Program-made: the position numbers and the translations under genes
Origin: a virus
IMG/VR virus record: IMGVR_UViG_3300007512_002775
Location: 1-64,000 of that record
Direction: 5' to 3' (one strand)
DNA: 64,000 nt
The notes under the pieces: generated by a model
Seen by the model: the letters and a program-made list of their open reading frames with translations, nothing else
What the model was told of the DNA's origin: nothing
The model's database searches: none
Shown here: positions 1-64,000 of the stretch, piece after piece
How positions within the stretch are numbered: position 1 is the stretch's first letter
Layout: each line of letters opens with the position of its first letter

Positions 1-1323
1 GATGTTCCATGGTAGTTCCTGCGACGGTATGCCCAGACTGTCTGCTAGCTGTATGGCTTGTAACATGCCTTCGTACCCAGAATCCATGAGACGTTCGAAC
101 TGATCATCATACTCTGAAGCCTCTGTGAGCAGACCTCTTATGTACCTGCGCAGCTCGCCCAGCATGCCTTGGTACGCCTCGCCTTCTGCATCCTCCATCG
201 CCTGACCTATGTCCGGGCCTCGGAGGCCGCGCGCCATCAATTCCTTGGCAGCCACAGCCGGTGGTGCTCCGGCAAATTTTATGAAAGCATCGACCGCGCG
301 AGGGTTCATGCCGGCGGCTGCTCCGAATTCTTGCAAGTCTCTTGGACTCAACTCCACCCTACCAAAGCCTCTTTTCAGACCTGGCGCCGAAGCTCGGTCG
401 ACGCCAGCAAAACTCATGAGGAAACCAGTGGCATCCACCTCTGAGTTGGTGTATCTCATGCTCTTGAGGACTGATTTCACCTGGCCAGGATCGTTATCAG
501 CCAGCAACAAGGCCAACTGTACAGCTAGCACCGGAGATGGCGAATTGGTCGTGGGTTCAGTCCTCAGTCCCGGAAAGATTTGGTCGTACAATTCCAAATC
601 TTCTAACAATCCAAAAAAGTGAGTGACGTCCTGAGCTGACGAAATCCCTTTGACCAGCTCTTCGTGGATCCTGTCAGGAGACACTTCGGTCAGATCGTTG
701 TTATCCAAGATGGCAGACTTAGTCTCGATGTCCAGGTCCGAACCGAGCCGGGCAGCAAAGCGCACGGCTCGGAGGATCCTGAGCTTGTCCTCAGCGAACC
801 TCTCTGCAGGATCGCCGACTGCTCTGATCCTCTTGTTTTGGATGTCTGCGAGCCCGCCCACGTAATCGACCACCTCGCCGGCATCCATGTCATAGAAGAG
901 AGCATTGACAGTCAGATCCCGTCTCTTGACGTCGTCCTCGATCGTGGCGCCCAACTCGACGTCAGGCCTTCTGCCGGTACCTATGTCCTTGCGGAAAGTG
1001 GCGATCTCGTACTCGTTGCCGGCCGGGGTCCAGACCCTGACTACTCCGAAAGCCTTTCCGGTGAGGTCCGTCTTGTTATCTGGATCTTGTGATACCACGT
1101 CTATGACAGCGTCGAGTGATGCGCCGGTAGCCAGGTCATAATCCTTGGGGGTCTTGCCTAGAAGAGTATCTCTCACTGCGCCGCCGACGATGTACAGCTC
1201 TTCGCCGGATGCGCTGAACAGGTCGGACAGCTCACGCAAGTCAGAGGGGATCGCCATGTCCAGCGGTTGGCGAGTGGGAGCAGACTCGATGGCTTCCCGG
1301 ATGTATCGGCGCAGAAGGTTCAT
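1..1323 (-). CDS. CCA-adding tRNA nucleotidyltransferase / poly(A) polymerase family, plus extra C-terminal domain (runs off window edge)
   Basis: Not in the ORF track; translated by hand from ATG at 1323 (ATGA overlap with upstream stop): MNLLRRYIREAIE...LYIVGGAVRDTLLGKTPKDYDLAT...EIATFR...RRDLTVNALFY...RFAEDKLRILRAVRFAARL; open to position 1. Confidence 0.9.
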   Translation of the reverse strand, partial: MNLLRRYIREAIESAPTRQPLDMAIPSDLRELSDLFSASGEELYIVGGAVRDTLLGKTPKDYDLATGASLDAVIDVVSQDPDNKTDLTGKAFGVVRVWTPAGNEYEIATFRKDIGTGRRPDVELGATIEDDVKRRDLTVNALFYDMDAGEVVDYVGGLADIQNKRIRAVGDPAERFAEDKLRILRAVRFAARLGSDLDIETKSAILDNNDLTEVSPDRIHEELVKGISSAQDVTHFFGLLEDLELYDQIFPGLRTEPTTNSPSPVLAVQLALLLADNDPGQVKSVLKSMRYTNSEVDATGFLMSFAGVDRASAPGLKRGFGRVELSPRDLQEFGAAAGMNPRAVDAFIKFAGAPPAVAAKELMARGLRGPDIGQAMEDAEGEAYQGMLGELRRYIRGLLTEASEYDDQFERLMDSGYEGMLQAIQLADSLGIPSQELPWNI

Positions 1324-2012
1324 AGCCCCAATTCCTGCAGGGCTCGGATGGTAGCTCCGCTGTTGCCCGGAATATGTAGTATGCCGATGCCTCCGAGGTC
1401 GTTCCACGCAGTGACCGTCGATGCCTTGTCGTCCACTAACACGTTCGGGACTCCACCTGCTACAGCGTAGTCCGACTTCTGAGCGGCAGGAGTGATGATG
1501 ATCTCGTTGGGCGGAGATATGGGATCCAACCACTCCTCCACCCAGAGTGTCTTGCCTTCTTCCGATGACGCAGCCGCACCAGGGCGGCTTCGGATAGGGG
1601 CCGATAGAATGTTGACGACGTGGCCGGAGGAAGTGAGGAACGGCCAGAGTTGATCCACTCCATCACGCAGCGGCGGCATCGATGCAAAGACGGACCCGGG
1701 ATTGGCGCCGATGGCACCCATCATAAAATGGCGAACTGGTTTGAGGTTCAGATCTGCATGATTCTTTGCACGCCATTCCGGACCGAGCTCTGACTGCACC
1801 TTGCGCAGTCGCTTGAAGTAGCCCTTGGTCATCTCTGCCCCCGGCAGAGGCTCGCCTTCCAGGAGGCGGTTGAGCAACCCTACGACTGCCGATTCAAAGT
1901 CCACTAAGACGCCGTCCATATCACAATACACGACTGAATTCAGTGGTATCATTGGAGCTCCTCCGTCCTGCTCCAGGAGCAGACTTCTCACAAACGCGCG
2001 CAGCAGTCTCAT
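1320..2012 (-). CDS. HAD-superfamily 5'(3')-nucleotidase-like phosphatase with N-terminal tag
   Basis: DMDGVLVDF motif I, ILSAP, K, LVDD; N-terminus MRLLRAFVRSLLLEQ. Confidence 0.8.
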   Translation of the reverse strand: MRLLRAFVRSLLLEQDGGAPMIPLNSVVYCDMDGVLVDFESAVVGLLNRLLEGEPLPGAEMTKGYFKRLRKVQSELGPEWRAKNHADLNLKPVRHFMMGAIGANPGSVFASMPPLRDGVDQLWPFLTSSGHVVNILSAPIRSRPGAAASSEEGKTLWVEEWLDPISPPNEIIITPAAQKSDYAVAGGVPNVLVDDKASTVTAWNDLGGIGILHIPGNSGATIRALQELGL

Positions 2013-2065
2013 AACAACACAATAAATATGCGGTTAGAAGCCGCCATGCAACCTTAGTAGTTCTT

Positions 2066-2512
2066 TTAGAAAGGTTCCTTGGGGATGTGACGAAAGATGA
2101 ATTGAGGGTAGTAGTCTTCGGTGTAATCAGTACCGAACTCCAACCAGACGTGGCCGTCCTCCCAGTCCACCAATCGATAGCCGCGCATGCGCTGTGTACC
2201 CCACTCTCCGGATGCTCCCACATCATCGAAGTCTTCCACTCGAACCTTTGCTAGCGGCCGAGAAAAGAAGATGCTCTTCGTCGCATCCGTATAATCCATG
2301 ACGCCCAAGTGAGACCTGTAACCGTCCTCAGGATCTGCGATCACCTTGAAGGCGACGTCGTCCACTTTGAACTCGCACTCCACTTCGTCTGCACCATAGT
2401 AATCCAGTCTGGCTCCTCGCAGATTGAGAAGGTGCATGCAGACCAGCTCATAGTACTGGACGGGCATGTGGAGATGGGTTTCGACCATCCAGTTGTTGAA
2501 GTGATAATCCAT
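2066..2512 (-). CDS. hypothetical phage protein
   Basis: 148-aa ORF coupled to the phhA stop. Confidence 0.6.
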   Translation of the reverse strand: MDYHFNNWMVETHLHMPVQYYELVCMHLLNLRGARLDYYGADEVECEFKVDDVAFKVIADPEDGYRSHLGVMDYTDATKSIFFSRPLAKVRVEDFDDVGASGEWGTQRMRGYRLVDWEDGHVWLEFGTDYTEDYYPQFIFRHIPKEPF

Positions 2513-3300
2513 CAGCTCAGTGGTGTCAGATACGCCGTCAACTCTCGTACGACCTGCTGAAAGTCGGTCGCACAGAAGAGGAGCGGTTGTGGGTTCATAG
2601 TATCGTAGGGAGTATTCTTCATTTCCTCGATATCAAAATTGCGCAGAGGCACTTGGCGAATGGAAGAGAGTTCATCGACTGAAGAGAGCAGCCCGGCGCC
2701 ATAAGCTCTGAGGCTCTCATCTCTGCCCTCGAAGCATACACCAAACTCTATCGTATGCCAGTACACCTTAATTAGATCTTCCACCAGCTCATCGCTCGCT
2801 TTCTGTGCAGCTCTACCGAACAGTCGGCTGATCTTGCGCATGTCTTCGTTTAAGAAGAAAACTGCATGGCCGAAGACCTCGTGTATCACATCCGGCTCTG
2901 GCGTGTACTCCGGTACCGAATGATGCCTGATGTATTGGGTACACAACATTGTGTCATTCGCCAGAGCCTCTAAGAACTCGCGCGGCGGAACTAGACCAGC
3001 GACCGGTGACAGGGAGAAGCAGTAGTCAAATAACTTCTTGTTCAGCGCAGAGAACTGCGGGATGCTAGCGTCCCATAACTCAAAGTTCTGGAAGCACTTA
3101 TTGTACTCCTTACATGCAAAATGAGGATACAAAGCTTGAAGTATGTGTGAGACTCGCTGCCACACTTCGTGCTCTTGCAGTACATAAGGCACTTCCGGAA
3201 TCAAGTCCCCTTGTTTGTAAGAGTCTGCGATGGAAGCAATCTCACTGCGTCGAGCTCTGTAGGCCGGGTCGGCAAAACCGGGGTGGCCCTCACGAAGCAT
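2512..3300 (-). CDS. phhA: phenylalanine 4-monooxygenase (pterin-dependent aromatic amino acid hydroxylase)
   Basis: HPGFADPAYRARR, CTQYIRH..PEYTPEPDVIHEVFGH, YWHTIEFG, AYGAGLLSS..E; start re-called at ATG 3300 (GGAGG RBS). Confidence 0.92.
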   Translation of the reverse strand: MLREGHPGFADPAYRARRSEIASIADSYKQGDLIPEVPYVLQEHEVWQRVSHILQALYPHFACKEYNKCFQNFELWDASIPQFSALNKKLFDYCFSLSPVAGLVPPREFLEALANDTMLCTQYIRHHSVPEYTPEPDVIHEVFGHAVFFLNEDMRKISRLFGRAAQKASDELVEDLIKVYWHTIEFGVCFEGRDESLRAYGAGLLSSVDELSSIRQVPLRNFDIEEMKNTPYDTMNPQPLLFCATDFQQVVRELTAYLTPLS

Positions 3301-3499
3301 CGCTAACAACCTCCAATGCATCGGCCGCCCACTTCTCCGTCTCTCCAATTTGGGGCCAAAGAATGCTAATGGTCTGGCCCACTGCTGAGTGGCGCACGCC
3401 GATCACGATCCCGATCCACCCTCTACGATCCAACTGCGAGCCGCCGTAAATTGGTGGCGGCTCGTACTGAAGCCTTACCAGGTCATTCAGGTGGATCAT
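3290..3499 (-). CDS. small SH3/KOW-like phage protein
   Basis: xxNDLVRL...GIVIG...LEVV pattern shared with neighbours. Confidence 0.6.
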   Translation of the reverse strand: MIHLNDLVRLQYEPPPIYGGSQLDRRGWIGIVIGVRHSAVGQTISILWPQIGETEKWAADALEVVSDAS

Positions 3500-3683
3500 T
3501 CAGAACCTCCAAGTTTCGGATGGGCCATGGGGAAACTTCTCCTGTATCCCAAGAGACGAACCACTCCTTGCCCTCGTCGAGCTCATCGCCGATCCACCTG
3601 ACCACCCTGTCGACCAGTACTCCGATGTGTGGTTGACCCGCGTCTCCAAAGAGACGATTCGTCACGAGGTCACCTACTTTCAT
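3483..3683 (-). CDS. small SH3/KOW-like phage protein
   Basis: MKVGDLV...GVLV...LEVL. Confidence 0.65.
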   Translation of the reverse strand: MKVGDLVTNRLFGDAGQPHIGVLVDRVVRWIGDELDEGKEWFVSWDTGEVSPWPIRNLEVLNDPPE

Positions 3684-3861
3684 CCACTACCTCCAGCTCA
3701 GAAACTCGAAACTTCCACAGCTCGTTATTGTGCAACACTTCGACTCCGTCTCTTTCTTGGTTGATGCCTATCACAACCCCAGGAATGCTCCAATTTTTTG
3801 AGCCGTTCCAGAGAGAGTTATAGAGCCGACGAACCAAGGCTCCTACTTCCAGCTGCTTCAT
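3670..3861 (-). CDS. small SH3/KOW-like phage protein
   Basis: MKQLEVGALV...GVVIG...LEVVDESR; start re-called. Confidence 0.6.
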   Translation of the reverse strand: MKQLEVGALVRRLYNSLWNGSKNWSIPGVVIGINQERDGVEVLHNNELWKFRVSELEVVDESR

Positions 3862-4118
3862 GGAATGTTCACTCCATCCCGAATCACCACCCACTCTTTC
3901 CGCAGATTGTGAATATTGGAAGATGAGTACCCATGATCTTCTCGCCAAGTGCTATCTTCGCCTAGGCCATCCGTCCACTCGATGAAGACGGACTCGTGAC
4001 CGTGCTTGTCCTTCTTTATCTTGTGAACGAGGCCGAAGCGACGAGCTTCACCGGTACGTGGGTTCTTATGAACAATGAGGTCGCCGATGCGCGGCATCCT
4101 CCGGTTCCAATCACTCAT
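3858..4118 (-). CDS. small SH3/KOW-like phage protein
   Basis: RIGDLIV...GLVH. Confidence 0.6.
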   Translation of the reverse strand: MSDWNRRMPRIGDLIVHKNPRTGEARRFGLVHKIKKDKHGHESVFIEWTDGLGEDSTWREDHGYSSSNIHNLRKEWVVIRDGVNIP

Positions 4119-4411
4119 AGCTTGATGTCGGTCTCCACGTGAGGCGGCAGTTCGCCGTCTACCATCCCGCCTCGCACATAGATGATCTTGCGCACGAGCT
4201 CGAGGGGAACCCAGCCATAAACGGTCCCTTCCAAATTTGAAGGATCCTCCGCGTAATCCACCAGTTCCAGGACCGGGTAGCTGGGAAACCCAACCTCGAC
4301 CGCTTCATACGGTCCTTCATCGTCCCTAGGGCTACAGTAGGCCCCGTGGTTCGCTTGAACGCTCATCTCCAGCCCGTCTGCACAAACTACATGTCGATAC
4401 CGTTTCTTCAT
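4115..4411 (-). CDS. hypothetical phage protein
   Basis: CADGLEMSVQA..YCSPR..YEAVEVGFP; ATGA coupling. Confidence 0.65.
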   Translation of the reverse strand: MKKRYRHVVCADGLEMSVQANHGAYCSPRDDEGPYEAVEVGFPSYPVLELVDYAEDPSNLEGTVYGWVPLELVRKIIYVRGGMVDGELPPHVETDIKL

Positions 4412-4412
4412 C

Positions 4413-4778
4413 TCACTCTCCTTCGACGATTACTTCCACAGGTACACCCAACTTCTGGGCGTGTTTGATTGTATTATCGGTGCCACCTTTTCGATCCGCA
4501 GCGACGAACGCATAGATGATATCAGAGTCCTCGGCGATCTTGAGGTTTCTTGCATGATAAGCCTGCGTGTAGACCCAGTGAGGGTTACTGCCGGCCGGAA
4601 AGTAAGGCAAGTGTTCTACAACTTCTAAGCCTCGAGAACGGGCGGCTGATGCTGCCCATTTATCAACGCCGCGGCAGCCTCCTGAGACGATGACTGAGTC
4701 TGGGGGCAGCTCGTTTACCAGAGCTTCGACCATCTCACGGTTTTGCCAACGTCGACTACCGACGATTCCAACTTTCAT
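4413..4778 (-). CDS. SLOG-family (YspA/DUF2493-like) protein
   Basis: VGIVGSR, SGGCRGVD, RN..IA..SD..AF, GGT..TI..A..LG; start at ATGA overlap. Confidence 0.8.
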   Translation of the reverse strand: MKVGIVGSRRWQNREMVEALVNELPPDSVIVSGGCRGVDKWAASAARSRGLEVVEHLPYFPAGSNPHWVYTQAYHARNLKIAEDSDIIYAFVAADRKGGTDNTIKHAQKLGVPVEVIVEGE

Positions 4779-4957
4779 GCGATCACCTCTAGGTCCCTTT
4801 CGTAGTGCCAATCAACGTTCCTATCATACCCTGCGTCTGGGGAAAACTGCACCAGGAAAAACTGTCCCATTACCCCAGATTTTTCGGCTCGCACGCCTGT
4901 CTCTATCACCAAACCAGCGTTACCATAATCATCATATACCAGATCACCGATCTTCAC
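4775..4957 (-). CDS. small SH3/KOW-like phage protein
   Basis: MKIGDLV...GLVIE...LEVIA. Confidence 0.65.
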   Translation of the reverse strand: MKIGDLVYDDYGNAGLVIETGVRAEKSGVMGQFFLVQFSPDAGYDRNVDWHYERDLEVIA

Positions 4958-5202
4958 AAGATGAAGACTTCCTTCTGTTTTCGCGTGAGCTTCTTGAATG
5001 CTGCCTCTGCCACACTGGCTGAAGAGCGATCATCATGATCGGTAAAATACACAAGCCTCACAGGCCTTCGTGGCTTGGTATACTTCGCACCACGATTTGT
5101 GAAGTTGTGCTCATGGAGCCTTCGTGCAATATCAGTGGTAATGCCAGCATAGAAAGAACCATCCGCGCACTCCACCACGTACATGCACCACTCTTTGCTC
5201 AC
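4954..5202 (-). CDS. GIY-YIG nuclease (UPF0213-like)
   Basis: YVVECADGSFYAGITTDIARRLHEHN...GAKYTKPRRPV. Confidence 0.88.
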   Translation of the reverse strand: MSKEWCMYVVECADGSFYAGITTDIARRLHEHNFTNRGAKYTKPRRPVRLVYFTDHDDRSSASVAEAAFKKLTRKQKEVFIL

Positions 5203-5205
5203 ACG

Positions 5206-5430
5206 TTACTCTAGGTCGCCATCATAGATGGGCGGCAGGTCTCCACTAAAGCACGATGGCGGGGGGCCGAGCCTGGCGTACGCCGGCGGCCTCGTCCCGG
5301 GATGGCGATCCTCCCACACAGCCATGGCAACGTCCATGGCCTCTCCCCACCGACCGTTGCTGGCCAGGCGATCCTCTTGGTGGGTGCTCAGAAGACGATC
5401 GACGTGATCGTTCAATTGCTTATCTGTCAT
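5206..5430 (-). CDS. hypothetical protein
   Basis: ORF from MTDKQL; start re-called to avoid overlap. Confidence 0.5.
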   Translation of the reverse strand: MTDKQLNDHVDRLLSTHQEDRLASNGRWGEAMDVAMAVWEDRHPGTRPPAYARLGPPPSCFSGDLPPIYDGDLE

Positions 5431-5441
5431 GGATGCATGGA

Positions 5442-5759
5442 TCACGCTGCGGACCTCACCATCTTGATGTGCTTGCACGGCTTGCGCCAACGACGATAGC
5501 CCCAACAGCCACAAGAGGCGTTGCCGTCCGGGTAGAGAACGACAGTGTACTGATCGTTGCTAGAGCCAGTGACCAGGTGCGTCTCGATCTTGCCCGCGGG
5601 CTCGGCCACAGCGATGGTTGGACGGGACCAGTCGAGGTCGTCCAGCGTCGTATCCTCTGGCACTTTCACCCATTCGCCGCCGGCTGCTGCATACCGTTGC
5701 GCACCGACTCGAAATACTGTTGGCGGCAGATTGCCAGTGATCGCGATCTTGTTTCTCAA
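5442..5759 (-). CDS. SWIM zinc-finger protein
   Basis: YTV..SCGC.GY......CKHI. Confidence 0.75.
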   Translation of the reverse strand: MRNKIAITGNLPPTVFRVGAQRYAAAGGEWVKVPEDTTLDDLDWSRPTIAVAEPAGKIETHLVTGSSNDQYTVVLYPDGNASCGCWGYRRWRKPCKHIKMVRSAA

Positions 5760-5941
5760 TCGCTACCTCCTGTTCCCGCAATGTTCAGGGGAGGAATCAA
5801 GCCGGCATCGCGAGCTTTGTCCAAAGCTTCGAACGCTTCTTCGACTAGAAAGCCGGCTGTACCTTGCCGCGAAATACACGCAATGACCTTTTGTGCATTC
5901 AAGACCAAGGCTGCGACTGCCTCATGCTGTTTGTTGTTCAT
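5756..5941 (-). CDS. hypothetical protein
   Basis: first ORF after the promoter at 5969-5996. Confidence 0.5.
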   Translation of the reverse strand: MNNKQHEAVAALVLNAQKVIACISRQGTAGFLVEEAFEALDKARDAGLIPPLNIAGTGGSD

Positions 5942-5968
5942 GATGATCTCTCGCTCAGTTACATGGAC

Positions 5969-5996
5969 ATTATACCATGCCTGGCGATTGTTTACA
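5969..5996 (-). promoter_or_regulatory. sigma70-type early promoter TGTAAA-N16-TATAAT
   Basis: minus strand GTGTAAA caatcgccaggcatgg TATAAT; one of nine similar copies. Confidence 0.75.
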
Positions 5997-6017
5997 CCGG
6001 AATGAGGATGTTTCGAA

Positions 6018-6338
6018 TCAGCCGGGTGCGCCGTATTTTGAGCCAGGAGAAGAGAGCCCGCGCCCTGTGAGAGAAGGAGCCGAAGGACCCGACCCTAAAG
6101 CGTCAATGAGAGCCAGGCTGACATCTTGGGTCAGCCGGTCGATGACACGCGCACGACGTTCATCATCCATCTCTCCCACCTTTTGAGACCGACGATTGGC
6201 AAGATCAACGAGCAGCTTATCGACCCATTGGCTGATCCGCTCTTTGTGCTTGTAGATGTCTGAAGCGGAAGCTTCGCGTCGCTCATGCAAGAGCTCTTCA
6301 CGAATGATCCGTCGGAGCTGGCCTTCTGTGATCCTCAT
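6018..6338 (-). CDS. tagged small protein (putative virion internal protein)
   Basis: MRITEGQLRRIIREELLHE; CATATTTA at 6369-6376 upstream. Confidence 0.7.
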   Translation of the reverse strand: MRITEGQLRRIIREELLHERREASASDIYKHKERISQWVDKLLVDLANRRSQKVGEMDDERRARVIDRLTQDVSLALIDALGSGPSAPSLTGRGLSSPGSKYGAPG

Positions 6339-6391
6339 TAGACATCCCGTGCACGTAAGTGACAATGGTAAATATGAGTTCACCCCTGGTT

Positions 6392-6580
6392 TTAGTCCGC
6401 AAGATCCAATTCGAATTCGGATTCGTATGTGGCGGTACCATCCGACCACAGCACTACGAAACCGTTGACATCCTCACTAACGTTTCCTATCGACGGCGGA
6501 GGCTGAAAAGCTACAATGATCCCGTACGGTTGGTCACGTTCAAACCCGTAAGCTCTCATTACGAGGTCACCTATCTTCAC
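6392..6580 (-). CDS. small SH3/KOW-like phage protein
   Basis: MKIGDLV...GIIV...VLWSDG. Confidence 0.65.
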   Translation of the reverse strand: MKIGDLVMRAYGFERDQPYGIIVAFQPPPSIGNVSEDVNGFVVLWSDGTATYESEFELDLAD

Positions 6581-6767
6581 TGATCACCTCGTAATCTTCT
6601 GGCCAACAGTTGGCAACTCTGCCGTTTGGAAACAACACCTTCATCGCTTGGTAGGATGGATCACGCTCTAGAATGAGTAGCGGCGCCTCCGTATAATCCA
6701 TGTAGGGGTCACCTTTGAGAGTCCAGAACATCCGCTTCTTCATCCGAACCAGGTCACCTACTTTCAC
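6567..6767 (-). CDS. small SH3/KOW-like phage protein
   Basis: GTG start, MKVGDLVR...YEVISEDR. Confidence 0.6.
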   Translation of the reverse strand: MKVGDLVRMKKRMFWTLKGDPYMDYTEAPLLILERDPSYQAMKVLFPNGRVANCWPEDYEVISEDR

Positions 6768-6939
6768 GTAGCACCTCCATGCTGGTATCGAGCATGGAAC
6801 CCAAGGACCCGTTTGCCCACAAAACTTTACAACGAACACACAAGGGCCCTCCGGGGCCAAAGGATTTCGCCGGCAATTTCTCCACTACAATACCAACGTA
6901 CGGAGAGAAGTCTGATCTGACCAGATCGCCTACCTTCAT
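6754..6939 (-). CDS. small SH3/KOW-like phage protein
   Basis: MKVGDLVR...GIVVE...VLWANG...MEVLRESR. Confidence 0.65.
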   Translation of the reverse strand: MKVGDLVRSDFSPYVGIVVEKLPAKSFGPGGPLCVRCKVLWANGSLGSMLDTSMEVLRESR

Positions 6940-7304
6940 ACGGGCCGCGTTTCCCTTTGCACAGCACCGGTCTCATAGTCGACCAGGTACCAGGCGAAAG
7001 TGCCCATGTGATCATCGTAGAAGTTGGACTCATTGATGACGTAGAGCTCGTCGCTGTCCAGGAGTTCTGTCACGGGAGGGCCAGAGACCTCACAACGGAA
7101 AATCGGATCGTACGGCGGCACGTGAAAACTGCGAATGCCGCCCACTGCTTGGGCTTGCGTAATCAGCAGCGCCAAACTGGTGGTGGTGTTTTCTCGCACG
7201 TACGCATCGATGCGGGGCAACATGCTGTCGCCATCGTAATGAACGTAACAGCCAGTGATGCCGCCGTCTGCGTGCTTGACCCCTAGTACTGCGTGTGTAC
7301 TCAT
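6936..7304 (-). CDS. hypothetical phage protein
   Basis: MSTHAVLG...CYVHYDG; directly after the promoter at 7331-7358. Confidence 0.65.
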   Translation of the reverse strand: MSTHAVLGVKHADGGITGCYVHYDGDSMLPRIDAYVRENTTTSLALLITQAQAVGGIRSFHVPPYDPIFRCEVSGPPVTELLDSDELYVINESNFYDDHMGTFAWYLVDYETGAVQRETRPV

Positions 7305-7330
7305 GCATCCCTCGTCCGTCAGACAATACC

Positions 7331-7358
7331 ATTATACGATGCCCTCAAGAAAACTGCA
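7331..7358 (-). promoter_or_regulatory. early promoter TGCAGT-N16-TATAAT
   Basis: variant of the repeated motif. Confidence 0.55.
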
Positions 7359-7401
7359 CGTGGGTACTGTTTTTTGCTTAAAGAATTCATATTTATACAC
7401 C

Positions 7402-8364
7402 ATGACAGACTATCGATTACTCAGACGCCTGATCAGAGAGACTCTACTCCGAGAGGGGGTTTACGATCCAGGCATCCTAAAAGCTGTATTCCTAGCCGGT
7501 GGTCCGGGAAGTGGAAAATCTCATACCGCAAAACTGATATTCGGACTGGACCCGGACAGTGTATATCAAACTGCAACAGCCAGCGGATTGAAGATCATCA
7601 ACAGCGATCCTGCATTCGAACACTTCCTACGAAAGGCCGGAGTGAGCCCAGGCGACTTGGCTAAAATAGCAAAGGAAGACCCCGAGCTATCGTATCAGTT
7701 GGGCATGGATGACAAGCGGGGAGTGCCCCCTGATTCTCCGAGAGGCATCGCTAAAAGGACCAGAGACACCCAGAAAGCCAACCTATTATCCGGAAAAGTA
7801 GGAGTCCTTCTCGACGGCACCGGCGATAATTACGAAAAGATCGCCAGGCGAAAACAAGAAATGGAAGACTTGGGCTACGACACCCACATGCTCTTCATCA
7901 ATACCACGCTGCCAGTGGCTCAGGAAAGGAACCTTGCACGAGAACGAAAGCTGGAACCTGAGATGGTAGCAAGTATCCATGCTAGCGTCATGGAAAACCT
8001 CGGCGCCTTCCAGCTGCTCTTCGGCCGCGCGGATTTTGCCATCATAGATAACACTGAATACGGCCCGATAGAATCTGAAGTCAGTGAAGCAATCGACGAT
8101 TGGTTAGCCCAGCCCGTCCAAAACCCAATTGGCCGCCGATGGGTAGAAGAAGAACTAGCCTACAAAGAGCACGAATTCGGAAAAGAGGACATCGAGAGGA
8201 AAGCACCGGGAGTCGAGCAGCGAACCTTAGGCACCGGTAGAAGAGCACCTGGCCGGCCAGGTGCGGGCGTGCAAGGACAATCTAGCATAAACGATCCCAT
8301 TTCTGATGCTGAAATAGAAAGCCTGCGTAAGAAGCATAAGAAGCAGAAGGAGACGGGCTTCTAA
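7402..8364 (+). CDS. P-loop kinase (zeta-toxin/PNK-like) with N-terminal tag
   Basis: MTDYRLLRRLIRETLLREG; FLAGGPGSGKS, LLDGTG, A.ERN..RER; CATATTTA at 7388-7395; start re-called. Confidence 0.8.
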   Translation: MTDYRLLRRLIRETLLREGVYDPGILKAVFLAGGPGSGKSHTAKLIFGLDPDSVYQTATASGLKIINSDPAFEHFLRKAGVSPGDLAKIAKEDPELSYQLGMDDKRGVPPDSPRGIAKRTRDTQKANLLSGKVGVLLDGTGDNYEKIARRKQEMEDLGYDTHMLFINTTLPVAQERNLARERKLEPEMVASIHASVMENLGAFQLLFGRADFAIIDNTEYGPIESEVSEAIDDWLAQPVQNPIGRRWVEEELAYKEHEFGKEDIERKAPGVEQRTLGTGRRAPGRPGAGVQGQSSINDPISDAEIESLRKKHKKQKETGF

Positions 8365-8561
8365 AGCTGGCCATCTTTCTTGAGCTTAACTGACTCAGCC
8401 AGATCGTGCAGTGCCGACTCGGGCAACTCTATCAGCTTGTCTCCTACCAACAGTTCACACAACCAATATAATTTTCCGCCGGCTGTATCTATGGTCCGAC
8501 GGCCGACGACGACAGCCACCTTACCAGACTGCGAACCGCTGACGAACTTCCACAGTTCCAT
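8361..8561 (-). CDS. hypothetical protein
   Basis: 66-aa ORF coupled to the MTase stop. Confidence 0.45.
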   Translation of the reverse strand: MELWKFVSGSQSGKVAVVVGRRTIDTAGGKLYWLCELLVGDKLIELPESALHDLAESVKLKKDGQL

Positions 8562-9286
8562 CAGCTGTTGAGCCGCACGAGCGACTTCCGAAAATAAACC
8601 GGGTCCAGTTCACATCCAACGAATCTCCTCCCAGTCTTCTGCGCAGCGTACGCAGTTGAACCAGAACCGCTGAAAATGTCGAGCACTGTATCACCCGGAT
8701 GGGTGTTCGCCAGAATGATTCGCTCGAGCAGTTGGACCGGCTTCTGGGTGGGGTGCCAACCGCAGTACTCCTTGGACGTCGTGTGGTTGTTCTTCGTCCA
8801 GACGTCCGTCGGAATCTTTCCTAGTGGATTGTTCTGTGCCGTCTTTCGTACGTTGGTCTTCATCTTGTAGGGAATCCGCACCTCGTCCGGATTGAACAGA
8901 AACTCCTGCCCCTTCGAATACATGAGCAGGTCCTCGTGCTTTCTAGGGAAGGTCTTCTTGGTTCGGCCGCCCCAATCGTAAGCCCATATGATCCAGTTCT
9001 GGTAGGTCATCTCGTCGAGGCCATTGAGGACGTCTAGCTTGTAGCGTAAAAAGGTGTCGGTCTTGGTCGTGCCCCAGACGTACATACACCTGTTCGGCTT
9101 GAGCACTCGGACGCACTCGTCAGTCCACGCTCGGCACCACTCCAAATAACCGGTTTCGTCTTCCCACTGGTTGTCCCAGTCGTTGGCTACGATGCCGAAA
9201 TAAGGCGGGTCCGTCAGTACTAGATCGATGGAATCGTCGTCTAGGGTACGCAGGAGCTCCATGCAATCTGCATTGACGAGCGTCAT
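8561..9286 (-). CDS. orphan DNA amino-methyltransferase (beta class, N6-A/N4-C)
   Basis: LTDPPY, HPTQKP, VLDIFSGSGST, GCELD. Confidence 0.92.
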   Translation of the reverse strand: MTLVNADCMELLRTLDDDSIDLVLTDPPYFGIVANDWDNQWEDETGYLEWCRAWTDECVRVLKPNRCMYVWGTTKTDTFLRYKLDVLNGLDEMTYQNWIIWAYDWGGRTKKTFPRKHEDLLMYSKGQEFLFNPDEVRIPYKMKTNVRKTAQNNPLGKIPTDVWTKNNHTTSKEYCGWHPTQKPVQLLERIILANTHPGDTVLDIFSGSGSTAYAAQKTGRRFVGCELDPVYFRKSLVRLNS

Positions 9287-9291
9287 CGCAG

Positions 9292-9513
9292 TCAGCGCTT
9301 CTTTTCCAAGAACCTCAAGATGTCTTGAGCATGAGCTCCTTGTTCTGCAGCCTCTAACAGTTCCTTGATGATGCCCGAGTGATCGGCAACCCCCTGAGGA
9401 TAATTGAGGTAAAGGTTGATCTTCGCCTCAGCCTCTTTGATCTGTGATCGACAGTGTAGCCTTGCAGCCTCTAAGAATTGTTGTCCGTCAGGAGGGTAGT
9501 CAGATTTAGCCAT
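9292..9513 (-). CDS. hypothetical phage protein
   Basis: helical ORF (INLYLNYPQGVADH); GGAG RBS. Confidence 0.6.
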   Translation of the reverse strand: MAKSDYPPDGQQFLEAARLHCRSQIKEAEAKINLYLNYPQGVADHSGIIKELLEAAEQGAHAQDILRFLEKKR

Positions 9514-9719
9514 ATTGTTCTCCAGGTGCAATCAACCATATCTGGCCAGGCACACTTGTTCAGCAGCTCGCTAGCATTTGTTACATCGAAGGCAGCAAAC
9601 TCGCACGTGCCACAACAAGGGATCCCCTCTGTTAACTGCAAAAATTCCTGGAGCTTGCCCTGCAATAGAGCAGCTCGCACGTCTGTGGTTGTGATATTCT
9701 TACAGAAGCAGACGACCAT
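9471..9719 (-). CDS. BFD-like [2Fe-2S]-binding protein
   Basis: VCFCKNIT...V..A...CCGTC. Confidence 0.65.
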   Translation of the reverse strand: MVVCFCKNITTTDVRAALLQGKLQEFLQLTEGIPCCGTCEFAAFDVTNASELLNKCAWPDMVDCTWRTIWLNLTTLLTDNNS

Positions 9720-9728
9720 TCGAGCGAT

Positions 9729-9986
9729 TCAGTTGACGTCGCCCGGCTTCCAGATTACGCCTTCCAAGACTGAGAGCGTAGGCATCGCCAGGCCCAGGAC
9801 GTATGTCAAGATCAGCTCGTTGCATGCGGCTTGCACTAGCGCATCGGGAGCCGTCTGACGCGAGGCCACCAAGGCCAACAGAGACAGGTCTGGTAAAGGC
9901 CGTTCCGCATTGACGAATTCATCGACGAATCGCGTGGTCTCGTTTGATGTCATGATCGATCCTGAATTGGTCAGATTGAATTCCAC
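9729..9986 (-). CDS. hypothetical protein
   Basis: 85-aa ORF in operon. Confidence 0.45.
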   Translation of the reverse strand: MEFNLTNSGSIMTSNETTRFVDEFVNAERPLPDLSLLALVASRQTAPDALVQAACNELILTYVLGLAMPTLSVLEGVIWKPGDVN

Positions 9987-9987
9987 T

Positions 9988-11385
9988 CTATGCCTTCGCT
10001 GCCGGCTTCATCTTCATCACGAAGTCCCGGTTGTCAGCGTCGAAGAGCAGGTTGGTGCCAGGAACCAGAAGCCATCCTCTCTTGAGCCGGCTGACTCCAG
10101 GCTTTGCAGCCTCGCCGTCCGTGATGATGATGTAACCATCGAAGCGGCTGGCGTTCTTGTTGGCGTGCTCGGTGACGCAGGTGAAGTCCGTGCCTCCGCA
10201 GCGGGTCCGGCCAGCTGCCGGAGTCTTGCCGCGGCGCCACTCGGTCTCGCTCTTCTCGTCGACTGCAGTGTCGAAGTGGAAGGTGGTGAACTCTGCGCGA
10301 CGGGCCAGGTTCCGCAGCTCTCCGAATGCCAGCTCCAACTCGCTGTTCCCCACCGATCCGCTCTGGTCGATGTAGACTGCGATGGAGGAGGAGTAGCCGC
10401 GCTCGGTGCCAGGGTGGATGCCCGTGTACTTTCGATTGAGGCGACGCACGTTGCTGCGTCGATCCGCTCGCCGGCTCAGCCCACAGAACTTGCGCAGCAC
10501 CGACCGCCAGTCGACCTCTTTGCTCACCAGCTCTCGAAGCACCTGTCGAGTGCTGCCGCCAACCGATCCCCATCGACCCGTCCGGTCACACTCTTTGACA
10601 GCGTCTTCGACAGCCTTAGCGATCTTGCCCTTGAGCAGCTCTCGCTCCTCGTCTCCGAGCTCATCCCAGCCGTCGTGAGAGTCCATGTCGCCAGGCAGGC
10701 CAGGCGTTCCGTTGCCGCAAGTGCAGACACCGTCACCGGGCTCTCCGTCGCAATTGCCGTCGCCAGGCTGGCAGTTGCCGTCACACTGGCCAGCGCCGGA
10801 GTTGCCCTCTTGGATGTCCTCGGCAACCTCCGGGTCTTCCATCAGCTTCGTGAAGTACCACTCAGCCGACTCGCCGGGCGGCAGGGAAGCGATCTTAGCC
10901 GACACTCGCTCGTAGCGGGCGACGGCCTCAGCTCCCATCTTCTCGCGATCCTCTTCGGTCAGCTCCTTGAACTCTTTGCCCGGCACCAGGCCGCCCTCAG
11001 GCAGCTCGCTCTCGGGGATGTCCGAGTTGATGGCCAGGTCAGTGGCGTAGTTGTGAATGATGTGTGGAGTCATCCGCCGTGAGGTGGTGTGCTCCAGAGC
11101 GAGGTGCATGGCCTCATGCTTGAGGAGTCCCTTGACCTGCGCAGCCGTCAGGCCGGCGAGGAACCGAGGGTTCCACCACATGTGGACATCGCCGTCCTTG
11201 GCGAGGACGCCGGCAGTCGGGATGGCCTCTGTGCGCTCGTAGTTTACGCCGCGAAGGACCCCTGCGAAGAAGGGCTCTTCCAGCATCATCTTCACCCGAT
11301 GCGGCTCGAGGTCGAAGGCGGCAGCAAGCTGCTCATCGACGTGACCGACCGGGGCGATGTCAGTGCTAGTGGTTTGTTTGTTCAC
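9988..11385 (-). CDS. metallopeptidase-like + VWA domain protein (DUF2201-type)
   Basis: HEAMH..L.H, NYATDLAIN, YIDQSGS MIDAS, GGTDF, IITDG. Confidence 0.85.
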   Translation of the reverse strand: MNKQTTSTDIAPVGHVDEQLAAAFDLEPHRVKMMLEEPFFAGVLRGVNYERTEAIPTAGVLAKDGDVHMWWNPRFLAGLTAAQVKGLLKHEAMHLALEHTTSRRMTPHIIHNYATDLAINSDIPESELPEGGLVPGKEFKELTEEDREKMGAEAVARYERVSAKIASLPPGESAEWYFTKLMEDPEVAEDIQEGNSGAGQCDGNCQPGDGNCDGEPGDGVCTCGNGTPGLPGDMDSHDGWDELGDEERELLKGKIAKAVEDAVKECDRTGRWGSVGGSTRQVLRELVSKEVDWRSVLRKFCGLSRRADRRSNVRRLNRKYTGIHPGTERGYSSSIAVYIDQSGSVGNSELELAFGELRNLARRAEFTTFHFDTAVDEKSETEWRRGKTPAAGRTRCGGTDFTCVTEHANKNASRFDGYIIITDGEAAKPGVSRLKRGWLLVPGTNLLFDADNRDFVMKMKPAAKA

Positions 11386-11406
11386 TCAACTCTCCCTTAC
11401 AACACC

Positions 11407-11434
11407 ATAATACCACAGCTGTGGACCTTTTGCA
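11407..11434 (-). promoter_or_regulatory. early promoter TGCAAA-N16-TATTAT
   Basis: repeated motif upstream of the VWA gene. Confidence 0.6.
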
Positions 11435-11449
11435 CCGGGGCGACGATCT

Positions 11450-11638
11450 TTATCTATTAGCACTCGCCACCAGAAACGGCATCGCGAAAAAATCGAAGAC
11501 CAACCCTAATCCGCCCAACCCGCTTGTGAGCAGATAGAGGATTGCCGAGGCCGGTTTGGCCAGGTAGAAACGATGGACTCCGAACGAACCAAAGAAGAAG
11601 AGGAACCCATAAGCCCACAGAATCGACTTTTTTTCCAC
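11450..11638 (-). CDS. TM2-domain membrane protein
   Basis: KS...AY.....G.FGVHRFYL.....AILYLLT.GLGG.G..FD. Confidence 0.85.
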   Translation of the reverse strand: MEKKSILWAYGFLFFFGSFGVHRFYLAKPASAILYLLTSGLGGLGLVFDFFAMPFLVASANR

Positions 11639-11695
11639 AAGCGCCTCCGTTGCAGCACCATCATACTACGCTTTGACGAGACTTGCACCCAGGAT

Positions 11696-11938
11696 TTATT
11701 TGATCCTCTTTTCACGAGCTGTCGCTTCCAGTTCTTTGAGAAAGGATCTTCTCATATCGTTGAGACGCTTAAACTCTGCACGGCGCCGAGCATCGACTAC
11801 GAGGCCCTTTGGCTTCTTGACTTCTCCGTCGATGAGCATCTCATCGAAGTTGTAGAACTTGATGCGTGAATCTTTAGCCGAAGCTACCGACGAGAAACTC
11901 AGTAGGGACAGGACTAAGATCGCACGAAAAACATTCAC
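11696..11938 (-). CDS. CglF/GltF-like secreted protein (myxobacterial gliding-motility family)
   Basis: signal peptide, then Y.FDEMLIDGEVKKP.G......R.EF..L...R.SF..EL, resembling Myxococcus CglF. Confidence 0.65.
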   Translation of the reverse strand: MNVFRAILVLSLLSFSSVASAKDSRIKFYNFDEMLIDGEVKKPKGLVVDARRRAEFKRLNDMRRSFLKELEATAREKRIK

Positions 11939-11947
11939 GCATATTAA

Positions 11948-12184
11948 TTAGTCCTCTGCCGGCAGAGACGGAGCACATTTTTCACACACTAGACGCAGAA
12001 CGTCACCTGCGCAATCCACGATCCACGTATCTGCGTCACGCACCAAATCAAAACCAGCACTACACTCAGTACATGCAGTCGGCAAACCAGACATTGCATC
12101 GGTTACTTCTTGCAGCTGCTTTTTAGCTTCTTTGACGTGCTCTTTTTCTCGCTTCCTCTTGAGTTTGCGTTCGATACTAGACAC
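11948..12184 (-). CDS. zinc-ribbon hypothetical protein
   Basis: CxxC...CxxC with basic N-terminus. Confidence 0.55.
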   Translation of the reverse strand: MSSIERKLKRKREKEHVKEAKKQLQEVTDAMSGLPTACTECSAGFDLVRDADTWIVDCAGDVLRLVCEKCAPSLPAED

Positions 12185-12551
12185 TCATTTCCTCCCAGTT
12201 TCCTTCGTAATTAGTGTATCGCACAGTGCTAATACCAACATCACGAATGAGCTCCATGCAGTGATGACACGGTTTAGCCATGGCAAACTCATGGGCACGC
12301 TTTAAAAATCGCATGACTTCCAATGTGTCTCCAGGTCGTGCAAACCGTAAAACATTCATCTCAGCATGCATGTGTGCACTGTACGTACCATCCGGATACT
12401 TCCGCTTAAACCTCGGGTGCGTTTTACTAGTGTTTGTTCCCAGCCTGACCACTCTTCCTCTTCTGCGCAGTATGGCAGCTAAGTGATACGTTTGCCCGTT
12501 GTTTAGCGCTCGATCACGCGCTCGGTAATACACTCGACATGTTACCTCCAA
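12177..12551 (-). CDS. cytidine/dCMP deaminase-fold protein
   Basis: HAE...AKPCHHC. Confidence 0.8.
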   Translation of the reverse strand: MEVTCRVYYRARDRALNNGQTYHLAAILRRRGRVVRLGTNTSKTHPRFKRKYPDGTYSAHMHAEMNVLRFARPGDTLEVMRFLKRAHEFAMAKPCHHCMELIRDVGISTVRYTNYEGNWEEMSV

Positions 12552-12567
12552 AAATGCTAATTCAATA

Positions 12568-12927
12568 TTAATCAGCAGAGTCTGATTTTACAAAATTCGG
12601 ATGAGGCTGCAAATGTTGAAAGTCGTGCCCTCGAATGATTGCCACGGTACCATTGACTAGCACACGACGAATTCGTTGGTGCTTAGACAGTTGACGACGA
12701 CGACCGTCGCGCAAACGATAAGGCCTTGGTCGACGAAGCTCTACATCGTCTCCTAAATAAACGATTGAGGCTTCTTGAGATATAAACCCCCACTCCGCCA
12801 TATCAGCAATCACCTTAGAATGGATCATCAGCCTGAAATCTGGATGAGTAGAGTACTTGCGAAGCGTGCCAACCCACGGAGGGACCAGCTGCAACAACAT
12901 ACCCTTTTCTAGTTCTCCTACTTTCAC
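12568..12927 (-). CDS. hypothetical (SH3-like) protein
   Basis: MKVGELEKGML start. Confidence 0.5.
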   Translation of the reverse strand: MKVGELEKGMLLQLVPPWVGTLRKYSTHPDFRLMIHSKVIADMAEWGFISQEASIVYLGDDVELRRPRPYRLRDGRRRQLSKHQRIRRVLVNGTVAIIRGHDFQHLQPHPNFVKSDSAD

Positions 12928-12935
12928 AGAAGAAG

Positions 12936-13187
12936 TTAGGAAATACCAGCACTATCAAACGGGTCTACGAATCGATCAGTTGTAGGCCGTAGAGTCTCAT
13001 GTAGCTCGAAACCGTGGGACCCATCAGCATGATGACCTGGAACTAGAGCAACGAGCTTGCAACCCGGATGCTTCTTCTCAACTTCCAATTTGGCATTGCC
13101 GCGAAGGAGCGGCGCCGAAATATTCATGACTCGAGTGGCAAACGTCTTCGACTCGATCAGGACGGCGGTATAAGGTCGTGCGTGCAT
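12936..13187 (-). CDS. hypothetical protein
   Basis: AAGGAG RBS, 83 aa. Confidence 0.55.
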   Translation of the reverse strand: MHARPYTAVLIESKTFATRVMNISAPLLRGNAKLEVEKKHPGCKLVALVPGHHADGSHGFELHETLRPTTDRFVDPFDSAGIS

Positions 13188-13196
13188 ATCTCTCCT

Positions 13197-13523
13197 TTAG
13201 TTAGCAACCACATCTTCAGTAACTTGTTGTGCAGCATCGCGTACGTCATTGGCGACGCCCAAAATGGCGTACCCACAAATATCTTCCCAGGGGCTCTCTC
13301 CGAAGGCATCCTTCCGATTGGCCAGGCGAAAGAGTTTGTCGATGACTCGCACGATGGCAAGTGCATCACGATACTGATCCGCTTTGATACCGTTTGGGTA
13401 GAGCACCTCGAGGATCTTGCTAGCATGACCGAACGAGTCTCCGTACGCTGCATTCTTCTCAGCAACCAAGCTACCAATACGATTGCCAATCTCCTCGTAT
13501 ACACTCAATGCAGGTTCAGTCAT
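13197..13523 (-). CDS. nucleotide-modification-associated all-alpha NTP pyrophosphatase-like protein (Nmad1/DUF1599-like)
   Basis: KNAAYGDSF...RVIDKLFR....E....DI.GYAIL. Confidence 0.7.
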   Translation of the reverse strand: MTEPALSVYEEIGNRIGSLVAEKNAAYGDSFGHASKILEVLYPNGIKADQYRDALAIVRVIDKLFRLANRKDAFGESPWEDICGYAILGVANDVRDAAQQVTEDVVAN

Positions 13524-13599
13524 ATAGATATTCCTTTCCGTTGATGCAGGTGCCCACACGAGCGGCCAGCGTGCTTTCTCTTGCGCTTGTCACACTGGC

Positions 13600-13628
13600 A
13601 TTATATCACGGATCACCGCCAGTTTACA
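13600..13628 (-). promoter_or_regulatory. early promoter TGTAAA-N17-TATAAT
   Basis: repeated motif with extended -10 TG. Confidence 0.75.
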
Positions 13629-13670
13629 TTCAGTGTGCCCACTTTTTGTATTATGAAATTTAGACGACTG

Positions 13671-14312
13671 TTACCTGAGCAGGTTTTCCATCCACCCTGT
13701 CACCATCGGGCCGCTAGTGCCTTCAGAAAAACTCACGACGACCATTTCTTCATCTAGCAACCACGCAATGGGCAAGGTGACTCCACCGTTGTTTATGGAT
13801 CTGGGCAAAGTGGCCGCGGGATCTGACAGCACTCTGAAAGGGATGCTACCATACGTTTGAAGCATGTAATCTTCAAACGCGGCGAGGGTTGCTCTTCCCG
13901 CAGGCTGACGCGCAGAATCTTCGAACAGAGTATAGTATACTACGCCACCTCGATCCTTCCAGTCTTCAGCTATCATGGCCAAATAGTCAAACTCTACAAT
14001 GCATGCGCCACACCACTCAGTAGCTGACACTACAAGGATCGCTTTGCTGCCGCAGTGACTCTTGATGTTGACGCCTTCCCAATCGGCGTTCGGATAGCGA
14101 GTCGATGGAAAAGTATCCCCGATAGAAAAACCGACAGGATTATCCAGGTTGGGACAAGCTACTGTAACCGGAGTCGATGCGGAGTCTTCTTGCTGGCTGG
14201 CGTCAACAGCTGCTTCGTTATTCGACGTGCTTACAGAGCCTCTTCTTTCTACTCCACACGCTACAAAGGCGGCTGCCAATACAATGCAGCCAAATTTTAC
14301 GATAGTTTTCAT
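13671..14312 (-). CDS. thioredoxin-fold (redoxin) lipoprotein
   Basis: lipobox FVAC, G.SIGDTFP, WCGAC, LP...LLD..M.V. Confidence 0.7.
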   Translation of the reverse strand: MKTIVKFGCIVLAAAFVACGVERRGSVSTSNNEAAVDASQQEDSASTPVTVACPNLDNPVGFSIGDTFPSTRYPNADWEGVNIKSHCGSKAILVVSATEWCGACIVEFDYLAMIAEDWKDRGGVVYYTLFEDSARQPAGRATLAAFEDYMLQTYGSIPFRVLSDPAATLPRSINNGGVTLPIAWLLDEEMVVVSFSEGTSGPMVTGWMENLLR

Positions 14313-15229
14313 CTCTTTTTTACCTCTATGTTAAACTCTTCTTTGGAGGCCCCCCGAAAGACATCTGACACAATCAATCCTCGGCTGCCGATATCGGGGT
14401 GGGTCCAATTCTTTCTGTCAAAAACGTAGTAACTGATATCGGGCTCGATACTATCAGGCAACGTCTTCATGAATGTTTTAGCGCGGCGGTGGGGCGTATC
14501 CCACTTCCTGACCAGTACGTGCAGGTGGGCAGACGAATTCTGGAGGCAGCCCTTCCACGCCCTATCCAGCCAGTGATCGTAGGTTGCATCGAGCCAAACG
14601 ACGTGTTGGGGCTTAAGGCGACAAAGGCTTCCTTCTCGGGCTGCAGAGCTCAGGGCACTGCCTCCAGCTGAGTAGCCGGCAAATACTAACTTCAAGTCCC
14701 ACGGTACACTACCATGGCGCATGAGGCCCCACACGTCCAAATGTTCCACCACGTCCGCCATGAACACTGCGAGAGAATTCTTCTCTCGCCACACTTTGCC
14801 CTGTCGCCCGCGGGGCGTCTTAGTATTGGTCGACCACGGCATCTCGGGAATCACCATTGCCACCGGTCGTTCTTCAGTCGATATTCGTTTGAGCATCGGA
14901 ATGAGACGATTGCGAAAAGTCCTTTCGGAAAAACCGCGAAGTCCATGGAGCCATATGACTAAAGTCAATTGAGCAGGATGGGCGTGTTCGGGAACGACTA
15001 GTATTGTATCACGACGGCCGTTTTTATGCAATCGATCTCGTCCACCGTTGGTTGGTGAAACAAAGATCCACGAAGTCGAAGGGAATTCCGAATCCTTGAT
15101 AGCTCGCTGCCATCGTTCAACAGTTTGGGGATAAACGCCCAAACCAGTGTATACGCTCTTTAGTGGAGGCCCCGCAGCAATCAACAGCGAAGCTGCTAGC
15201 AAAACAGCTATTCGCCTAAGGCCGGTCAT
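14309..15229 (-). CDS. secreted alpha/beta hydrolase
   Basis: signal peptide, WLHG, GYSAGG, LDATY, C-terminal H. Confidence 0.7.
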   Translation of the reverse strand: MTGLRRIAVLLAASLLIAAGPPLKSVYTGLGVYPQTVERWQRAIKDSEFPSTSWIFVSPTNGGRDRLHKNGRRDTILVVPEHAHPAQLTLVIWLHGLRGFSERTFRNRLIPMLKRISTEERPVAMVIPEMPWSTNTKTPRGRQGKVWREKNSLAVFMADVVEHLDVWGLMRHGSVPWDLKLVFAGYSAGGSALSSAAREGSLCRLKPQHVVWLDATYDHWLDRAWKGCLQNSSAHLHVLVRKWDTPHRRAKTFMKTLPDSIEPDISYYVFDRKNWTHPDIGSRGLIVSDVFRGASKEEFNIEVKKR

Positions 15230-15623
15230 CCTTCATGCCTTTGCCGTACCACCTGGCATTTCGACCGCGGACATCATAATGAGTAAACGTCTTGTATAAG
15301 CCCACTCCGCCTTTCTTCATCGCGCCCTCTGCAATCAACGCTTCGATGGCCGCCTTAACCTCCGTCGGCGTCAACCCGGCCACTTTGATATCGGCCGCCT
15401 TAGCGAGCATGTGTTGGCTCCTTCTAGCGCCACCTATCTTGCGATTATAAGCCGGAGATCTATAACCACTGATAACCCGAATCGGTTTCCCTAGCTGTTC
15501 TCGCAGGATCTGTAAATTATCGGCTAACGATTGGGCATTATCTAGGAGCTCGGAGGGCACATCAGACCCATCTCTGCAGCTAAACTCGCTCAAATTAAAA
15601 TTTTTAGTGAGCTGGCCAGGCAT
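15216..15623 (-). CDS. peptidase M15A (Zn D-Ala-D-Ala peptidase; candidate endolysin)
   Basis: LTKNFNLSEF.C, SGYRSP.YN..IGGA..SQH..AKAADI, FTHYDVRG; start re-called. Confidence 0.88.
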   Translation of the reverse strand: MPGQLTKNFNLSEFSCRDGSDVPSELLDNAQSLADNLQILREQLGKPIRVISGYRSPAYNRKIGGARRSQHMLAKAADIKVAGLTPTEVKAAIEALIAEGAMKKGGVGLYKTFTHYDVRGRNARWYGKGMKDDRP

Positions 15624-15627
15624 TCCC

Positions 15628-15951
15628 TCAGCTCTCTCCGGAGGAACCGCCTGAACTACCGGTAGCTGACTCGGTTTCAGAATCTCCATCGCTGGGGGTT
15701 GTTTCGGAGTCTTCCGGGGGCGCACCAGCCACGCGATCGCCCTCTGGACTATGTTGAATAGTAACATGAACCATCGCATCAGGATCACTCCATTTAGTAG
15801 TTTGCCAATTCGTTATGACTATTACTTGTAAGTCTTGAACAGCTTCGCGCAGTTCTTCATTCTTAAATAAAAACTCAGCTATCGCAAGACGAACCTGTTC
15901 TTCTGTTAGCCGCGCCGTAGCTACGACTTGGGGTTGCTGCTCTTCACTCAT
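15628..15951 (-). CDS. hypothetical protein
   Basis: ORF from MSEEQQ. Confidence 0.5.
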   Translation of the reverse strand: MSEEQQPQVVATARLTEEQVRLAIAEFLFKNEELREAVQDLQVIVITNWQTTKWSDPDAMVHVTIQHSPEGDRVAGAPPEDSETTPSDGDSETESATGSSGGSSGES

Positions 15952-15955
15952 CTTC

Positions 15956-16138
15956 TCACCTAATTGATACGTGCGATTTAAGAACATCGTCTAAACTTTT
16001 TACGATCGAAGATAGAGTCCATGCGGCATCCTGAGCTCTCATTTGAGCCATAGGGTTGCCCTTGCCTTCTATTTTTTCGAACTCTTCTCTGGCGAATTCT
16101 CTTAATTGCACTAACATTTTTACTTCTTTATCACTCAT
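15956..16138 (-). CDS. hypothetical protein
   Basis: GGAG RBS, 60 aa. Confidence 0.5.
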   Translation of the reverse strand: MSDKEVKMLVQLREFAREEFEKIEGKGNPMAQMRAQDAAWTLSSIVKSLDDVLKSHVSIR

Positions 16139-16186
16139 TTTTTCTCCCTGTTTCTAATGTAATGATATTACTATCAACATAAACCT

Positions 16187-17440
16187 TTATTTGAACTGAT
16201 CAGCTTCGGTTGATTCTTCCATGGCCAAAGTAGATGCCTGCGCACCAGAAATGCACTGAGCGACGAGGTCAAAATAACCAGTCCCTACTTCTCTCTGATG
16301 CTTGACAGCCGTATAGTCCGATTCATCGGCAAGCTGAAATTCATCTTGCTGCAATTCAGCGTACGCTGACATGTCTCGCGCTTCATAATCCAAAGCTAAT
16401 TCGAACATGCCAAAATTGAGAGCGTGAAAACCGGCCAATGTAATGAATTGAAACTTGTATCCCATTGCACTCAGTTCACGCTGAAACTCAGCGATGGTAG
16501 CATCATCTAAATTCTTCTTCCAATTGAAGCTGGGAGAACAATTGTATGCTAAAAGCTTTCCTGGAAACTCTCCGTGGATGGCTTCGGCAAATCTTTTAGC
16601 TTCGGCCAAGTCTGGTTTAGAAGTCTCGCACCAGAGTAAATCTGCATAATTCGCGTAACGTAAACCTCGCGCGATAGCCATGTCTAGGCCACCAGTAATG
16701 TGATAAAAGCCTTCCGGCGTGCGCTCTTTACTGGTAATAAAGGGCAGATCTTCGTCATCAATGTCTGTTGTCAACAACCTAGCACTATTCGCATCAGTGC
16801 GCGCAATCAAAACAGTGTCGGTGTCCATTACATCAGATGCTAATCTTGCAGCAATCAATTTTCTGATAAATTCTGAGCCTGGCACGAGCACCTTTCCGCC
16901 CAAGTGACCACACTTTTTGGCAGAACTCAATTGATCTTCAAAATGTACACCGGCAGCGCCGGCACGTATCATAGACTTCATCAACTCAAACGCGTTCAAC
17001 GGTCCTCCAAACCCGGCTTCGGCGTCTGCTACGATAGGTGCAAACCAGTCCCTAATAGTCCGGCAATCATTTTCGGCCCATTCAACCTGATCTGAGCGCT
17101 GCAGCGCATTGTTAATTTTTTGTACCAACATTGGGACGCTGTGCACGGCATAAAGACTTTGATCCGGATACATGGCGTGAGAATCATTGGCATCGGCGGC
17201 CACTTGCCATCCAGAGCAATATATGGCGGGTACCCCAGCTTTTACCATTTGCATCGCTTGATTCCCTGTGACTGCTCCCATAGCATGAGTATAATCTTCA
17301 GTCAACAAAAGGCTCCACAGACGATCTGCTGCTGCTTGAGCAAAGGGAGCTTCTTCAGGCTGCGACCCTTGAAGCGCGTGTACTGCGTCAACGGAATAGG
17401 GGCGATCTATTGGAGGGACGGCTAAAGGGAGGCGGCTCAT
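16187..17440 (-). CDS. aceA: isocitrate lyase
   Basis: [48 protein letters not shown]. Confidence 0.97.
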
Positions 17441-19011
17441 TGAATTATAATCCTTTCGTAGGCCGGGAGGGTTAAAAACTCAGGGAGCACTTCGGCCGTA
17501 CAAAGCTCCATGAATAACTCAACTGCTTCTTGCAGTCGTGGAGAATCGTGCTTCTTTAGCACGAGCCCTAATTCCTGCTGTAATCTTCCCGGAGTAATGT
17601 CGTCGCCTTCTGCATCTTGCATCCCGTAACGTATCCATTGCCAAACTTGAGTACGAGAAATTTCAGCAGTCGCGGCGTCCTCCATAAGGTTGTTTAAGGG
17701 AACACAGCCTTGGCCTGCTAACCATGCTGCAAGGTACAATACACCTACTTCAACATTTTGCCTCAGGCCGGCTGCAGTAATGAGACCAATTGGAGGCCGC
17801 GTGAGTGAGACAGTCAGTCGCACTTCCTCAATATTACTCCATCCGTTCCTGAGTGACATTTGGTTGGCCCCCAACATGTGCTTACTAAAAATTTCTTCTG
17901 CCACTGGTACCAACGCTGGGTGAGCGACCCATGTGCCATCGTGGCCGCGCAAAACTTCGTGCAGTTTATCAAGACGCACTTTATTCATCGCAGCTGCATG
18001 ACCGGCGATGTCCCCTTTGATCGGTATTTGCGCAGCCATCCCTCCCATCGCATGACACCCTCTGCGGTGGCATGTATCTACCAATAGCTTCGCGTACGCT
18101 TCCATAAACGGGGTGTCCATTCCAATGAGTGCACGGTCAGGAGTGACACGATCGGATGTGTCGGCAAAACATTTAATGTAACTAAAAATATAATCCCAAC
18201 GGCCGCAATTTAAGCCAGCAGAATGATCTCGTAGGGCCCATAAAATCTCGTGCATTTGGAAGGCCGCCGGAAGGGTCTCGATCAGGACCGTGGCTCGAAT
18301 GGTACCAGTAGGCCATTCGAATGCTTGTTCTGTCCAAGCAAAGATCTTCGCCCACCAAGCGGCTTCTTCCCACCGTTCTAATTTAGGTAAATAAAAAAAC
18401 GGCTTCTTAGAACCAGCAGTAAAAACTTCAGCGTTGTGCCATGCATACAGCCCAAAATCAAACAAGGCAGCCGGAACCGTTTTACCATATAAAGAAAAAT
18501 GAGCTTCTCGTAAATGAAGCCCCCTCGGCCGCACGAACAAGACGGCCGGATCATCTTGTAGCCTGTATGTTCCTTTAGTGGGATGCTCATAAGTGATGTG
18601 GCCTCGTAAAGCATCTTTAAGGTTTAAATGCCCTTCTAATAACGCCTCCCAAGTAGGAGATAAGCTGTCTTCGAAATCTGCCATATAGACTTTTGCGCCC
18701 GAATTAAGGGCATTAATAATCATTTTTCTGTCGGGCGGTCCAGTGATCTCTACTCGACGATCTAGAAGCTCCGAGGGCGGGGGAGCCACTCGCCAATGCC
18801 CTTTGCGAATTTCTAGGGAGTCTGGAAGGTAGCCAACGTTGCAACGGGGATCGGCTTGGCGATCTCTTCTTGCCGCCAAAAGATCATCTAGTTCGGGGCC
18901 AAAGCGTTGTACGAGGCTAGCCAAGAAACCTACAGCATCTTCAGCCAACACCGAACTAGCTAATTCGTGATCCACGTAACTCACGCCATTTAGTCTTTTA
19001 GTTTGAGGCAC
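17437..19011 (-). CDS. aceB: malate synthase A
   Basis: [58 protein letters not shown]. Confidence 0.97.
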
Positions 19012-19855
19012 TATTTTTCTCCAGCACAGGGATGATTTCTTCTTCTAATATTCTAATCGTCTCTTCGGGCCCAGAAGTCGAAAATGAACCTCCACTCGAA
19101 GCCAGAGCTGACCATAGACTGTGATCATTGCCTCCGGGATCACACTTATCCCCTATAAACCAAATAGGGCGCGCAGAGAAGTGCTTCAAGGCATGCGTTT
19201 TATCCCACCCCTTTGGATATATGTCGATCGATGTGACTCCCCCCAGTGCAAACTCTACATCCGCGAGGCCTAAATCATCTAAAGCTCCCCTCAAACTCTC
19301 GCAAAGCCTCGCGCGAATATTTTTCTTTTCGTCTAATCTAGCAAAAGCCTCCCGATCAACAGAAGTTGCGTCACGACCTATGGGAGACCAATTCAACGTT
19401 GCTGTTCTATATGAAACAAAATTCCCTGTCACGTGATTAAATCCTTGGTTGTCGTCAATAAATTGCAACTGTAATTCCAAAATACGCCTAATCAAAACTG
19501 TGTATACACTCTCATCATTGTAAGAAGCAAGGTAATCTCTAAAATCCAGGCCGTACTCTTGAATAAACTGCCGATGTTCAGTAGACCAAACAAAGAGCTG
19601 CGTTCCATTACAAGGCATTATCGTAAAAGATGCAGCCGGAAGAGAAGCAATTGAATTCCAAGCCAATGCTGCTTGACTCTCTATATACGAAAAAGGACTC
19701 CCGCTCACGATTCCAATATCGGCCAGCCTTGAAAGTTTTCGAAGAACAGGAACCATGGACCACTCCAACGACTCTCTAGGTGGAGTAATTGTGCCATCAA
19801 GATCAAAGAGAATCAATGGTTTGTTTTTACTCACGGCTTCCTGCAGTTTCGACAC
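18998..19855 (-). CDS. eukaryote-type phosphomannomutase (HAD-IIB)
   Basis: LFDLDGT.TPPR, R...LNWSPIGR, GG..SIDIYPKGWDK, FIGDK..PGGND. Confidence 0.85.
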   Translation of the reverse strand: MSKLQEAVSKNKPLILFDLDGTITPPRESLEWSMVPVLRKLSRLADIGIVSGSPFSYIESQAALAWNSIASLPAASFTIMPCNGTQLFVWSTEHRQFIQEYGLDFRDYLASYNDESVYTVLIRRILELQLQFIDDNQGFNHVTGNFVSYRTATLNWSPIGRDATSVDREAFARLDEKKNIRARLCESLRGALDDLGLADVEFALGGVTSIDIYPKGWDKTHALKHFSARPIWFIGDKCDPGGNDHSLWSALASSGGSFSTSGPEETIRILEEEIIPVLEKNSASN

Positions 19856-19916
19856 ACCAATACCTACGATTGTAACAATGGCCGCAATTGAGTTAACACT
19901 GGATTTTTAGCGGCGT

Positions 19917-20438
19917 TTAGTGCCTCAGCCGTCTTTTTAATTTGGCGTGTATAAGCACAGTAGAAGCGGGCTGAGCCGGAACCTTGAAAAGATCCATGCT
20001 GGTTTCATGAAGTAAATCAGACCCTTTTCTTTGGTTGCATCGAGTACAGGCTAATACTACATTTTTCCAAATATGTTTGCCACCTCTAGAGCGAGGCCGC
20101 ACATGATCTACGGTAGATTCCGGAAGAGAAAGTTTCTCTTGACAATATTGACATTGACCACAGTCGCGAAGATAGAGATTCATCTTCGTTAATCGCGCTG
20201 GCCCGCAGGCGGTCTTTATGCGTGCCGCAATTACCCCGCTGGTGAACCTGACTTTAGACGGAAACGGATGAGGCCCTGACGGGGTACCTATTGTCATCTC
20301 TTTATAGGTTTCAACAACTTCTGCTCGGCCGCCACACACGGCAGAGAGAGCTCTCTTCCACGTGGTCTGGAACAAGGGTTCATATCCAGAACTTAACATT
20401 AGTACAGGCGCAGAGATTGCGCATGAGACATCATGCAT
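19917..20438 (-). CDS. HNH endonuclease
   Basis: RD..CQYC..TVDHVRPRSRGG..W.NVV.AC..CN.RK. Confidence 0.9.
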   Translation of the reverse strand: MHDVSCAISAPVLMLSSGYEPLFQTTWKRALSAVCGGRAEVVETYKEMTIGTPSGPHPFPSKVRFTSGVIAARIKTACGPARLTKMNLYLRDCGQCQYCQEKLSLPESTVDHVRPRSRGGKHIWKNVVLACTRCNQRKGSDLLHETSMDLFKVPAQPASTVLIHAKLKRRLRH

Positions 20439-20475
20439 AGATTACCTCAACTAACTCTATTTTTAACTATTCTGC

Positions 20476-20841
20476 TTATACCGCCTTACGCAAATATTGG
20501 ATTACCAGTTTAGCGCGCCATCGACTTTGTGTTGTCGTGATGGGCCGATTACCAAAAGCCCTGCAGGAAGAACCCAGCAGGCCGCATAGATTTTTGAGCG
20601 CGGTAGCATGCTTACTATACGAAATAGATCCTTTGTCCCCGGAGAAAAGTGCTGCCTCATGAATGGCTCTTTTTAAGAGCTTACGAAATTTTCGCGTGGT
20701 TTTCCTGCGCTCTTTAGGAGATAATCCTTGCAACGATCGAAAAACGTACCCGGGCCCAGAACCGCAAAAAGGCACTACCTCTTCGTCTAGACACGCTAAA
20801 TTGATTATAATTTCATCCATAGACGGCATTGATGACCTCAT
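20476..20841 (-). CDS. hypothetical basic protein
   Basis: ORF directly after the promoter at 20853-20880. Confidence 0.5.
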   Translation of the reverse strand: MRSSMPSMDEIIINLACLDEEVVPFCGSGPGYVFRSLQGLSPKERRKTTRKFRKLLKRAIHEAALFSGDKGSISYSKHATALKNLCGLLGSSCRAFGNRPITTTQSRWRAKLVIQYLRKAV

Positions 20842-20852
20842 CTATCATGATC

Positions 20853-20880
20853 ATTATAATTTTGAGTCTCAGATTTTACA
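20853..20880 (-). promoter_or_regulatory. early promoter TGTAAA-N16-TATAAT
   Basis: repeated motif. Confidence 0.7.
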
Positions 20881-21034
20881 AATCGTCATCTGGTTCGACA
20901 TCATATAGCTCCTCTTCAAACATTTCCTTAGCGGATTCAATCACCGCAATTATTTCTGAATCTCCGGCTTCATCTACCAAAAGCTCGATCAGATGATCAA
21001 AAGCTCTTAAAACACTCAGGGAATCTCTTACCAT
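20876..21034 (-). CDS. small acidic protein (52 aa)
   Basis: below ORF-track cutoff; GGAGG RBS; MVRDSLSVLRAFDHLIELL...DVEPDDDL. Confidence 0.55.
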   Translation of the reverse strand: MVRDSLSVLRAFDHLIELLVDEAGDSEIIAVIESAKEMFEEELYDVEPDDDL

Positions 21035-21148
21035 AGGGTTACCTCCGAAGTAATTATCACTACTTTCCTAATTTGTAAATTATGCTGTTAGTAATAATTG
21101 TGGCTCAATTATTTTTACTCAATAATTAAACATTAGAGGTTTACCCTA

Positions 21149-21391
21149 ATGAAGATCACCGAAAACCAACTCAGGATTATCGTCCGGAGCGCTCTAACCG
21201 AATTATTTGTTCGACCGAAGCATAGAAAATCGTTCTTACAACGAGCGCTAGGTGCTAAATACCAAGGCCCGGAATACAGTGGCGACCCGAGCGATCCGGG
21301 TTTTGGAGAATTCGAAGAAGAAAGCATGGACGAAGTAGACGAGCTCGATGAAATCAACACGCAACATTCTGGCAGGCCTGAGACGTTTTAA
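21149..21391 (+). CDS. tagged small protein
   Basis: MKITENQLRIIVRSALTE; ATAATTA at 21122-21128. Confidence 0.7.
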   Translation: MKITENQLRIIVRSALTELFVRPKHRKSFLQRALGAKYQGPEYSGDPSDPGFGEFEEESMDEVDELDEINTQHSGRPETF

Positions 21392-21830
21392 TCAGAGTGT
21401 TTATCGTTATGCACGCAACGCTGTGCGTGCTGTCGATGTAACTCCTTTTTTGGGATTTCTATTCATCGCTAACATTATAGACGCCGCCCTTTCGCTGCAG
21501 TGGATAAAAATGAACGTAGCCGAGGAAGCCAATCCACTCATGGCGTACCTCATCGACCTAGACCCTAGGCTCTTCTTAATCGTCAAAATCTCTCTAATTA
21601 CTTTATCGTGCATCATCCTATGGAGATTCAGCAATCATACTGGAGCGAAGATTTTCGCTCTACTTGCTGCAATTCTATATGCCGCCATTCTGGGCATCCA
21701 CCTGGTCGGAGCTTTTGATGCCGGCATCTTGCTCGTACCTTCCCAAGCAGAGCTGGAGGAGAGGGCGTTGAGCCTATGGAACACCGTGTCGGAGTGGCTA
21801 TCGCTGCACATTGTTAAATACCAAAATTAG
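21348..21830 (+). CDS. membrane protein (DUF5658-like); start uncertain
   Basis: N..D..LS..W.....EANPLM, several TM helices. Confidence 0.7.
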   Translation: MKSTRNILAGLRRFNQSVYRYARNAVRAVDVTPFLGFLFIANIIDAALSLQWIKMNVAEEANPLMAYLIDLDPRLFLIVKISLITLSCIILWRFSNHTGAKIFALLAAILYAAILGIHLVGAFDAGILLVPSQAELEERALSLWNTVSEWLSLHIVKYQN

Positions 21831-22030
21831 CCATCAACATGATGCAGTTCATGCATTTTACAAGTAAGTTGTCGGCCGTCATCCAGTTTTAATACACAGA
21901 GTAATTCTTTCGAAGCAGTACCTCCGACTAGCCATTGGGGGTTATCTGCTGTTATTATCTCTACAATTATCCCTTTGATAGTTGCATCCAAAAAGGCTTG
22001 CACCTCATCTCCTACTCGCATGGCTCTCAT
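21827..22030 (-). CDS. small SH3-like protein
   Basis: MRVGDEV...GIIVE. Confidence 0.55.
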   Translation of the reverse strand: MRAMRVGDEVQAFLDATIKGIIVEIITADNPQWLVGGTASKELLCVLKLDDGRQLTCKMHELHHVDG

Positions 22031-22365
22031 TACACTTCTCCTTTGGTCTTATTACTCCATTTAAGCTTTTTAATGTGTTCCTCCAAGTACTCTTGTAGCA
22101 CCGCATCGTTGTCTTTTGCCCAAGACTCCATTTCACTTGATTTCAACTCATCGAGCATCGACCACAAAGATTCATTTTCATCTTTGAGTTCTTTGATTAA
22201 GCTCAAGCAGTAGTTCAGAGATGTATCCACCCACACATCAGGTGAAGAGCCAGCTGGCCTGAGGCGGGTGTCGAGCCAGTCGCGGATGTCTCCTAGCCTC
22301 TCTTCATCTGACTTTCCCTCATCCGCAGGAGAGGGAGTTGTTGCCTTCAATTCATTAAACTTCAT
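22030..22365 (-). CDS. hypothetical coiled-coil protein
   Basis: 111-aa ORF in operon. Confidence 0.55.
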   Translation of the reverse strand: MKFNELKATTPSPADEGKSDEERLGDIRDWLDTRLRPAGSSPDVWVDTSLNYCLSLIKELKDENESLWSMLDELKSSEMESWAKDNDAVLQEYLEEHIKKLKWSNKTKGEV

Positions 22366-23428
22366 CGATAAGAAACCTCGCTATTGAGTCTAGTTTTGCT
22401 GTGTAAGAAGTACCGTAAAATCCGTATAAAGCGGCAGCCACGCTTGAGAGCAAAGAGTTTCCGTCTTGAGGGGTAAAAACAAACCCAGTGATTTTACTCA
22501 TTGTTGCGGAATAATGAACCACATTGATGCTGGGCGCGCATACCACAGCTTGATTGTATATGCGACCGTAAAACCCGTGATCACGGCCAAAACTGAATAT
22601 TCTATTGGCCGAGGCGTGGTGGGTAATAGTAATAAATTTATCATTAGCTACCTTTTCTAACACTTGTTCGGGTGTGAATATCCCCTTTACAACAACGGAA
22701 AACCTCACCATATGCATGTATTGCGAGTTAACTTTCAGCGCGCTGGAAAATATCGGCATCTCGTAAGACGTCTTAGTCTTGAATAGATCGCTCACGTCTC
22801 TGGCATGATGCGTGCCAAAGGTCGAATCAGAATGGCCAGTAGCTGTAGGCGAAGGAATGAACCCTCTATCTTGACTCGCATCATTTGCGCGGCGGATGCA
22901 CACGAAATCGCCATCCAATACCTTCGTCGCGTCGTCCCCCGAAAGAGCCAGAATAAGCCGCGTAATTGCATGAGTATTGCAGCTCACGACTTGGATGAAG
23001 TTGGGCTCTTCTGTTACCAGCTCTGCATCGTTTACCCCCCACGCGAAAGGAAACCCAAACCCCTTTTCGCTGCCTTGAGCAATGAACATCTTATCAGAAT
23101 TGTCTGCATGGGATTGATAAAACAGTTCCTTGTTGTCATTGCCGGCCGGCGTACAGTCGATCACTACTTGCGAAACTTCTAACGCTTGCTCCATAGTATG
23201 TGTTACTTCATGGCCCAAGCTTATGAAATTTTCCACCTGATCTTCGTTTACAACTAGTTGAGCCCCTTGGCTGATTAAGCTATTGACTTTAGCGATCTCA
23301 TACTGAAGCGGAGTCCGCTTATGGAAAAGAACGCAATCGATCCCCAGCTCTTCTTTGAGTCTGGCTAGCAGGCCGATGAGAGGCTCCCCGATCGTTCCCG
23401 TGCCAATGACTAATACAGTCTTGCTCAT
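22355..23428 (-). CDS. type II (archaeal-like) glyceraldehyde-3-phosphate dehydrogenase homologue
   Basis: VIGTGTIG, VIDCTP, QGSEK, VVSCNT, RRAND, HHARDV, MH. Confidence 0.75.
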   Translation of the reverse strand: MSKTVLVIGTGTIGEPLIGLLARLKEELGIDCVLFHKRTPLQYEIAKVNSLISQGAQLVVNEDQVENFISLGHEVTHTMEQALEVSQVVIDCTPAGNDNKELFYQSHADNSDKMFIAQGSEKGFGFPFAWGVNDAELVTEEPNFIQVVSCNTHAITRLILALSGDDATKVLDGDFVCIRRANDASQDRGFIPSPTATGHSDSTFGTHHARDVSDLFKTKTSYEMPIFSSALKVNSQYMHMVRFSVVVKGIFTPEQVLEKVANDKFITITHHASANRIFSFGRDHGFYGRIYNQAVVCAPSINVVHYSATMSKITGFVFTPQDGNSLLSSVAAALYGFYGTSYTAKLDSIARFLIDEV

Positions 23429-23488
23429 TCGCTCCTCGATGCTGCAAGACAAATTCTACAAATGTTAGGTGGTTTGTAACAGAAGGGA

Positions 23489-23818
23489 TTAAAATGCCAC
23501 TGATTCACCACAGCCACACATGCCAGTCGCAGTTGGCGTATTGAACTTGAACCCTGTGGACATCAGCGTCTCCTCCCAATCGATCTCTGTACCGATCAAG
23601 AAGAGATAAGACTTTTTATCGCACGCGAGAGAAAGGCCGTCGTACTCAAAGAGGCGATGAGTTTTTTCTGGCGGAGGCTCTATGAACTCTATCTCATACA
23701 TGAACCCAGAACATCCACCGGCGTTCAGCTTGATGTTGAGGACGTAGTCGTCCGGTTTGTTCAGTTTCTTCTTGAGTTCTATGGCTCGAGCGAGAGCATC
23801 ATGAGTTATCGTTACCAT
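23489..23818 (-). CDS. HesB/IscA Fe-S cluster carrier
   Basis: GGCSGFMY, D.KS..FL.G.EID, CGCGES. Confidence 0.92.
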   Translation of the reverse strand: MVTITHDALARAIELKKKLNKPDDYVLNIKLNAGGCSGFMYEIEFIEPPPEKTHRLFEYDGLSLACDKKSYLFLIGTEIDWEETLMSTGFKFNTPTATGMCGCGESVAF

Positions 23819-24288
23819 GCTGATTCTTTGATCATCTCTCTTACAGTGCGCCTCAGGAGAGATTCGTTCATCCAGGCATCGCGTTTTTGATGCATGGCAT
23901 ATAACTCGTCGTCCCATGGGCCTTCTCCGCCGTACTTGATACAGTTGACTATTGCTTCTTCAGCAGTAAACTCTTTGTAGACTTCAGGCTGGTACATGTC
24001 GTAATAGAATTCTTTATCGATTCCACCTGGCTTAGTCGCACTTGTTTGGTAGTCAAAGACCAGGTCCCCCATCTCAACCCAGCCATGGACAATGGGCTTC
24101 GGTGGGCTCTTCCATTTATCTGTTACAGTGCCGTGGACGACCTTGAACTTGTCCTTGTTGTTGAGGTCTCTATGTTTTTGTGGGGCTCTACCTGGCGTAC
24201 CTTTTATGAAATGATTCTCAAACCATTCATCAGCTTTTTGATACGCGAAAGGAAAACACAAGCCAGTCGGTTGAATATTTTTTGGCAC
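23812..24288 (-). CDS. hypothetical protein with C-terminal tag
   Basis: ends NESLLRRTVREMIKESAW. Confidence 0.6.
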   Translation of the reverse strand: MPKNIQPTGLCFPFAYQKADEWFENHFIKGTPGRAPQKHRDLNNKDKFKVVHGTVTDKWKSPPKPIVHGWVEMGDLVFDYQTSATKPGGIDKEFYYDMYQPEVYKEFTAEEAIVNCIKYGGEGPWDDELYAMHQKRDAWMNESLLRRTVREMIKESAW

Positions 24289-24292
24289 TCTG

Positions 24293-24763
24293 TTACTTCC
24301 ACCCTGATCGAGGCTGCTCTAGATCAGGCTGCTGTGTATAGTCGATCGTGATCTCTGTTCCTGGTTCTAAATCGTTATAAGGAAAAAGATGCCTCTCGTT
24401 TCCGATCCACGCATTGTAACAAGTGGGATTGCTCGAATGATTGTGGTACTTTCCGAGCTCAGTGACATCGTAACGGCCCGAGGGCAGTAAGATCTGCGCA
24501 GCACCTAGGTCAGCATCGGCCGATATCGGCTCCATTGCAAAGACGCCTAGGCCTTGAATAGGAGAATTACGAACTGCTAATGCCTCAGAAATCGTGAGGC
24601 CTCCATCATTAGATTCCAAGATCCAGCTTCGGATGCATTCACGCAGCATCCCCATCTTTATCAGATAGTCGCTCACCTTCTTCAGCTGCGCTGGATCGCG
24701 CTCGGATTCATAGCCCGGACGGTCCAAAAACAGGTCACTGCGTGTGGTGGATCGAAAAGCCAT
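24293..24763 (-). CDS. SET-domain protein (putative lysine methyltransferase) with tag
   Basis: LRECIRSWILES, then S.IQGLGVFA, YHNHSSNP, GTEITIDY. Confidence 0.8.
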   Translation of the reverse strand: MAFRSTTRSDLFLDRPGYESERDPAQLKKVSDYLIKMGMLRECIRSWILESNDGGLTISEALAVRNSPIQGLGVFAMEPISADADLGAAQILLPSGRYDVTELGKYHNHSSNPTCYNAWIGNERHLFPYNDLEPGTEITIDYTQQPDLEQPRSGWK

Positions 24764-24765
24764 GT

Positions 24766-25146
24766 CTACCCCTTGATGTAAGCCGTCCAGCTCCAGAGTG
24801 CGCGCTTCTCCAGATATGTGTACTTCCTTTCGTTGGCGTACGCTTCACGCTCAAAGGGGCTCTCACGATAGGCCGTCTTGGCGTCTTTGTATTTCGCTAA
24901 GCCCCTGATCCAAAAAACTACATATAACAAGAAAAAACCGAAGATGAACAGTTCTAGCTGTTGGTGAAAATGGATGGTCTCGTGGCGGCGTTGCGTCTTG
25001 GAAAGCTCGCCCCTACAAAAAATTAATCCTAGGAGGCTTATGGCTCCTATTTCTATGGGAGCAATCTTCGACAACCAGGCTGGTATATTGCTATTCTCGA
25101 AGATCTTGGGGCTTTGCTTCGAGATATATTTTTGTAACCATCCCAC
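24766..25146 (-). CDS. zincin-like membrane-associated protein
   Basis: HETIH..Q..E, hydrophobic segment, PFEREAY. Confidence 0.6.
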   Translation of the reverse strand: MGWLQKYISKQSPKIFENSNIPAWLSKIAPIEIGAISLLGLIFCRGELSKTQRRHETIHFHQQLELFIFGFFLLYVVFWIRGLAKYKDAKTAYRESPFEREAYANERKYTYLEKRALWSWTAYIKG

Positions 25147-25152
25147 GCGCGC

Positions 25153-25458
25153 TCACCCGCCGCTAGCGTACGGGCTCAGCAGAGTTTTGATCTTCTTCTC
25201 TAGGCTACCAGCTAAGTCGCCGGCTTCAGCTGCGGCAGCCGTCAGCTGCAGTATGGTCATGACTTCATCTGTTTGATTGGGCGGCAAGTCTGGCAGCTTC
25301 TCTTTGACGAAGTCTTGCAATGTCACTTTTGCTCCAGATGCCGAGAGCGATTCCTGCTCTTGTTCATTCAGTTGCTGTGTGTGGTATTTGACGATGATAG
25401 TCCGTAGTTCTTCACGAATAACTCTTCGAATCTCTTTTTCAGTGAACATATTATACAC
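25153..25458 (-). CDS. tagged small protein
   Basis: FTEKEIRRVIREEL...LNEQ; ATACTTA at 25474-25480. Confidence 0.7.
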   Translation of the reverse strand: MYNMFTEKEIRRVIREELRTIIVKYHTQQLNEQEQESLSASGAKVTLQDFVKEKLPDLPPNQTDEVMTILQLTAAAAEAGDLAGSLEKKIKTLLSPYASGG

Positions 25459-25492
25459 TCCTACACTGTTTTCTAAGTATTTATGAAGTTCA

Positions 25493-26521
25493 CTAAAACT
25501 TCAACAATGCATGTGGAGAGCTCTCAGTTTGCGATGCATGCGTCTGTTCAATAAAGCGCGACCTAGCCCTTAGTTCCATTAAGTTGTATGCCCCTGTGTA
25601 AGAAAGGCCACTGCGAACCCCCCACTCTAAATCATGCAATACGTCAGCAACGGGCCCTTTGATCGTTACAGTAGTTGAAACGCCCTCTATAGAACCTATC
25701 TTGCCGCGCCACGCCTTTTGTGCTTCATGAGATGCCATCCCTCTATAGATCTTACGAGGAGCACCGTCATTAGTTCGTAAAATCATTCCGGGAGTCTCAT
25801 CGGTTCCTGCGAGCAATGAACCACACATGATTACATCAGCTCCGGCCGCCAAGGCTTTGACCATATCTCCCGAGTTTTTGATGCCTCCGTCTGCAATGAG
25901 AATGGCGTCACGATCTGATGTTGCACAGTCCAATACACTCTGCAGCGTAGGAATCCCGTGGCCCGTCTGTACTCGAGTAGAGCAGATCGAACCACCGCCG
26001 ACTCCCACTCTAATACTATCCGCTCCCCAATCAGACAAGTCGTTAAAGGCTTCTAACGTGGCTACATTTCCTGCCATCAAATGAACTGATTTGCCAAAAA
26101 TATCACGCAACGTCTTTAGTGCCTTTTTCATCAATGCATGATGCCCGTGAGCAACGTCTAAGCAAAATATTCTACACCCAGCATCATACAGAGCAGTCGC
26201 TCGATCTTCGAAATCGCCTGTAATTCCCACGGCTGCTCCAAACACAGCCCCCGATTGAGCGGTTACAACCTCTTTGACCATAGAAGCCTGTTCTTCAACA
26301 GTATTGTAACGATGGAGAATCCCCAAAGCACCTGCCTTATGCATAGCGATGGCCATCTCTGTGCCTGTCACTGTATCCATGGGTGCCGAAATAATTGGAA
26401 GCCTCAAACGATCCTTTCTCCATCTGGTCAATTCAGTGGACAAATCGATCTGAACTCGAGTTTCAATATTGCTGTACCGCGGCTCTAACAAGACGTCATC
26501 AAAACAAATCGCGCGTCGCAC
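25493..26521 (-). CDS. IMP dehydrogenase / GMP reductase family (no CBS domains)
   Basis: FDDVLL.P, SAPMDTVT, DVAHGH, GNVAT, VGVGGGSICSTR, ADGGI, YRGMAS; GTG start with AGGAGG. Confidence 0.9.
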   Translation of the reverse strand: MRRAICFDDVLLEPRYSNIETRVQIDLSTELTRWRKDRLRLPIISAPMDTVTGTEMAIAMHKAGALGILHRYNTVEEQASMVKEVVTAQSGAVFGAAVGITGDFEDRATALYDAGCRIFCLDVAHGHHALMKKALKTLRDIFGKSVHLMAGNVATLEAFNDLSDWGADSIRVGVGGGSICSTRVQTGHGIPTLQSVLDCATSDRDAILIADGGIKNSGDMVKALAAGADVIMCGSLLAGTDETPGMILRTNDGAPRKIYRGMASHEAQKAWRGKIGSIEGVSTTVTIKGPVADVLHDLEWGVRSGLSYTGAYNLMELRARSRFIEQTHASQTESSPHALLKF

Positions 26522-26589
26522 GTCTCCTCCTTTAAGCATACACTCAACCAAAAATAAAAACTACTAGACTGCTGTATATAGAAGCAGGT

Positions 26590-26802
26590 TTATTTAACTA
26601 CTCGTAAACTTTGAATGGGAATTTTTTTCACAATGCGAGAACCGAAAAGAACATCAACTACTTTAGTTTCGTAAGCGCCAGTGGAGAGTTTATCTATGGA
26701 AAGCACACAGCCATAAGGACCTTTAATTATTATACCTGTTACAGCCTCCGATTCTCCCTCTTTATCAATAACTTCGAATAAAACTAAACTCCCCCTAGTC
26801 AT
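26590..26802 (-). CDS. small SH3-like protein
   Basis: G.LV...GIII...VDVLF. Confidence 0.5.
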   Translation of the reverse strand: MTRGSLVLFEVIDKEGESEAVTGIIIKGPYGCVLSIDKLSTGAYETKVVDVLFGSRIVKKIPIQSLRVVK

Positions 26803-26986
26803 CCAGAGGGCCGACGTCTTTATGGGTTACTACCCAGCTTTCTCCCTTGACTAAGACCTCGAATGTAGGCGGTGTTTCGGTAGGAAACTTTCTTAATATG
26901 ATCCCTGGAACTCGGTGCGCGCGCGCATCGCTTCTATCCAGCTGCACCATGATCAGATCACCTACTTCCACGTAGATAAATATCAC
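26795..26986 (-). CDS. small SH3-like protein
   Basis: VEVGDLI...GIIL. Confidence 0.5.
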   Translation of the reverse strand: MIFIYVEVGDLIMVQLDRSDARAHRVPGIILRKFPTETPPTFEVLVKGESWVVTHKDVGPLDD

Positions 26987-26991
26987 ATAGA

Positions 26992-27210
26992 CTAATCCAT
27001 CAAGGTTTGGAACCTTTGAGCTGTTTCAGGATCTACTTCGAAACACGCAAGATACTTGTTTTCAGGTTTCACTTCATCAGCTGATGTCACGGGACGCCAG
27101 CCTAAGCAATCACGATTCCACCCCAGGATCCTCTCGCACTTGAACCGCTCTACAGTCAGAAGACGCGCAAAAAGGTAGCCAGCTGCAAACGGAATGAGTA
27201 TCTCAAACAC
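26992..27210 (-). CDS. small membrane-anchored protein
   Basis: N-terminal hydrophobic helix. Confidence 0.5.
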   Translation of the reverse strand: MFEILIPFAAGYLFARLLTVERFKCERILGWNRDCLGWRPVTSADEVKPENKYLACFEVDPETAQRFQTLMD

Positions 27211-27793
27211 GATTTTTCTCGTACATGTTCTTTACCGTCGTAAACAGGCCGGGGTTGACTCGCAGCGCATCTTGCAAGATATCGTTCCGGATGATGTTCC
27301 TAGTGTGGCAGCTCGAAGTGTTTGTAGGATCTTCGACGTGGGGATACTCACTAAAGCGCTGCCATAGATCCTCGGGAGAGGTTAACAGGAATGGCCGCAA
27401 GACCGACGCATCGGGGCGCAAGATTGGGGTAAGTGTAGGATTGCCTCGCAACGCTGAAAAGATCCACCACTCTACAGCATCCTTGAGATGGTGCGCAGTG
27501 ATCACCGGGAGATCGAATTCCGAAAAAAACTCGTACCTCGCCTGGCGCCATGATGCCTCAGAAGCCTTACCATCTTTCGGGTATCGTCCTACTACGCACG
27601 GAATCCCTCTCGCTGCGCAAAATTCTCGTACGAATTCCTCTGCTTCATCTCCGTGAGAAGTACCGTGATTAAAATAAGCCACAGTAACATGGCGTTTGCC
27701 TCGCACCAGAAACTCTAGGGCCGACATACTATCTCTGCCGCCGCTACAAGCCAGTACTACTTCAATGGGGATCTTGCACGCAAGTCTGATCAT
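27203..27793 (-). CDS. TilS-like PP-loop ATPase (N-terminal domain only)
   Basis: SGGRDS, NHG, R.ARY, AHH..D..E, RPFL, EDPTN, RN.IR. Confidence 0.85.
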   Translation of the reverse strand: MIRLACKIPIEVVLACSGGRDSMSALEFLVRGKRHVTVAYFNHGTSHGDEAEEFVREFCAARGIPCVVGRYPKDGKASEASWRQARYEFFSEFDLPVITAHHLKDAVEWWIFSALRGNPTLTPILRPDASVLRPFLLTSPEDLWQRFSEYPHVEDPTNTSSCHTRNIIRNDILQDALRVNPGLFTTVKNMYEKNRV

Positions 27794-27813
27794 GTGATTC
27801 CCTCTTCGAGAAT

Positions 27814-28095
27814 TTAGAGATGCTTCTCTCGTTCTCGCTTTCGCTTCTCTCGAAGTGCACGTCGCTGGGCCTTTGTCTTGGGCCGGCCTCGTTGTGAGGG
27901 TTTATCACTGTCGTCGGCCTCTACCTTCTTTTCCTTAACAGGCTCACGCCATGTCTTGACGATGAAGGTGCCATCTGAATTCATGCGCTTGATCTTGACC
28001 AAAAGGTTTCGAGAAGTCTCGGCCAAGAGCTGGCTGCGGCGAGTATCAGCGGCCTCAAAAGTTGCGTGCTTGGAATCGTTCTTCCAATCTTTCAT
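27814..28095 (-). CDS. hypothetical basic protein
   Basis: 93-aa Lys/Arg-rich ORF. Confidence 0.55.
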   Translation of the reverse strand: MKDWKNDSKHATFEAADTRRSQLLAETSRNLLVKIKRMNSDGTFIVKTWREPVKEKKVEADDSDKPSQRGRPKTKAQRRALREKRKREREKHL

Positions 28096-28161
28096 GAAAT
28101 GACCCTAGCTTAGTGAACTAAACAAGAGTATTGAAGAAGGGGTTAATGTACAGCAGTTAAA

Positions 28162-30381
28162 CTATCTGCAAACATCCGAAAAAATATCATCTAAATAAGC
28201 TCTTATTTCAGCAGCGGTAATTGCAGGATGAAGATCGTAACATCTTGCCGCAATATCGGCAGGAGAACACCACTGCACGTGATATCGTCTAGGAACGATC
28301 GCAAATACTTCCAACTTATCATCAGCTTCACAATTACCGATGGTACATGGATCCAAAGCTGCATTGACATCGGCTGGAGTGTAGTTGTGAAACGTCTGGG
28401 CCGATTCATCACTCAACACTACCGCCATGGGCCACGCATCACCTCTAAAAGCGAGATTTAAATTATTTCTGCCTACATCCACTACAGCATCATATTGAGG
28501 CTCTTCATTGTTGAGATTGCAACTGAGGCCAGCTAAGGCATTAGCAAATGTCAAAGAATCCACCAAGTTTATCTCTACATCAGGAGGGGACCTCCACGGA
28601 TTAGAAGGGCTTGGAGTCCTCCCTGGAACATTCACTAGTGCAAATCTATGTGGTGTATTAGCAAATTCCAGTACATAAGGTTGAATGCCTTCACGCAGTG
28701 CTCTAATCTTATTGCACATAGAACCAGAGCGATCGATGGCAAACACCATGTCCACCTTCTCGTGGCTATCCAGATCCTCGTCAATATCTCCGTCGCAGTC
28801 ATTGTCGATCCCGTCACAGACCTCCTCTTCAGGCAAAGTCTGGCCTGCACAGAGAGCATCTATAAAAATACCATTAGACTCATTTCCCCACCGGCCCATC
28901 TGACACGTGAGCTGGCCTGGTTCGCATATGCCGATATTCACAGTCCCAGGGGGCCCAGTATAGCATTCAGCAAAAAGGCCTTCGTCAGTGGTTTGATCGC
29001 AGTCATCATCCCACGCGTTACAGACTTCTGGGCTCGGCGTGCCCAAAGTGGGGTCGCACTCCTCTTGCACTTGAGGTTCGTAAGCACATAACGCTTGGCA
29101 CTCCGTAAAAGCGGTCTCAGTGCAATCTGGGTTGGTGCATACACACTCCATGAATCCAGCCCCACACACCAAACGCGGATTGCTCTGGCACGGAAGCAGC
29201 ATTCCCAAGAATTCAGGAGGACACATGCACTGCAACTCTTCATCGACAAGCCCGTCGCAGTCGTTGTCCATGCCGTCACAGATTTCAGCTTGTGGCTGCG
29301 GAGCGTTGCAATTCACCCAATTGCCAGCATTGCACGTTTCGATCCCAGAACCACAGATGGTCTGGCACGGTTGGAACAGTTCTTCGTCGGTGGCACCGTC
29401 ACAATCGTTGTCTACTGCGTCGCACTCCTCGGTTTGAGGATATAGTGCATCTTCACACAGCAGGTCGGCTCCGGAACACATCAACATGCCATAATCGCAT
29501 ATGCCGGCATCAGTGAGTCCGCATTGATCTCCTTCGTATTCCGGGTGGTCATCAACGGTCCCGTCGCAGTCGTTGTCCAGACCGTCACAGACCTCTGTCG
29601 CTGGCAGTACTTCATGCATGCACCCAGACCACGCACCATTCTCACATAATTCGATACCCGTCTTGCATGGGGTATATGAATTCAGCGGACTAGCAAACAC
29701 TAGCCAATCTTGGGGAGTACCATCCGGGTCAGAGGGCCCAGACCAACACATTCTCTTGAGGCCTTCGTCTGTGTGAGCATCACAATTATTGTCCTTACCA
29801 TCGCACACTTCTGTATGAGGGCCAACGGCACCAAGACATCCTCCTGGCAACCACACGTCGTCTTCTGTTCCTCCGATGGTATCGTAGCCGTCATCGAAGA
29901 TACCCCACTGTGAGCCGCCAGTCGGAAGTGGGTGACAGATTTGTTTTCCGTACTTGCACTCTCCGTATAAGCGACCGACTTGAGTACTGTGCTCTTCTAT
30001 TGTTCCCAATTCTCGGCCTTCTTCGTCTAACCAGCAACTCCTCTCTGGTATCGCCCAGTCAATGGAATACTCCTTATCAGCCGGCCAGCACTCGCATCCT
30101 TCGTCCACTCCCGTGTCACCAAAACCACAATTGACCAAATCGCCGTTAGAATCCTGCTCCTCTAATGGTAATGCAAGACAATTGCAGTTATTATCTAAGC
30201 CGTCGCAAAGCTCCAGGATGGATTCATCAAATTCTGCGTGTGGGTTGTCTAATTTACAGGAAGTATCGGGTGGAAAATCAGATGTTGAAGACCCGAACCA
30301 ATTGACCAGTTCGTCCGTGCAGCTCATACAGACAATCGCTATTATCACGGATAATATGATTGCTGAACGCTTTTTGTGCAT
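28162..30381 (-). CDS. lipoprotein with myxobacterial-type E.CDG.DNDCDG repeats and C-terminal VWA domain
   Basis: lipobox CMSC; about seven E.C[DN]..D[ND][DN]C repeats; DMVFAIDRSGSM MIDAS, LSDE. Confidence 0.85.
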   Translation of the reverse strand: MHKKRSAIILSVIIAIVCMSCTDELVNWFGSSTSDFPPDTSCKLDNPHAEFDESILELCDGLDNNCNCLALPLEEQDSNGDLVNCGFGDTGVDEGCECWPADKEYSIDWAIPERSCWLDEEGRELGTIEEHSTQVGRLYGECKYGKQICHPLPTGGSQWGIFDDGYDTIGGTEDDVWLPGGCLGAVGPHTEVCDGKDNNCDAHTDEGLKRMCWSGPSDPDGTPQDWLVFASPLNSYTPCKTGIELCENGAWSGCMHEVLPATEVCDGLDNDCDGTVDDHPEYEGDQCGLTDAGICDYGMLMCSGADLLCEDALYPQTEECDAVDNDCDGATDEELFQPCQTICGSGIETCNAGNWVNCNAPQPQAEICDGMDNDCDGLVDEELQCMCPPEFLGMLLPCQSNPRLVCGAGFMECVCTNPDCTETAFTECQALCAYEPQVQEECDPTLGTPSPEVCNAWDDDCDQTTDEGLFAECYTGPPGTVNIGICEPGQLTCQMGRWGNESNGIFIDALCAGQTLPEEEVCDGIDNDCDGDIDEDLDSHEKVDMVFAIDRSGSMCNKIRALREGIQPYVLEFANTPHRFALVNVPGRTPSPSNPWRSPPDVEINLVDSLTFANALAGLSCNLNNEEPQYDAVVDVGRNNLNLAFRGDAWPMAVVLSDESAQTFHNYTPADVNAALDPCTIGNCEADDKLEVFAIVPRRYHVQWCSPADIAARCYDLHPAITAAEIRAYLDDIFSDVCR

Positions 30382-30390
30382 CAGAGTTTC

Positions 30391-30759
30391 CTACCTGCAC
30401 TGCTCCTCATTTATCATCGCCAGAACCAGCCGCTTGAGACTCTGGGTAGACAAGCGGCGGCTTTCATTAAGGGAAACCAGGGGTTCATCGATGGGAAACG
30501 AACGTGTTAAGGAAGTAGAGCTAAATTGATAGTCTTCAATTGGAGCTTCGAGGTCTTGGGCATTAGTGCGCAGCACTTCACTCTTGGTATGCAACACCAC
30601 TTTGTCTGCCAACAAATAGTCTAGTCCGTGATCCACCATCAGATCACGTGTAGACAACTGCTTAAGCGCATCTACCTCAGCAACCACCAAAGGTGCATTG
30701 TTAAGGGCTTTTATGACAGCTAATTCAAGGTCTACAGCTTCTGTGAGTTTTTTGCGCAT
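30391..30759 (-). CDS. tagged hypothetical protein
   Basis: LTEA...LNES..LSTQSLKRLVLAMINEE; CATATTTA at 30785-30792. Confidence 0.6.
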   Translation of the reverse strand: MRKKLTEAVDLELAVIKALNNAPLVVAEVDALKQLSTRDLMVDHGLDYLLADKVVLHTKSEVLRTNAQDLEAPIEDYQFSSTSLTRSFPIDEPLVSLNESRRLSTQSLKRLVLAMINEEQCR

Positions 30760-30872
30760 ACGTTTCGTGCCTCTATTTCAGTTTTAAATATGCAGGCACA
30801 CGTTGTTTTGATTTGTTTGTCGTAGCAAACTGATTTTAAACGCATATTTTGCAAACTACGCCGTAAAACCTA

Positions 30873-31571
30873 CTACTTCTTTTTACGGCGTTTGTTCTGG
30901 CCGTACTTCTTATGCCGTCGTTTGCGCTTTGATGAAGACTTGGTTTTCGGCCAAGAGGGTTTTGTCCGAAAACCTTTTTTTGGCTCTTCAGCAACTCTCT
31001 TGATTTTTTCTGTTTTATTTTTTTGGAGAGCTGCTCTCGTTTGCCGACGGATGCTAGTCTTAAGGGCACTCACTGCTAAGCGTCTTTTTGATGATGAGAG
31101 GCGATCCAGGTAAAGTTTTCCCACCAAATGATCGGTTTCATGTTGAACTATTCCAGAAAATGGGGCCGTTAATTGCACAATTCGAAGCTCGCCTGTTAAA
31201 TCTTGATACTCTAGCGTGATATTCTTGTGCCTTTCTACTTCAGCAGAATAGCCGGGGACGGATAAGCATGCTTCTTCCCATGAAAATTTTTCTTGACCGA
31301 TGAGATCAATTTTAGGATTAATGAGAACAATGGCCTCGGAGAGGATCGGATCTGTTTCTATAGTATCTGCTGTCGCAAAATCAGAAGCAATAACAACTAG
31401 CGATTTAGTAACTCCTATTTGAGTAGCAGCTAAACCGGCGCCGAACTCTACTTTCATCGAATCCAACATATCGTTGGCTAATTGAACAATAGAGCTATCT
31501 AAGGTAGTGACAGGCTCTGCCGAAAGGCTAAGACGCGGATCAGGCCACGTTAAGATGGTCCTCGCTGGCAA
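30873..31571 (-). CDS. def: peptide deformylase
   Basis: GAGLAATQIG, EACLSVP, QHETDHLVG; long basic C-terminal tail. Confidence 0.93.
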   Translation of the reverse strand: MPARTILTWPDPRLSLSAEPVTTLDSSIVQLANDMLDSMKVEFGAGLAATQIGVTKSLVVIASDFATADTIETDPILSEAIVLINPKIDLIGQEKFSWEEACLSVPGYSAEVERHKNITLEYQDLTGELRIVQLTAPFSGIVQHETDHLVGKLYLDRLSSSKRRLAVSALKTSIRRQTRAALQKNKTEKIKRVAEEPKKGFRTKPSWPKTKSSSKRKRRHKKYGQNKRRKKK

Positions 31572-31583
31572 AAAAAACTTCTC

Positions 31584-31832
31584 CTAGGCAACGTGCTCAA
31601 TGCAAAGTTCTTTCTCGAGAATATCTAGGGCTTGGTCAAAGTCTTGCACCTCTTCAGGTTTGAGTTTGGCCCTGATTTTGGCAGTACGCAAAGCAGCTTG
31701 AAAAGCTTTCGGATCAACCTTACTTTTAAATTCAGCTAATAATTGCTTTTTATCATCCTGCAGTAACTTAATTTCGTTTTCAATTCTAGAATATCGATCA
31801 AATAATTCATTGATCTCTTGATTAGTCGCCAT
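31584..31832 (-). CDS. GapR/DsbA-like small dsDNA-binding protein
   Basis: L..RY.RIE.EIK.L..D.K....E.K...DPKA....LR. Confidence 0.55.
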   Translation of the reverse strand: MATNQEINELFDRYSRIENEIKLLQDDKKQLLAEFKSKVDPKAFQAALRTAKIRAKLKPEEVQDFDQALDILEKELCIEHVA

Positions 31833-31835
31833 CTT

Positions 31836-32003
31836 TTATTTTTCCTCTCGCTTATGATAAAGTATTCCTACCCAACACCCCATTGCACATAACAGCTGAT
31901 ACCAGGCTAGTTTTTCTTGGCCCCTAAAAAGACTAATGGGAAAAAGTACCGTATTAATACAAACACATACAATGCATAAATCAAACACTAGCTTTTTAGT
32001 CAA
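31836..32003 (-). CDS. small membrane protein (55 aa)
   Basis: TTG start, two hydrophobic segments, fills the gap between genes; below track cutoff. Confidence 0.4.
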   Translation of the reverse strand: MTKKLVFDLCIVCVCINTVLFPISLFRGQEKLAWYQLLCAMGCWVGILYHKREEK

Positions 32004-32179
32004 AAGTCGCACTAGTATCCTTGACAGTCGGAATCAGTAAAAGCTCTCCCTGGACCAACACTACATCATAAACCGCTTCGCCTGTCATTTCAGACTTGTA
32101 AGAGGTGATGAGCAAACCCGAGGTAGGAGCATTTATTGTTTTCCTCCCATTTTCCTCGACTTTATAATAAAGCCCCGGC

Positions 32180-32434
32180 TTAACTGTCAACAACTTCTTG
32201 GGTTGTATCGATGATGACAAGATCGTCATATTCCTTCTGGGGCGGATCATCATTAGAAGGCTCTTCGACCTCTGGCTCTAAGCCTAGAACTTCTTGGATT
32301 TCCTCGACGGGCGGCGGGATGATCCGTTTAGACCTAAAAAGCTCCAGGGCCTCGCTCATCGTAGAAACCCCCCGTAAGAAGGCTGGAAGGGTCGTCCCTC
32401 TGCGGGCCTGTACATACCTCCATTGTTTCATCAT
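32180..32434 (-). CDS. hypothetical protein
   Basis: ATGA-coupled to the upstream gene. Confidence 0.55.
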   Translation of the reverse strand: MMKQWRYVQARRGTTLPAFLRGVSTMSEALELFRSKRIIPPPVEEIQEVLGLEPEVEEPSNDDPPQKEYDDLVIIDTTQEVVDS

Positions 32435-32724
32435 TTTCGTCTGACGTTGATGGAATTTAAAATATCTGCAATGCCAGCCTGAAATCTCGGGTCTTTAGCG
32501 GTCTTTTGGAGAACTTCTTCAGAGGTAGGCAGATCGTTAATTTGATGGACTGGTTTTGCAATCTTTTTCAGAGCCGACAAAAATACGTTTCGAGCGGTTG
32601 CATGATTCATCTTATGGCCGTTTTTAGTCATGACATTAGCGATAGTTCGGTAATCCTCTCCTCCGGCAAATGTCTTGTTCGTCGCATATCCATGCTCAGA
32701 CTTATATCCTTTAGGCATTGGCAT
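32431..32724 (-). CDS. HTH protein resembling sigma70 region 4.2
   Basis: DYRTIANVM...NHATARNVFLSALKKI; own AAGGAG RBS. Confidence 0.5.
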   Translation of the reverse strand: MPMPKGYKSEHGYATNKTFAGGEDYRTIANVMTKNGHKMNHATARNVFLSALKKIAKPVHQINDLPTSEEVLQKTAKDPRFQAGIADILNSINVRRK

Positions 32725-32745
32725 GTAACTTCTCCTTATGTTTTA

Positions 32746-33453
32746 TTATAGTTCTGGCTCTGAAATCCCAAATCTCAAGCGCAGAACAGTTTCTTCTCGA
32801 GGGGAAAGCTCTGAGAGAGCTTCGCGAATGACAGCGATCATCTTACAGCGGTCCAACTCATCGCCTGGGTCTCTTGCGTCGTCGTCTACCAACACTTCGT
32901 GCAAACGACGATCAGAATTAGGATCCGATTGAAAGGCTGAGCTGTCCAGGGAAATTACCGACGAAGCAGACTTTATTAATGCCTGCAGGGTCTTAGGGCT
33001 CGTGCCTAGAAGATCGGCCACTTCCTTTTGAGTGGGTTTAAATCCGAACTCCTCTTCGTATTCTTCGATGATATTTTTCATCTTCCACAGGGTGCCTTTC
33101 GCATAAGAAGGAAGATTGATGGTACTTCCATGAGAAGCTACATGCTGACGCACAGCCTGTTTGATCCACCAACAAGCATAGGTAGAAAACTTAAACCCTT
33201 TGCGCCAATCAAATCGATCTACTGCTTTGATGAGGCCCAAAGAAGATTCTTGAATAAGATCATCTAAATCGCACCCCTTTCCAGCATACTTCTTCGCAAT
33301 ATTAATTGCCAGACGAATATTCGCCCGAATCATATGATCCCGGGCACGCTGGTCCCCAGCCTCAATTCGCTTTGATAGCTCTACTTCCTCTTCTCTCGAA
33401 AGCAAAGCAGTCTTGCCCACTTCTTTAAAATAAGCCTTTAGATCAGATGCCAT
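32746..33453 (-). CDS. RNA polymerase sigma70-family factor lacking region 4.2
   Basis: Y.KEVG...LLSREEE, ANIRL...AKKY, DLIQE..LGL.KAVDRFD..KGFKFSTYACWWI, L.PRE..VLRLRFGI then stop. Confidence 0.9.
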   Translation of the reverse strand: MASDLKAYFKEVGKTALLSREEEVELSKRIEAGDQRARDHMIRANIRLAINIAKKYAGKGCDLDDLIQESSLGLIKAVDRFDWRKGFKFSTYACWWIKQAVRQHVASHGSTINLPSYAKGTLWKMKNIIEEYEEEFGFKPTQKEVADLLGTSPKTLQALIKSASSVISLDSSAFQSDPNSDRRLHEVLVDDDARDPGDELDRCKMIAVIREALSELSPREETVLRLRFGISEPEL

Positions 33454-33454
33454 T

Positions 33455-33703
33455 TTATCGCCTATCTCCTCGGGGCTGCCTATTGTGTTGGCTAAACTTG
33501 ATTTCTCTTCGCTGTCTCATTTGCCTCTCATGATCCAGGTAACAATACTCTACTTCATGAGCGTGAGTGTCTTGTCCTAGGTTCCTAGCTTCTCGAATCG
33601 TCCTTTTAACTCTAAAAATATGACGTTGCAATTCGTCGTTTGTCATACCTCCTACCTCGTCCAATGAAAAAGTAACTACATCAAAATCGAATTTCTTGCC
33701 CAT
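33455..33703 (-). CDS. hypothetical protein
   Basis: AGGAGG RBS; first gene after the promoter. Confidence 0.6.
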   Translation of the reverse strand: MGKKFDFDVVTFSLDEVGGMTNDELQRHIFRVKRTIREARNLGQDTHAHEVEYCYLDHERQMRQRREIKFSQHNRQPRGDRR

Positions 33704-33745
33704 CCTGTCCTCCTATACTAAGCAGATTCCAAGCAAGTTTCTACC

Positions 33746-33774
33746 ATTATAATACTCTTTAATAGCGATTTACA
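33746..33774 (-). promoter_or_regulatory. early promoter TGTAAA-N17-TATAAT
   Basis: repeated motif upstream of the sigma operon. Confidence 0.75.
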
Positions 33775-33785
33775 CCCCAATTGCA

Positions 33786-35414
33786 TCATAAAGTTTCAAT
33801 AAGTCCCAAATCAGAGACTGTTTCCTCACTGTAACAGATGGCACACCCTATGAGTAGCACATTACAGGCCACTGAGACCGCGTGTTGTAACGCAGAATGA
33901 ACCACAAGATGCGGATCAATAATCTTAAGGTCAATCATGTTACCAAAGCTATCTTGTGCTGCATCGTATCCCACGCCCTGCTTGTTTCGATGAACCTTTC
34001 TCACAACCATTTCCGGGATTCCTCCGGCGTTCTCTACAATTTGCCTCAAAGGAGCCGAGCATGCCTTGAGCAGCGCCTCATAACCCATCCTATAAGACTC
34101 AGATTCACACTTTTTAACTCGACATTTCGAAGCCGCACAGACTAAAGCAGTGCCTCCACCGGGTTGAATGCCCTCTTTTCTTGCAGCGCGCGCCGAATGG
34201 AGGGCATCGTCTATTCGATCTCGACGCTCCATCATTTCTCCCTCCGTCGCTCCGCCCACCCTGATGATGCCAATACCCTCAGACAACCTCCTCAGTCGTC
34301 GATTCGCTACATCCACCTCAAGTTGAGACGATGAGGGATCTTCTAAAATGGCCTTAATCGATACGATTCTTTCGTCGACTTTTTGGGCATCTCTTTTGTT
34401 TTTAGTTCCTATCAGGACTGTGCCATTTTTATTAATTACAACCTTGTCCGCATAACCAAGAAAATCGCTTACATCTTGACGTTCCATCAAACCGTCATCA
34501 ATCGCTAGCACTTCTGCTCCGCATAAAGCTGCAATGTCTTGAAGCGCTATCGTCCTAGCATTCCCAAACTCAGGAGCTTTAATGGCACAAACACAGAGTG
34601 TCCCCTTCATGCGATTCAATACTAAGGTCTGTAAGGCTTCACTAGCTACATCATTGGCAACAATGAGAAGTGCGCTGTTGGTATTGGCTGCATACTCCAG
34701 TGCTGGAAGGATAGACTTAGCTGTGTTGAGCGTTTGGTTGTAAACCAATATGGCTACTCGCTCCAACTCTGCCAAGCCTTTCGCTTGATCAGTCACAAAG
34801 TATGGACTGAGGAACCCTCTATCTATAACAGCTCCTTCCACTATTTCCAAGGAAGTATCGAATCCTTTCGCTTGTTCTACTGAGATGGCGCCGTCGTCTC
34901 CTACGGCGTCTAGCGCTTCAGCGATCAATTCTCCGATTGTAACTTCTCCATTAGCAGAAATAGTTGCCACACTAATGAGATCATCCCGGCCGTCAACACC
35001 CAACCTCGTTTGGTCTAACGCGCTTAAAACATCTAGCGACGCAGCTTCTATTCCAGCACAGAGCTGCCTAACATCAACATCAGTAAGAAGGAGTCGCGCG
35101 CCCTCGTGCAAGATAGCTTGTGCCAAGACTGTTGCAGTAGTGGTACCATCCCCAGCGACTTCAGCAGATCTTTGAGCTGCCTCCTTTACTAGTTGGGCAC
35201 CCAAGTTCTCGAAGGGATCCAACAGCGATATCGCATTAGCCACAGACACGCCATCCTTAGTGAGGTGCGGAGGTGCCCCAGGCCGAAAAATAGCAACATT
35301 TTTTCCTTTGGGCCCTAAAGTAACTTTGACTGCATTGGCCAAAGTATCAACCCCACGGATAATCTTACTCCTAGCTTCAGAATCAAATTTTACATCGGTT
35401 ACATCGTGAATCAT
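33786..35414 (-). CDS. groEL: GroEL-like chaperonin
   Basis: AVKVTLGPKG, TKDGVSVA, AGDGTTTATVLA, RGFLSPYF, VGGATE, IIDP; no GGM tail. Confidence 0.95.
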   Translation of the reverse strand: MIHDVTDVKFDSEARSKIIRGVDTLANAVKVTLGPKGKNVAIFRPGAPPHLTKDGVSVANAISLLDPFENLGAQLVKEAAQRSAEVAGDGTTTATVLAQAILHEGARLLLTDVDVRQLCAGIEAASLDVLSALDQTRLGVDGRDDLISVATISANGEVTIGELIAEALDAVGDDGAISVEQAKGFDTSLEIVEGAVIDRGFLSPYFVTDQAKGLAELERVAILVYNQTLNTAKSILPALEYAANTNSALLIVANDVASEALQTLVLNRMKGTLCVCAIKAPEFGNARTIALQDIAALCGAEVLAIDDGLMERQDVSDFLGYADKVVINKNGTVLIGTKNKRDAQKVDERIVSIKAILEDPSSSQLEVDVANRRLRRLSEGIGIIRVGGATEGEMMERRDRIDDALHSARAARKEGIQPGGGTALVCAASKCRVKKCESESYRMGYEALLKACSAPLRQIVENAGGIPEMVVRKVHRNKQGVGYDAAQDSFGNMIDLKIIDPHLVVHSALQHAVSVACNVLLIGCAICYSEETVSDLGLIETL

Positions 35415-35605
35415 CCTTTGAGGATTCTCTTATTGGATTCAGTAATGAGATCTGCCTCTCCGACCACTCGACGCTCATTAGTCACTGCATTTTCAGCGAT
35501 AACTAAATCTCCTGTAACAAAAGCGACCTCCTGCTCAGATAACAATCCTTTTTCGCGAAGGATCCCCAGTTGTTGAGGCGTCAATATTTGCTTGAAGCTT
35601 GTCAT
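35411..35605 (-). CDS. small hypothetical protein
   Basis: 64 aa, coupled to groEL; LLSEQ and LITES motifs. Confidence 0.6.
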   Translation of the reverse strand: MTSFKQILTPQQLGILREKGLLSEQEVAFVTGDLVIAENAVTNERRVVGEADLITESNKRILKG

Positions 35606-36392
35606 TTAAAATCTCCATAGTTGTTTTCCATTTTATCCACGCTTTACCAATTATGCTTTTAAATCGGTATTCCGTAAATGTGCTTTTGACGGTGGCCTCG
35701 TTAAATCTATTTGTTACAATTTCCCACAGGGCACAGTCAGGCTGGATGTCTGCTAAACGGATTTGGGCTTTGGCAGACTCAAAAATATCTCTGCGCGCAG
35801 TGTCCGCATCTAAAAATTGCCTAAGAATGTCCAAGTCCTCGCAAAGAGAAAATGCTCTCTTTGCGCCGATCCCACGAATTCCCTTGACATTGTCTGCTGG
35901 ATCTCCCTTTAGGGCTTTCCATGTGACATAATCTACGGGCCACTTCTCGATAAATTTTTTCTTTATCGGATTCCATAGAGAAATATTGCCTTTTTCTAAC
36001 AGTTGAATGAAATCTGTATCAGAGGAGAGAATAACAATATCATCCTCAGAGCTAAGAGCCTCACAGAGGTAACCGATCACATCATCGCACTCATAATTAG
36101 GGTGGCGAATAAAAATGAATGGAAATTTTTCGCTCAATTCGAATATTTCTCTTTTTTGCCGCAAAAATGCTTCATCGACTTCTGAGGGCCGATGAGCTTT
36201 GTAATCCTCGTTTAACGCTAAACGGTGCCGCGGATGGCCTTCTGATACTAGGTAAACCAGATCTGGGGAGTGACGATCTATTTCGGATTTCACCGATCGG
36301 AAGAAATTAAAAACCGTAGAATACTCTCCTGAACCAAAGCTATGACGCGCACGATGAATCATGTTGTAAGCATCAATTATCAGAATTTTCAT
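35535..36392 (-). CDS. 5'-3' exonuclease / flap endonuclease (T4 RNase H-like)
   Basis: IIDAYN, YKAHR, YECDD, SSDTDF.QL, GDPADNVKGIRGIG. Confidence 0.92.
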   Translation of the reverse strand: MKILIIDAYNMIHRARHSFGSGEYSTVFNFFRSVKSEIDRHSPDLVYLVSEGHPRHRLALNEDYKAHRPSEVDEAFLRQKREIFELSEKFPFIFIRHPNYECDDVIGYLCEALSSEDDIVILSSDTDFIQLLEKGNISLWNPIKKKFIEKWPVDYVTWKALKGDPADNVKGIRGIGAKRAFSLCEDLDILRQFLDADTARRDIFESAKAQIRLADIQPDCALWEIVTNRFNEATVKSTFTEYRFKSIIGKAWIKWKTTMEILNDKLQANIDASTTGDPSRKRIVI

Positions 36393-36795
36393 TCAAGTAC
36401 TCCTCGGGAACTTTCACGTTAACTTTTGCCAACTGGCCATCAGGAAGCACCACTTGAGTAAAGCCCTCTTGAGAAGAAATGTCATCTAAAGAATTTGGGG
36501 TGCCTACGGTACCGAACGCCTCATTGGCAAACTGTTGGGCTTGGGTGATGCCGGCATCTATCATTTGTTCTGCGCGTGCCATTAAATGTTTCCTTACATC
36601 ATCAAGCTGCAAAAAATATAATGCGCCTAATTTTTCTAAAACGGCCGGCTTCCTATTAGGAAATTCAATCTTATGGGTAGTGGTTTCTCCATCTAGAGTT
36701 CTGCTCACTATCTGTTCATTGACACGCGCTGGAAGTACGATTTTTTCTTTCGAATCAATAATGTAGATAACAGTTCCCACCTCAATTTGCATCAA
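36373..36795 (-). CDS. hypothetical protein
   Basis: 140-aa ORF in operon. Confidence 0.6.
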   Translation of the reverse strand: MMQIEVGTVIYIIDSKEKIVLPARVNEQIVSRTLDGETTTHKIEFPNRKPAVLEKLGALYFLQLDDVRKHLMARAEQMIDAGITQAQQFANEAFGTVGTPNSLDDISSQEGFTQVVLPDGQLAKVNVKVPEEYLNENSDN

Positions 36796-37444
36796 GGGCC
36801 TCCGGGACGTACGTATAAGACGCAGGAGCGGCTTTCCAATAGTCCAATCTTTTTTGGAGCCTACAACGTTGTTTAGGAGTCAGGGAGCGCTTGGTCATAG
36901 CTGCCCGAATAGTCTTTAAATGCTTCTCTCTGTTGTTCTGGGCTTGCCCTACTAAAACTCTGCATTTTTTCATGCCTTTGTGCTTATACATCGCTACTTT
37001 CCCACGAGAACCGTTAGAAAGTGGTCGAAAGTCATCGACAGTTAAATTTTCAAAGTGGAGTACCACAAATTTTTCGAAATTATCGTCTGCTACAACATAC
37101 AAATAATCGAGTGATTCCTTTTGGAGAAGAGTCTCGTAATCTGAATGGAAACTAATGGCACCGCTTTGATGACGGCTCGTTAACTTACACTCCAGCTCTT
37201 TATCCAAGCCTCCGATAACAATGTCTGCTTGGCCTGTTCGGCCGTCATAAGTCACACCTTCTTGGGCACGAGATATAACGTCGGCAAAGAATTTCTCATG
37301 CGCTTGGGACATCACAATATTTCTGCGGCCCAAATTCTGCATTAAATCAAATCCATGCTTGGAAAATAATTCACTACATTCTGCGTGGAAGGTGCGCATC
37401 TGGCGCAATGCATCAATAGACTGTTCTCGACTCAAATATGACAT
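36782..37444 (-). CDS. PD-(D/E)XK nuclease-like protein
   Basis: E.FF...ADIV......ELECKLT. Confidence 0.5.
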   Translation of the reverse strand: MSYLSREQSIDALRQMRTFHAECSELFSKHGFDLMQNLGRRNIVMSQAHEKFFADVISRAQEGVTYDGRTGQADIVIGGLDKELECKLTSRHQSGAISFHSDYETLLQKESLDYLYVVADDNFEKFVVLHFENLTVDDFRPLSNGSRGKVAMYKHKGMKKCRVLVGQAQNNREKHLKTIRAAMTKRSLTPKQRCRLQKRLDYWKAAPASYTYVPEALDAN

Positions 37445-37477
37445 AAAACTAATTCCTCCGACATGTATTTCGTTAAT

Positions 37478-37505
37478 ATTATAACATGTCAGGAACTTAT
37501 TTACA
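37478..37505 (-). promoter_or_regulatory. early promoter TGTAAA-N16-TATAAT
   Basis: repeated motif with extended -10 TG. Confidence 0.75.
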
Positions 37506-37510
37506 CCATT

Positions 37511-37882
37511 CTATTGAACTTCTCCGGCATGGGGTTGGCCAACTAAATTATCTTTGATTCGATAATTAATATCTAAGCCTTTTTTAAAAGCAACTCCCAA
37601 GGGTTCTAAGTCTAAAGCTGCCCTTACTTTGTCGTAAGTTTCTGAGTCTAGATTCTCCTTGAGAACCAGCATATCTGCATATTGATGCAAGTCTAGAACA
37701 GAAACAGGCAAATCTTCGCCTTCTGGTCCCGGTTCGATCTCACCGGTCTCCCTAGACTCGAATATGAAGATAACTTTTGGCATTTCCTCTTCAGGAGGAA
37801 CAGGGATAAATGGAATACTAGTTGTTAAAGAATCGTCCAACTCCCCTTCATACATAATCTCTGGGATCCAGTGCTTGCTCAT
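37511..37882 (-). CDS. hypothetical protein
   Basis: GAGG RBS, 123 aa. Confidence 0.6.
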   Translation of the reverse strand: MSKHWIPEIMYEGELDDSLTTSIPFIPVPPEEEMPKVIFIFESRETGEIEPGPEGEDLPVSVLDLHQYADMLVLKENLDSETYDKVRAALDLEPLGVAFKKGLDINYRIKDNLVGQPHAGEVQ

Positions 37883-37941
37883 GCTTTACCTCAGGTAATC
37901 TATAACGTTTCACGCAATATTATGCGTTGCCATTTTTTTGT

Positions 37942-39246
37942 TTATTCACCTTCCACCGTAGAAGCTGCTGCAGCTTGAAGATCCTCTTTGGCTTTCTGAA
38001 CATCTTGCAAGAGCTCTTTACCACCTGGGGTGGTCATCAACGCGTTGGCGATCGCTTCTGTAGGCTCTTTTTCTTGGAGAGCCGCCATAGCTTTCTGGAG
38101 GAGTAGCGGTTTTCCGGTAGTTAGTTGCTCGTCAAAATTCTTCTTTGCATTAACAAAGACCACTTTCTCTGCCGCAGTCAAGGCTTCCTCATCAGATATA
38201 TCCGGCACTTCTTCTCCTTGGCCACCTTTTTGTTGAGCAGCTTGCTGGCGAAATTCTTCAGACTGGGCCATCTTTTGCGCGGTCTGCTTTATTTCTGCGG
38301 ACATTGCTTCTAGCCCTGTCGCTCCTAAATCTAAACCCTTTTCAGCGGCCTTATCAATTATCGATAAAAAAGTATCAACATCGGTCGCTTTTTCCAGGCT
38401 GTTTATCACTTGAAGCTGCAAAATAACCGGTGGGACTGTGCCATCCTCTGCAGCCACGCCTATCTCTTCCATGTAGTCAGCCTGGATCTCTTCTAGCTCC
38501 TGGGCTTGCTTAGCGAATATCTCATCCAAGCCTGTTTCATCGAAATAAGTTTTCAGAGCGTCTTCCAAGTTGGGTTTTTGATCATCGCCTGCTGCAGGCT
38601 CAGCTTCTTGCTCTAAGAGGAGCCTGCCTGCCACGATATCGATCGCCTCGTTGGTACCAAGGTAAAAAAGGCCAGCTAGCTTTTGAAGCAGACTCTTGTC
38701 TTTGCCACCGGCAGCCGCTCCTGCGGCGCCGGCTTTTTTGGCGCCCCCTCCGGAGGCGGGCTCTTGCACGTCGCCACCCACAATGAGGCCGGCCAAAGGT
38801 ATTCGCCAGCCGGATTGATCCAAGTAATCATAAATGTTGTCCGCTTTATCCCAGATTTGCATTGCAGCTTCCGAAGCAATATAATAGTGAGGAGCCAAGA
38901 CGAGTGCAATAATGTCAGCATCGCCACTCGCCAGGGCCTCCTGGTTCTTTTTGAGTATCGGTTCCCACTTCTTCTTGATCTTTTCGTGTCGGTCATCGTA
39001 TTTTGCTGATGCTTTTTCCACAGCTTCCGGACTAAAGGCGAAGAGCAGGTCCAAAGAAAATTTTGCTGCACTGAGTATGTCTTGACCAGTGAGTTTAGCC
39101 GCGTCAACGATGTCAGCAAACGGTTCTACAAAAGCTTTATAGAGGCTCTCCTCATTGAGCTGTCTGGCTTTGACGATCGCGCTGCGGTGGGCCTGCCGGA
39201 TCTTTTGCTTGTAGATGGCCTCAGTAAGTTTTTGGTTCATAAACAC
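37942..39246 (-). CDS. helical Ala/Glu-rich protein (putative virion internal protein)
   Basis: LTEA, LNEE and LLLEQE motifs; ATAATTAT upstream. Confidence 0.65.
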   Translation of the reverse strand: MFMNQKLTEAIYKQKIRQAHRSAIVKARQLNEESLYKAFVEPFADIVDAAKLTGQDILSAAKFSLDLLFAFSPEAVEKASAKYDDRHEKIKKKWEPILKKNQEALASGDADIIALVLAPHYYIASEAAMQIWDKADNIYDYLDQSGWRIPLAGLIVGGDVQEPASGGGAKKAGAAGAAAGGKDKSLLQKLAGLFYLGTNEAIDIVAGRLLLEQEAEPAAGDDQKPNLEDALKTYFDETGLDEIFAKQAQELEEIQADYMEEIGVAAEDGTVPPVILQLQVINSLEKATDVDTFLSIIDKAAEKGLDLGATGLEAMSAEIKQTAQKMAQSEEFRQQAAQQKGGQGEEVPDISDEEALTAAEKVVFVNAKKNFDEQLTTGKPLLLQKAMAALQEKEPTEAIANALMTTPGGKELLQDVQKAKEDLQAAAASTVEGE

Positions 39247-39254
39247 CTCAGGTA

Positions 39255-39262
39255 ATAATTAT
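39255..39262. promoter_or_regulatory. palindromic ATAATTAT, candidate bidirectional late promoter
   Basis: ATAnTTA readable on both strands between divergent genes. Confidence 0.45.
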
Positions 39263-39291
39263 ACTGTAACCAGCGGAGAGGTATATACAAC

Positions 39292-39897
39292 ATGTACATA
39301 GGACTAGTGCCCATGGCCGCCAAACCATACCACGCCGGCCATCATTGGCTTGTAGAGAAGGCAGCAGGCGAAAATGACCACGTCATTCTATTCGTCTCAA
39401 CCTCAGATCGAAAAAGAAAAGGCGAAAAACCCATCTTAGGCCGTGACATGGTAAGAGTGTGGCAGGAAGAATTGGAGCCAGTAATGCCGGCCAACGTAGA
39501 GATCCGATACGGGGGCTCTCCGGTACAAAACGTCTACAAAGAGATCCAAGAAGCAGGGGAAATCGGCTCCGAGGACACTTACTTCGTCTACTCCGATGCG
39601 GCGGATACCGCTCTAAACTACCCAGAAAAGAACCGGATCCGCTGGATGGAGCCTCTCTACGGCTTGGGCCAAGTACGATTCCCTGGAGAGGAGGATCCGG
39701 CCGGTTTCACCCGAGGAGAAGGGTCGCCGAACGTGAGCGGCACTGCCATGAGGCAGGCCATACAAGGGTGTGACATGGAGGCCTTTCGTGCAGGCCTTCC
39801 TGATGGAGTCGATGCCGAAAATGTTTACAACATCCTCTGCGGAAAAGTCAATGAGCGATACCTACGCACGTATGTACGAGCAATCATCGCCGGCTGA
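39292..39897 (+). CDS. HxGH cytidylyltransferase-like nucleotidyltransferase with C-terminal tag
   Basis: KPYHAGH, VSGTAMR; ends NERYLRTYVRAIIAG. Confidence 0.8.
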   Translation: MYIGLVPMAAKPYHAGHHWLVEKAAGENDHVILFVSTSDRKRKGEKPILGRDMVRVWQEELEPVMPANVEIRYGGSPVQNVYKEIQEAGEIGSEDTYFVYSDAADTALNYPEKNRIRWMEPLYGLGQVRFPGEEDPAGFTRGEGSPNVSGTAMRQAIQGCDMEAFRAGLPDGVDAENVYNILCGKVNERYLRTYVRAIIAG

Positions 39898-40398
39898 TCA
39901 GTGCGGGATCAGATGAGACTCAAAATCAACATCTAGAGGCGCGATGGCTCGGCCGATGGCTTGAATGTTCTCAGGATTATCCTCAAACAATCGAACAGCA
40001 TCAAACTCGCCGTCCTTGAGGCGGCCCAAAACGTACAGAGCTTTGGCCATCGGATTAGAGGTGCCAGTCGCTCGTACATCGATCCCCGGAACCCCGTTGT
40101 CAGCCATGAACTGGCGAACCGGTTCGTCCTCAGCGCGCGCCGTGAGGATGGCCACTGAGTCCAGTCCATCTTGGGCGACTGCGGCCTTTAGCTCGCCGAA
40201 GACGTCGTCGATGATCTGCGCATCGACCGGATACACATCGAACTCATCAAAGTCGAATTCTTCGTCTCCTTGCGGATGGTACTGTGCATACTCATCGGAT
40301 GTGAGAGCTTCGCGAGTACCGTCCGGACGAATCAAGTAGATCACGGCTTCTGACCTGACGAGAGTATCGTCAAAGTCGAATATGTGCAAAATAGCCAT
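39898..40398 (-). CDS. HAD-superfamily phosphatase (RNA-repair-type HAD)
   Basis: IFDFDDTL, ILTAR, K, FEDN..N. Confidence 0.78.
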   Translation of the reverse strand: MAILHIFDFDDTLVRSEAVIYLIRPDGTREALTSDEYAQYHPQGDEEFDFDEFDVYPVDAQIIDDVFGELKAAVAQDGLDSVAILTARAEDEPVRQFMADNGVPGIDVRATGTSNPMAKALYVLGRLKDGEFDAVRLFEDNPENIQAIGRAIAPLDVDFESHLIPH

Positions 40399-40444
40399 AT
40401 TCTTAAATAGATCTTAATTGGGGAGTTTGGTATTTACAACCAGA

Positions 40445-40756
40445 TCAGAACGTTTCAGGGAGGCGGGTCCAGACCCTCTCTCCCCATTCCACTCGATCGC
40501 TGCCGTGCACTCCGGCGTTTTCGAGCTCGACGTCGATCAAGCTTTGGATCGCATCCTCGTCCGCAATGTCGACGGCTCCTGCATCGATGGCGTTGATGAC
40601 TATCAAAGCCACATCATCCAAAGTCTCTCCGGATGCCGATCGCATGTGAGGGCCATCCCATGCACCGGGAGGCCATCGGATGCCAGGCCGCAACTGGCCT
40701 TCGCTCAGCAGACTCTCTCTGATGATCCGCCTGAGCTTGTTTTCGGTGATCCTCAT
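40445..40756 (-). CDS. tagged small protein
   Basis: MRITENKLRRIIRESLLSE; start re-called. Confidence 0.7.
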   Translation of the reverse strand: MRITENKLRRIIRESLLSEGQLRPGIRWPPGAWDGPHMRSASGETLDDVALIVINAIDAGAVDIADEDAIQSLIDVELENAGVHGSDRVEWGERVWTRLPETF

Positions 40757-40757
40757 C

Positions 40758-41015
40758 TTAAACGTAGACTCCCTGCGAGGGAACATTCCGGCGGAGCCGG
40801 CTCTCAACATCCCTGAGGGCTGCAGCGAGGGCATCCACTACGGCACCGTCTTCGAGATCCAGATCGGTATACATCTGTTCTTCATACAGCATCTCTAGGA
40901 TGTGATCAGCCATGCTCTGCTGCAGATCTGCCATCTCCGGGTCGATCTGCTCGGATACAAGCTTCCGCTTCTCTTCGCGGATGATCCGTCTTAGCTGTCG
41001 TTTTGTTACTTTCAC
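40758..41015 (-). CDS. tagged small protein
   Basis: MKVTKRQLRRIIREEKRKLVSE; CATACTTA at 41035-41042. Confidence 0.72.
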   Translation of the reverse strand: MKVTKRQLRRIIREEKRKLVSEQIDPEMADLQQSMADHILEMLYEEQMYTDLDLEDGAVVDALAAALRDVESRLRRNVPSQGVYV

Positions 41016-41053
41016 CTTAGACTCCTATGTGGCATAAGTATGATCCTCTATGC

Positions 41054-42538
41054 CTAAACTTTTATCCTATCGATCACCTGTGGCGAGCTCACAGCCAGCT
41101 GCTTGTAGAGCTTCTTGACGATGGCCTTGGTGATGTCCCCCATCTCTTTTTTGGTCGCCTTGTTCTTCAGCGTCTTCTCGACCTCCTTCTGGATGGTCTT
41201 CGCCAGATCGTTGCCGACGACTTTATCGATCTCCTTCTTGGCCTGCTTGCGCGCAATGCGCTCGATCTCACGCTTGTCAGTCTTGGTCAGCTCTTCGATG
41301 AGGAGGGACTCGTTGATGTACTCGCCGAGAAGCTCCCCCATGTCGTCGGCGACTGCTTGATGGATTGGGCCGGCCCCAAGGCCACCCCCAATAGGATCAT
41401 AAAGTACGTCGTCTGAGCTAGGAGTTCTTGGTACCTTTCCTTTCTGCACTTGCCCAGACCACTTAATCAAACCCGAAGGATCGGTGAAAAAATCATTGCT
41501 ATCTGCCCGAAACTTTCCGCGGGTGTCTTTGCTCGTCATAGCCCCCCATGCAGTCGATGGTCGGAACCTTAGAGTCATTTGCTCTTCTCCCTCGGCGTAT
41601 TTTTTCGCTTCGTTTGAAATAGATTTTATAGTAGATAACACTGCGTCCAATTCTCCCAGACTCATCGTGGGGGAGGTCACGTCATGCGTCAACACACCAT
41701 CAGCCCGGCGCGGATTATTACTATCTCCGCCGAGAACAACCTCTAAAAAGGGAAGGTAATTCCGGCCTAACGCATCTTTTAGAGTAACGTAATAGTTATC
41801 CACTTGAAGAATGCTCTTAGGCATTACTTTTTGGCCCTTCCCCGAAACATATTTTCCTACGACAACTAATTTGTCCTTCACTAGCTGGTCTAAGCGTGGG
41901 CCGCCTTTCGGGCCGGCAGTCATTTCACCCGGTTTAGTCGGATGAGGAACGTTTTTAGGCGGCCTAACGTCAGGAATTGTATTGCCATCCCAATTAGGAG
42001 GAACATATGATGGATCTACTTTATGAATAGAATTGAGCACAAGATCATACGCTTTCTGAATTTGGGGTGCCTGACTTTTAGAATGAGCCTTAACTTTTTC
42101 GTACCAGGCGTCCACCATTTCTTGCGCTTCGGCCGTCGTGAAGACTGGCGTGCCGTCAGTTTGAATGGCCAGAAGCGATGACTTCAAGTCAGATCTGTCC
42201 ATCCAATTGCCAACCATCGCAAAATTCAATTTTTTCATGCTCACGCCCAGCTGATCAGTGCCGTTTTCTCCTGCCAGCAAGACCACATCAGCTTTAGGTT
42301 CTGGCTGTCCACCTCCAGCTTGACATGCGCCCCATAATTCGCGCTCCCCTAAGTCACCTAACGATATCAAAATCGGTTGAACTTCTTCAGAGTTTGTTAT
42401 AAAACAATCTTTACCAACAATAGCACCAGTAAGATTGTTGATGGAATCGCTAAGGTTTCTCTCGCTTTGTTGGCCAGAGACAAACTCCACCAAGAGGCGT
42501 CGCACCCACTCTCGCAATAGTCGTTCGTTGGTCATCAT
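41054..42538 (-). CDS. tagged protein with PD-(D/E)XK-like domain and C-terminal helical domain
   Basis: NERLLREWVRRLLVE; PKADVVL...GVSMK; YINESLLIEE before the last domain. Confidence 0.6.
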   Translation of the reverse strand: MMTNERLLREWVRRLLVEFVSGQQSERNLSDSINNLTGAIVGKDCFITNSEEVQPILISLGDLGERELWGACQAGGGQPEPKADVVLLAGENGTDQLGVSMKKLNFAMVGNWMDRSDLKSSLLAIQTDGTPVFTTAEAQEMVDAWYEKVKAHSKSQAPQIQKAYDLVLNSIHKVDPSYVPPNWDGNTIPDVRPPKNVPHPTKPGEMTAGPKGGPRLDQLVKDKLVVVGKYVSGKGQKVMPKSILQVDNYYVTLKDALGRNYLPFLEVVLGGDSNNPRRADGVLTHDVTSPTMSLGELDAVLSTIKSISNEAKKYAEGEEQMTLRFRPSTAWGAMTSKDTRGKFRADSNDFFTDPSGLIKWSGQVQKGKVPRTPSSDDVLYDPIGGGLGAGPIHQAVADDMGELLGEYINESLLIEELTKTDKREIERIARKQAKKEIDKVVGNDLAKTIQKEVEKTLKNKATKKEMGDITKAIVKKLYKQLAVSSPQVIDRIKV

Positions 42539-43833
42539 CCCGCCAGAATCATGCTCTTGATATAAGTACGCAGCAACGCCTCTCCTTGACCCTTGGGAAT
42601 GCGATAAGATGCGCCAATGATCTGGTTCAGCGGCGCGAACGCCCCGGTCAGCTTGTAGAGCGCCTTGCTGCCAGGCGGGTGTTCGAAGACGATGCCCTCC
42701 ATGGAGGACGAAATGTTATCAGGAGAGCCGAGCTTGTCGAGCTGTCGTTTGAGCATGTCGCGGCGCGCATCAGCCTTGGCGTCACGGGCCCCTTCGATCG
42801 CAGCGACGGCGGACTCCAGCTCGCTCTTCAGGCGATCGATCTCCTCATTGTGACCGGCAGTCAACACCGAGGCCGTGTCGCGCAGCACCTCGACCGCCAG
42901 ATCGTGGATCGCCAGCTGCACCGGGACCGTCACAGCACCAGAGGCTTTCATGGCGTTCGTCTGTGTGCCGAGCGCACTGACCTGGCGCTGCACGTCTCGA
43001 TTCAGGCCGCTCTTGATGTCGGCCAGCTGCGGCAGCGTGTCCGGATCCAGGCCCCGGCCGAGGCCGACGATGCGACGGATCAGATCCTCTTGCTTGTTGA
43101 CGGCGATCGGCAGATTTCCGACGGGCCCTTGGCGCAGCTTCTCCTCGACGAACTCTGCCATGGTCTGATCGTCTCTGACCCCCAGGGCGTCGATCTTACT
43201 CACGAAGTCCGAGTGCACCTCGGTGCCGCTCAAGTCCTGCAGCTCGATCACTTGCGGGCCGATGATGTTCCACTGCGCCTCGTCCTGCTCTGCCTGCGCG
43301 GCGTCGATTGCGGTCACCAGCCGATCGAAGTCGTCCTCACCGCGGAGCTGCACGCCGACGAGATTGCCTTCCGCATCGAACTCCTGCAGGTTGTGCATGA
43401 CGACGTAGTCGCCGCCGTATACGATGACGTTGGGATTGCCGGTGTAGACGATCTCAGCATTGATGTAACGCTGGCCACCGGGCGTTTGTGGTTCGAATAT
43501 GTCGGCTAGCGCCGATTGGTCCAGGCTGGCAAGCCCACCCTCGATGGCCGCAAAGCCGCCGGTGAACGCGCTCTCCGCCGGATGGCCGACCCACTTGGAA
43601 GCGAACTCCTCCGGGGTCATGCCGCCGGCGAGCATGTTGCCCTTGTTGCGTGCGGTCCGAATGGTACCGGTCTGGGGGTCTACTTGGAACTTGAAGAATA
43701 TGTTTTGGCCATCGACCTTCTCGACGACCGGGGTCTCGGCTGCCACGACATCCGCCAAGAGGTCTTTGAGTTCACCGAAGGTGAAGTCTAAGTTCTCGTG
43801 TAAGTGTGCTAGATGTCCGGCGAGTGCGCCCAC
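42535..43833 (-). CDS. ligase/nucleotidyltransferase-like protein (KxDG; DUF6267-like) with C-terminal tag
   Basis: GHLAHL.E, EKVDGQN, NAEI, EGIVF, YKLTG.FAP.NQ; ends EALLRTYIKSMILAG. Confidence 0.65.
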   Translation of the reverse strand: MGALAGHLAHLHENLDFTFGELKDLLADVVAAETPVVEKVDGQNIFFKFQVDPQTGTIRTARNKGNMLAGGMTPEEFASKWVGHPAESAFTGGFAAIEGGLASLDQSALADIFEPQTPGGQRYINAEIVYTGNPNVIVYGGDYVVMHNLQEFDAEGNLVGVQLRGEDDFDRLVTAIDAAQAEQDEAQWNIIGPQVIELQDLSGTEVHSDFVSKIDALGVRDDQTMAEFVEEKLRQGPVGNLPIAVNKQEDLIRRIVGLGRGLDPDTLPQLADIKSGLNRDVQRQVSALGTQTNAMKASGAVTVPVQLAIHDLAVEVLRDTASVLTAGHNEEIDRLKSELESAVAAIEGARDAKADARRDMLKRQLDKLGSPDNISSSMEGIVFEHPPGSKALYKLTGAFAPLNQIIGASYRIPKGQGEALLRTYIKSMILAG

Positions 43834-43862
43834 GTGGCCTCCTGTGCGTTACGGTGTGATCC

Positions 43863-43890
43863 ATTATAACACACGAACGCAGAAAATGCA
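43863..43890 (-). promoter_or_regulatory. early promoter TGCATT-N16-TATAAT
   Basis: variant of the repeated motif, with extended -10 TG. Confidence 0.55.
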
Positions 43891-45051
43891 CTAAAGAAGA
43901 CCGGCAAGGCTTCGCCAGCGTTCCATGATCAGGTCGTCAGAACTGTTCTGAGATCTGGCCGACTCGTGGGCCATGCCTTTTTGTTGGCGACCCAGAGCGT
44001 TTCCTAACGAAGTGAGCACCGGAATGATGTCACTAGCAGGCGCCATCACCTTATGACCTTTGATAGAAGCACCCGGGTCGACGATCATCGTCCCGGACCA
44101 ACGGTGGTGACCGTCCAAGATCTCATCACCACCCGTGATGTAAGCCCCTAGCTCCTTGCCGTCGAAGCCTCCACCTAAAGCAAACGCGAGAGATTTTCCG
44201 ACGAGAACATTGCTCTGTGTGGGAATCATGGCAGCCACGTCGATCGGCTCGTTCTCTTTGACCTCGATCGAATCGTCAGGCTCAGTCTCATCCTTCAAGC
44301 CCTTGACGAGGAAGCTCAGAGCCAGGCCCTTGATGTCGTCAATGACGACCTTTTCTTTCTCCCCCTTTACGGGCGCACCGGGCATCCCAGCCTTGTGCTT
44401 TTGAGGATACTTGTCTTCCAACAGACGCGCAGCCAAACGATCGTAGGCTTCTTCCTTGACCTCTTCTTTCTTCGCTTGAGAGGCATGCCACGCCTCAACG
44501 TCCTCTTCGCCACCGGCCAACGGATCGGCCATGTCGATGTTCAGCTGGCCGCCAGGCTCCAATGCATCTTTGACATGATCGATATCGCTGGGCTCGAGCG
44601 CTGGCATCTGATCTTTTGGTTTTCCGCCTGTGGGAAGTTTGCCTTGCACGTTTGCAATGTTATCTCGCAAAAAGGAAGGCCCCTTTTCTAGAACCCAAGC
44701 CGCAATCGCCTTGATGCCTTCCGGGGTATCCGCCTTTGGAATCCCTGGGGTGTGCTCAGGGTTATGAAAGGCCGCGATAGCTGCGTAGACCGGCGCTTCA
44801 GGATCGCCGCTAGCCAATTGAGCCACGAGCTCAGTCGCATCGATTTTTGTTATATTATCATTCCCACTAAACGCAGTCATTTGTGGATTCTGGAACTCGG
44901 TTGGGAGGCCTTCTATTGCAGCTTCTTCTGCTGTCGCCTCTTCCTGTTCGAATAACAACGAAACCAAAGGCGTACTACGCATTGGCCGCTGCGAATTAGT
45001 GACTTCCTGTATGATCATCGAACGCAGCTCGTTAGCTGTGAGTTTTTTCAT
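43891..45051 (-). CDS. ParB/Srx-like domain protein, tagged at both ends
   Basis: MKKLTANELRSMIIQEV; MIPTQS, ILDGHHRW; ends ERWRSLAGLL; CATATTTA at 45080-45087. Confidence 0.7.
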   Translation of the reverse strand: MKKLTANELRSMIIQEVTNSQRPMRSTPLVSLLFEQEEATAEEAAIEGLPTEFQNPQMTAFSGNDNITKIDATELVAQLASGDPEAPVYAAIAAFHNPEHTPGIPKADTPEGIKAIAAWVLEKGPSFLRDNIANVQGKLPTGGKPKDQMPALEPSDIDHVKDALEPGGQLNIDMADPLAGGEEDVEAWHASQAKKEEVKEEAYDRLAARLLEDKYPQKHKAGMPGAPVKGEKEKVVIDDIKGLALSFLVKGLKDETEPDDSIEVKENEPIDVAAMIPTQSNVLVGKSLAFALGGGFDGKELGAYITGGDEILDGHHRWSGTMIVDPGASIKGHKVMAPASDIIPVLTSLGNALGRQQKGMAHESARSQNSSDDLIMERWRSLAGLL

Positions 45052-45087
45052 AGCGGGCCCTCTCCTCATGCCTCAGCACTAAATATG

Positions 45088-45360
45088 TTATTCCGGCTGA
45101 AGTCTCTGTGCTCTTCTCAGTTTTCGACGCAACACCTTGAGCAACCCATTATAATGCTCACGTGCGTCCGTGCGCCCGGGACAAGCGTCGCGGTCTTCAC
45201 AGGCATCTTCAATCCTGTATTGAAGATCTTTCACGCACCTAGGGCTGTCCATCCGAACCTGTTTACCATTGATGCATCGGTGCATCTCAGATGCGTCATC
45301 CGCTCTCACTGCCTCGGCGAGGCGCGCGCGCAATCGCCTCTTTAGTTGAGAGCGTCTCAC
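45088..45360 (-). CDS. small basic Cys-containing protein
   Basis: QLKRRLRARLAEA tag-like N-terminus. Confidence 0.55.
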   Translation of the reverse strand: MRRSQLKRRLRARLAEAVRADDASEMHRCINGKQVRMDSPRCVKDLQYRIEDACEDRDACPGRTDAREHYNGLLKVLRRKLRRAQRLQPE

Positions 45361-46088
45361 GATAGGCTCTTGTATGCCTCGAGAATCTTTCTAATGTGAC
45401 CTTTTTGCTGCTGCTCGCCGACGATGATCGGAGCTTCTTCGGTGCCGGCCCCTTGCGGCTTCTCCTTTTCTTTGACCTTCACAGTGACTTTTTCTTTTTT
45501 AGTAGGCGAGGTCTCCCCCTTTTTCACCCGTAGTCCCACATCGCCTGGATCAATCGCCTCGCCGCCAGAAACCACGCCGGCTAGAATCTGTGCTAAAGCT
45601 GTCAAAAATATAAACAGAGACTCTCGCTCTTGTTTGGCTAAGCCTTTTAAATATTGATCGAAAGACTTGCGTACAGCAGGATCCTTCAACGATTTTCCGC
45701 CCCGGAGGGCATTGAGTTTATCAACCAAACTCTGTGCGGTCGCTTTATCGATCTGTTGACCAGAAGGAGTGGCTAGTTTGGGAGAATCAGCTGTTCCTTT
45801 CCCTCCCGTTCTATCATCGCGAGGCTTCTCATCTTCCGGCCTAGGCACGCCGGAAGATTGAGTTTCTTCTGTGTCCTCTTCGTTGTCGGCCTCAGCTTCG
45901 TCGACGTCATCAGCCGTCTTTGATTTGTCTTCAGCATTGAGGTTGCGTTTTTTCACAACTGTTGCCAACTTTTCTTGGCGTCGACGCTCATCGTCATCCT
46001 CTGTCAAATGAGTTCCGAGTACCTCTTTAACTGTTTTGAGCGTCTCTCGACGAACGAATCGATCGAGATTGTTTAAATTGATGCTCAT
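45357..46088 (-). CDS. hypothetical (putative virion) protein
   Basis: 243 aa, charged; HLTE, ILEA. Confidence 0.6.
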   Translation of the reverse strand: MSINLNNLDRFVRRETLKTVKEVLGTHLTEDDDERRRQEKLATVVKKRNLNAEDKSKTADDVDEAEADNEEDTEETQSSGVPRPEDEKPRDDRTGGKGTADSPKLATPSGQQIDKATAQSLVDKLNALRGGKSLKDPAVRKSFDQYLKGLAKQERESLFIFLTALAQILAGVVSGGEAIDPGDVGLRVKKGETSPTKKEKVTVKVKEKEKPQGAGTEEAPIIVGEQQQKGHIRKILEAYKSLS

Positions 46089-46273
46089 TTTTGCTTCTCG
46101 TACGTCCGCAAATTCAATGGGTGTTCACGATACTTCCGTAACAAGCGCCGGGCATGCCAATTCTCTTCTTGGTCACGTCGGGCTTCTCGACGTACGTTAA
46201 GCTCATCCTCTTTTTTTTCTAGGTCCTGCATAAATTTTTCGAAAACAAACGTCTGCTGTTCACTCATTGTCAT
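46085..46273 (-). CDS. hypothetical protein
   Basis: ATGA coupling. Confidence 0.55.
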   Translation of the reverse strand: MTMSEQQTFVFEKFMQDLEKKEDELNVRREARRDQEENWHARRLLRKYREHPLNLRTYEKQK

Positions 46274-46625
46274 TTTCCTCTTTATTAATTATCTCTTCCA
46301 AACTTAAGACCAAGTACTTAGTCGCTCCTTCATAAACCACTTTAAGCGACCTCATGAACCCAAACCTATGTTCACCATAACTGAATATGATCTCTGGTAT
46401 CGGAGCGACGTCGCTAAAGTCTAGGCCTGGAACTTCTAGCTCAAATTCCCACACTTTATCCCCTGCATTCAACAATTGAGCACTCTTCAAACTGCATATA
46501 AACGTCATGCCGGCAAAGGTTATCGTAGGATCGTTGGTCGTATCTACTCCCATGATGTTATCTAAATCATTACTCATGATCAAGTTATCCGGATTAGAAA
46601 GGGCTCTCTGGAATTCTAAATCCAT
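46260..46625 (-). CDS. hypothetical protein
   Basis: 121 aa in operon. Confidence 0.55.
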   Translation of the reverse strand: MDLEFQRALSNPDNLIMSNDLDNIMGVDTTNDPTITFAGMTFICSLKSAQLLNAGDKVWEFELEVPGLDFSDVAPIPEIIFSYGEHRFGFMRSLKVVYEGATKYLVLSLEEIINKEENDNE

Positions 46626-47029
46626 TTTTTGGCCTCATCATAACCATAATGCAATACATCTTGATAAATCCTATCTACGTGTCGAATGTACTCACGATCT
46701 AATTCGGTGATGCGTTCAACTGTGTGAGTATATACCCCAATTTGGATCTTGTCATCGCTGATCTTCAATTCGCCGTGATGCTTCATTTCATCTTCGAACT
46801 TCAAGACTTCATTCACGAAATCAATTAAGCGGTATCTCTCTTTAAAACTAAAAACACGAACGAACCGTTCTGGGCCGTCGACTACTTCCCATTTGGCTTT
46901 AGTTGCCTTGAGCGGTACTTCTTGTTCTAAAAGAAGGCCGGGCGAAAATAAATGATCTTCGACAGGAGTTCGTATGGGGCTCCCCTCGGCATCAAAATAC
47001 TCTTTCATTATTTTCGCAATTTCCTGCAT
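46616..47029 (-). CDS. pterin-4-alpha-carbinolamine dehydratase-like protein
   Basis: W......R.F.F......FVN.V....E..HH..L......YTH....ITELD; N-terminal extension with LLLEQE. Confidence 0.8.
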   Translation of the reverse strand: MQEIAKIMKEYFDAEGSPIRTPVEDHLFSPGLLLEQEVPLKATKAKWEVVDGPERFVRVFSFKERYRLIDFVNEVLKFEDEMKHHGELKISDDKIQIGVYTHTVERITELDREYIRHVDRIYQDVLHYGYDEAKKWI

Positions 47030-47030
47030 G

Positions 47031-48194
47031 CTATAGCTCCGTAGTTTGATCCATGGCTTTCTTCAATAACTGCAGTTTTTTCTTTTTAGAAACGGATTGC
47101 CATCTATCTAACGCTTTTTCTACTAAGTCATCACTGAGCTCAGCAGCTTGTTTTAGTGCTGGAATGGCGGCCTCAATCTTGGCGGCCGCTTCCTCTGCAG
47201 CCGCGGAATCAAGAGCCCCGCTGGCGACAAGTTTATCTAATTTTCTCTTAATCACAGCAGGGCTACGTTTTGCACGACCCGAGAGCTGATTAATCACCGT
47301 CAATTTCAGCTCCTCAGGAATTCCTAAGTCTTGAATTCTTCCATCCAGCTCCCGGGCTGCCTCTTTTGCAACCTCCTTATAAGCTGGTAGGACAAAAGAG
47401 CTCACGAAAAAAAACCTAAACGAATCTAATTCTTTTACGGCCTGCGGGACAGCACGGAGCTCTTCTAAATCTTCGCTGTCCAATACTTCGGCGTCTCCCA
47501 AGACGTCAATGTATTCCCCTACAGCAAAATTCATGAGTGCTTCTAGATCTTCTCTTTTTACTTGTTGGGCAAAATACCCCAGTCTGCTAGTAATACGATT
47601 GATCTCTTGGCGTATTCCAGAAGGTCCTGAGTAGCCAAATTCTTGAGCCAGGTCTTCGAGGCTCATTCCTTCGTCCTCAAGGGGTTCAGCCGATATGGGT
47701 TCGACGTCGCCAAAGTAATCTATGCCGCCAGTCCGATATTGATCTAATTCAGCCTCTTCTTCAGCGGTCAGTACCTCATAGAGCACACGGCGTATCGCCC
47801 TTTTTATAGCTTCTTCTTGCACACTCTCCTCCTCGCCAACGTCTTCCTCCGTTTGAGGAACGCGATCGTTGGCTTCGTCTACTAATTTATGGAGCTGCTT
47901 GTAGTACCACTCCACCTCCTCAGGAGGCACGGCTCGAGCCAACACGCTAGCAGCGTTGGCGAGTTCTTCCACCGAAACCGGAACAAATTCGTCATCGTCA
48001 ACAGGGGGTTCTGCAACTGCTAGCTGTACAGCCATGAGTGGAGAAGGATCGATCGGATCTGATGTCGATTCGATCTCTTCGTCTTCGACTTCTTCATCAA
48101 ACTGTGCTTCCGTTGGATTGGGCAACGAATCATATATCCCACGAGATTGAACGGCAAACTGCTCGCTTAATGATTGTTTATTGATCTTAGTCAT
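47031..48194 (-). CDS. acidic hypothetical (putative virion) protein
   Basis: internal EEAIKRAIRRVLYE tag; ATAATTA at 48210-48216. Confidence 0.65.
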   Translation of the reverse strand: MTKINKQSLSEQFAVQSRGIYDSLPNPTEAQFDEEVEDEEIESTSDPIDPSPLMAVQLAVAEPPVDDDEFVPVSVEELANAASVLARAVPPEEVEWYYKQLHKLVDEANDRVPQTEEDVGEEESVQEEAIKRAIRRVLYEVLTAEEEAELDQYRTGGIDYFGDVEPISAEPLEDEGMSLEDLAQEFGYSGPSGIRQEINRITSRLGYFAQQVKREDLEALMNFAVGEYIDVLGDAEVLDSEDLEELRAVPQAVKELDSFRFFFVSSFVLPAYKEVAKEAARELDGRIQDLGIPEELKLTVINQLSGRAKRSPAVIKRKLDKLVASGALDSAAAEEAAAKIEAAIPALKQAAELSDDLVEKALDRWQSVSKKKKLQLLKKAMDQTTEL

Positions 48195-48212
48195 CACATA
48201 CCTCAATACTAA

Positions 48213-48701
48213 TTATTGAGCTGCCTGGCCAACTGCATAACCAGCGGCTACAGTAACCAAAATTCCCGAAATAACTCCGGTGGCAAACCAAAACTCTCCA
48301 GACTCATACCACGATGGAGGAGACCAGTTCTTCTCCAGAAACCCGATCCTCTCATTTTTTATTCTCATTAAAGATTGGAACCTGTTCTCCTCGATTTGCA
48401 AACGCAGCGCAAAAGCATCGATCTGCGCCTGCAGGGTCAATGTATTGAGCTGCAACTCCTTATCCAACCTGAGCTGGCACTCTTCCTGACTGAATTTGAG
48501 ATCCCCGAACAAGGAAGCCGCGGCGTTTTGAGACAACAAGACTCCACTGAACGGCGCAACCTGGCCTTCGGCCAATTGTGTCACTCGACCTTGCGTCAGA
48601 TCATCGGCAGCGACCTCTTCCGCGCCGACGTTAATCGGCAGATACAGAATGGCCAGCGCGCACACACACGCAGTCAGCTTACTCCTTCGGCGTGTCAACA
48701 A
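48213..48701 (-). CDS. exported coiled-coil protein with C-terminal TM (spanin-like)
   Basis: signal peptide, coiled coil, WYE..WF TM segment. Confidence 0.5.
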   Translation of the reverse strand: MLTRRRSKLTACVCALAILYLPINVGAEEVAADDLTQGRVTQLAEGQVAPFSGVLLSQNAAASLFGDLKFSQEECQLRLDKELQLNTLTLQAQIDAFALRLQIEENRFQSLMRIKNERIGFLEKNWSPPSWYESGEFWFATGVISGILVTVAAGYAVGQAAQ

Positions 48702-49056
48702 AATCTGCTCCTATGATATTTGCGATCTTTCTTGCGAGGTCATCATCCTTCTCAGCATCGTCGATGAAATCCTGCTTCTCGCGCTCTAAATCTGCTTCCT
48801 TTTCCTCGGCCGTCTTTTCGATCTCTCTCGCCTTTTTATCTGATTCTTCGTCGATTTTTTCCAGCCCAGATTCCAGCTTATCTTGAGAATCTCTCAAGGT
48901 TCGCAATTCAGCTTCATTGGCGTCCTTGGCGTCCTGGAAATTCTCTCTATGTTCATCGGACATTGTTTTGAGTCGTAGGAGAACAAGGGAGCCAGTGAGC
49001 ATCGTTGCCAACGCTCCTACAAAAAACTTCCACTGTTTCTTCATCCAGTCCCACAT
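48679..49056 (-). CDS. N-anchored coiled-coil protein (i-spanin-like)
   Basis: N-terminal TM followed by long charged coiled coil. Confidence 0.5.
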   Translation of the reverse strand: MWDWMKKQWKFFVGALATMLTGSLVLLRLKTMSDEHRENFQDAKDANEAELRTLRDSQDKLESGLEKIDEESDKKAREIEKTAEEKEADLEREKQDFIDDAEKDDDLARKIANIIGADFVDTPKE

Positions 49057-49063
49057 GGCGATA

Positions 49064-49261
49064 TCAGCTACTGCCGTGCTTCCATGCAATTGCAGCATCG
49101 ACAACGGCTTGCGTCCCAATGTACGCCAACGTAACAGCTACCCAATCATTACTAGTCACCACGCCGTACATGCACAAGCCTGTCGCAGTCGACCAAGCTA
49201 AGAACTTCCTGCTTATGAATTTTTCAGTATACTTGTCTAAAAATGCTTTCATCTGTGCCAT
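49064..49261 (-). CDS. small 2-TM holin-like protein
   Basis: K..SRKFL...TM..W..TM.YIG.Q..VD; GAGGAG RBS. Confidence 0.55.
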   Translation of the reverse strand: MAQMKAFLDKYTEKFISRKFLAWSTATGLCMYGVVTSNDWVAVTLAYIGTQAVVDAAIAWKHGSS

Positions 49262-49274
49262 CGATAAACTCTCC

Positions 49275-49562
49275 TCAGTTAAGGTATCCATCATCATCTT
49301 TTTTAATGTTCCACTTAGAAGAGCGATGCACGCTTTTCTTAGTGGGAGAATCAACAATCCTAGCAATCACATCCATTTCGCTAGCTAATTCTCGAATAGC
49401 AGAAGCAACGCTGACTACGCATGCGCTCAGGGCTGCAATTGCCTCATTTGCATCTTGTAATTCTTTTTCTAGTGCAGTAATCTGGGTACGAGCTGCTTCT
49501 AGTTCCTCGTGAATATCAGTAGTATCTTCACTCGAAAGGATCGATTTGAGAAATGACATCAT
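49275..49562 (-). CDS. coiled-coil hypothetical protein
   Basis: 95 aa. Confidence 0.5.
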   Translation of the reverse strand: MMSFLKSILSSEDTTDIHEELEAARTQITALEKELQDANEAIAALSACVVSVASAIRELASEMDVIARIVDSPTKKSVHRSSKWNIKKDDDGYLN

Positions 49563-49818
49563 AAAGATTTTCTGCTTCCTTTTCTGTTACCCGCTTCGTA
49601 GCCTTGTCGCGCTTGGCTCTATATACTTCTTTTATTATAGAAGTAGCACTCTCATCGTTTTCCCCTACGAGAGAAGCAAACGCCTCGAAAACTTCTTGCA
49701 TGGAAAGAGAATAGTCGAACAGCATCTTTCTAAATTGGGTATGAGTTGCTCTGGTAAGATTGATGTGGACAGACTTTTTGGTCTCTAAATCGATTAATTT
49801 TCGAGTAACATCATCCAA
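49528..49818 (-). CDS. ribbon-helix-helix-like hypothetical protein
   Basis: KKSVHINL...H..FR......LSMQEV. Confidence 0.5.
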   Translation of the reverse strand: MDDVTRKLIDLETKKSVHINLTRATHTQFRKMLFDYSLSMQEVFEAFASLVGENDESATSIIKEVYRAKRDKATKRVTEKEAENLYDVISQIDPFE

Positions 49819-50482
49819 CTGCTGCTGCTCCTCCTGGAACTGCTCCTACCGCGATCGGAGTCTCGAGATCAGAGGAGGGAACATCTTGAGGTTCAACTAC
49901 GTCGATGTCATGCTTATCCGCTAGGATGCCCAATAATTCTTTTTCAGCTAATTCTCCATATCTAGTCATAATAAACTCACGGGATTTATTGACTAGCATC
50001 TTTTCCATGTCTAGTAAAGAAGTATAGTTTTTAACTAAACGAGCCACCTCAGCAGCAAACCTGTCCAAATCCAATTCTTGTTCGTACGTTGTATCTTCTT
50101 CTTGTTCCAATAAAAACTGCAACGAAAGATCGCCTTCTATGGTGATCGTAGCTTCTTCCGAAGTATCTTCGATTTCTTGACTCTTGCGTGCCTGAGCTTC
50201 GAAGTCAATAAGTAGTGCTTCTAAATCCTGATCGATGGATTTAGAGAGTTTCACTTCATCCTCGGGAGCAGCCGTTTCCTCGGGCTCCTCTCCCTCACCT
50301 TCACCTTCGCCTTCGCCCTCGCCTTCGCCTTCGGCAGCGCCTTCGTCAGGCGTGACTTCGGCCTCGGTCTCGTCAGGAGCAGGGGCTTCCTCTTCTCCTC
50401 CGAAGATGTCCTCTTCTTGTTCGAAAAGCCAGCCGCGAAGAGGTTTTTGTTCGTAGATAAACTTTACAGATTTGGTTTTCAT
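49811..50482 (-). CDS. acidic protein with (EG)n linker
   Basis: WLFEQEE, EGEGEGEGEGEGEGE, FLLEQEE. Confidence 0.65.
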   Translation of the reverse strand: MKTKSVKFIYEQKPLRGWLFEQEEDIFGGEEEAPAPDETEAEVTPDEGAAEGEGEGEGEGEGEGEEPEETAAPEDEVKLSKSIDQDLEALLIDFEAQARKSQEIEDTSEEATITIEGDLSLQFLLEQEEDTTYEQELDLDRFAAEVARLVKNYTSLLDMEKMLVNKSREFIMTRYGELAEKELLGILADKHDIDVVEPQDVPSSDLETPIAVGAVPGGAAAVG

Positions 50483-50498
50483 TCTAGCTCCATCTTCA

Positions 50499-51179
50499 TT
50501 ATGCTCTAAATAATTGACCTACTTTGTCTGCTCGACGGAAGCGCTTTTCAATGTGGGCCCAATTCAGTTCTTTCATCATGGCAAGCACGTACGTCCTACT
50601 ATTATCTAAATAGTCGCGATAATAGGCACCTACGTTCATATCCATCACAATGATCGGAAGAACTCCTATGCCAACATTTTTAGCCTCTTCATCAACAACA
50701 AAATTAATATACCTCTGGAGAAAAACCGAATAACCGGTGATGGCATAGCCGTCTCTAGAAGACATACAGCAAGCGATGAAGTCTCGCTGCCACGCATCAA
50801 ACGTCCCAAAATCTCTCTCCAGCCGGATAAAAGCAATGGAGTCCATGGTGATTTGGCTACTCAGATCGCTAATATTTTCGAAATACATTGCCCTTAAAAA
50901 CGAAGCGTTCATGTTGTATACTTCATCTAACTTCAGAGAACGGTAGTCACTAGATTTATTGTTGGCGTTTTCGCGATCCGCCCCATCTAATTCTGCACTC
51001 ACCTTGTTCAGCGCAGCCACAAATTCCTCAAACTCTTGACGCTGCGCTGTTTTGGTGGCATCGCTCAGTAGATCTGTCTTTAAATCAAATTGTTTGGGTT
51101 CGGTAACGTAAGCTTCCTCTATCGTCTTCCCTATTGTTGAATTGATCGATCTAACAACCTCTCTCTTTAAATCTTTCAT
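50499..51179 (-). CDS. degenerate Fe/Mn superoxide dismutase-fold protein
   Basis: YFENI, ERDFGTFDAW..DF, P.IVMD....AYY.DY, LNW; His ligands substituted. Confidence 0.75.
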   Translation of the reverse strand: MKDLKREVVRSINSTIGKTIEEAYVTEPKQFDLKTDLLSDATKTAQRQEFEEFVAALNKVSAELDGADRENANNKSSDYRSLKLDEVYNMNASFLRAMYFENISDLSSQITMDSIAFIRLERDFGTFDAWQRDFIACCMSSRDGYAITGYSVFLQRYINFVVDEEAKNVGIGVLPIIVMDMNVGAYYRDYLDNSRTYVLAMMKELNWAHIEKRFRRADKVGQLFRA

Positions 51180-51545
51180 CTATTTTACCTCGTAGTCGCT
51201 TTCGAATTCATCTTGATTCACAGCCAATAGTTCATCTTCGCCTAAAGGCGGTTGGCTCGGATCTAGATCACCATCGCCCGGGTCTATGATGTAGAGACCG
51301 TCAGGATCCACTTCATAAAGAACTTTCTCATGTATTCGGACGTCTTGAATGACTTCAGGGTCTTCTGGCGGCGGGTCAAACCTCGGCTCTTCGGGCATCC
51401 GGAGGATTATTTGGATGTCCCCATTCGGCTCTTCGATGACGTTATCGACTGTATACTCGTATTGAGACGCTTTATGGCGTACTTTCAAACCCGGGGAAAT
51501 AATCACATTACCCGCTTCGTCCCTGACGTCTGTTTCACCTAACAT
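51180..51545 (-). CDS. acidic hypothetical protein
   Basis: AAGGAG RBS, TAATG coupling. Confidence 0.6.
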   Translation of the reverse strand: MLGETDVRDEAGNVIISPGLKVRHKASQYEYTVDNVIEEPNGDIQIILRMPEEPRFDPPPEDPEVIQDVRIHEKVLYEVDPDGLYIIDPGDGDLDPSQPPLGEDELLAVNQDEFESDYEVK

Positions 51546-53848
51546 TATTTCTCCTTCAAACCGGCCAACTCGACCCAACGGACTCCTTCCTCAGAGCTTT
51601 CGTGCGTTTCCAGCAACGATCGTTGAGGGGTAGGACCTAGTAGCACTTCAACCAGTCGGCCTCGCTCATAATAAACACTCTCCTGTTGAGTAAACGTACC
51701 AAACGCCGGGGCTTGTGTCGCTGCCCTACCGCGCCTTTTGACGCGTCGAGTTGTACGAGTCTGTTCTTCCGAAGACTCTTGACGCTCGGCTGCAGGTTCT
51801 TTCTTCTTGGCCGGCTTCTTTTCAGCCGCCGGACGGCGACCTTCCGCCCTCTCCTTTCTACGGACTCTGTCGCCCAGAGAATCTGTATTATCTGTAGGCT
51901 TTACTTCGACTCCCACCTTTTTGGCACGATCTATCATGGCTTGCGTAGGCTTGCCAGGCTTTTTACGCTTTTTCTTGGCTTCGCCTGTTTTTTCTTCTGA
52001 ACTGCTGGCCGAAGTGCTAACGTCTTCCTCTTCTATCTCTATTTCGGCGCTCATCTCTACTGCTGCGTCGAGAGCGGCACGGGCATTGACGCCGGCTTCC
52101 TTTGCGACATCTACTGCAGCTTGCATATTGCCATCGGCGATTGCTTGCGTGAAATTAATCGTCTGCTGGCGTGACATTCCTACATCGTCCATGTAACGAT
52201 CGAACTGCCTTTCAGCCGCCGCATCTCTTTTCTCCAAGTAACTCAACAGCGTGCCCAGATTGTCCGCCTCGCCGGCAGCAGCTTGAGCAGCTTGCTTAAC
52301 ATCTTCAGACGGTATACCGGTTATTATCACATCATATTGATTCTGCAGTCGTGTAGCTAAGTCTCTAGCCAAGGTTGCGACTTTATCATCAGCAACACCT
52401 TGATCCTTGATGGACTTTTCCACGTCCTTAAACATGATCGCCTCAGATAATAGCACTCTCTGCAGCGAAGATTGATATACCCAGCCGGCCGTCTTCTTGA
52501 TCTGCTTACGTTCAAACAGGGCGTCCGTCAAGGAATGGTGGTGTACCCACGATTCTTCAGTTACGTCTCCTGATTGGGGCTTCTGGGTTGGGGCTTCGGC
52601 GGGGGGTCCTGGGTCTACTTCTGCTTCTTGCGCTACTTCCTCGGCCTCGTCAGGATCGAAGATGACAATCTTGGATTTGGGGTCATCGTTAATGAGTGCC
52701 GCCAGTTCCGGAGTCATGCCGGCGACATCTTCAGGGGCAGTAACCTTTCTTTCAAGGTCACCGATGGACACCAACTCCATGCCCTTGAGGTCATCTGCAC
52801 TGTCTGTTCTCTGGCCAGGCGTCATCTGTTGGACGGCTGTGGGAGAAGCGGGGACTGTTCCCACGCCGGGTACATTGACTGTTTGAGAAGCTCCGGCTAC
52901 AGTACTGCCACCCGCGACTGCCGTGGCGTCGCCAGTCGCCAAAGCTTGAAGATCTGTGGATATGGCGGTCGCGGCCGCTTGGGCCTGTTGCTTCTCTGCC
53001 TCTGCTTCTGCTCTTTTAGCTTCTAGCTCTTTGGCCTTGTTAATAATCTGTTCGAGAGAAGTGTCCAACAGATCGTTGGCGAACTCCTTAGAAGATAGAG
53101 TTTGGCCCTTGAAAAACGCTGCTACTTTACCCAAATACCCTTCTGGTGCCTTGGGCTCCTTGAAGGAATTCTGCGCAGCTTTTGTTAGTAAGCCAGCGTC
53201 TGGAAACTTAATACCTTTTGCCCATGTCATAAACTTATTCGAGGCTATGTCTCGAATAGGAAAATCTTTGAAAGCTTTCACTGCCTGATCCACGGCTTCT
53301 TCGGGAGATAACGTGGTTCCTTTATCATCAACTTCAATTGTGCCAGTATCCGTTCCTTTCATCCAGAACTCAGCAGCTTCCTCAGCAGCTGCCAAGGGAT
53401 CCTCCGAATACGGCAGCTTCGCCAATTCAGATCCAAAAAGAACTATAGCGTCATAAAAAGAATCTCTGACATTGTTTATGTTGGTGATCGCCGTGGTGAT
53501 CTTTCCAATCTGCTTTGCGGACTCTTGGGGGTCCCCCTTGAGAGCCACCTTGACCAAAGACAGGTTACCAGGTAGTGATTTTTTGAGATTGGCGAGGTAC
53601 TTAGTAGTTCTTTCGAATCCGAGCTCACCGACATCAACGATCAATTCATCGATGGTCTCGCCGGCAGCCTTTGACATCTGATCTAGTTTTTCTAGTTCTT
53701 TTCTATCTATCTTCTCAACGAGAACGCGACCGATAGAACCCTCTAAAAGGCCTGTTTCTACTGCACGCGCATAATCTAACTGAGCCCAGACCTTCCTTGC
53801 TATATTCTCGAGAAAGACCTCAGATTGGTTGGAGTTTATTTTTGGCAT
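51545..53848 (-). CDS. large helical protein (putative virion internal protein)
   Basis: 767 aa; repeated LxE sites; ends RWVELAGLKEK. Confidence 0.65.
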   Translation of the reverse strand: MPKINSNQSEVFLENIARKVWAQLDYARAVETGLLEGSIGRVLVEKIDRKELEKLDQMSKAAGETIDELIVDVGELGFERTTKYLANLKKSLPGNLSLVKVALKGDPQESAKQIGKITTAITNINNVRDSFYDAIVLFGSELAKLPYSEDPLAAAEEAAEFWMKGTDTGTIEVDDKGTTLSPEEAVDQAVKAFKDFPIRDIASNKFMTWAKGIKFPDAGLLTKAAQNSFKEPKAPEGYLGKVAAFFKGQTLSSKEFANDLLDTSLEQIINKAKELEAKRAEAEAEKQQAQAAATAISTDLQALATGDATAVAGGSTVAGASQTVNVPGVGTVPASPTAVQQMTPGQRTDSADDLKGMELVSIGDLERKVTAPEDVAGMTPELAALINDDPKSKIVIFDPDEAEEVAQEAEVDPGPPAEAPTQKPQSGDVTEESWVHHHSLTDALFERKQIKKTAGWVYQSSLQRVLLSEAIMFKDVEKSIKDQGVADDKVATLARDLATRLQNQYDVIITGIPSEDVKQAAQAAAGEADNLGTLLSYLEKRDAAAERQFDRYMDDVGMSRQQTINFTQAIADGNMQAAVDVAKEAGVNARAALDAAVEMSAEIEIEEEDVSTSASSSEEKTGEAKKKRKKPGKPTQAMIDRAKKVGVEVKPTDNTDSLGDRVRRKERAEGRRPAAEKKPAKKKEPAAERQESSEEQTRTTRRVKRRGRAATQAPAFGTFTQQESVYYERGRLVEVLLGPTPQRSLLETHESSEEGVRWVELAGLKEK

Positions 53849-53919
53849 CCTATAAAAATCCTCTTACGCATAACACAGCCCTATTTATTACTTATTATCG
53901 AGTAGGACCAAAGGACCTG

Positions 53920-54321
53920 TTAGAGTTTCCTCACGCTAACATTTGATGCTTTTAAAATATCAACACTAGACATATCGCGATATTCTTCGCTAAAAACGAC
54001 TTCATCAATTCCTGCGTTAATGATTGCTTTAGCGCACATGCGGCATGGCGAGAGCGTAATATACATGATTTTTCGTTTGGGGTTGTTGTAATCTAACTTG
54101 AGTAAAGCATTGATCTCTGCGTGGATAAACCCGCTCTGGCCAGGCTCGTCAGTTTCAGGCTCGTTAGGACCTCCAGAATAATTTCCATTGTAACCCACTG
54201 CCAATACTTGAGTATTGTCAGCCGCAACTACGATAGCGCCTACTTGAAAACGAGGATCATATGATCGCTGGGAGATGGTGCCAGCTGTCGCCATCCAGAC
54301 TTCGTCCCAATCAGGCCTCAT
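53920..54321 (-). CDS. dCMP deaminase
   Basis: RPDWD, VGA, GYNG, HAEINAL, TLSPCRMCAK. Confidence 0.93.
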   Translation of the reverse strand: MRPDWDEVWMATAGTISQRSYDPRFQVGAIVVAADNTQVLAVGYNGNYSGGPNEPETDEPGQSGFIHAEINALLKLDYNNPKRKIMYITLSPCRMCAKAIINAGIDEVVFSEEYRDMSSVDILKASNVSVRKL

Positions 54322-54323
54322 GG

Positions 54324-55340
54324 CTATGCACCTTTTTCAGAATCGGAGCCGCTAGCAACTTCTTGAACAGAAAGCTTCTTCTTCTCGGCATCGAGAACCA
54401 CATCGACGCCAGCTTCTTCAGCTTTTTTCATCAATTCCTCGATCTCCGGTTGGATCTCCTCGACAGCCTCGTTGACTAGTTCCAAGACTTCTTCGTCGCC
54501 TTCCTCTTCGACGTCGAATAGGTCGTCCACCAGAGCATCTCCCGGCAGGCCAAAGCCAGCAGCCTTTTTGTGGCCGCCGCCACCAAAGCGTTTGGCAATC
54601 TCAGAAACATCGATCCTATCATGGAACGCACGCAAGCTCACCTTGATGTTCCTGTCTTCGTGATCGTAGAACCATATCATCGCAAAATCGCAATCCGGCG
54701 ACAGCCTTGCTCCGATCTCGGACATCCAGTGTGAGGCATTGACCACCATCACGTCCATCCCTTCGAACTTGCGGTGGACGGCCTTCTCACACACCTTTTT
54801 GACCACAGTCTTAGAATAGGCAAGAATGTAAGAACCTCTCTTCACCGCATCATCGAATACCGAGTCGTCTTCGTACTTCTCGAACTCCTCGAACTCAAAG
54901 GGCACCATGTCAAAGGCCGCGGCGAACTCCTTCGAGTAAGGCAGTTCCCACTTCCATAGATCTCGATCCTCGATGTAATCGATGAACTTGGGTGCTTCCT
55001 TGCCAGGGTGAAAGAAGTCCCAAGCCAAACGCGCGCCTGAGTGCTTCATGTCGAAATGTGTATTAGAAATATCGTGAAGCTCTACCATAGCAGACTTGTG
55101 GTGGTCAATGACGATCAGGCCCTCGGCATCTTTTATCATCTGCTTGGTGGTCGCATTATCAAACGAAAAGTCCAAAATTGCTACTGTCTTACCTTTGACG
55201 TCAGGTGGTGGCGTACCGTGCTTGCTGGCGTGGTACTCTGCTCGATTGCCCAATAGCTTCCAAGCCGCGTACGCAGCACCGAAGCCATCAGTACAGTCTT
55301 TATGATAAATTAGTAAGTCTATTGAACTGGGTTCTAGCAT
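54324..55340 (-). CDS. DHH/DHHA1 phosphoesterase
   Basis: YH..C.DG, LDFS, IDHHK, DRDLW, SLR, GGGGH..AAG. Confidence 0.9.
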   Translation of the reverse strand: MLEPSSIDLLIYHKDCTDGFGAAYAAWKLLGNRAEYHASKHGTPPPDVKGKTVAILDFSFDNATTKQMIKDAEGLIVIDHHKSAMVELHDISNTHFDMKHSGARLAWDFFHPGKEAPKFIDYIEDRDLWKWELPYSKEFAAAFDMVPFEFEEFEKYEDDSVFDDAVKRGSYILAYSKTVVKKVCEKAVHRKFEGMDVMVVNASHWMSEIGARLSPDCDFAMIWFYDHEDRNIKVSLRAFHDRIDVSEIAKRFGGGGHKKAAGFGLPGDALVDDLFDVEEEGDEEVLELVNEAVEEIQPEIEELMKKAEEAGVDVVLDAEKKKLSVQEVASGSDSEKGA

Positions 55341-55897
55341 TAGTCACCGTCATACAGATCATTTACAAATGGTGTCTCCGACCAAGCTCTCGGTTCATAC
55401 ATATCAGCTCCACCAACCTCGATCTCTGCAAGATTGTCGATTTTCCTCACTGTATAGTACGCATTATCACCAGTTTTTACACATACTGCGGGACAAACTT
55501 CAATCTTAGTGGCCCAAGGGAGCATCTCCTTTACTTCGTGGAAAACGTTTCCTGATGCCGAAATCTGGATTGAGGAAGCAACGATCGTCTTGCCCTGCTT
55601 AAACAAGTCGATGAGGGCCGTCGCGCAGTCGTCTATCATGAATGCTTCATCGATGCCGATCACATCATAACCGATACTGTGCGCCACGATGTCCTCTCCG
55701 TTGTTAACGTTGATCGCCGGAAACCTGAGGCCAGCATGAGTACAGATCTCGCCTTCCTCATAACGATCATCCATCTTCGGCTTGAAGGCCACAACCCGCT
55801 TGTTTTGATAAGAACAGCGCTCGAGAACCGAAAGCATCCTCGTCGTCTTAGAACCAAACATCGGGCCCGTGAACACTATGAATTCTGGATTTTTCAC
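55340..55897 (-). CDS. tdk: thymidine kinase
   Basis: GPMFGSKTT, KP..D.RY, IDEA, VGG..MY. Confidence 0.92.
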   Translation of the reverse strand: MKNPEFIVFTGPMFGSKTTRMLSVLERCSYQNKRVVAFKPKMDDRYEEGEICTHAGLRFPAINVNNGEDIVAHSIGYDVIGIDEAFMIDDCATALIDLFKQGKTIVASSIQISASGNVFHEVKEMLPWATKIEVCPAVCVKTGDNAYYTVRKIDNLAEIEVGGADMYEPRAWSETPFVNDLYDGD

Positions 55898-55927
55898 TCG
55901 GTGGCAGCCTCCGTTAATATAATAACG

Positions 55928-55956
55928 ATTATATCCAATTATTCAGACAATTTACA
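55928..55956 (-). promoter_or_regulatory. early promoter TGTAAA-N17-TATAAT
   Basis: repeated motif upstream of tdk. Confidence 0.75.
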
Positions 55957-55984
55957 TCAATTATTGTATTCTGTCCTCATGATA

Positions 55985-56013
55985 ATATAAAATGAGGGCA
56001 CCGCGGTGCCCTC
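55985..56013 (-). terminator. intrinsic terminator
   Basis: perfect 20-bp palindrome GAGGGCACCGCGGTGCCCTC (55994-56013) followed on the minus strand by ATTTTATATT; ends the modification cluster. Confidence 0.7.
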
Positions 56014-56074
56014 TGTGGTTAGAACGCTTAAGCACGTGCTAAGTAGCGTTCATATACAATCGATTCGAAGTGCT

Positions 56075-56992
56075 TTAGTCCCTCACCTCCCCCCATGCTC
56101 TATAGCTATCGATTGCACCTTCGCTGTAATCGAACTCTGGCGTCGGATCTAATTCGCCAGCAACGTTCCAAAACAAAGCTCCCGGACGGCCATGCTCCAA
56201 CATGTACTTCCATCCCTTGCCGTCATAAGTAGACACCGTATCAAAAGGTGGCAAGTTTTGAGGTCGCTCTTTAGCCGTGAACGGTCGTGGTTCAGACCAA
56301 ATCTTCGTTCGGCCGAGCTCTCCAGCTTTCATGTTTCTCGCGACGCACACGCCACGCATGTCAGCATTCGGAAAACCAACCTGTAGCCCGCGAGTCAAAA
56401 CTCCGGTCGAGACCACGGTCCATACTTCCTTCGGCTCAGGAAAGCCAGATTCTAAGATGTTTTGACAGATTCGAGTAAACCCAGCGATGGTACCAGGGTG
56501 GTTTAGACCGAACGGCAGAAACGCTGCACTATTTTCTTTCGCCCATGCTGCTCCCATTCTATTGAGGTTGGGCATCGCAGCAATACGGCGCCACTTCACT
56601 TGCAGATCAACACCCAACTTCTCAGCCAACTCGATGGCAGCTGCTTGGTGATTTGTGATCCTTTTGCATGCTGGTGCAAACAAGACTACTTTCTTGTTAT
56701 ACAGATTCGCCAGAGAAACGATGGCGCACGGGGCATGTCCCACGCGTGGCATACTATATACCAATGTTTCTTCGGGCACTTGAGTTACCAACCACTCTCC
56801 AGCTCGAGCTTTCGTACCACCGTGACCAAGGAGATCCTCCCTCGCCACTTGAAACCCATTCACCTCTTCAATTATTACCGGGGGCAGTTTTGATACAAAC
56901 CCCTCTGTCATTTTCAGATAGGTCTCTCTATCAGGATACTCATTATTGATCTCCTTGTTGATGCCATCTATTACGTGATTGTTATGTGCCAT
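56075..56992 (-). CDS. PLP-dependent fold-type II enzyme (DNA-hypermodification-associated)
   Basis: REDLL.HGGTKAR (PLP lysine), LPFG, VVSTGV, T..TYDGK, LFWN. Confidence 0.8.
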   Translation of the reverse strand: MAHNNHVIDGINKEINNEYPDRETYLKMTEGFVSKLPPVIIEEVNGFQVAREDLLGHGGTKARAGEWLVTQVPEETLVYSMPRVGHAPCAIVSLANLYNKKVVLFAPACKRITNHQAAAIELAEKLGVDLQVKWRRIAAMPNLNRMGAAWAKENSAAFLPFGLNHPGTIAGFTRICQNILESGFPEPKEVWTVVSTGVLTRGLQVGFPNADMRGVCVARNMKAGELGRTKIWSEPRPFTAKERPQNLPPFDTVSTYDGKGWKYMLEHGRPGALFWNVAGELDPTPEFDYSEGAIDSYRAWGEVRD

Positions 56993-57083
56993 AATCAGTT
57001 CCTCCTTTTGTATGACATTGCATTATGCAACAATTATATTTTACCGATGTAAAGAGGTTCGTGAAGCCCTTAAAGTGATTTTT

Positions 57084-58133
57084 TTACCAAACCCATTGAG
57101 GGGTGCCTAACATCCATTTCTGTCGCCCTTTAGGGTGATCAGTGATCAGTGATGCATTCCATATCTTGGTTCGATCTAGATGACCGTACGTCTTCTCACG
57201 ATTGTCAGGAATGTAGTTCTCGACGTATCGGATGTAATCACACATGACATCCTCCAGGTCCTTCGGGTGACCACCGGTGCGATGCTGGGCTTCTTCCATC
57301 ACAAGATCATAGTAGTCTGCCTTAGAAACCCTCCCCACTTTCTCAGCAAAGAGATCCATGGCTTCCTGGGCATTCTTGCCATAGTACATGTGACTGCCTT
57401 CTTCTACGAGCTCGGGGTAGTAATCCGCGAGATCGGCCGCGATCGCCGTGTATTGAAAGTGGAACCTCTTCATGCCGTGCTCTCGGTTCCACTCGCACAT
57501 GAAGTCTACGATCTCTCGAATCGTCGCCTTTCCCCTGCAGCTTGTGGCTCTAAAGATAAACTTCCATACGTCATCCACCAGATGATGAGCATGCTCCCCA
57601 AAATAGACTTTGCCTCCGGTCCGATAACCGTTTCTAGGCTTGGGAAAAGCAGGGATCTGATTGCCGATCGAAGTGTACATGACACCATCGTAACTGCGGA
57701 TCCAATCCGTCATCTCCTCTACTGTCTTTAGCTTTGCGATCTCTGGAATTATCGTGTTACGGTAACCGTGATCAGCCTCAAAGGATGCGCCAGAGCCGGT
57801 AATTCGATGCACGAGAAAAACGAACAGCCACTCTCGATGCGTCCAGGCCACGTGCAGCCCTTCATAAGTGTGGTTCCGTGCCCGATGATCAGCGTCCCAC
57901 TTGTAGTACTTGGGAGCTCGACCAGCATACCACAGATCTTGCAGCATGTTTTGGAAACCAGCGTGCTTCCTTTCTACTGTGTCGTAGATGGTGACGTTTT
58001 CCATCAGATCATCACCACACGAACCAATGTAAGACATGCCGCCTAGGTTGCACTCCTTCTGGACTAGCTTCGCTTTGGCAGTATATTGCAGGAAATCATC
58101 AAAGTATTTGTTAAATTTAATCCTGTCTGACAC
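57084..58133 (-). CDS. amino acid:DNA transferase / aGPT-Pplase-like protein
   Basis: C-terminal F.FQ....AADL...G.NA..A...DLEDVMCDY.RY pattern like aGPT-Pplase clade 1; gene context. Confidence 0.65.
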   Translation of the reverse strand: MSDRIKFNKYFDDFLQYTAKAKLVQKECNLGGMSYIGSCGDDLMENVTIYDTVERKHAGFQNMLQDLWYAGRAPKYYKWDADHRARNHTYEGLHVAWTHREWLFVFLVHRITGSGASFEADHGYRNTIIPEIAKLKTVEEMTDWIRSYDGVMYTSIGNQIPAFPKPRNGYRTGGKVYFGEHAHHLVDDVWKFIFRATSCRGKATIREIVDFMCEWNREHGMKRFHFQYTAIAADLADYYPELVEEGSHMYYGKNAQEAMDLFAEKVGRVSKADYYDLVMEEAQHRTGGHPKDLEDVMCDYIRYVENYIPDNREKTYGHLDRTKIWNASLITDHPKGRQKWMLGTPQWVW

Positions 58134-59141
58134 TCAAATGCTCCATAGATAGTGTTCTGGGGAAATGTGCACGGAACGTGGTTTTTCCATGACACCAAAA
58201 TCTAGTTCGCTAAATTCGTTGATGAAGTACCTCGGCCATTCGATCACTTCAAACCCCAAAAAGGTGCATCGGTGTCGAAGTGCGTCGTTGAATGCCTTCT
58301 TGGCTTCGTTACGCTCTCTCCATGAACCCCAAAAAGGCTGGCCCTTATAGTAACCCGTCTTCGGTAATCGACGACTCTCATTTTCAATCGGTAGCGCAGC
58401 AACGACCTCGACCGTTTCCAATTCATAAGCTTCTTTGCATCGAAGAAGCTCTGCTAGATATCGGTCAGCCAAATCCACCGCCATCTGCCTCTGTTCAGAA
58501 GCACTCTTTGCTAGGCGGCAGACGTGGTGCCTGATGTCGATGTTACCAAAGTAGGTTCGAATAGAGAGTAGCTCACTAGGGTTTGAGCCGTGGGTATATT
58601 CTTCTATCCAATCCGAAAAACCTAAGTTCAGTGCGCCGTTCAGGGTCTGGCCATCCAGTCTGGTCAAATAAGCATCGGGACGCCAAGCTGCTAGAGCATG
58701 AGAGTCTCCTAACACCAAGCTTTTCTGATCTTGATCATGCTGCCTAACTGTCTTTGCGGAAGCACAAACCTTGGAAATCTTAGCAAAATCCAGCTGCCTG
58801 TAAGCAGGAGAAGAGTGCGGCCGCACACGGCAATGGAGTCGCTGGCCATAATCAGGGCAATCAATATCTAAGGAGAAGAGTTGCCCAGAAAAGTTCTGGA
58901 TCTGCTTTGCCTTAGCGGCTAAAGCGTCCCATGACTTATGGTCCTTAAGGAATACATTGACGCCCTTGGATTTCTCCTTAAACTCCATGCCATGTTCGAA
59001 GTAGACGATCTCTTCATTTGACCAGTCTCTTTTAAAAGCTAGTTCAGCTCCTAAGCATTTTCCCCACATGCGAGCCCAACCCGTACGATGACTCGTGGTA
59101 CGATTTGCATGAGTGGTAATAGGGCTAACGATTACAGACAT
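58134..59141 (-). CDS. SGNH/GDSL-like hydrolase or acyltransferase
   Basis: VLGDSH, G.T..G, FGNIDIRHH, C-terminal SVH. Confidence 0.55.
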   Translation of the reverse strand: MSVIVSPITTHANRTTSHRTGWARMWGKCLGAELAFKRDWSNEEIVYFEHGMEFKEKSKGVNVFLKDHKSWDALAAKAKQIQNFSGQLFSLDIDCPDYGQRLHCRVRPHSSPAYRQLDFAKISKVCASAKTVRQHDQDQKSLVLGDSHALAAWRPDAYLTRLDGQTLNGALNLGFSDWIEEYTHGSNPSELLSIRTYFGNIDIRHHVCRLAKSASEQRQMAVDLADRYLAELLRCKEAYELETVEVVAALPIENESRRLPKTGYYKGQPFWGSWRERNEAKKAFNDALRHRCTFLGFEVIEWPRYFINEFSELDFGVMEKPRSVHISPEHYLWSI

Positions 59142-59149
59142 CCTTACTC

Positions 59150-59587
59150 CTAAAATAGACCAGTGGAACCAAAGCCGCCAGGACCACGGATGGTCGCCTG
59201 CTCGAAGAGTTCCGATTCCTCGACCACCTCTATTGTATCATATAACACGGGAAGTAGCACCAATTGGACGAGTTTTTCTCCGGGCGAGATCATAGTCGTC
59301 TTGTCACCGACGTTGACGACGTGCAAATGGATCTCCCCTTGGTAATCCTCATCGACGACACACGCACCGACGAACAGTGACTTTTTGAGAGCAATGCCGC
59401 TCTTGTTAAAAGCGATCAATGCATACCCTTCTGGTACATTAGCTTTTATACCACTCGGTATGAACACTTTTTCGCCGACACCGATGCAAGCACGATTAAA
59501 ATCCTCAGGGACATAAAAGTCCAGCCCTGCTGATTGTGGTGTGCCCCTAGTCGGTGTCTTTACTTTCCGGACCTTCGTGATCCTCAT
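59150..59587 (-). CDS. dut: dUTPase (trimeric)
   Basis: SAGLDF, NKSG, VVDEDYQGEI, QLV, RG.GGFGSTG. Confidence 0.93.
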   Translation of the reverse strand: MRITKVRKVKTPTRGTPQSAGLDFYVPEDFNRACIGVGEKVFIPSGIKANVPEGYALIAFNKSGIALKKSLFVGACVVDEDYQGEIHLHVVNVGDKTTMISPGEKLVQLVLLPVLYDTIEVVEESELFEQATIRGPGGFGSTGLF

Positions 59588-59852
59588 CGGCCTTCTCCTT
59601 GATGTAATTGTCCAATGCACCAATGTAAGCGCATGCATCCAGTAAATTGTCTTCTCTATAAGAGTACGAATGTCTAGAAAGCTTGAGGGCGACCAATGCA
59701 GCGTACATGTCTGCAGCCGTAAAATCCTTACCAGTCATGCCACGAGCAATGCTTGCTGCCCTCTCCATGCCCTCCGAAAACGGGCCGTACTGCCTGGCTT
59801 TCTCTTCGGACCGCTTATTGACGATCTCGTTTGCTCTATCTAGTATGTTCAA
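59547..59852 (-). CDS. all-alpha nucleotide pyrophosphohydrolase-like protein (DUF6378-like)
   Basis: IL..A.EIV..R...YG.F......LKLSR......D..LD...Y. Confidence 0.65.
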   Translation of the reverse strand: MNILDRANEIVNKRSEEKARQYGPFSEGMERAASIARGMTGKDFTAADMYAALVALKLSRHSYSYREDNLLDACAYIGALDNYIKEKADEDHEGPESKDTD

Positions 59853-60678
59853 AGAACAGCTCCTTTTTTCTGCATGCAGCAAAGTTGTTTATGTCACTTT
59901 TTTCCATGTCTTCTTTCGGCAGAAACTTCCTTTCTTTTAGCAGCTTCTCCCAAGTCCAGCCAGCCTTTAATTCGAACCGGCGAGTGTTTGATGGGGGACT
60001 AACCGGTTCTTCAGTTAAAACCTTTGTCGCCATCTCAAAATGCCGTTCATACAGATGCAAGCTGCCAGCGTGGTGATGGTAGGAGCCTAGGCTGACGCCT
60101 GCCCCTCTCTCGTTCAATTCGTTGAGCATCAGTTGTTGGAAGAGCGCAAATGTGAAAACATCGTTACAAAAACCAAAGATGATGTCGTTGGATCGCATCG
60201 CAACACCTAGATGTAGGCTGTTATTACGAATGAAAAATTGCAGATATTGGGTACACGGATAATCTAGCTTGTTCTTCCCTTTGTGGTGCGGCTGATTTAT
60301 GACAATCGTCGCGCGACGTGTATCGTTGTCGCCCAACATCTCGTCGATAGCCCATTCCCACTGAGCAGAAAGATATACGCCGTAATTGGACTCAACTTCT
60401 CCGTCTTCGTCTTGGATCTGCTCCCATATCTTGGCCAGTTTGCCGATGTTATTGACAGCAGGATTTTTCGATAAATACCAGAGCCATTCTGCGATCGCAT
60501 AAGTGGAAGAAAACTTCCTGGCCTTAGAGTGAATCATCAGCTCTGTGGGATCTGCGATCTCAAACTGCTGGAATAGAAGCTCTTTCTGCTTACTTCCTCG
60601 GCTGTTCACTTCTTCGCCAAAATAATTGACTTTGTGCAGCAGCGATTTAAAAGCCGAGTCTAGCGAATCAAACTTCAT
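59836..60678 (-). CDS. thymidylate-synthase-fold enzyme, dCMP hydroxymethylase type
   Basis: SNYG, TRRA, PCT..Q..IR, MRSNDIIFGFCND (Asp at the Asn177-equivalent site, as in T4 gp42), SLHLYERHF; start re-called. Confidence 0.85.
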   Translation of the reverse strand: MKFDSLDSAFKSLLHKVNYFGEEVNSRGSKQKELLFQQFEIADPTELMIHSKARKFSSTYAIAEWLWYLSKNPAVNNIGKLAKIWEQIQDEDGEVESNYGVYLSAQWEWAIDEMLGDNDTRRATIVINQPHHKGKNKLDYPCTQYLQFFIRNNSLHLGVAMRSNDIIFGFCNDVFTFALFQQLMLNELNERGAGVSLGSYHHHAGSLHLYERHFEMATKVLTEEPVSPPSNTRRFELKAGWTWEKLLKERKFLPKEDMEKSDINNFAACRKKELFFEHTR

Positions 60679-60694
60679 ATCATTTATTTTATCA

Positions 60695-63600
60695 CTAGTT
60701 GTTGCCAAGTTCAAGTACCTTTCTCCAATTTGTGAAAAACCCAAAGTCTCCATTCTGCAACTGTATTGCCAGGACCGAGTAAGGGGAGAGCGTCGCATCT
60801 TTAGGGGTGTTCCAACAGAATACCCTGTGCTTCTTACCTGAGTTGCCCAAGACTTCTATGAGCAAATAAGGCTTGCCGTTTTTGGTCTTCTTCGAAATAG
60901 CCTTCAGGCAAAGCACCCAATAAATGTCTTCGCCTGAGAACTCGTCGATCGACTTGACGCCCTTCTCTTGCAACTTCTCCAAAAATTCTGCCGGGAGAAG
61001 CATCTCAACGTTCACTGTGCCTAGCAGGTTCATGCTGTTACTTGCCACTTCGGACATGGTCCACTCGCTGGTATCGCCACCTTCCAGTAGCAACTCCTTC
61101 ATGAAATTCATGCCTCGAAAGGGATCCTTCTTGGTGCTCTTCTTGAGTTTATCCCAGTGATCGATGACCACATCGTGAAAATGCTTGTAAGAATCAAAGT
61201 GGGCTTTTAGATCCATGGAATCGAAAGCGCGTAGCTGGATAAGGACCGACATGGCGCGCTTATTGAGCTTCGAGTGCTTCCACTTACCATCCTCACTCCA
61301 AAGCAAATCTTCGACGTTCTTATACGGTCTGTTTTGCATGATCTCGTAGACTGCAGCATTTCCTATGCCTTTGCAAGAAGAAAAGGAAGGCACGAAAGCC
61401 TTGTCTTCCGTACACACCCACGTCGTGTCTGATTTATTAATGTCAACACGAGCTATTTTGTACCCTAACGCCTTAACTTCAGAGAGGGCCTTAGCCAACT
61501 TCTTTGGACTTCCTGACGCAGCCTCGAGGTAAGCAGTAAGCCATTCTTCTTCGTAATGAGTAAGCATCCAAGCACAGTAGTATGAGATAAAAGCATAAGA
61601 CACTGCATGCGATGCATTGAATCCGTAGCCGGCAAAATAGAGGATCTTCTCATAGAGCTCTTGTGCAATGCCCTTGTTGATGCCATTTTCTATAGCTCCG
61701 CTAATGAACCTCTCCTGGAGCGCGCGGGCATTTACTACGTTTTCATCGCCGCCCGAGCTCGGCTTCATCATCTTGCGAATCTTGTTGAGTTCTATCTTTG
61801 GAATGCCGGCAACTACGTTGCATAAAGCCATCGCCTGCTCTTGGAAGACGATGCAACCATAGCTCGGCTCCAGCACCTCTTTGATCAGTTCATGCCCGTA
61901 TTCCACAGACTCTGGGTTCTGCTTAGCGTTGATGTAAGTTCTATCCACCTTGGCACTCAAGGGGCCTGGACGATATATCGATGTCAACGTTGCAATATCG
62001 ATGATGGATTCTGGCTTGGCTTTTTGGAAGAGCTTTTGCGCGCCTTTCTGTGTGCATTGGAAGACTCCGGCAAATCGGCCCTCGTGATACACGTTCCTAT
62101 AGACTTCTGGATCTTTCAGATCCATCTTCTTCGGATCCATGTGCTCTTGGTACCATGCCTTGACGTCTTCGAAAGTAGGATTCTGATTGCCTTCCTTCTT
62201 GAGGATGCGCCCGATGGCGCCTTCGATGATGCGCAGTGTCTCCAATCCTAGCAGATCGAACTTGACCCACCCAAAGGTCTCTAAGTGCTTCGCCGTCATG
62301 CCTTCGATCCATGGCGTCTGCACTTCGCCCTTCGTGACGATGAGCGGCATCCGTTCAGCGATCCTCTCTGATACGATGACTCCACCAGCATGACGCCCCA
62401 AACTCTTGTTCTGCTTGAAGAGAACGTTGATCGGCTCGAGAATATCCGGGTACTTCTCTAGGAAGTCACGCGTGCGCTCAGAATACCGTAGCGCCTCCTC
62501 GAGAGTGATGTCAAAGCTGACGTCATCTTCAGGCATGGCTCGACGGCCTCGGGCGACGTCCTTCTCCAGAGTAGACAACGCAATGTTGACTTCCTTGAAT
62601 TCCACCCCATAAAACCGAGAAACGTCTTTGATCAGCGACTTTAGCTTGAAGGTGTTGTAATTGGAAATGGGCACCACATTTTCAGTGCCGAACTCGTCTC
62701 GAAGTTGATCGATGAGCTTGTCTCTGTCAGAGACATCCGTATCAATGTCTGGGTATTCAGTTCGAAGCGGGTCCAAGAAGCGCTCAAAGAGCAGGCCGTA
62801 CTCGAGCGGATCTATGTTAGTGATACCGAGCAAGTAATTGACGAGCGAGCCGGCTCCAGATCCACGCCCGGGCCCGACGATCTGCTTCTGCCATGCCACG
62901 TCGATGATCTTTTTCATCGTCAAAAAATACTCAGAGAACTTCTTTTCCTTGATGACCTTCAATTCAGAAACAGTACGTGCTACATATGCAGGCTCTGTGT
63001 GGAGGCCTCTTTCTACCAACGCAGATTTGGCCATCTCCATGAGTGCCTGATCTGCCGTCTTCTCTTTAGGGATGACGTAAGACGGCAACTTCATAGAACA
63101 ATCAGGGTGAATTTCATCGATCTCATTGTGTGCAATGTCATGCGTTCTCTCAATCGCACTCCGCACGATGTCATCACAATAGAACTCCATGCCCTCAGTA
63201 GTGGTACGATACGACTCCCAGACTCCCTTTGCATTCTTAGGATAAAGTTCGCACTTGAGATCTTCTTCCGATTGAGGCAGCGCACTCGGATCGTAATCTT
63301 TATAGTTGAGCCAACCGAGCTTTTTGTACAGCTCCCTCTCTTTCCAATGTTCAGGACGAGCGTAATGACTATCGCACGTAACGATCAATCGATCGTCTGT
63401 GTTAGTCCTTTGAGCGAACTCCATGAGAGCCCGATTTACTAGATGCTGGGCACTGAGCTTGTTGAATTGGAGCTCCAAGCAAACATTGTCCCGGCCGACG
63501 GCATCTGTGAGCTGATCGTATACGTTCCCGATGCCGAGCATGATCTTCTCCATCAGGCTTCCATCGTCCAACAGTTCTGGCTTCAATTCGTCAAATTCGA

Positions 63601-64000
63601 CTTGCTGCAGATACCTGAAAACCTCATATGCCATCGGGCCGCCTAGACATGCAGTCGTAATGAGAAGGTGGCCACCCTGGGCTGCCTCCTTGAGCATCTT
63701 GTAGTCGACACGAGGAAAACGGTAGAACCCCTCCAGGTATCCCTTTGACACGAGCCCAAATAGTCTCTCGAGACCGACTGATGTCTTAGGCAGGACGACC
63801 ATGTGATGACGCCTCTTGATGGGATCATAGAACTTTCCCGACTTCGTCTCTTCTTCGTTTTCTATTGTGAGGCTTGCATCTTCGATACCGACGTCCAAGA
63901 TCTCATCGTTGGCATCGGTCACCGCTTCGACACACGTTGCCAGCTTCTCCCTCTCCTCAGACAACTTTTTGATCGCTGCAGCGTCCCCTCGCTTTTGGGC
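60695..64000 (-). CDS. dnaE: DNA polymerase III alpha subunit (5' end outside window)
   Basis: PHP remnants (TACLGG, TCDSHY), GRGSGAGSL, FERFL, PDIDTD, HAGG, KFDLLGL, FQEQ, GYGFNASHA; frame open to window end. Confidence 0.96.
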   Translation of the reverse strand, partial: AQKRGDAAAIKKLSEEREKLATCVEAVTDANDEILDVGIEDASLTIENEEETKSGKFYDPIKRRHHMVVLPKTSVGLERLFGLVSKGYLEGFYRFPRVDYKMLKEAAQGGHLLITTACLGGPMAYEVFRYLQQVEFDELKPELLDDGSLMEKIMLGIGNVYDQLTDAVGRDNVCLELQFNKLSAQHLVNRALMEFAQRTNTDDRLIVTCDSHYARPEHWKERELYKKLGWLNYKDYDPSALPQSEEDLKCELYPKNAKGVWESYRTTTEGMEFYCDDIVRSAIERTHDIAHNEIDEIHPDCSMKLPSYVIPKEKTADQALMEMAKSALVERGLHTEPAYVARTVSELKVIKEKKFSEYFLTMKKIIDVAWQKQIVGPGRGSGAGSLVNYLLGITNIDPLEYGLLFERFLDPLRTEYPDIDTDVSDRDKLIDQLRDEFGTENVVPISNYNTFKLKSLIKDVSRFYGVEFKEVNIALSTLEKDVARGRRAMPEDDVSFDITLEEALRYSERTRDFLEKYPDILEPINVLFKQNKSLGRHAGGVIVSERIAERMPLIVTKGEVQTPWIEGMTAKHLETFGWVKFDLLGLETLRIIEGAIGRILKKEGNQNPTFEDVKAWYQEHMDPKKMDLKDPEVYRNVYHEGRFAGVFQCTQKGAQKLFQKAKPESIIDIATLTSIYRPGPLSAKVDRTYINAKQNPESVEYGHELIKEVLEPSYGCIVFQEQAMALCNVVAGIPKIELNKIRKMMKPSSGGDENVVNARALQERFISGAIENGINKGIAQELYEKILYFAGYGFNASHAVSYAFISYYCAWMLTHYEEEWLTAYLEAASGSPKKLAKALSEVKALGYKIARVDINKSDTTWVCTEDKAFVPSFSSCKGIGNAAVYEIMQNRPYKNVEDLLWSEDGKWKHSKLNKRAMSVLIQLRAFDSMDLKAHFDSYKHFHDVVIDHWDKLKKSTKKDPFRGMNFMKELLLEGGDTSEWTMSEVASNSMNLLGTVNVEMLLPAEFLEKLQEKGVKSIDEFSGEDIYWVLCLKAISKKTKNGKPYLLIEVLGNSGKKHRVFCWNTPKDATLSPYSVLAIQLQNGDFGFFTNWRKVLELGNN

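Follow-up and report, generated by a model that had tools for sequence, protein, structure and literature searches.

In bacteriophage T4 the internal proteins IPI, IPII and IPIII and the Alt protein, otherwise unrelated, begin at the start codon with a short capsid-targeting sequence (CTS) that is removed by the prohead protease gp21. The T4 internal proteins are basic, and Ala typically follows T4 cleavage sites. The N-termini of the ipII and ipIII products read MKTYQEFIAE and that of gp24 reads MAKINELLRE. The CTS is an N-terminal leader of 10 residues; gp21 cleaves after L/I-x-E, Asp at P1 blocks processing, and in gp22 a glutamyl-alanyl bond is cut (PMC9026906). Among the diverse internal proteins of the T-even phages the conserved CTS is the sole common part (PMC3012670). 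The giant phages phiKZ, 201phi2-1 and SPN3US have dozens of head-internal proteins that are cut after Glu, and some giant-phage propeptide regions contain several cleavage sites; the review describing them mentions no near-invariant linear leader shared by the proteins of these three phages (PMC9026906).

We have analyzed a window of 64,000 nucleotides of viral DNA (IMG/VR record IMGVR_UViG_3300007512_002775), a fragment, 28% complete by CheckV, of an uncultured T4-like marine jumbo phage of ~270 kb. An earlier note on this DNA had pointed to one peptide on more than 15 unrelated proteins and had proposed it as a T4-type capsid-targeting label. A complete, syntenic relative, G001 (293,409 bp, with terminal repeats), has 48 proteins in common with the window's contig, in largely the same gene order and with 62% identity in PolIII alpha. 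About 36-45 genes of G001 are tagged, and the tagged genes form tandem arrays, with 25 in succession at 47.6-58 kb. The tag was not found in 50,697 GenBank phage records, the clade being without a cultured relative, nor was the peptide found in the literature searched.

The motif is real and recurs on unrelated proteins. It is a basic amphipathic helix of 14-22 residues, with a net charge of about +4.4 over the first 14, and has a type-1 consensus, M-K-I-T-K-R-Q-L-R-R-I-I-R-E, and a type-2 consensus, (M)N-L-L-R-E-Y-I-R-E-L-L-x-E, which occurs on enzymes. There are 715 tag matches in 1.9 Mb of related contigs and loci, versus none in shuffled sequence. Of the 589 DNA copies that are distinct, 89% have a start codon (ATG, GTG or TTG) exactly seven codons upstream of the core Leu, and 62% have a Shine-Dalgarno-like sequence upstream. 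This Leu is encoded by all six Leu codons, so that selection acts on the protein, and both codons are used freely at the Glu, Lys and Gln positions. Position +4 is Ile (92%) or Val (8%) and position +6 is Glu (89%); the tag thus ends in I-x-E, the gp21 motif. Conservation drops sharply past +7, or past +14 in a subfamily whose tag runs on EEKxKLLxE. Several non-basic positions are near-invariant over hundreds of copies (T at -4, Q at -1, I-I at +3/+4 and E at +6). Dozens of database and marine proteins have only the first ~22 residues in common with the carrier of the copy at 40950..41015 and are otherwise unrelated to it.

Re-translation confirmed that the peptides lie where the earlier note had located them, except that the start it gave as 25458 is an upstream GTG, the ATG being at 25449. 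A conservative core regex gave 10 matches in the contig proteome versus 0.15 expected from shuffles. A seed HMM gave 15 matches at E <= 0.013, with the next at E > 1.5; two of these lie in non-coding frames and were discarded, leaving 13 in plausible ORFs. The type-1 profile, MKITKRQLRRIIRE, and the type-2 profile, (M)N-LLR-x-Y-IR-x-LL-x-E (window cut-off at least 8 bits), were built from non-window genomes only and are hence not circular. The type-1 profile robustly finds the copies at 6338, 41015, 40756, 21149, 7402, 25449 and 1323, as well as the C-terminal one at 23812. Eight window matches reach at least 8 bits with the type-2 profile, versus 0.2 expected, and seven are coding (2012, 42538, CCA internal, 1323, C-terminal 39897, SET internal and 23812); the other, at 64602-64856 on the plus strand, is in a non-coding frame and was not counted. 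The recurrence is thus genuine, and about 14 window copies, rather than more than 15, are supported by an independent profile. Two of the copies first listed, the C-terminal one at 30391 and the internal one at 47031, have background-level or marginal scores; the former is neither among the top 45 scores of the non-window profile nor among the type-2 matches (Table 1).

Table 1. Tag copies and related features of the window
Position	Strand	Peptide	Placement and carrier	Score
121..165	-	MLGELRRYIRGLLTE	Internal, CCA protein; joint to C-terminal 'EYDD...SQELPW' module	13.9 bits (type-2 profile)
1285..1323	-	MNLLRRYIREAIE	N-terminal, type 2; CCA-adding/poly(A)-polymerase-family protein (1-1323, runs off contig; Pfam PolyA_pol 6.5e-32)	23.9 (non-window profile); 11.9 bits (type-2 profile)
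1971..2012	-	MRLLRAFVRSLLLE	N-terminal; HAD/NT5C-like hydrolase (1320-2012; weak Pfam NT5C/Hydrolase matches)	20.7 bits (type-2 profile)
6282..6338	-	MRITEGQLRRIIREELLHE	N-terminal, type 1; 106-aa orphan (6018-6338)	45.7, top score; 97.5% probability (non-window profile)
7402..7455	+	MTDYRLLRRLIRETLLRE	N-terminal; Zeta_toxin/AAA_33 P-loop kinase (7402-8364; Pfam Zeta_toxin 3.3e-8)	26.2
21149..21202	+	MKITENQLRIIVRSALTE	N-terminal; 80-aa orphan	36.9; 96.6% probability
23824..23859	-	LLRRTVREMIKE	C-terminal, then SAW and stop; 158-aa protein (23812-24288)	19.6 (non-window profile); 8.8 bits (type-2 profile)
24614..24655	-	MGMLRECIRSWILE	Internal, residues ~37-50; SET-domain protein (24293-24763; Pfam SET 3.5e-6)	9.9 bits (type-2 profile)
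25405..25449	-	MFTEKEIRRVIREEL	N-terminal; 98-aa orphan (25153-25449)	24.4; 87.7% probability
30394..30438	-	LKRLVLAMINEEQCR	C-terminal; unsupported	
37942..39240	-		Family A1; conserved all-helical acidic 432-aa protein, Gly/Ala-rich linker (alignment A1)	
39862..39894	+	LRTYVRAIIAG	C-terminal; cytidylyltransferase-like protein (39292-39897)	10.5 bits
40700..40756	-	MRITENKLRRIIRESLLSE	N-terminal; 103-aa acidic orphan (rest of protein pI 4.1)	42.0
40950..41015	-	VKVTKRQLRRIIREEKRKLVSE	N-terminal; 85-aa acidic orphan	43.3
42485..42538	-	MMTNERLLREWVRRLLVE	N-terminal; 494-aa orphan	15.4 bits
42538..42573	-	LRTYIKSMILAG	C-terminal; 432-aa ligase-like orphan (42535-43833)	7.1 bits (type-2 profile)
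45004..45051	-	MKKLTANELRSMIIQE	N-terminal, weak; 386-aa protein	18.4; 18.8% probability; intermediate
45313-45360	-		Additional candidate, absent from the earlier list	
47775..47807	-	IKRAIRRVLYE	Internal, marginal; 391-aa protein (47031-48206)	14.0, background

By Pfam the carriers have nothing in common, being PolyA_pol/CCA, HAD/NT5C-like, Zeta_toxin/AAA_33, SET and cytidylyltransferase-like proteins as well as orphans. As first noted, the replication and core metabolic proteins of the phage lack the tag; none of those scored (PolIII alpha, DnaB, RecA, RNR, ThyX, dUTPase, GroEL, sigma, aceA/aceB and GMP reductase) rose above its background. Between 2 and about 8 small tagged genes, differing between relatives, adjoin family A1. 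The N-terminus of A1 is a degenerate tag in the window and a canonical one in several relatives, with matches in L001, L039 and L046 and a score of 20.6 for the G001 member. AF2 models it as an all-alpha protein, with a mean pLDDT of 55. A1 is unrelated both to T4 gp22 and to the scaffold of G001; its gene adjoins those for FEN, GroEL and sigma rather than head genes, and this tagged protein counts against a capsid leader on both grounds.

Internal copies fall at the joint of a fused module that in another genome stands alone and has the tag at its N-terminus. The module behind the internal copy of the CCA protein stands alone at 292799-293407 of G001, where it begins with a tag, and is preceded by an internal tag at 289271-291820 of the same genome. 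In the 494-aa orphan a degenerate internal copy precedes a C-terminal 'EELTKTDK' module near 41296; this module (EELTK[ST]DK) is free-standing and tagged in L007, L023 and L031 and fused in L003, L018, L028 and L029. The suggestion that internal copies may be polyprotein joints fits these pairs. In the SET protein the better Shine-Dalgarno sequence belongs to the first ATG, at 24763. A helix similar to the marginal copy at 47775..47807 is retained in orthologues from L013, L021, L023, L029 and L037. C-terminal copies are likewise kept at the C-terminus of orthologues, the cytidylyltransferase-like one in L003, L004, L006 and L007 and the ligase-like one in L003, L007, L018 and L022, while the G001 homologue of the helix at 23824..23859 is an inter-domain joint followed by another ~250-aa domain. 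Cleavage after (I/L)-x-E, as originally proposed, fits the N-terminal tags; the C-terminal copies, which finish in -AG or -G and have no Glu, cannot be leaders of this cleavable kind, and this also counts against the capsid-leader reading.

No head genes or S77 protease were found in the window's own contig, and the link between tag and protease therefore rests on relatives. The head module of G001 follows the T4 order, with Terminase_6N, Portal_T4, Peptidase_S77, a scaffold that is acidic, and two capsid proteins of Gp23 type. Peptidase_S77, the T4 gp21-type prohead protease, is encoded in all ten large tag-bearing IMG/VR contigs tested. In five genomes two small proteins are encoded directly downstream of it, beginning 'MAKITKRMLKGIVKECLVEIL...' and '...KITPNFLKRIVVEEARKL...'; hhalign aligns these with the tag profile at probabilities of 95% and 80%, and they rank among the tagged proteins proteome-wide in G001. 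A narrowly trained HMM gives them just 2-6 bits, so that their support comes from profile-profile comparison only. In the bodies of 393 non-redundant tagged proteins, Glu is rarer relative to Asp two residues past Leu or Ile than overall (0.422 versus 0.489, z = -4.7), the strongest of 40 class-by-offset tests although modest in size (about 14%). This avoidance of [LI]-x-E was not seen in untagged proteins (z = +1.7) or in acidic untagged ones (z = +0.9).

Like the T4 CTS, the tag begins M-K, ends in I-x-E and forms a short leader at the start codon of otherwise unrelated proteins; its lineage has a gp21-type protease, encoded within a head module of T4 order, and the set of small tagged genes varies between relatives, as among T-even internal proteins. 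Its sequence has no detectable similarity to MKTYQEFIAE or to the propeptides of T4 (about 1% by hhalign), a point against the capsid-leader reading. Also unlike the CTS, the tag is longer and strongly basic and occurs internally and C-terminally. Its carriers include housekeeping-type enzymes (CCA-adding enzyme, kinase, HAD phosphatases and SET protein). Three further features count against a capsid leader: the 36-45 tagged genes per genome, far above the handful of T4 cargo proteins; the bodies, mostly acidic (median pI 4.6), unlike T4 internal proteins; and the Glu that follows I-x-E in 54% of copies. With phiKZ, 201phi2-1 and SPN3US (gp175/gp245) the lineage has in common a jumbo genome and a diverged gp21-type protease, and it would likewise have dozens of proteins inside the head that are cut after Glu, but those phages cleave at S/A-x-E rather than I/L-x-E, and by Pfam the head module here is plainly of T4 type (Gp23, Portal_T4).

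Probably, the tag is this lineage's version of a capsid-targeting leader of the T4 type, which would load its carriers into the phage head. We base this reading on the conservation of the tag, its N-terminal register, the co-occurrence with S77, the protease-adjacent carriers, the avoidance of [LI]-x-E and the fused and unfused module pairs. The tag may also resemble the PduD/PduP leaders: BMC encapsulation and encapsulin cargo-loading peptides are portable amphipathic helices of about 15-20 residues, N- or C-terminal on unrelated enzymes, which direct these into a protein shell and are followed by a poorly conserved linker. Unlike what is proposed for the tag, they are not removed by a protease, and the shell in this lineage would be the phage capsid; a BMC shell gene was found in none of five related complete or near-complete genomes. 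That absence also weakens the next reading, an unlikely one, in which the helix docks proteins on a non-virion structure of the infected cell without cleavage or packaging, for example by collecting tagged enzymes and small proteins on the abundant helical A1 or another phage-made body. The N-terminal tags of A1 in several genomes, its top codon-usage score per residue among large genes and its place beside the GroEL, FEN and sigma genes would suit such docking, as would a helix used at both termini, typical of docking peptides, and carriers (CCA-adding enzyme, kinase, phosphatases and ligase-like protein) that could make one RNA-repair complex. Docking does not account, however, for the end of conservation at I-x-E, for the avoidance of [LI]-x-E in tagged proteins or for the tags on proteins encoded beside the prohead protease.

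It is quite improbable that the helix simply binds a polyanion (DNA, RNA or membrane) independently of scaffold and protease, and so takes acidic proteins to nucleic acid or membrane or lets them travel with the phage DNA. Its charge and amphipathicity on acidic bodies, and the many carriers that act on nucleic acids, agree with this, but near-invariance that extends to non-basic positions goes beyond the specificity that binding by charge requires, and the start-codon register, I-x-E ending and [LI]-x-E avoidance are not predicted. Less probable still is a regulatory signal for protein level or lifetime: a degron read by phage ClpP together with an unfoldase of the host, a signal related to GroEL or an effect of the translation-initiation region. 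The phage does encode ClpP (Pfam CLP_protease 8.9e-24) and GroEL, and the motif lies directly at the start codon; yet free codon use at Leu, Glu, Lys and Gln speaks against a signal at the RNA level, there are internal and C-terminal copies that look functional, and a degron explains neither the tagged proteins of the head-gene cluster nor avoidance specific to [LI]-x-E. That the leader is a functionless historical trace, its 5' end kept as a recombination substrate while arrays duplicate and recombine, is hardly credible, since despite long arrays (25 genes in G001) of varying content it is the peptide and not the DNA that is conserved, the opposite of the prediction, and the tag also occurs C-terminally and on unrelated enzymes that lie scattered.

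For the capsid-leader reading, we infer from sequence that tagged proteins bind the core, are cleaved, packaged and ejected. While the head is assembled the helix would bind the acidic core of the prohead, so that the fused cargo is enclosed in the head, and Peptidase_S77 would free this cargo by cutting after the terminal I-x-E or L-x-E of the tag. An internal copy may be the N-terminal tag of a module, brought inside by fusion to an upstream gene and serving as a cutting joint, and the Glu-less C-terminal copies may address cargo without being removed. The cargo, mostly small acidic orphans together with the CCA-adding enzyme, the P-loop kinase, HAD phosphatases, the SET protein and others, would then exit with the DNA at infection.

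The proposal of the earlier note that one short basic helix recurs on unrelated proteins of the window is borne out. The core pattern [LI][RK]x-x-[IV][RK]x-x-[LIV] matches the proteome 10 times, against 0.15 expected from shuffles, and a seed HMM returned 15 matches at E <= 0.013 (13 in plausible ORFs and two in non-coding frames), with the next match only at E > 1.5. To prevent circularity, the profiles were rebuilt from other genomes only. The type-1 profile so obtained (consensus M-K-I-T-K-R-Q-L-R-R-I-I-R-E) recovers the copies at 6338, 41015, 40756, 21149, 7402, 25449 and 1323, together with the C-terminal copy at 23812. The type-2 profile, (M)N-LLR-x-Y-IR-x-LL-x-E, has eight window matches of at least 8 bits against 0.2 expected; seven are coding (2012, 42538, 1323, 23812, the C-terminal copy at 39897, and the internal copies in the CCA-adding enzyme and the SET protein), and the eighth falls in a non-coding frame. 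The earlier count of more than 15 copies is reduced to about 14 that are supported, as those at 47031 and 30391 score at background and that at 45051 is intermediate; the copy at 42535 reaches 7.1 bits with the type-2 profile. By Pfam the tagged window proteins are unrelated to one another, and [LIV]-x-E occurs within 12 residues of the core Leu in every window copy except the C-terminal copies ending in -AG. The tag was also said to be absent from replication and core metabolic genes, and indeed none of those proteins scores above background with the type-1 non-window profile. Two motif matches, in frames opposite to or overlapping likely genes, look like chance and were left uncounted; their coordinates are listed in the table with those of the other features.

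The window covers the initial 64 kb of one 74,947-bp IMG/VR virus record, classed as linear and estimated by CheckV to be 28% complete, which makes it a fragment of a roughly 270-kb genome. Nearly all window genes are carried on the minus strand. Those recognized by Pfam include genes of replication and repair (PolIII alpha, DnaB, RecA, two 5'-3' exonucleases, Fpg and HhH-GPD glycosylases) and of nucleotide metabolism (RNR, ThyX, dUTPase, dCMP deaminases, GMP reductase), as well as ClpP, GroEL, sigma-70, aceA/aceB, an aromatic amino-acid hydroxylase with a pterin dehydratase, a SOD-like protein, an M15 peptidase and a DNA methylase. There is no close cultured phage; the best PolIII alpha match among GenBank phages is 30% identical. 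In the block between 36 and 54 kb PHROGs recognizes almost nothing, and 20 proteins have no useful match. That the tag cluster might be part of a head module was considered and dropped, because Pfam shows metabolic genes intermixed in this block, the pterin dehydratase and the SOD-like protein among them. The dehydratase and the hydroxylase, encoded 43 kb apart, form a cofactor-recycling pair. The 767-aa orphan of this block begins with a domain of ~150 residues that is common to metagenome proteins of 123-860 aa, and has no tblastn match in G001, the complete syntenic relative. It was considered as a capsid protein and rejected: the ESM Atlas was uninformative, the HMMER matches are only orphans with the same N-terminal domain, and the capsid genes of the clade are of Gp23 type and lie elsewhere. 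When the contig ends are joined, the frame of the CCA-adding enzyme runs 18 more codons and stops directly before the ATG of the recA-like gene. A circular contig was nevertheless discarded, as the ends have no terminal overlap; since the record is linear and incomplete and the two genes are distant in G001, the frame closure is probably a coincidence.

Coordinates of features in the window, its contig and the syntenic genome G001
Feature	Sequence	Position	Strand	Details
Aromatic amino-acid hydroxylase	window	2512-3348	-	biopterin-dependent; Pfam 1.4e-71
Putative metallopeptidase	window	9988-11385	-	465 aa; DUF2201, VWA-like domain; untagged; 44% identity in G001
Family A1 protein	window	37942-39240	-	helical, acidic
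Motif EELTK[ST]DK(K/R)EI	window	41296 region	-	
Stop/start overlap	window	42535-42538		GGATGA
Pterin-4a-carbinolamine dehydratase	window	46616-47029	-	
SOD-like protein	window	50499-51179	-	226 aa; Fe/Mn superoxide dismutase C-terminal domain 3.6e-11; 48% identity with G001 counterpart
767-aa orphan	window	51545-53848	-	top codon-usage score
Uncounted motif match	contig	57509-57709	-	
Uncounted motif match	contig	64602-64856	+	
ClpP	contig	67633-68235 (L056:4634-5236)	-	CLP_protease 8.9e-24; adjoins ThyX and RNR; 72% identical in G001
Joined contig ends	contig	1-300 + 74891-74947		
Tandem Gp23-type capsid genes	G001	176269-178164 + 178261-180147		alike over at least the first 70 residues
Tag + EYDD..SQELPW, N-terminal	G001	292799		
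Tag + EYDD..SQELPW, internal	G001	289271-291820		

The tag is widespread in related marine phages. Family A1, represented here by the 434-aa helical neighbour of the tag cluster, led to 53 related marine metagenome loci; a single-sequence scan of IMG/VR with the A1 protein found no relatives. A database search with orf85, the 85-aa acidic orphan starting at 41015, returned dozens of small proteins that are alike only over the first ~22 residues and unrelated beyond. In leaders of this type positions 1-2 and 4-15 are invariant (M-K-x-T-K-R-Q-L-R-R-I-I-R-E-E) and position 3 is Val or Ile; an identical orf85 is encoded on a 129,756-bp contig. Searched with the tag, IMG/VR yielded 65 loci, many of them carried by contigs of 250-293 kb, and an iterated HMM found 715 copies at E <= 0.1 (618 distinct) over 1.9 Mb of tag loci and none in shuffled sequence. 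Of 589 distinct DNA copies, 89% have a start codon (ATG, GTG or TTG) at a distance of exactly seven codons on the 5' side of the core Leu, and 62% are preceded by a Shine-Dalgarno-like sequence. All six codons are used for the invariant Leu (CTT 209, CTA 132, CTC 92, TTA 86, CTG 42, TTG 28), which argues for selection on the peptide and not on DNA or RNA. Across 535 distinct tagged proteins (median length 107 aa), the net charge of the first 14 residues is +4.4 and the median pI of the rest is 4.6, against 5.8 for untagged G001 ORFs. G001 has ~36 N-terminally tagged proteins by profile-profile scoring and ~45 copies at E < 0.1 by HMM, clustered at 1-4 kb, 47.6-58 kb (25 consecutive genes), 221, 251, 266-267 and 284-293 kb. 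The tag was found in no GenBank phage record, and the literature searched yielded no paper with the tag peptide strings.

Tagged modules occur both alone and fused, and 36 open frames contain at least two tags. The module consisting of the tag and EYDD..SQELPW is found free-standing, at the N-terminus of one G001 protein, and internally in another as well as in the CCA protein of the window. Likewise, the tag followed by EELTK[ST]DK forms a small free-standing protein in the loci L007, L023 and L031; in L003, L018, L028 and L029, and in orf494, the 494-aa orphan starting at 42538, it is joined to a large protein at the C-terminal end. In all of these loci and in the window the second conserved motif follows the tag immediately and marks the beginning of a small domain. 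The apparently C-terminal window copy at 23812 matches an inter-domain joint in G001. The initiation codon of orf494 and the stop codon of the ligase-like gene overlap, so that the C-terminal copy of the ligase-like protein abuts the N-terminal tag of orf494. The C-terminal copies end in -AG or -G without the Glu, a feature kept in their orthologues; any addressing by them would have to work without removal of the tag. Between 2 and about 8 small tagged genes lie beside family A1, depending on the relative. This variable gene set resembles the internal proteins of the T-even phages, which are highly diverse with only the capsid targeting sequence (CTS) conserved (PMC3012670).

The phages that carry the tag have a T4-type head module. 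The genome of G001 (293,409 bp, direct terminal repeats, rated 100% complete) has 48 proteins in common with the contig, in largely the same order. Its head genes are arranged as Terminase_6N, Portal_T4, a 283-aa protein, Peptidase_S77, four small proteins, a very acidic 562-aa scaffold-like protein and two Gp23 capsid proteins, corresponding to the order 20-67-68-21-22-23-24 in T4; the gene for Peptidase_S77 (171474-172082), the family of the T4 prohead protease gp21, follows that for the portal and precedes those for scaffold and capsid. The tandem Gp23 genes may be capsid and vertex paralogues or a recent duplication. Peptidase_S77 is encoded by all 10 of the large tag-bearing contigs tested (E 1e-25 to 1e-27). 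Neither it nor any head gene was found on the window's own 75-kb fragment, so that the link to the protease is made via syntenic relatives only. The ClpP of the contig is separate from this protease.

Several features of the tag point to processing by such a protease. T4 gp21 cuts after L/I-x-E; the CTS of T4 is an N-terminal leader of 10 residues, and an Asp at P1 prevents processing while leaving targeting intact (PMC9026906). Counted from the core Leu, position +4 of the tag is Ile in 92% and Val in 8% of the iterated HMM copies, and +6 is Glu in 89%; a point that fits less well is the residue after I-x-E, which is Glu in 54%. Conservation collapses after +7 or, in the EEKxKLLxE subfamily, after a second L-x-x-E at +14. 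In the bodies of 393 non-redundant tagged proteins, Glu relative to Asp is rarer than expected two residues after Leu/Ile (0.422 against 0.489, z = -4.7). This deficit is the strongest of 40 combinations of residue class and offset; there is no such bias at offsets 1, 3 and 4, and the same test gave z = +1.7 for untagged and z = +0.9 for acidic untagged proteins. Exposure to a protease specific for L/I-x-E predicts a Glu deficit of this kind in tagged bodies. In five genomes two small proteins are encoded 3' of the protease gene, one starting 'MAKITKRMLKGIVKECLVEIL..' and the other '..KITPNFLKRIVVEEARKL..', which align in register with the tag profile (hhalign probability 95%, E 3e-8, and 80%, E 1e-5) and which, when all 327 ORFs of G001 are ranked, are placed with the tagged proteins. 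With the narrow HMM by itself this pair scores only 2-6 bits, and these alignments are therefore suggestive, not proof, that the neighbours of the protease carry the tag. Where they are encoded suggests, in comparison with T4 genes 67 and 68, that they may be prohead core proteins.

Like the T4 CTS, the tag is short, ends in (L/I)-x-E and stands at the very beginning of proteins that are otherwise unrelated. It has, however, no sequence similarity to MKTYQEFIAE, with which T4 ipII and ipIII start, or to T4 propeptides (gp24 starts MAKINELLRE; NC_000866), and hhalign of the tag profile against the N-termini of T4 ipI, ipII, ipIII, gp21, gp22, gp23, gp24, gp67 and gp68 gave probabilities of only 0.3-1.4%. 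The tag is therefore an analogue of the CTS and not a member of it by homology. It differs further in being far more expanded, in being carried by enzymes, and in occupying internal and C-terminal as well as N-terminal positions: the principle would be the known one of T4, with a new sequence, scale, enzyme carriers and placements. An encapsulation peptide of a bacterial microcompartment was rejected, since none of five related genomes has a match to the shell protein family (Pfam BMC, PF00936) and control genomes gave matches. A RiPP-type precursor was rejected as well, because tagged bodies are acidic with a median of 107 aa, several are full enzymes, and Pfam scans of the window revealed no RiPP enzyme. 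A test of expression timing was uninformative, with neither the T4 late promoter TATAAATA nor the 'ATGAATATTTAT' motif enriched.

The explanation that we consider the most likely, and reasonably probable in itself, is a lineage-specific capsid-targeting leader that would bind the acidic prohead core and be trimmed after I/L-x-E by the S77 protease, the internal copies being joints of fused modules. Its main rival, which we regard as unlikely, is a docking helix that acts outside the virion. This rival is kept alive by family A1, whose members in several relatives bear the tag. A1 is predicted, in a model of low confidence, to be all-helical; it is apparently abundant from its codon usage, and is situated away from the head genes, adjoining the FEN, GroEL and sigma genes; the Glu deficit in tagged bodies is what a capsid protease predicts. 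The ~434-aa A1 protein was itself tried as a capsid or scaffold protein and set aside, being unrelated to the G001 scaffold and to T4 gp22. A helix that simply binds polyanions is less probable still; the tag is basic, but it also keeps its Glu at +6. A degron or expression signal appears quite improbable, and the use of all six Leu codons argues against a signal at the RNA level. A functionless trace of duplication is the least probable reading, as the peptide is conserved and the DNA is not, and as the tag recurs on unrelated proteins.

If the tag is a capsid-targeting leader, its consequences could reach well beyond this fragment. We suggest, tentatively, that in an uncultured clade of ~270-290-kb marine T4-like phages more than one tenth of the genes (~36-45 per genome, with several hundred distinct proteins sampled) may encode capsid cargo addressed by a single portable 14-residue peptide. 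The cargo would comprise a pre-packaged kit for tRNA/RNA repair and modification (CCA-adding enzyme, P-loop kinase, HAD phosphatases, ligase-like protein, SET methyltransferase) and fast-changing small acidic proteins, which may act as DNA mimics or counter host defences in other ways, and its modules would fuse and separate freely because the head protease cuts them apart. If true, no phage would be known with a larger injected proteome predictable from sequence, and the proteins injected by an entire clade of giant marine phages, abundant and uncultured, could be read from their sequences. The free fusion and splitting of tagged genes would be explained, and the 14-residue address peptide would be ready-made for packaging foreign proteins. 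Hundreds of small acidic orphans would become candidates for factors of host takeover in the first minute of infection or of anti-defence, and a T4-style leader would prove capable of spreading from a few internal proteins to cargo genes by the dozen, some of them for enzymes that had not been regarded as virion cargo.

Follow-up and report, generated by a model that had tools for sequence, protein, structure and literature searches.

A phage operon with a candidate pathway for kinase-free hypermodification of 5-hmC

The window analyzed here, a stretch of 64,000 nucleotides (IMG/VR record IMGVR_UViG_3300007512_002775, positions 1 to 64,000), comes from a large uncultured marine phage and carries six co-oriented minus-strand genes adjoining a DNA polymerase gene. 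After dnaE, these encode a TS-fold enzyme, a DUF6378 protein, a dUTPase, a two-domain SGNH protein, an AADT-like protein and a PLP enzyme, and they are followed by a strong terminator. The features of the region are the following:

60695..63964, minus strand: DnaE-type (Pol III alpha) replicative polymerase, directly upstream of the operon (context only)
59836..60678, minus strand: TS-fold enzyme, predicted dCMP hydroxymethylase (5-hm-dCMP synthase); Pfam PF00303 Thymidylat_synt, 4e-20
59547..59882, minus strand: DUF6378 protein; Pfam DUF6378, 2.9e-10
59150..59638, minus strand: trimeric-type dUTPase; Pfam dUTPase, 2.1e-23; phrog_135, 7e-37
58134..59141, minus strand: two-domain SGNH protein; phrog_13881, 3e-50; residues 133-335 SGNH/GDSL, N-terminal residues 1-132 Rossmann-like
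57084..58133, minus strand: AADT-like (aGPT-Pplase-type) HhH-fold protein, predicted nucleophile:DNA transferase from a structure match
56075..56992, minus strand: divergent PLP fold-type II enzyme; phrog_7093, 2.2e-37; PALP, E 0.029
55994..56013, minus strand: intrinsic terminator closing the operon; 8-bp stem (6 GC pairs) and 4-nt loop, followed by ATTTTATATT
53920..55897, minus strand: next transcription unit, nucleotide-supply genes outside the conserved core, comprising the three below
55340-55897, minus strand: thymidine kinase, just past the terminator; Pfam TK, 3.5e-30
54324-55340, minus strand: DHH/DHHA1 phosphoesterase; Pfam DHHA1, 3e-10
53920-54321, minus strand: dCMP deaminase, two genes past the terminator; Pfam dCMP_cyt_deam_1, 1.5e-22

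A preliminary description had reported this terminator-closed run directly downstream of dnaE, and its coordinates, strand and hairpin were all recovered; the hairpin reads GAGGGCACCGCGGTGCCCTC followed by a T-run (minus strand, 56013-55994), about 60 nt past the PLP stop. The dUTPase, SGNH-like and PLP fold-II labels are likewise backed, by Pfam/PHROG, Foldseek/VIA and hhalign matches, whereas the “pyrophosphohydrolase-like” label of 59547-59882 was not sustained: this protein has no MazG/PRA-PH match and no PDB match, its hhalign probability against the MazG-like genes of related loci is 0.4%, and its atlas neighbours are exclusively DUF6378. Among the related loci compared, just two, L002 (78%) and L035 (52%), have the DUF6378 gene conserved together with the operon. 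The dnaE reading frame extends past the end of the window, reaching about position 64306 of the contig, and has about 30% identity (tblastn, E 5e-105) with phage “DnaE-like DNA polymerase III alpha” genes. The TS homologue starts at the ATG at 60678, 17 nt past the dnaE stop and in agreement with the starts of its homologues, an alternative ATG at 60798 overlapping dnaE; the GTG start of the AADT-like gene abuts the SGNH stop codon. The predicted dUTPase would supply dUMP and exclude dUTP from DNA, and a dCTPase activity is also possible. Past the terminator, the thymidine kinase and DHH genes are found alongside the module in only 1-2 of 80 related loci, the dCMP deaminase in 25 of the 80; in principle, this nearby deaminase could act on hm-dCMP to give hm-dUMP, which would go against a cytosine modification.

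The TS homologue contains the stretch MRSNDIIFGFCND, identical to the one quoted in the preliminary description. In a phmmer search of the PDB it matched T4 dCMP hydroxymethylase (1e-21), MilA (4e-21) and, less strongly, thymidylate synthase (1.5e-12). Its active-site signature EWYDCTMRSDGDHY equals that of T4 gp42 at 14/14 aligned positions, bearing out the earlier reading of the Asp at the N177 site as gp42-like; the key sites are L143D, C146, D169, which is kept, and N177D. The phylogeny suggested at that stage places the enzyme beside the gp42 clade as its sister (support 99/91), and the four dUMP hydroxymethylases compared (SPO1, M6, ViI, PhiW-14) all have Asn at 177. Asp169 and Asp143 both hold in 46 of the 47 module-linked TS homologues. 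Read with the meaning given to positions 143, 169 and 177 in PMC13326640, the sequence signature is that of a predicted 5-hydroxymethyl-dCMP synthase, as opposed to the dUMP, dTMP or 5-hydroxy-dCMP type.

The AADT-like protein has no Pfam (E up to 10), PHROG or NCBIfam match and fails all profile tests against known AADTs (hhalign probability against M6 gp51, 1%). The best VIA match of its AF2 model (pLDDT 92) is 8z2m_A, PaMx11 gp46 (Z 9.9, rmsd 4.1, 208 aligned), a score barely above that of the queuine salvage enzyme DUF2419 (Z 9.0) and of a size possibly generic for helical proteins; 8-oxoG glycosylases follow at Z 8, and each of the 17 best matches has a fold of the HhH-glycosylase superfamily. 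In BFVD, the model matches A0A6J5L8T5, an “Amino acid:DNA transferase domain-containing protein” (E 1e-25, TM 0.89), and further aGPT-Pplase1 and HMUDK-helical proteins. PaMx11 gp46 (PUGT; PDB 8z2m/8z2n), a 5-phosphomethyl-dU glycinyltransferase, shares with the window protein a two-helix-bundle HhH-like architecture, and E294 and C298 lie on the matching C-terminal helix as the equivalents of Glu243 and Cys247. However, the window protein is only 9% identical and about 60 residues longer, the glycine-binding residues Trp146, Lys150 and Asp24 of gp46 could not be mapped onto it, and its substrate base and leaving group are presumably different. The E294-x3-C298 motif occurs in 37 of 38 relatives and is the counterpart of E243-x3-C247 in M6 gp51; both the Glu and the Cys are essential in M6 gp51 and ViI gp247 (PMC8989533). 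With the solved AADT as nearest structure and Glu-x3-Cys kept, the AADT/aGPT-Pplase label first given to 57084-58133 stands, and the enzyme is predicted to act at the C5-CH2 of a modified cytosine.

As judged by profile comparison, the PLP enzyme is homologous to M6 gp52, a decarboxylase of DNA adducts: its family (A3) aligns with gp52 over 221 columns (hhalign probability 96.4%, E 1.3e-9), and the invariant K61, the PLP lysine, falls on gp52 K36. The match of the family to cysteine synthase is weak (E 0.02). Since M6 gp52 has been shown to decarboxylate DNA-borne adducts (PMC8989533), we predict that the window enzyme removes the carboxyl group of the appended amino acid.

The SGNH protein was also modeled with AF2 (pLDDT 91). 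Its SGNH domain (133-335) matched 6xpg with Foldseek (E 2.4e-5) and 2hsj with VIA (Z 14.1, rmsd 2.8, 170 aligned); the structural neighbours are mostly esterases, with SGNH-fold O-acetyltransferases (PatB) also among them. SGNH enzymes are mostly hydrolases, and to our knowledge no member of the fold acts on DNA. With PatB, sialate O-acetylesterase, PAF acetylhydrolase and TesA the domain shares the fold (Z 11-14), the block I Gly-Asp-Ser, the invariant Ser147 and a conserved C-terminal His. Unlike these enzymes, it has an extra N-terminal Rossmann-like domain, its motif is GDSH, a His-rich GNIDIRHH stands in place of block III, and block V (DxxH) is missing; the residues G145-D-S147-H148, D202, H205, H206, E319 and H325 are invariant in the family. 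Seven distinct natural proteins (769-796 aa, mutually 67-86% identical) fuse an N-terminal SGNH part to an AADT-like part, and other SGNH fusions carry Pfam HMUDK_hel, the helical domain that partners the 5-hmdU DNA kinase. The fusions strengthen the proposal that the SGNH protein may be the partner and activator of the AADT-like enzyme, a role that we infer. No acyl donor is evident, which speaks against an acylation by this protein.

The absence from the cluster of an hmU-kinase-like P-loop gene, noted earlier, was confirmed: the 75-kb record (about 28% of the genome) gave no phrog_800 match to the 5-HMUDK family, and in a 99%-complete relative only the P-loop stretch (profile positions 21-64) matched, at no more than 16 bits. 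The canonical thymidine kinase at 55340-55897 and a Zeta-toxin-like P-loop protein at 7255-8364 on the plus strand are present, and neither belongs to that family. The proposed search of the rest of the contig for thyA or thyX found ThyX at 66929-67636 (7e-49), by which the need for dTMP is met. Within the same 28% of the genome there was no dNMP kinase for hm-dCMP, no gp56 or gp1 homologue and, by tblastn with T4 BGT, no glucosyltransferase; since the fragment covers only this share, a kinase or glycosyltransferase could lie elsewhere.

The core of three genes (AADT-like, SGNH, PLP) recurs, with its order reshuffled, in 552 or more IMG/VR contigs, usually with a gp42-type TS gene adjoining. 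Within 10 kb of the AADT-like gene, the 80 related viral loci contain the SGNH gene in 69 cases, the PLP gene in 67 and the TS homologue in 50; the gene orders differ widely, and this co-occurrence in varied orders indicates a grouping beyond chance. The module-bearing relatives are mostly T4-like, with UvsX, gp45 and gp44-like neighbours.

Two known systems resemble the operon. Thymidine hypermodification (M6, PaMx11, ViI, PhiW-14, SP10) employs a dUMP hydroxymethylase, a 5-hmdU DNA kinase, an AADT/aGPT-Pplase2 and a PLP decarboxylase (gp52/gp226); shared with it are a TS-fold hydroxymethylase producing a hydroxymethyl pyrimidine nucleotide, an HhH-fold enzyme with the essential Glu-x3-Cys, a gp52-type PLP enzyme with the lysine aligned, and clustering beside replication genes. 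In contrast, the window hydroxymethylase has the dCMP (gp42) signature, the 5-HMUDK P-loop kinase is replaced by a two-domain SGNH protein that occurs fused to the same helical domains, the AADT-like protein has diverged beyond the reach of the Pfam and PHROG models, and the operon lacks any radical-SAM, FAD or acetyltransferase tailoring gene. The T-even 5-hmC pathway comprises the dCMP hydroxymethylase gp42, the dCTPase gp56, the dNMP kinase gp1 and alpha/beta-glucosyltransferases. The likeness here lies in the gp42-identical signature and in a modification predicted to be built on 5-hmC after replication; however, the fragment has no detectable glucosyltransferase, the enzymes for decoration belong to the amino-acid type, and the phage replicates with DnaE/DnaB/RecA and no T4 replisome.

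Each of the computational checks put forward earlier turned out favourably, and these findings support the earlier interpretation that amino-acid-appending chemistry is applied to 5-hmC, and on balance the operon probably encodes a post-replicative, kinase-free hypermodification of this base, the product and the SGNH role being the conjectural parts. The TS-fold enzyme would turn dCMP into 5-hydroxymethyl-dCMP, which would be phosphorylated by kinases outside the identified genes and incorporated as 5-hmC by the DnaE-type polymerase; ThyX, the dUTPase and the dCMP deaminase would maintain dTTP, so that thymine would stay canonical. On DNA, the SGNH and AADT-like proteins may act as one unit. 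The SGNH domain would most likely substitute for the 5-hmdU DNA kinase of the thymine systems, O-acylation through a Ser147 acyl-enzyme making the hydroxyl a leaving group. The AADT-like enzyme would flip the base, C298, aided by E294, would attack C6, and loss of the C5-CH2 substituent would give an exocyclic methylene, to which a small-molecule nucleophile would add, an amino acid being the most likely. Finally, by homology to M6 gp52 and ViI gp226, the PLP enzyme would bind the amino acid through its free alpha-amine as a Schiff base and release CO2, so that an amine side chain with a positive charge remains. Because no radical-SAM isomerase is present, attachment is probably through the amino-acid side chain, as is the case for serine in ViI, and would yield something like 5-(2-aminoethoxy)methylcytosine.

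A variant that we consider rather unlikely keeps 5-hmC DNA as the substrate and dispenses with the activated leaving group: the AADT-like enzyme would eliminate water directly, with Cys on C6 and E294 as the acid, and the SGNH protein would trim or transfer an acyl group on the adduct, provide the nucleophile from an ester donor, or just deliver or hold DNA with its N-terminal domain. The module has no kinase of any kind, the SGNH neighbours are mostly esterases and fewer transferases, and there is a chemical precedent, as DNA C5-methyltransferases swap the 5-hmC hydroxyl for thiols without prior activation; yet the fusions to HMUDK_hel and the seven to the AADT-like protein fit an upstream activation at least equally well, and PatB-type O-acetyltransferases are among the neighbours. 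It is improbable that the base is instead 5-hmU, as in M6 and ViI, with the TS homologue using dUMP or the deaminase converting hm-dCMP to hm-dUMP. Every characterised AADT and gp52-type enzyme does act on 5-hmU derivatives (PMC8989533), and the deaminase adjoins the TS homologue in those 25 loci; however, the signature is that of gp42, with Asp177 where SPO1, M6, ViI and PhiW-14 have Asn, the phage's own ThyX and dUTPase fit a deaminase feeding normal dTMP synthesis, and the 75-kb record lacks a 5-HMUDK.

We give still less credence to a salvage or small-molecule route in which the AADT-like, SGNH and PLP proteins serve free nucleotides or metabolites and leave DNA unmodified, for instance as a queuine-salvage-like HhH N-glycosidase, an esterase and a PLP beta-replacement enzyme. 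The closeness of DUF2419 to gp46 in Z, the cysteine synthase match and the neighbouring nucleotide-pool enzymes would suit it; against it stand the retained catalytic Glu-x3-Cys, the DNA-acting gp52 as the significant relative of the PLP family, the SGNH fusion to HMUDK_hel, a DNA-kinase accessory domain, and the tight tie of the module to gp42-type enzymes in replication-gene blocks. Least credible of all is a TS product such as 5-methyl-dCMP (XP12-type) or 5-hydroxy-dCMP (RB69/DLP3), used as such by the downstream enzymes: Asp177 shows no more than a preference for dCMP, and some Asp177 homologues are now known to make 5-hydroxy-dCMP (PMC13326640), but residue 169 is Asp and not the Asn diagnostic of 5hodCMP synthases, residue 143 is Asp and not the bulky hydrophobic residue tied to methyl products, this pair is nearly constant in the module-linked homologues, and neither 5-mC nor 5-hoC offers a C5-CH2-X leaving group for AADT-type chemistry.

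The literature searches found no published description of the module or of such a pathway, in line with the earlier statement that no characterised pathway with this combination was known, and an amino-acid-decorated cytosine of this kind has so far no chemical description. If the kinase-free decoration of 5-hmC proposed here is true, the modification would shield the phage DNA from host nucleases.

The window covers the first 64 kb of an IMG/VR record of 74,947 nt; CheckV rates the record as 28% complete, so that it represents only part of the genome of a large phage. Nearly all genes of the contig are carried by the minus strand; at least two studies have marine or seawater metagenomes with near-identical sequence, and no nucleotide match of the operon region to any cultured phage was found. 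The preliminary description had reported a co-oriented run of six genes downstream of dnaE, closed by a terminator, and this layout was recovered at the following coordinates.

Features of the gene run downstream of dnaE
60695 to beyond 63964, minus strand: DnaE-type polymerase gene, immediately preceding the six-gene run
59836-60678/60798, minus strand: TS-fold gene (Pfam PF00303, 4e-20)
59547-59882, minus strand: DUF6378 gene
59150-59638, minus strand: dUTPase gene
58134-59141, minus strand: SGNH protein gene, 335 aa
57084-58133, minus strand: AADT-like (amino acid:DNA transferase-like) protein gene, 349 aa; its GTG start abuts the stop of the preceding SGNH gene
56075-56992, minus strand: PLP enzyme gene, 305 aa
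56013-55994, minus strand: strong hairpin with a T-run (terminator), after the PLP gene

The sole part of that description to fail is the label "pyrophosphohydrolase-like" for 59547-59882: the gene belongs to DUF6378 with no MazG-type link, and a role of its product as a MazG-type pyrophosphatase was rejected, since the searches gave no support. The next unit past the hairpin encodes a thymidine kinase, a DHH phosphoesterase and a dCMP deaminase; directly downstream of the deaminase lies a 767-aa ORF (51545-53848, minus strand) with no match in Pfam, PHROG or NCBIfam.

When PDB sequences were searched with phmmer, T4 dCMP hydroxymethylase (1e-21) and the CMP hydroxymethylase MilA (4e-21) came out nearest to the TS-fold enzyme, whereas thymidylate synthases match it far less (1.5e-12). 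In the alignment its PC motif supplies the catalytic cysteine (E. coli C146), and the motif quoted in the preliminary description, MRSNDIIFGFCND, is found in the enzyme. The active site was compared with those of T4 gp42, the dUMP hydroxymethylases of SPO1, M6, ViI and PhiW-14, and E. coli ThyA at 14 positions (58, 80, 94, 143, 146, 147, 165, 166, 167, 169, 173, 177, 207 and 209 in E. coli numbering); the window enzyme reads EWYDCTMRSDGDHY and equals T4 gp42 at every one. At position 177 the alignment bears out the Asp that had been noticed earlier as a likeness to gp42, whereas the four dUMP enzymes and ThyA have Asn. In TS homologues N177D leads to dCMP as substrate, an acidic residue at L143, with which water is admitted, accompanies hydroxymethyl rather than methyl products, and D169N marks the newly found 5-hydroxy-dCMP synthases (PMC13326640, 2026). 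Because it has D143, D169 and D177, the window enzyme carries, at the level of its sequence, the signature of a 5-hm-dCMP synthase; the same signature is present in 46 of the 47 TS homologues that accompany the SGNH, AADT-like and PLP genes (hereafter the module) elsewhere.

By maximum likelihood the window enzyme pairs with its closest relative, from locus L002; the two are separate from ThyA and the dUMP hydroxymethylases and form the sister group (99/91) of the T4 gp42 clade, outside the clade itself. The placement is to be read with caution, as branches are long, that of the gp42 clade measuring 2.55. Four other module-linked TS homologues (loci L005, L006, L049 and L075) have Tyr-Asp in place of Asn-Asp before the specificity Asp and group with the dUMP hydroxymethylases (99/96), yet they keep Asp177; their placement is due either to long-branch attraction or to a change to dCMP that arose independently. 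A search for thyA or thyX on the rest of the contig, suggested earlier, found ThyX at 66929-67636 (L096:6929-7636 in the locus numbering of the same contig; 7e-49), and the TS-fold enzyme is therefore not needed for dTMP.

The AADT-like protein gave no match to Pfam, PHROG or NCBIfam models, even at E 10, and its gene gave none by nucleotide search or tblastn in 50,697 phage records. Its family, with 264 metagenomic relatives, aligned with M6 gp51 at a non-significant hhalign probability of 1.2%, and PDB profile searches with this family and that of the SGNH protein returned nothing useful. From an alignment of 38 sequences a confident model was obtained (pLDDT 92); Foldseek against the PDB was uninformative (E above 0.5 throughout), and the fold was recognised solely in an exhaustive VIA search and in BFVD, which holds predicted viral structures. 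The top VIA match was 8z2m_A, the solved glycine:DNA transferase gp46 of PaMx11 (Z 9.9, rmsd 4.1, 208 residues aligned), followed by the queuine salvage enzyme DUF2419 (Z 9.0) and then by a run of HhH DNA glycosylases; a like pattern of neighbours has been reported for gp46 itself (PMC11472151). The best BFVD matches were UniProt proteins named "Amino acid:DNA transferase domain-containing" (E 1e-25, 40% identity), and next came aGPT-Pplase1 and "5-hmdU DNA kinase helical domain" proteins. The model agrees with the HhH/AADT fold proposed for 57084..58133: the protein is predicted to have the same all-alpha, two-bundle, HhH-glycosylase-like fold as gp46.

The most conserved stretch of the family is L-E294-D-V-M-C298-D-Y, in which E294 is invariant and C298 is found in 37 of the 38 rows; the counterpart in M6 gp51 is V-E243-T-V-L-C247-K-W. 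In PaMx11 gp46, Glu243 and Cys247 are used around the flipped base, and mutating this Cys or Glu abolishes the activity of M6 gp51 and ViI gp247 (PMC8989533). The equivalence of E294 and C298 to this known dyad is drawn from the aligned ranges 12-309 and 8-258 rather than from a residue-level superposition. Because of the fold match, the Glu-x3-Cys motif and the failure of sequence models, the 349-aa protein is taken as AADT-like in predicted fold, with the catalytic dyad apparently kept, and as the representative of a family that lies beyond existing sequence models.

The PLP enzyme has a faint PALP match in Pfam (E 0.029) and matches phrog_7093 (2.2e-37). The profile of its family aligned with M6 gp52 over 221 columns (hhalign probability 96.4%, E 1.3e-9), and its invariant K61, in the motif G-T-K-x-R, falls on K36 of gp52, which is the PLP-binding lysine (PMC8989533). 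Both gp52 and ViI gp226 decarboxylate amino acids that are already on DNA bases and require a free alpha-amine (PMC8989533). The PLP enzyme is a homologue of gp52 and is predicted to be a DNA-adduct decarboxylase of the gp52/gp226 type; given the lack of a radical-SAM isomerase here, an amino acid linked through its side chain, as serine is in ViI, would be the simplest expectation.

In the model of the SGNH protein (pLDDT 91), residues 133-335 form a domain with the flavodoxin-like SGNH fold, matched to 6xpg by Foldseek (E 2.4e-5, probability 1.00) and to 2hsj in VIA (Z 14.1), where 73 chains reached a Z of at least 8. The invariant residues of the family are G145-D146-S147-H148, D202, H205, H206, E319 and H325; block III, GxND, is changed to GNIDIRHH and block V, DxxH, to E319...H325, and the catalytic triad is only putative. 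The N-terminal domain (residues 1-132) is Rossmann-like. An Atlas search with residues 1-135 gave no usable match, and the family profile has a weak hhalign link with T4 BGT (33% probability, E 4.6e-4, 48 columns at "NFFGG", a motif that is degenerate in the window protein).

Seven relatives of the AADT-like protein exceed it in length (769-796 aa), and in all of them an SGNH protein is fused ahead of the AADT-like part; they share 67-86% mutual identity and come from several sources, one of them on a 229-kb contig. In three other relatives the SGNH protein is fused to HMUDK_hel, the Pfam family of the helical domain that accompanies 5-hmdU DNA kinase. Because it is joined both to the AADT-like protein and to HMUDK_hel, the SGNH module holds, as judged from domain architectures, the place of the kinase of thymine systems. 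One of the three HMUDK_hel fusions, a metagenomic protein of 979 aa (P0124), consists of an FkbM-type methyltransferase, the HMUDK helical domain and then the SGNH protein, an architecture suggestive of a methylation step in some versions of the pathway.

The known DNA kinases M6 gp54 and ViI gp67 match phrog_800 (2e-39 and 2e-67, respectively). Neither this profile nor tblastn with the two proteins gave a match in the 75-kb record, that is, in 28% of the genome, in agreement with the earlier remark that the cluster holds no hmU-kinase-like gene; nor did T4 gp1 dNMP kinase or T4 BGT have a significant tblastn match in the same record. Among the relatives, one of which is 99% complete, only the Walker-A (P-loop) stretch of phrog_800 (positions 21-64) is matched, at 16 bits or less and in long ORFs. 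The thymidine kinase beyond the terminator is canonical. The sole non-replicative P-loop protein of the window is encoded at 7255-8364 on the plus strand and matches Zeta_toxin (Pfam 4.4e-8, GGPGSGKS) and phrog_12810; it was rejected as a hidden DNA kinase, being 50 kb away, on the other strand, unrelated to phrog_800 and absent from module-bearing relatives. This gene, on a strand otherwise little used, lies next to those for an N6/N4 DNA methylase (6e-53) and for an HNH endonuclease of large size, the three occupying 7255-8364 (plus), 8561-9286 (minus) and 9988-11385 (minus).

Relatives of the AADT-like protein are encoded on at least 552 IMG/VR contigs, as a pattern scan showed. An SGNH gene occurs in 69 of the 80 best loci, a PLP gene in 67 of them and a TS homologue in 50; most of these loci are surrounded by T4-like replication genes (UvsX, gp45), and the order of the module genes varies (SGNH-AADT-PLP, as in the window, AADT-PLP-SGNH, SGNH-PLP-AADT and others). 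In 38 of the 80, a gene of about 335 aa, here called c4 (L009:11139-12128 and 37 others), lies between the AADT-like and PLP genes; its product has no family match, is weakly linked by hhalign to the AADT-like family (34% probability, 132 columns) and may be a second helical paralogue. The c4 gene is absent from the 28% of this genome that the record covers. Many T4-like relatives also have, between the TS homologue and the AADT-like gene, a gene for a 137-aa protein with a weak match to the UDG superfamily (E 5.7e-4; L009:9592-10005 and 23 other loci), which is not in the window.

Just upstream of dnaE, at 64856-66107 (L096:4856-6107), an Fpg/Nei-type glycosylase (Fapy_DNA_glyco, 6e-19, and H2TH) adjoins a 148-aa HhH-GPD protein (1.4e-12); in a phage that probably replaces cytosine, these two base-excision enzymes may act on host or unmodified DNA. 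A second dUTPase-fold protein (70820-71356; L096:10820-11356) has a dCTP-deaminase-like signal (DCD 6e-7; phrog "dCTP deaminase" 4e-5) and could deplete dCTP; near its gene and that of ThyX are ClpP, a class-II-like RNR, DnaB, FEN and RecA. Auxiliary genes unusual in a phage, all on the minus strand, encode a biopterin-dependent aromatic amino acid hydroxylase (2512-3348, 1.4e-71), an AhpC/TSA peroxiredoxin (13671-14312), a phosphomannomutase (18998-19855), an enzyme of the IMPDH/GMP-reductase family (25493-26551, 1.6e-101), GroEL (33786-35414, 3.8e-132) and an Fe/Mn superoxide dismutase C-domain protein (50499-51179).

To our knowledge, all characterised amino-acid-type DNA hypermodifications are on thymine and are initiated by a kinase, and those known on cytosine consist of sugars or of amides on carboxymethylcytosine. 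No literature was found on an amino-acid-type modification of hydroxymethylcytosine or on an SGNH enzyme in DNA hypermodification. Sequence and structure comparison supports the TS signature, the AADT fold with its dyad, the homology to gp52, the SGNH fold, the fusions, the conservation of the module and the absence from the 75-kb record of 5-HMUDK, the kinase of thymine-hypermodifying phages. In the pathway that we envisage, 5-hmC would be incorporated into DNA, its hydroxyl would be acylated, and so activated, by the SGNH domain, an amino acid would be added via the exocyclic methylene, and the PLP enzyme would remove CO2 from the appended amino acid. In its fullest form this is a tentative proposal, and rather unlikely to hold in every part: the SGNH protein would be the first known enzyme to O-acylate a DNA base, the 5-hmC ester would replace the phosphate of thymine phages, the fused or adjacent Cys/Glu transferase would exchange the ester for an amino acid and the PLP enzyme would decarboxylate it, giving a new natural DNA base, for example 5-(2-aminoethoxy)methylcytosine, which hundreds of phage lineages from marine and fresh waters would contain.

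Other explanations were considered together with this one and judged less probable. The substitution might occur directly on unactivated 5-hmC, with the SGNH protein acting elsewhere; against it stand the fusions that join the SGNH and transferase domains in one chain, which suit a preceding activation at least equally well. The target might be 5-hmU, reached through deamination, or a cytosine with a different C5 group, and the residues shared with gp42 speak against both. A role of the three proteins unrelated to DNA was also weighed; the kinship of the PLP and AADT-like proteins with enzymes that act on DNA bases speaks against it.

Under the proposed acylation pathway, a kinase-free module on at least 552 viral contigs, in which gp42-type hydroxymethylation is combined with AADT/PLP chemistry, implies an undescribed natural derivative of cytosine, a new mode of DNA-base activation and, within the SGNH fold, a novel branch that acts on DNA. 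The enzymes of the module would be tools for 5-hmC labelling, and such bases alter the response of phage DNA to restriction enzymes, CRISPR nucleases and sequencing chemistry. What the window adds is a non-T4 phage as carrier, the presence of ThyX, a module in its minimal form of three genes, a complete gp42 signature by the criteria of 2026, the Glu-x3-Cys motif and the fusion proteins. The module is not limited to T4-like phages: its carrier here is a large phage of marine origin that encodes DnaE, ThyX and GroEL.
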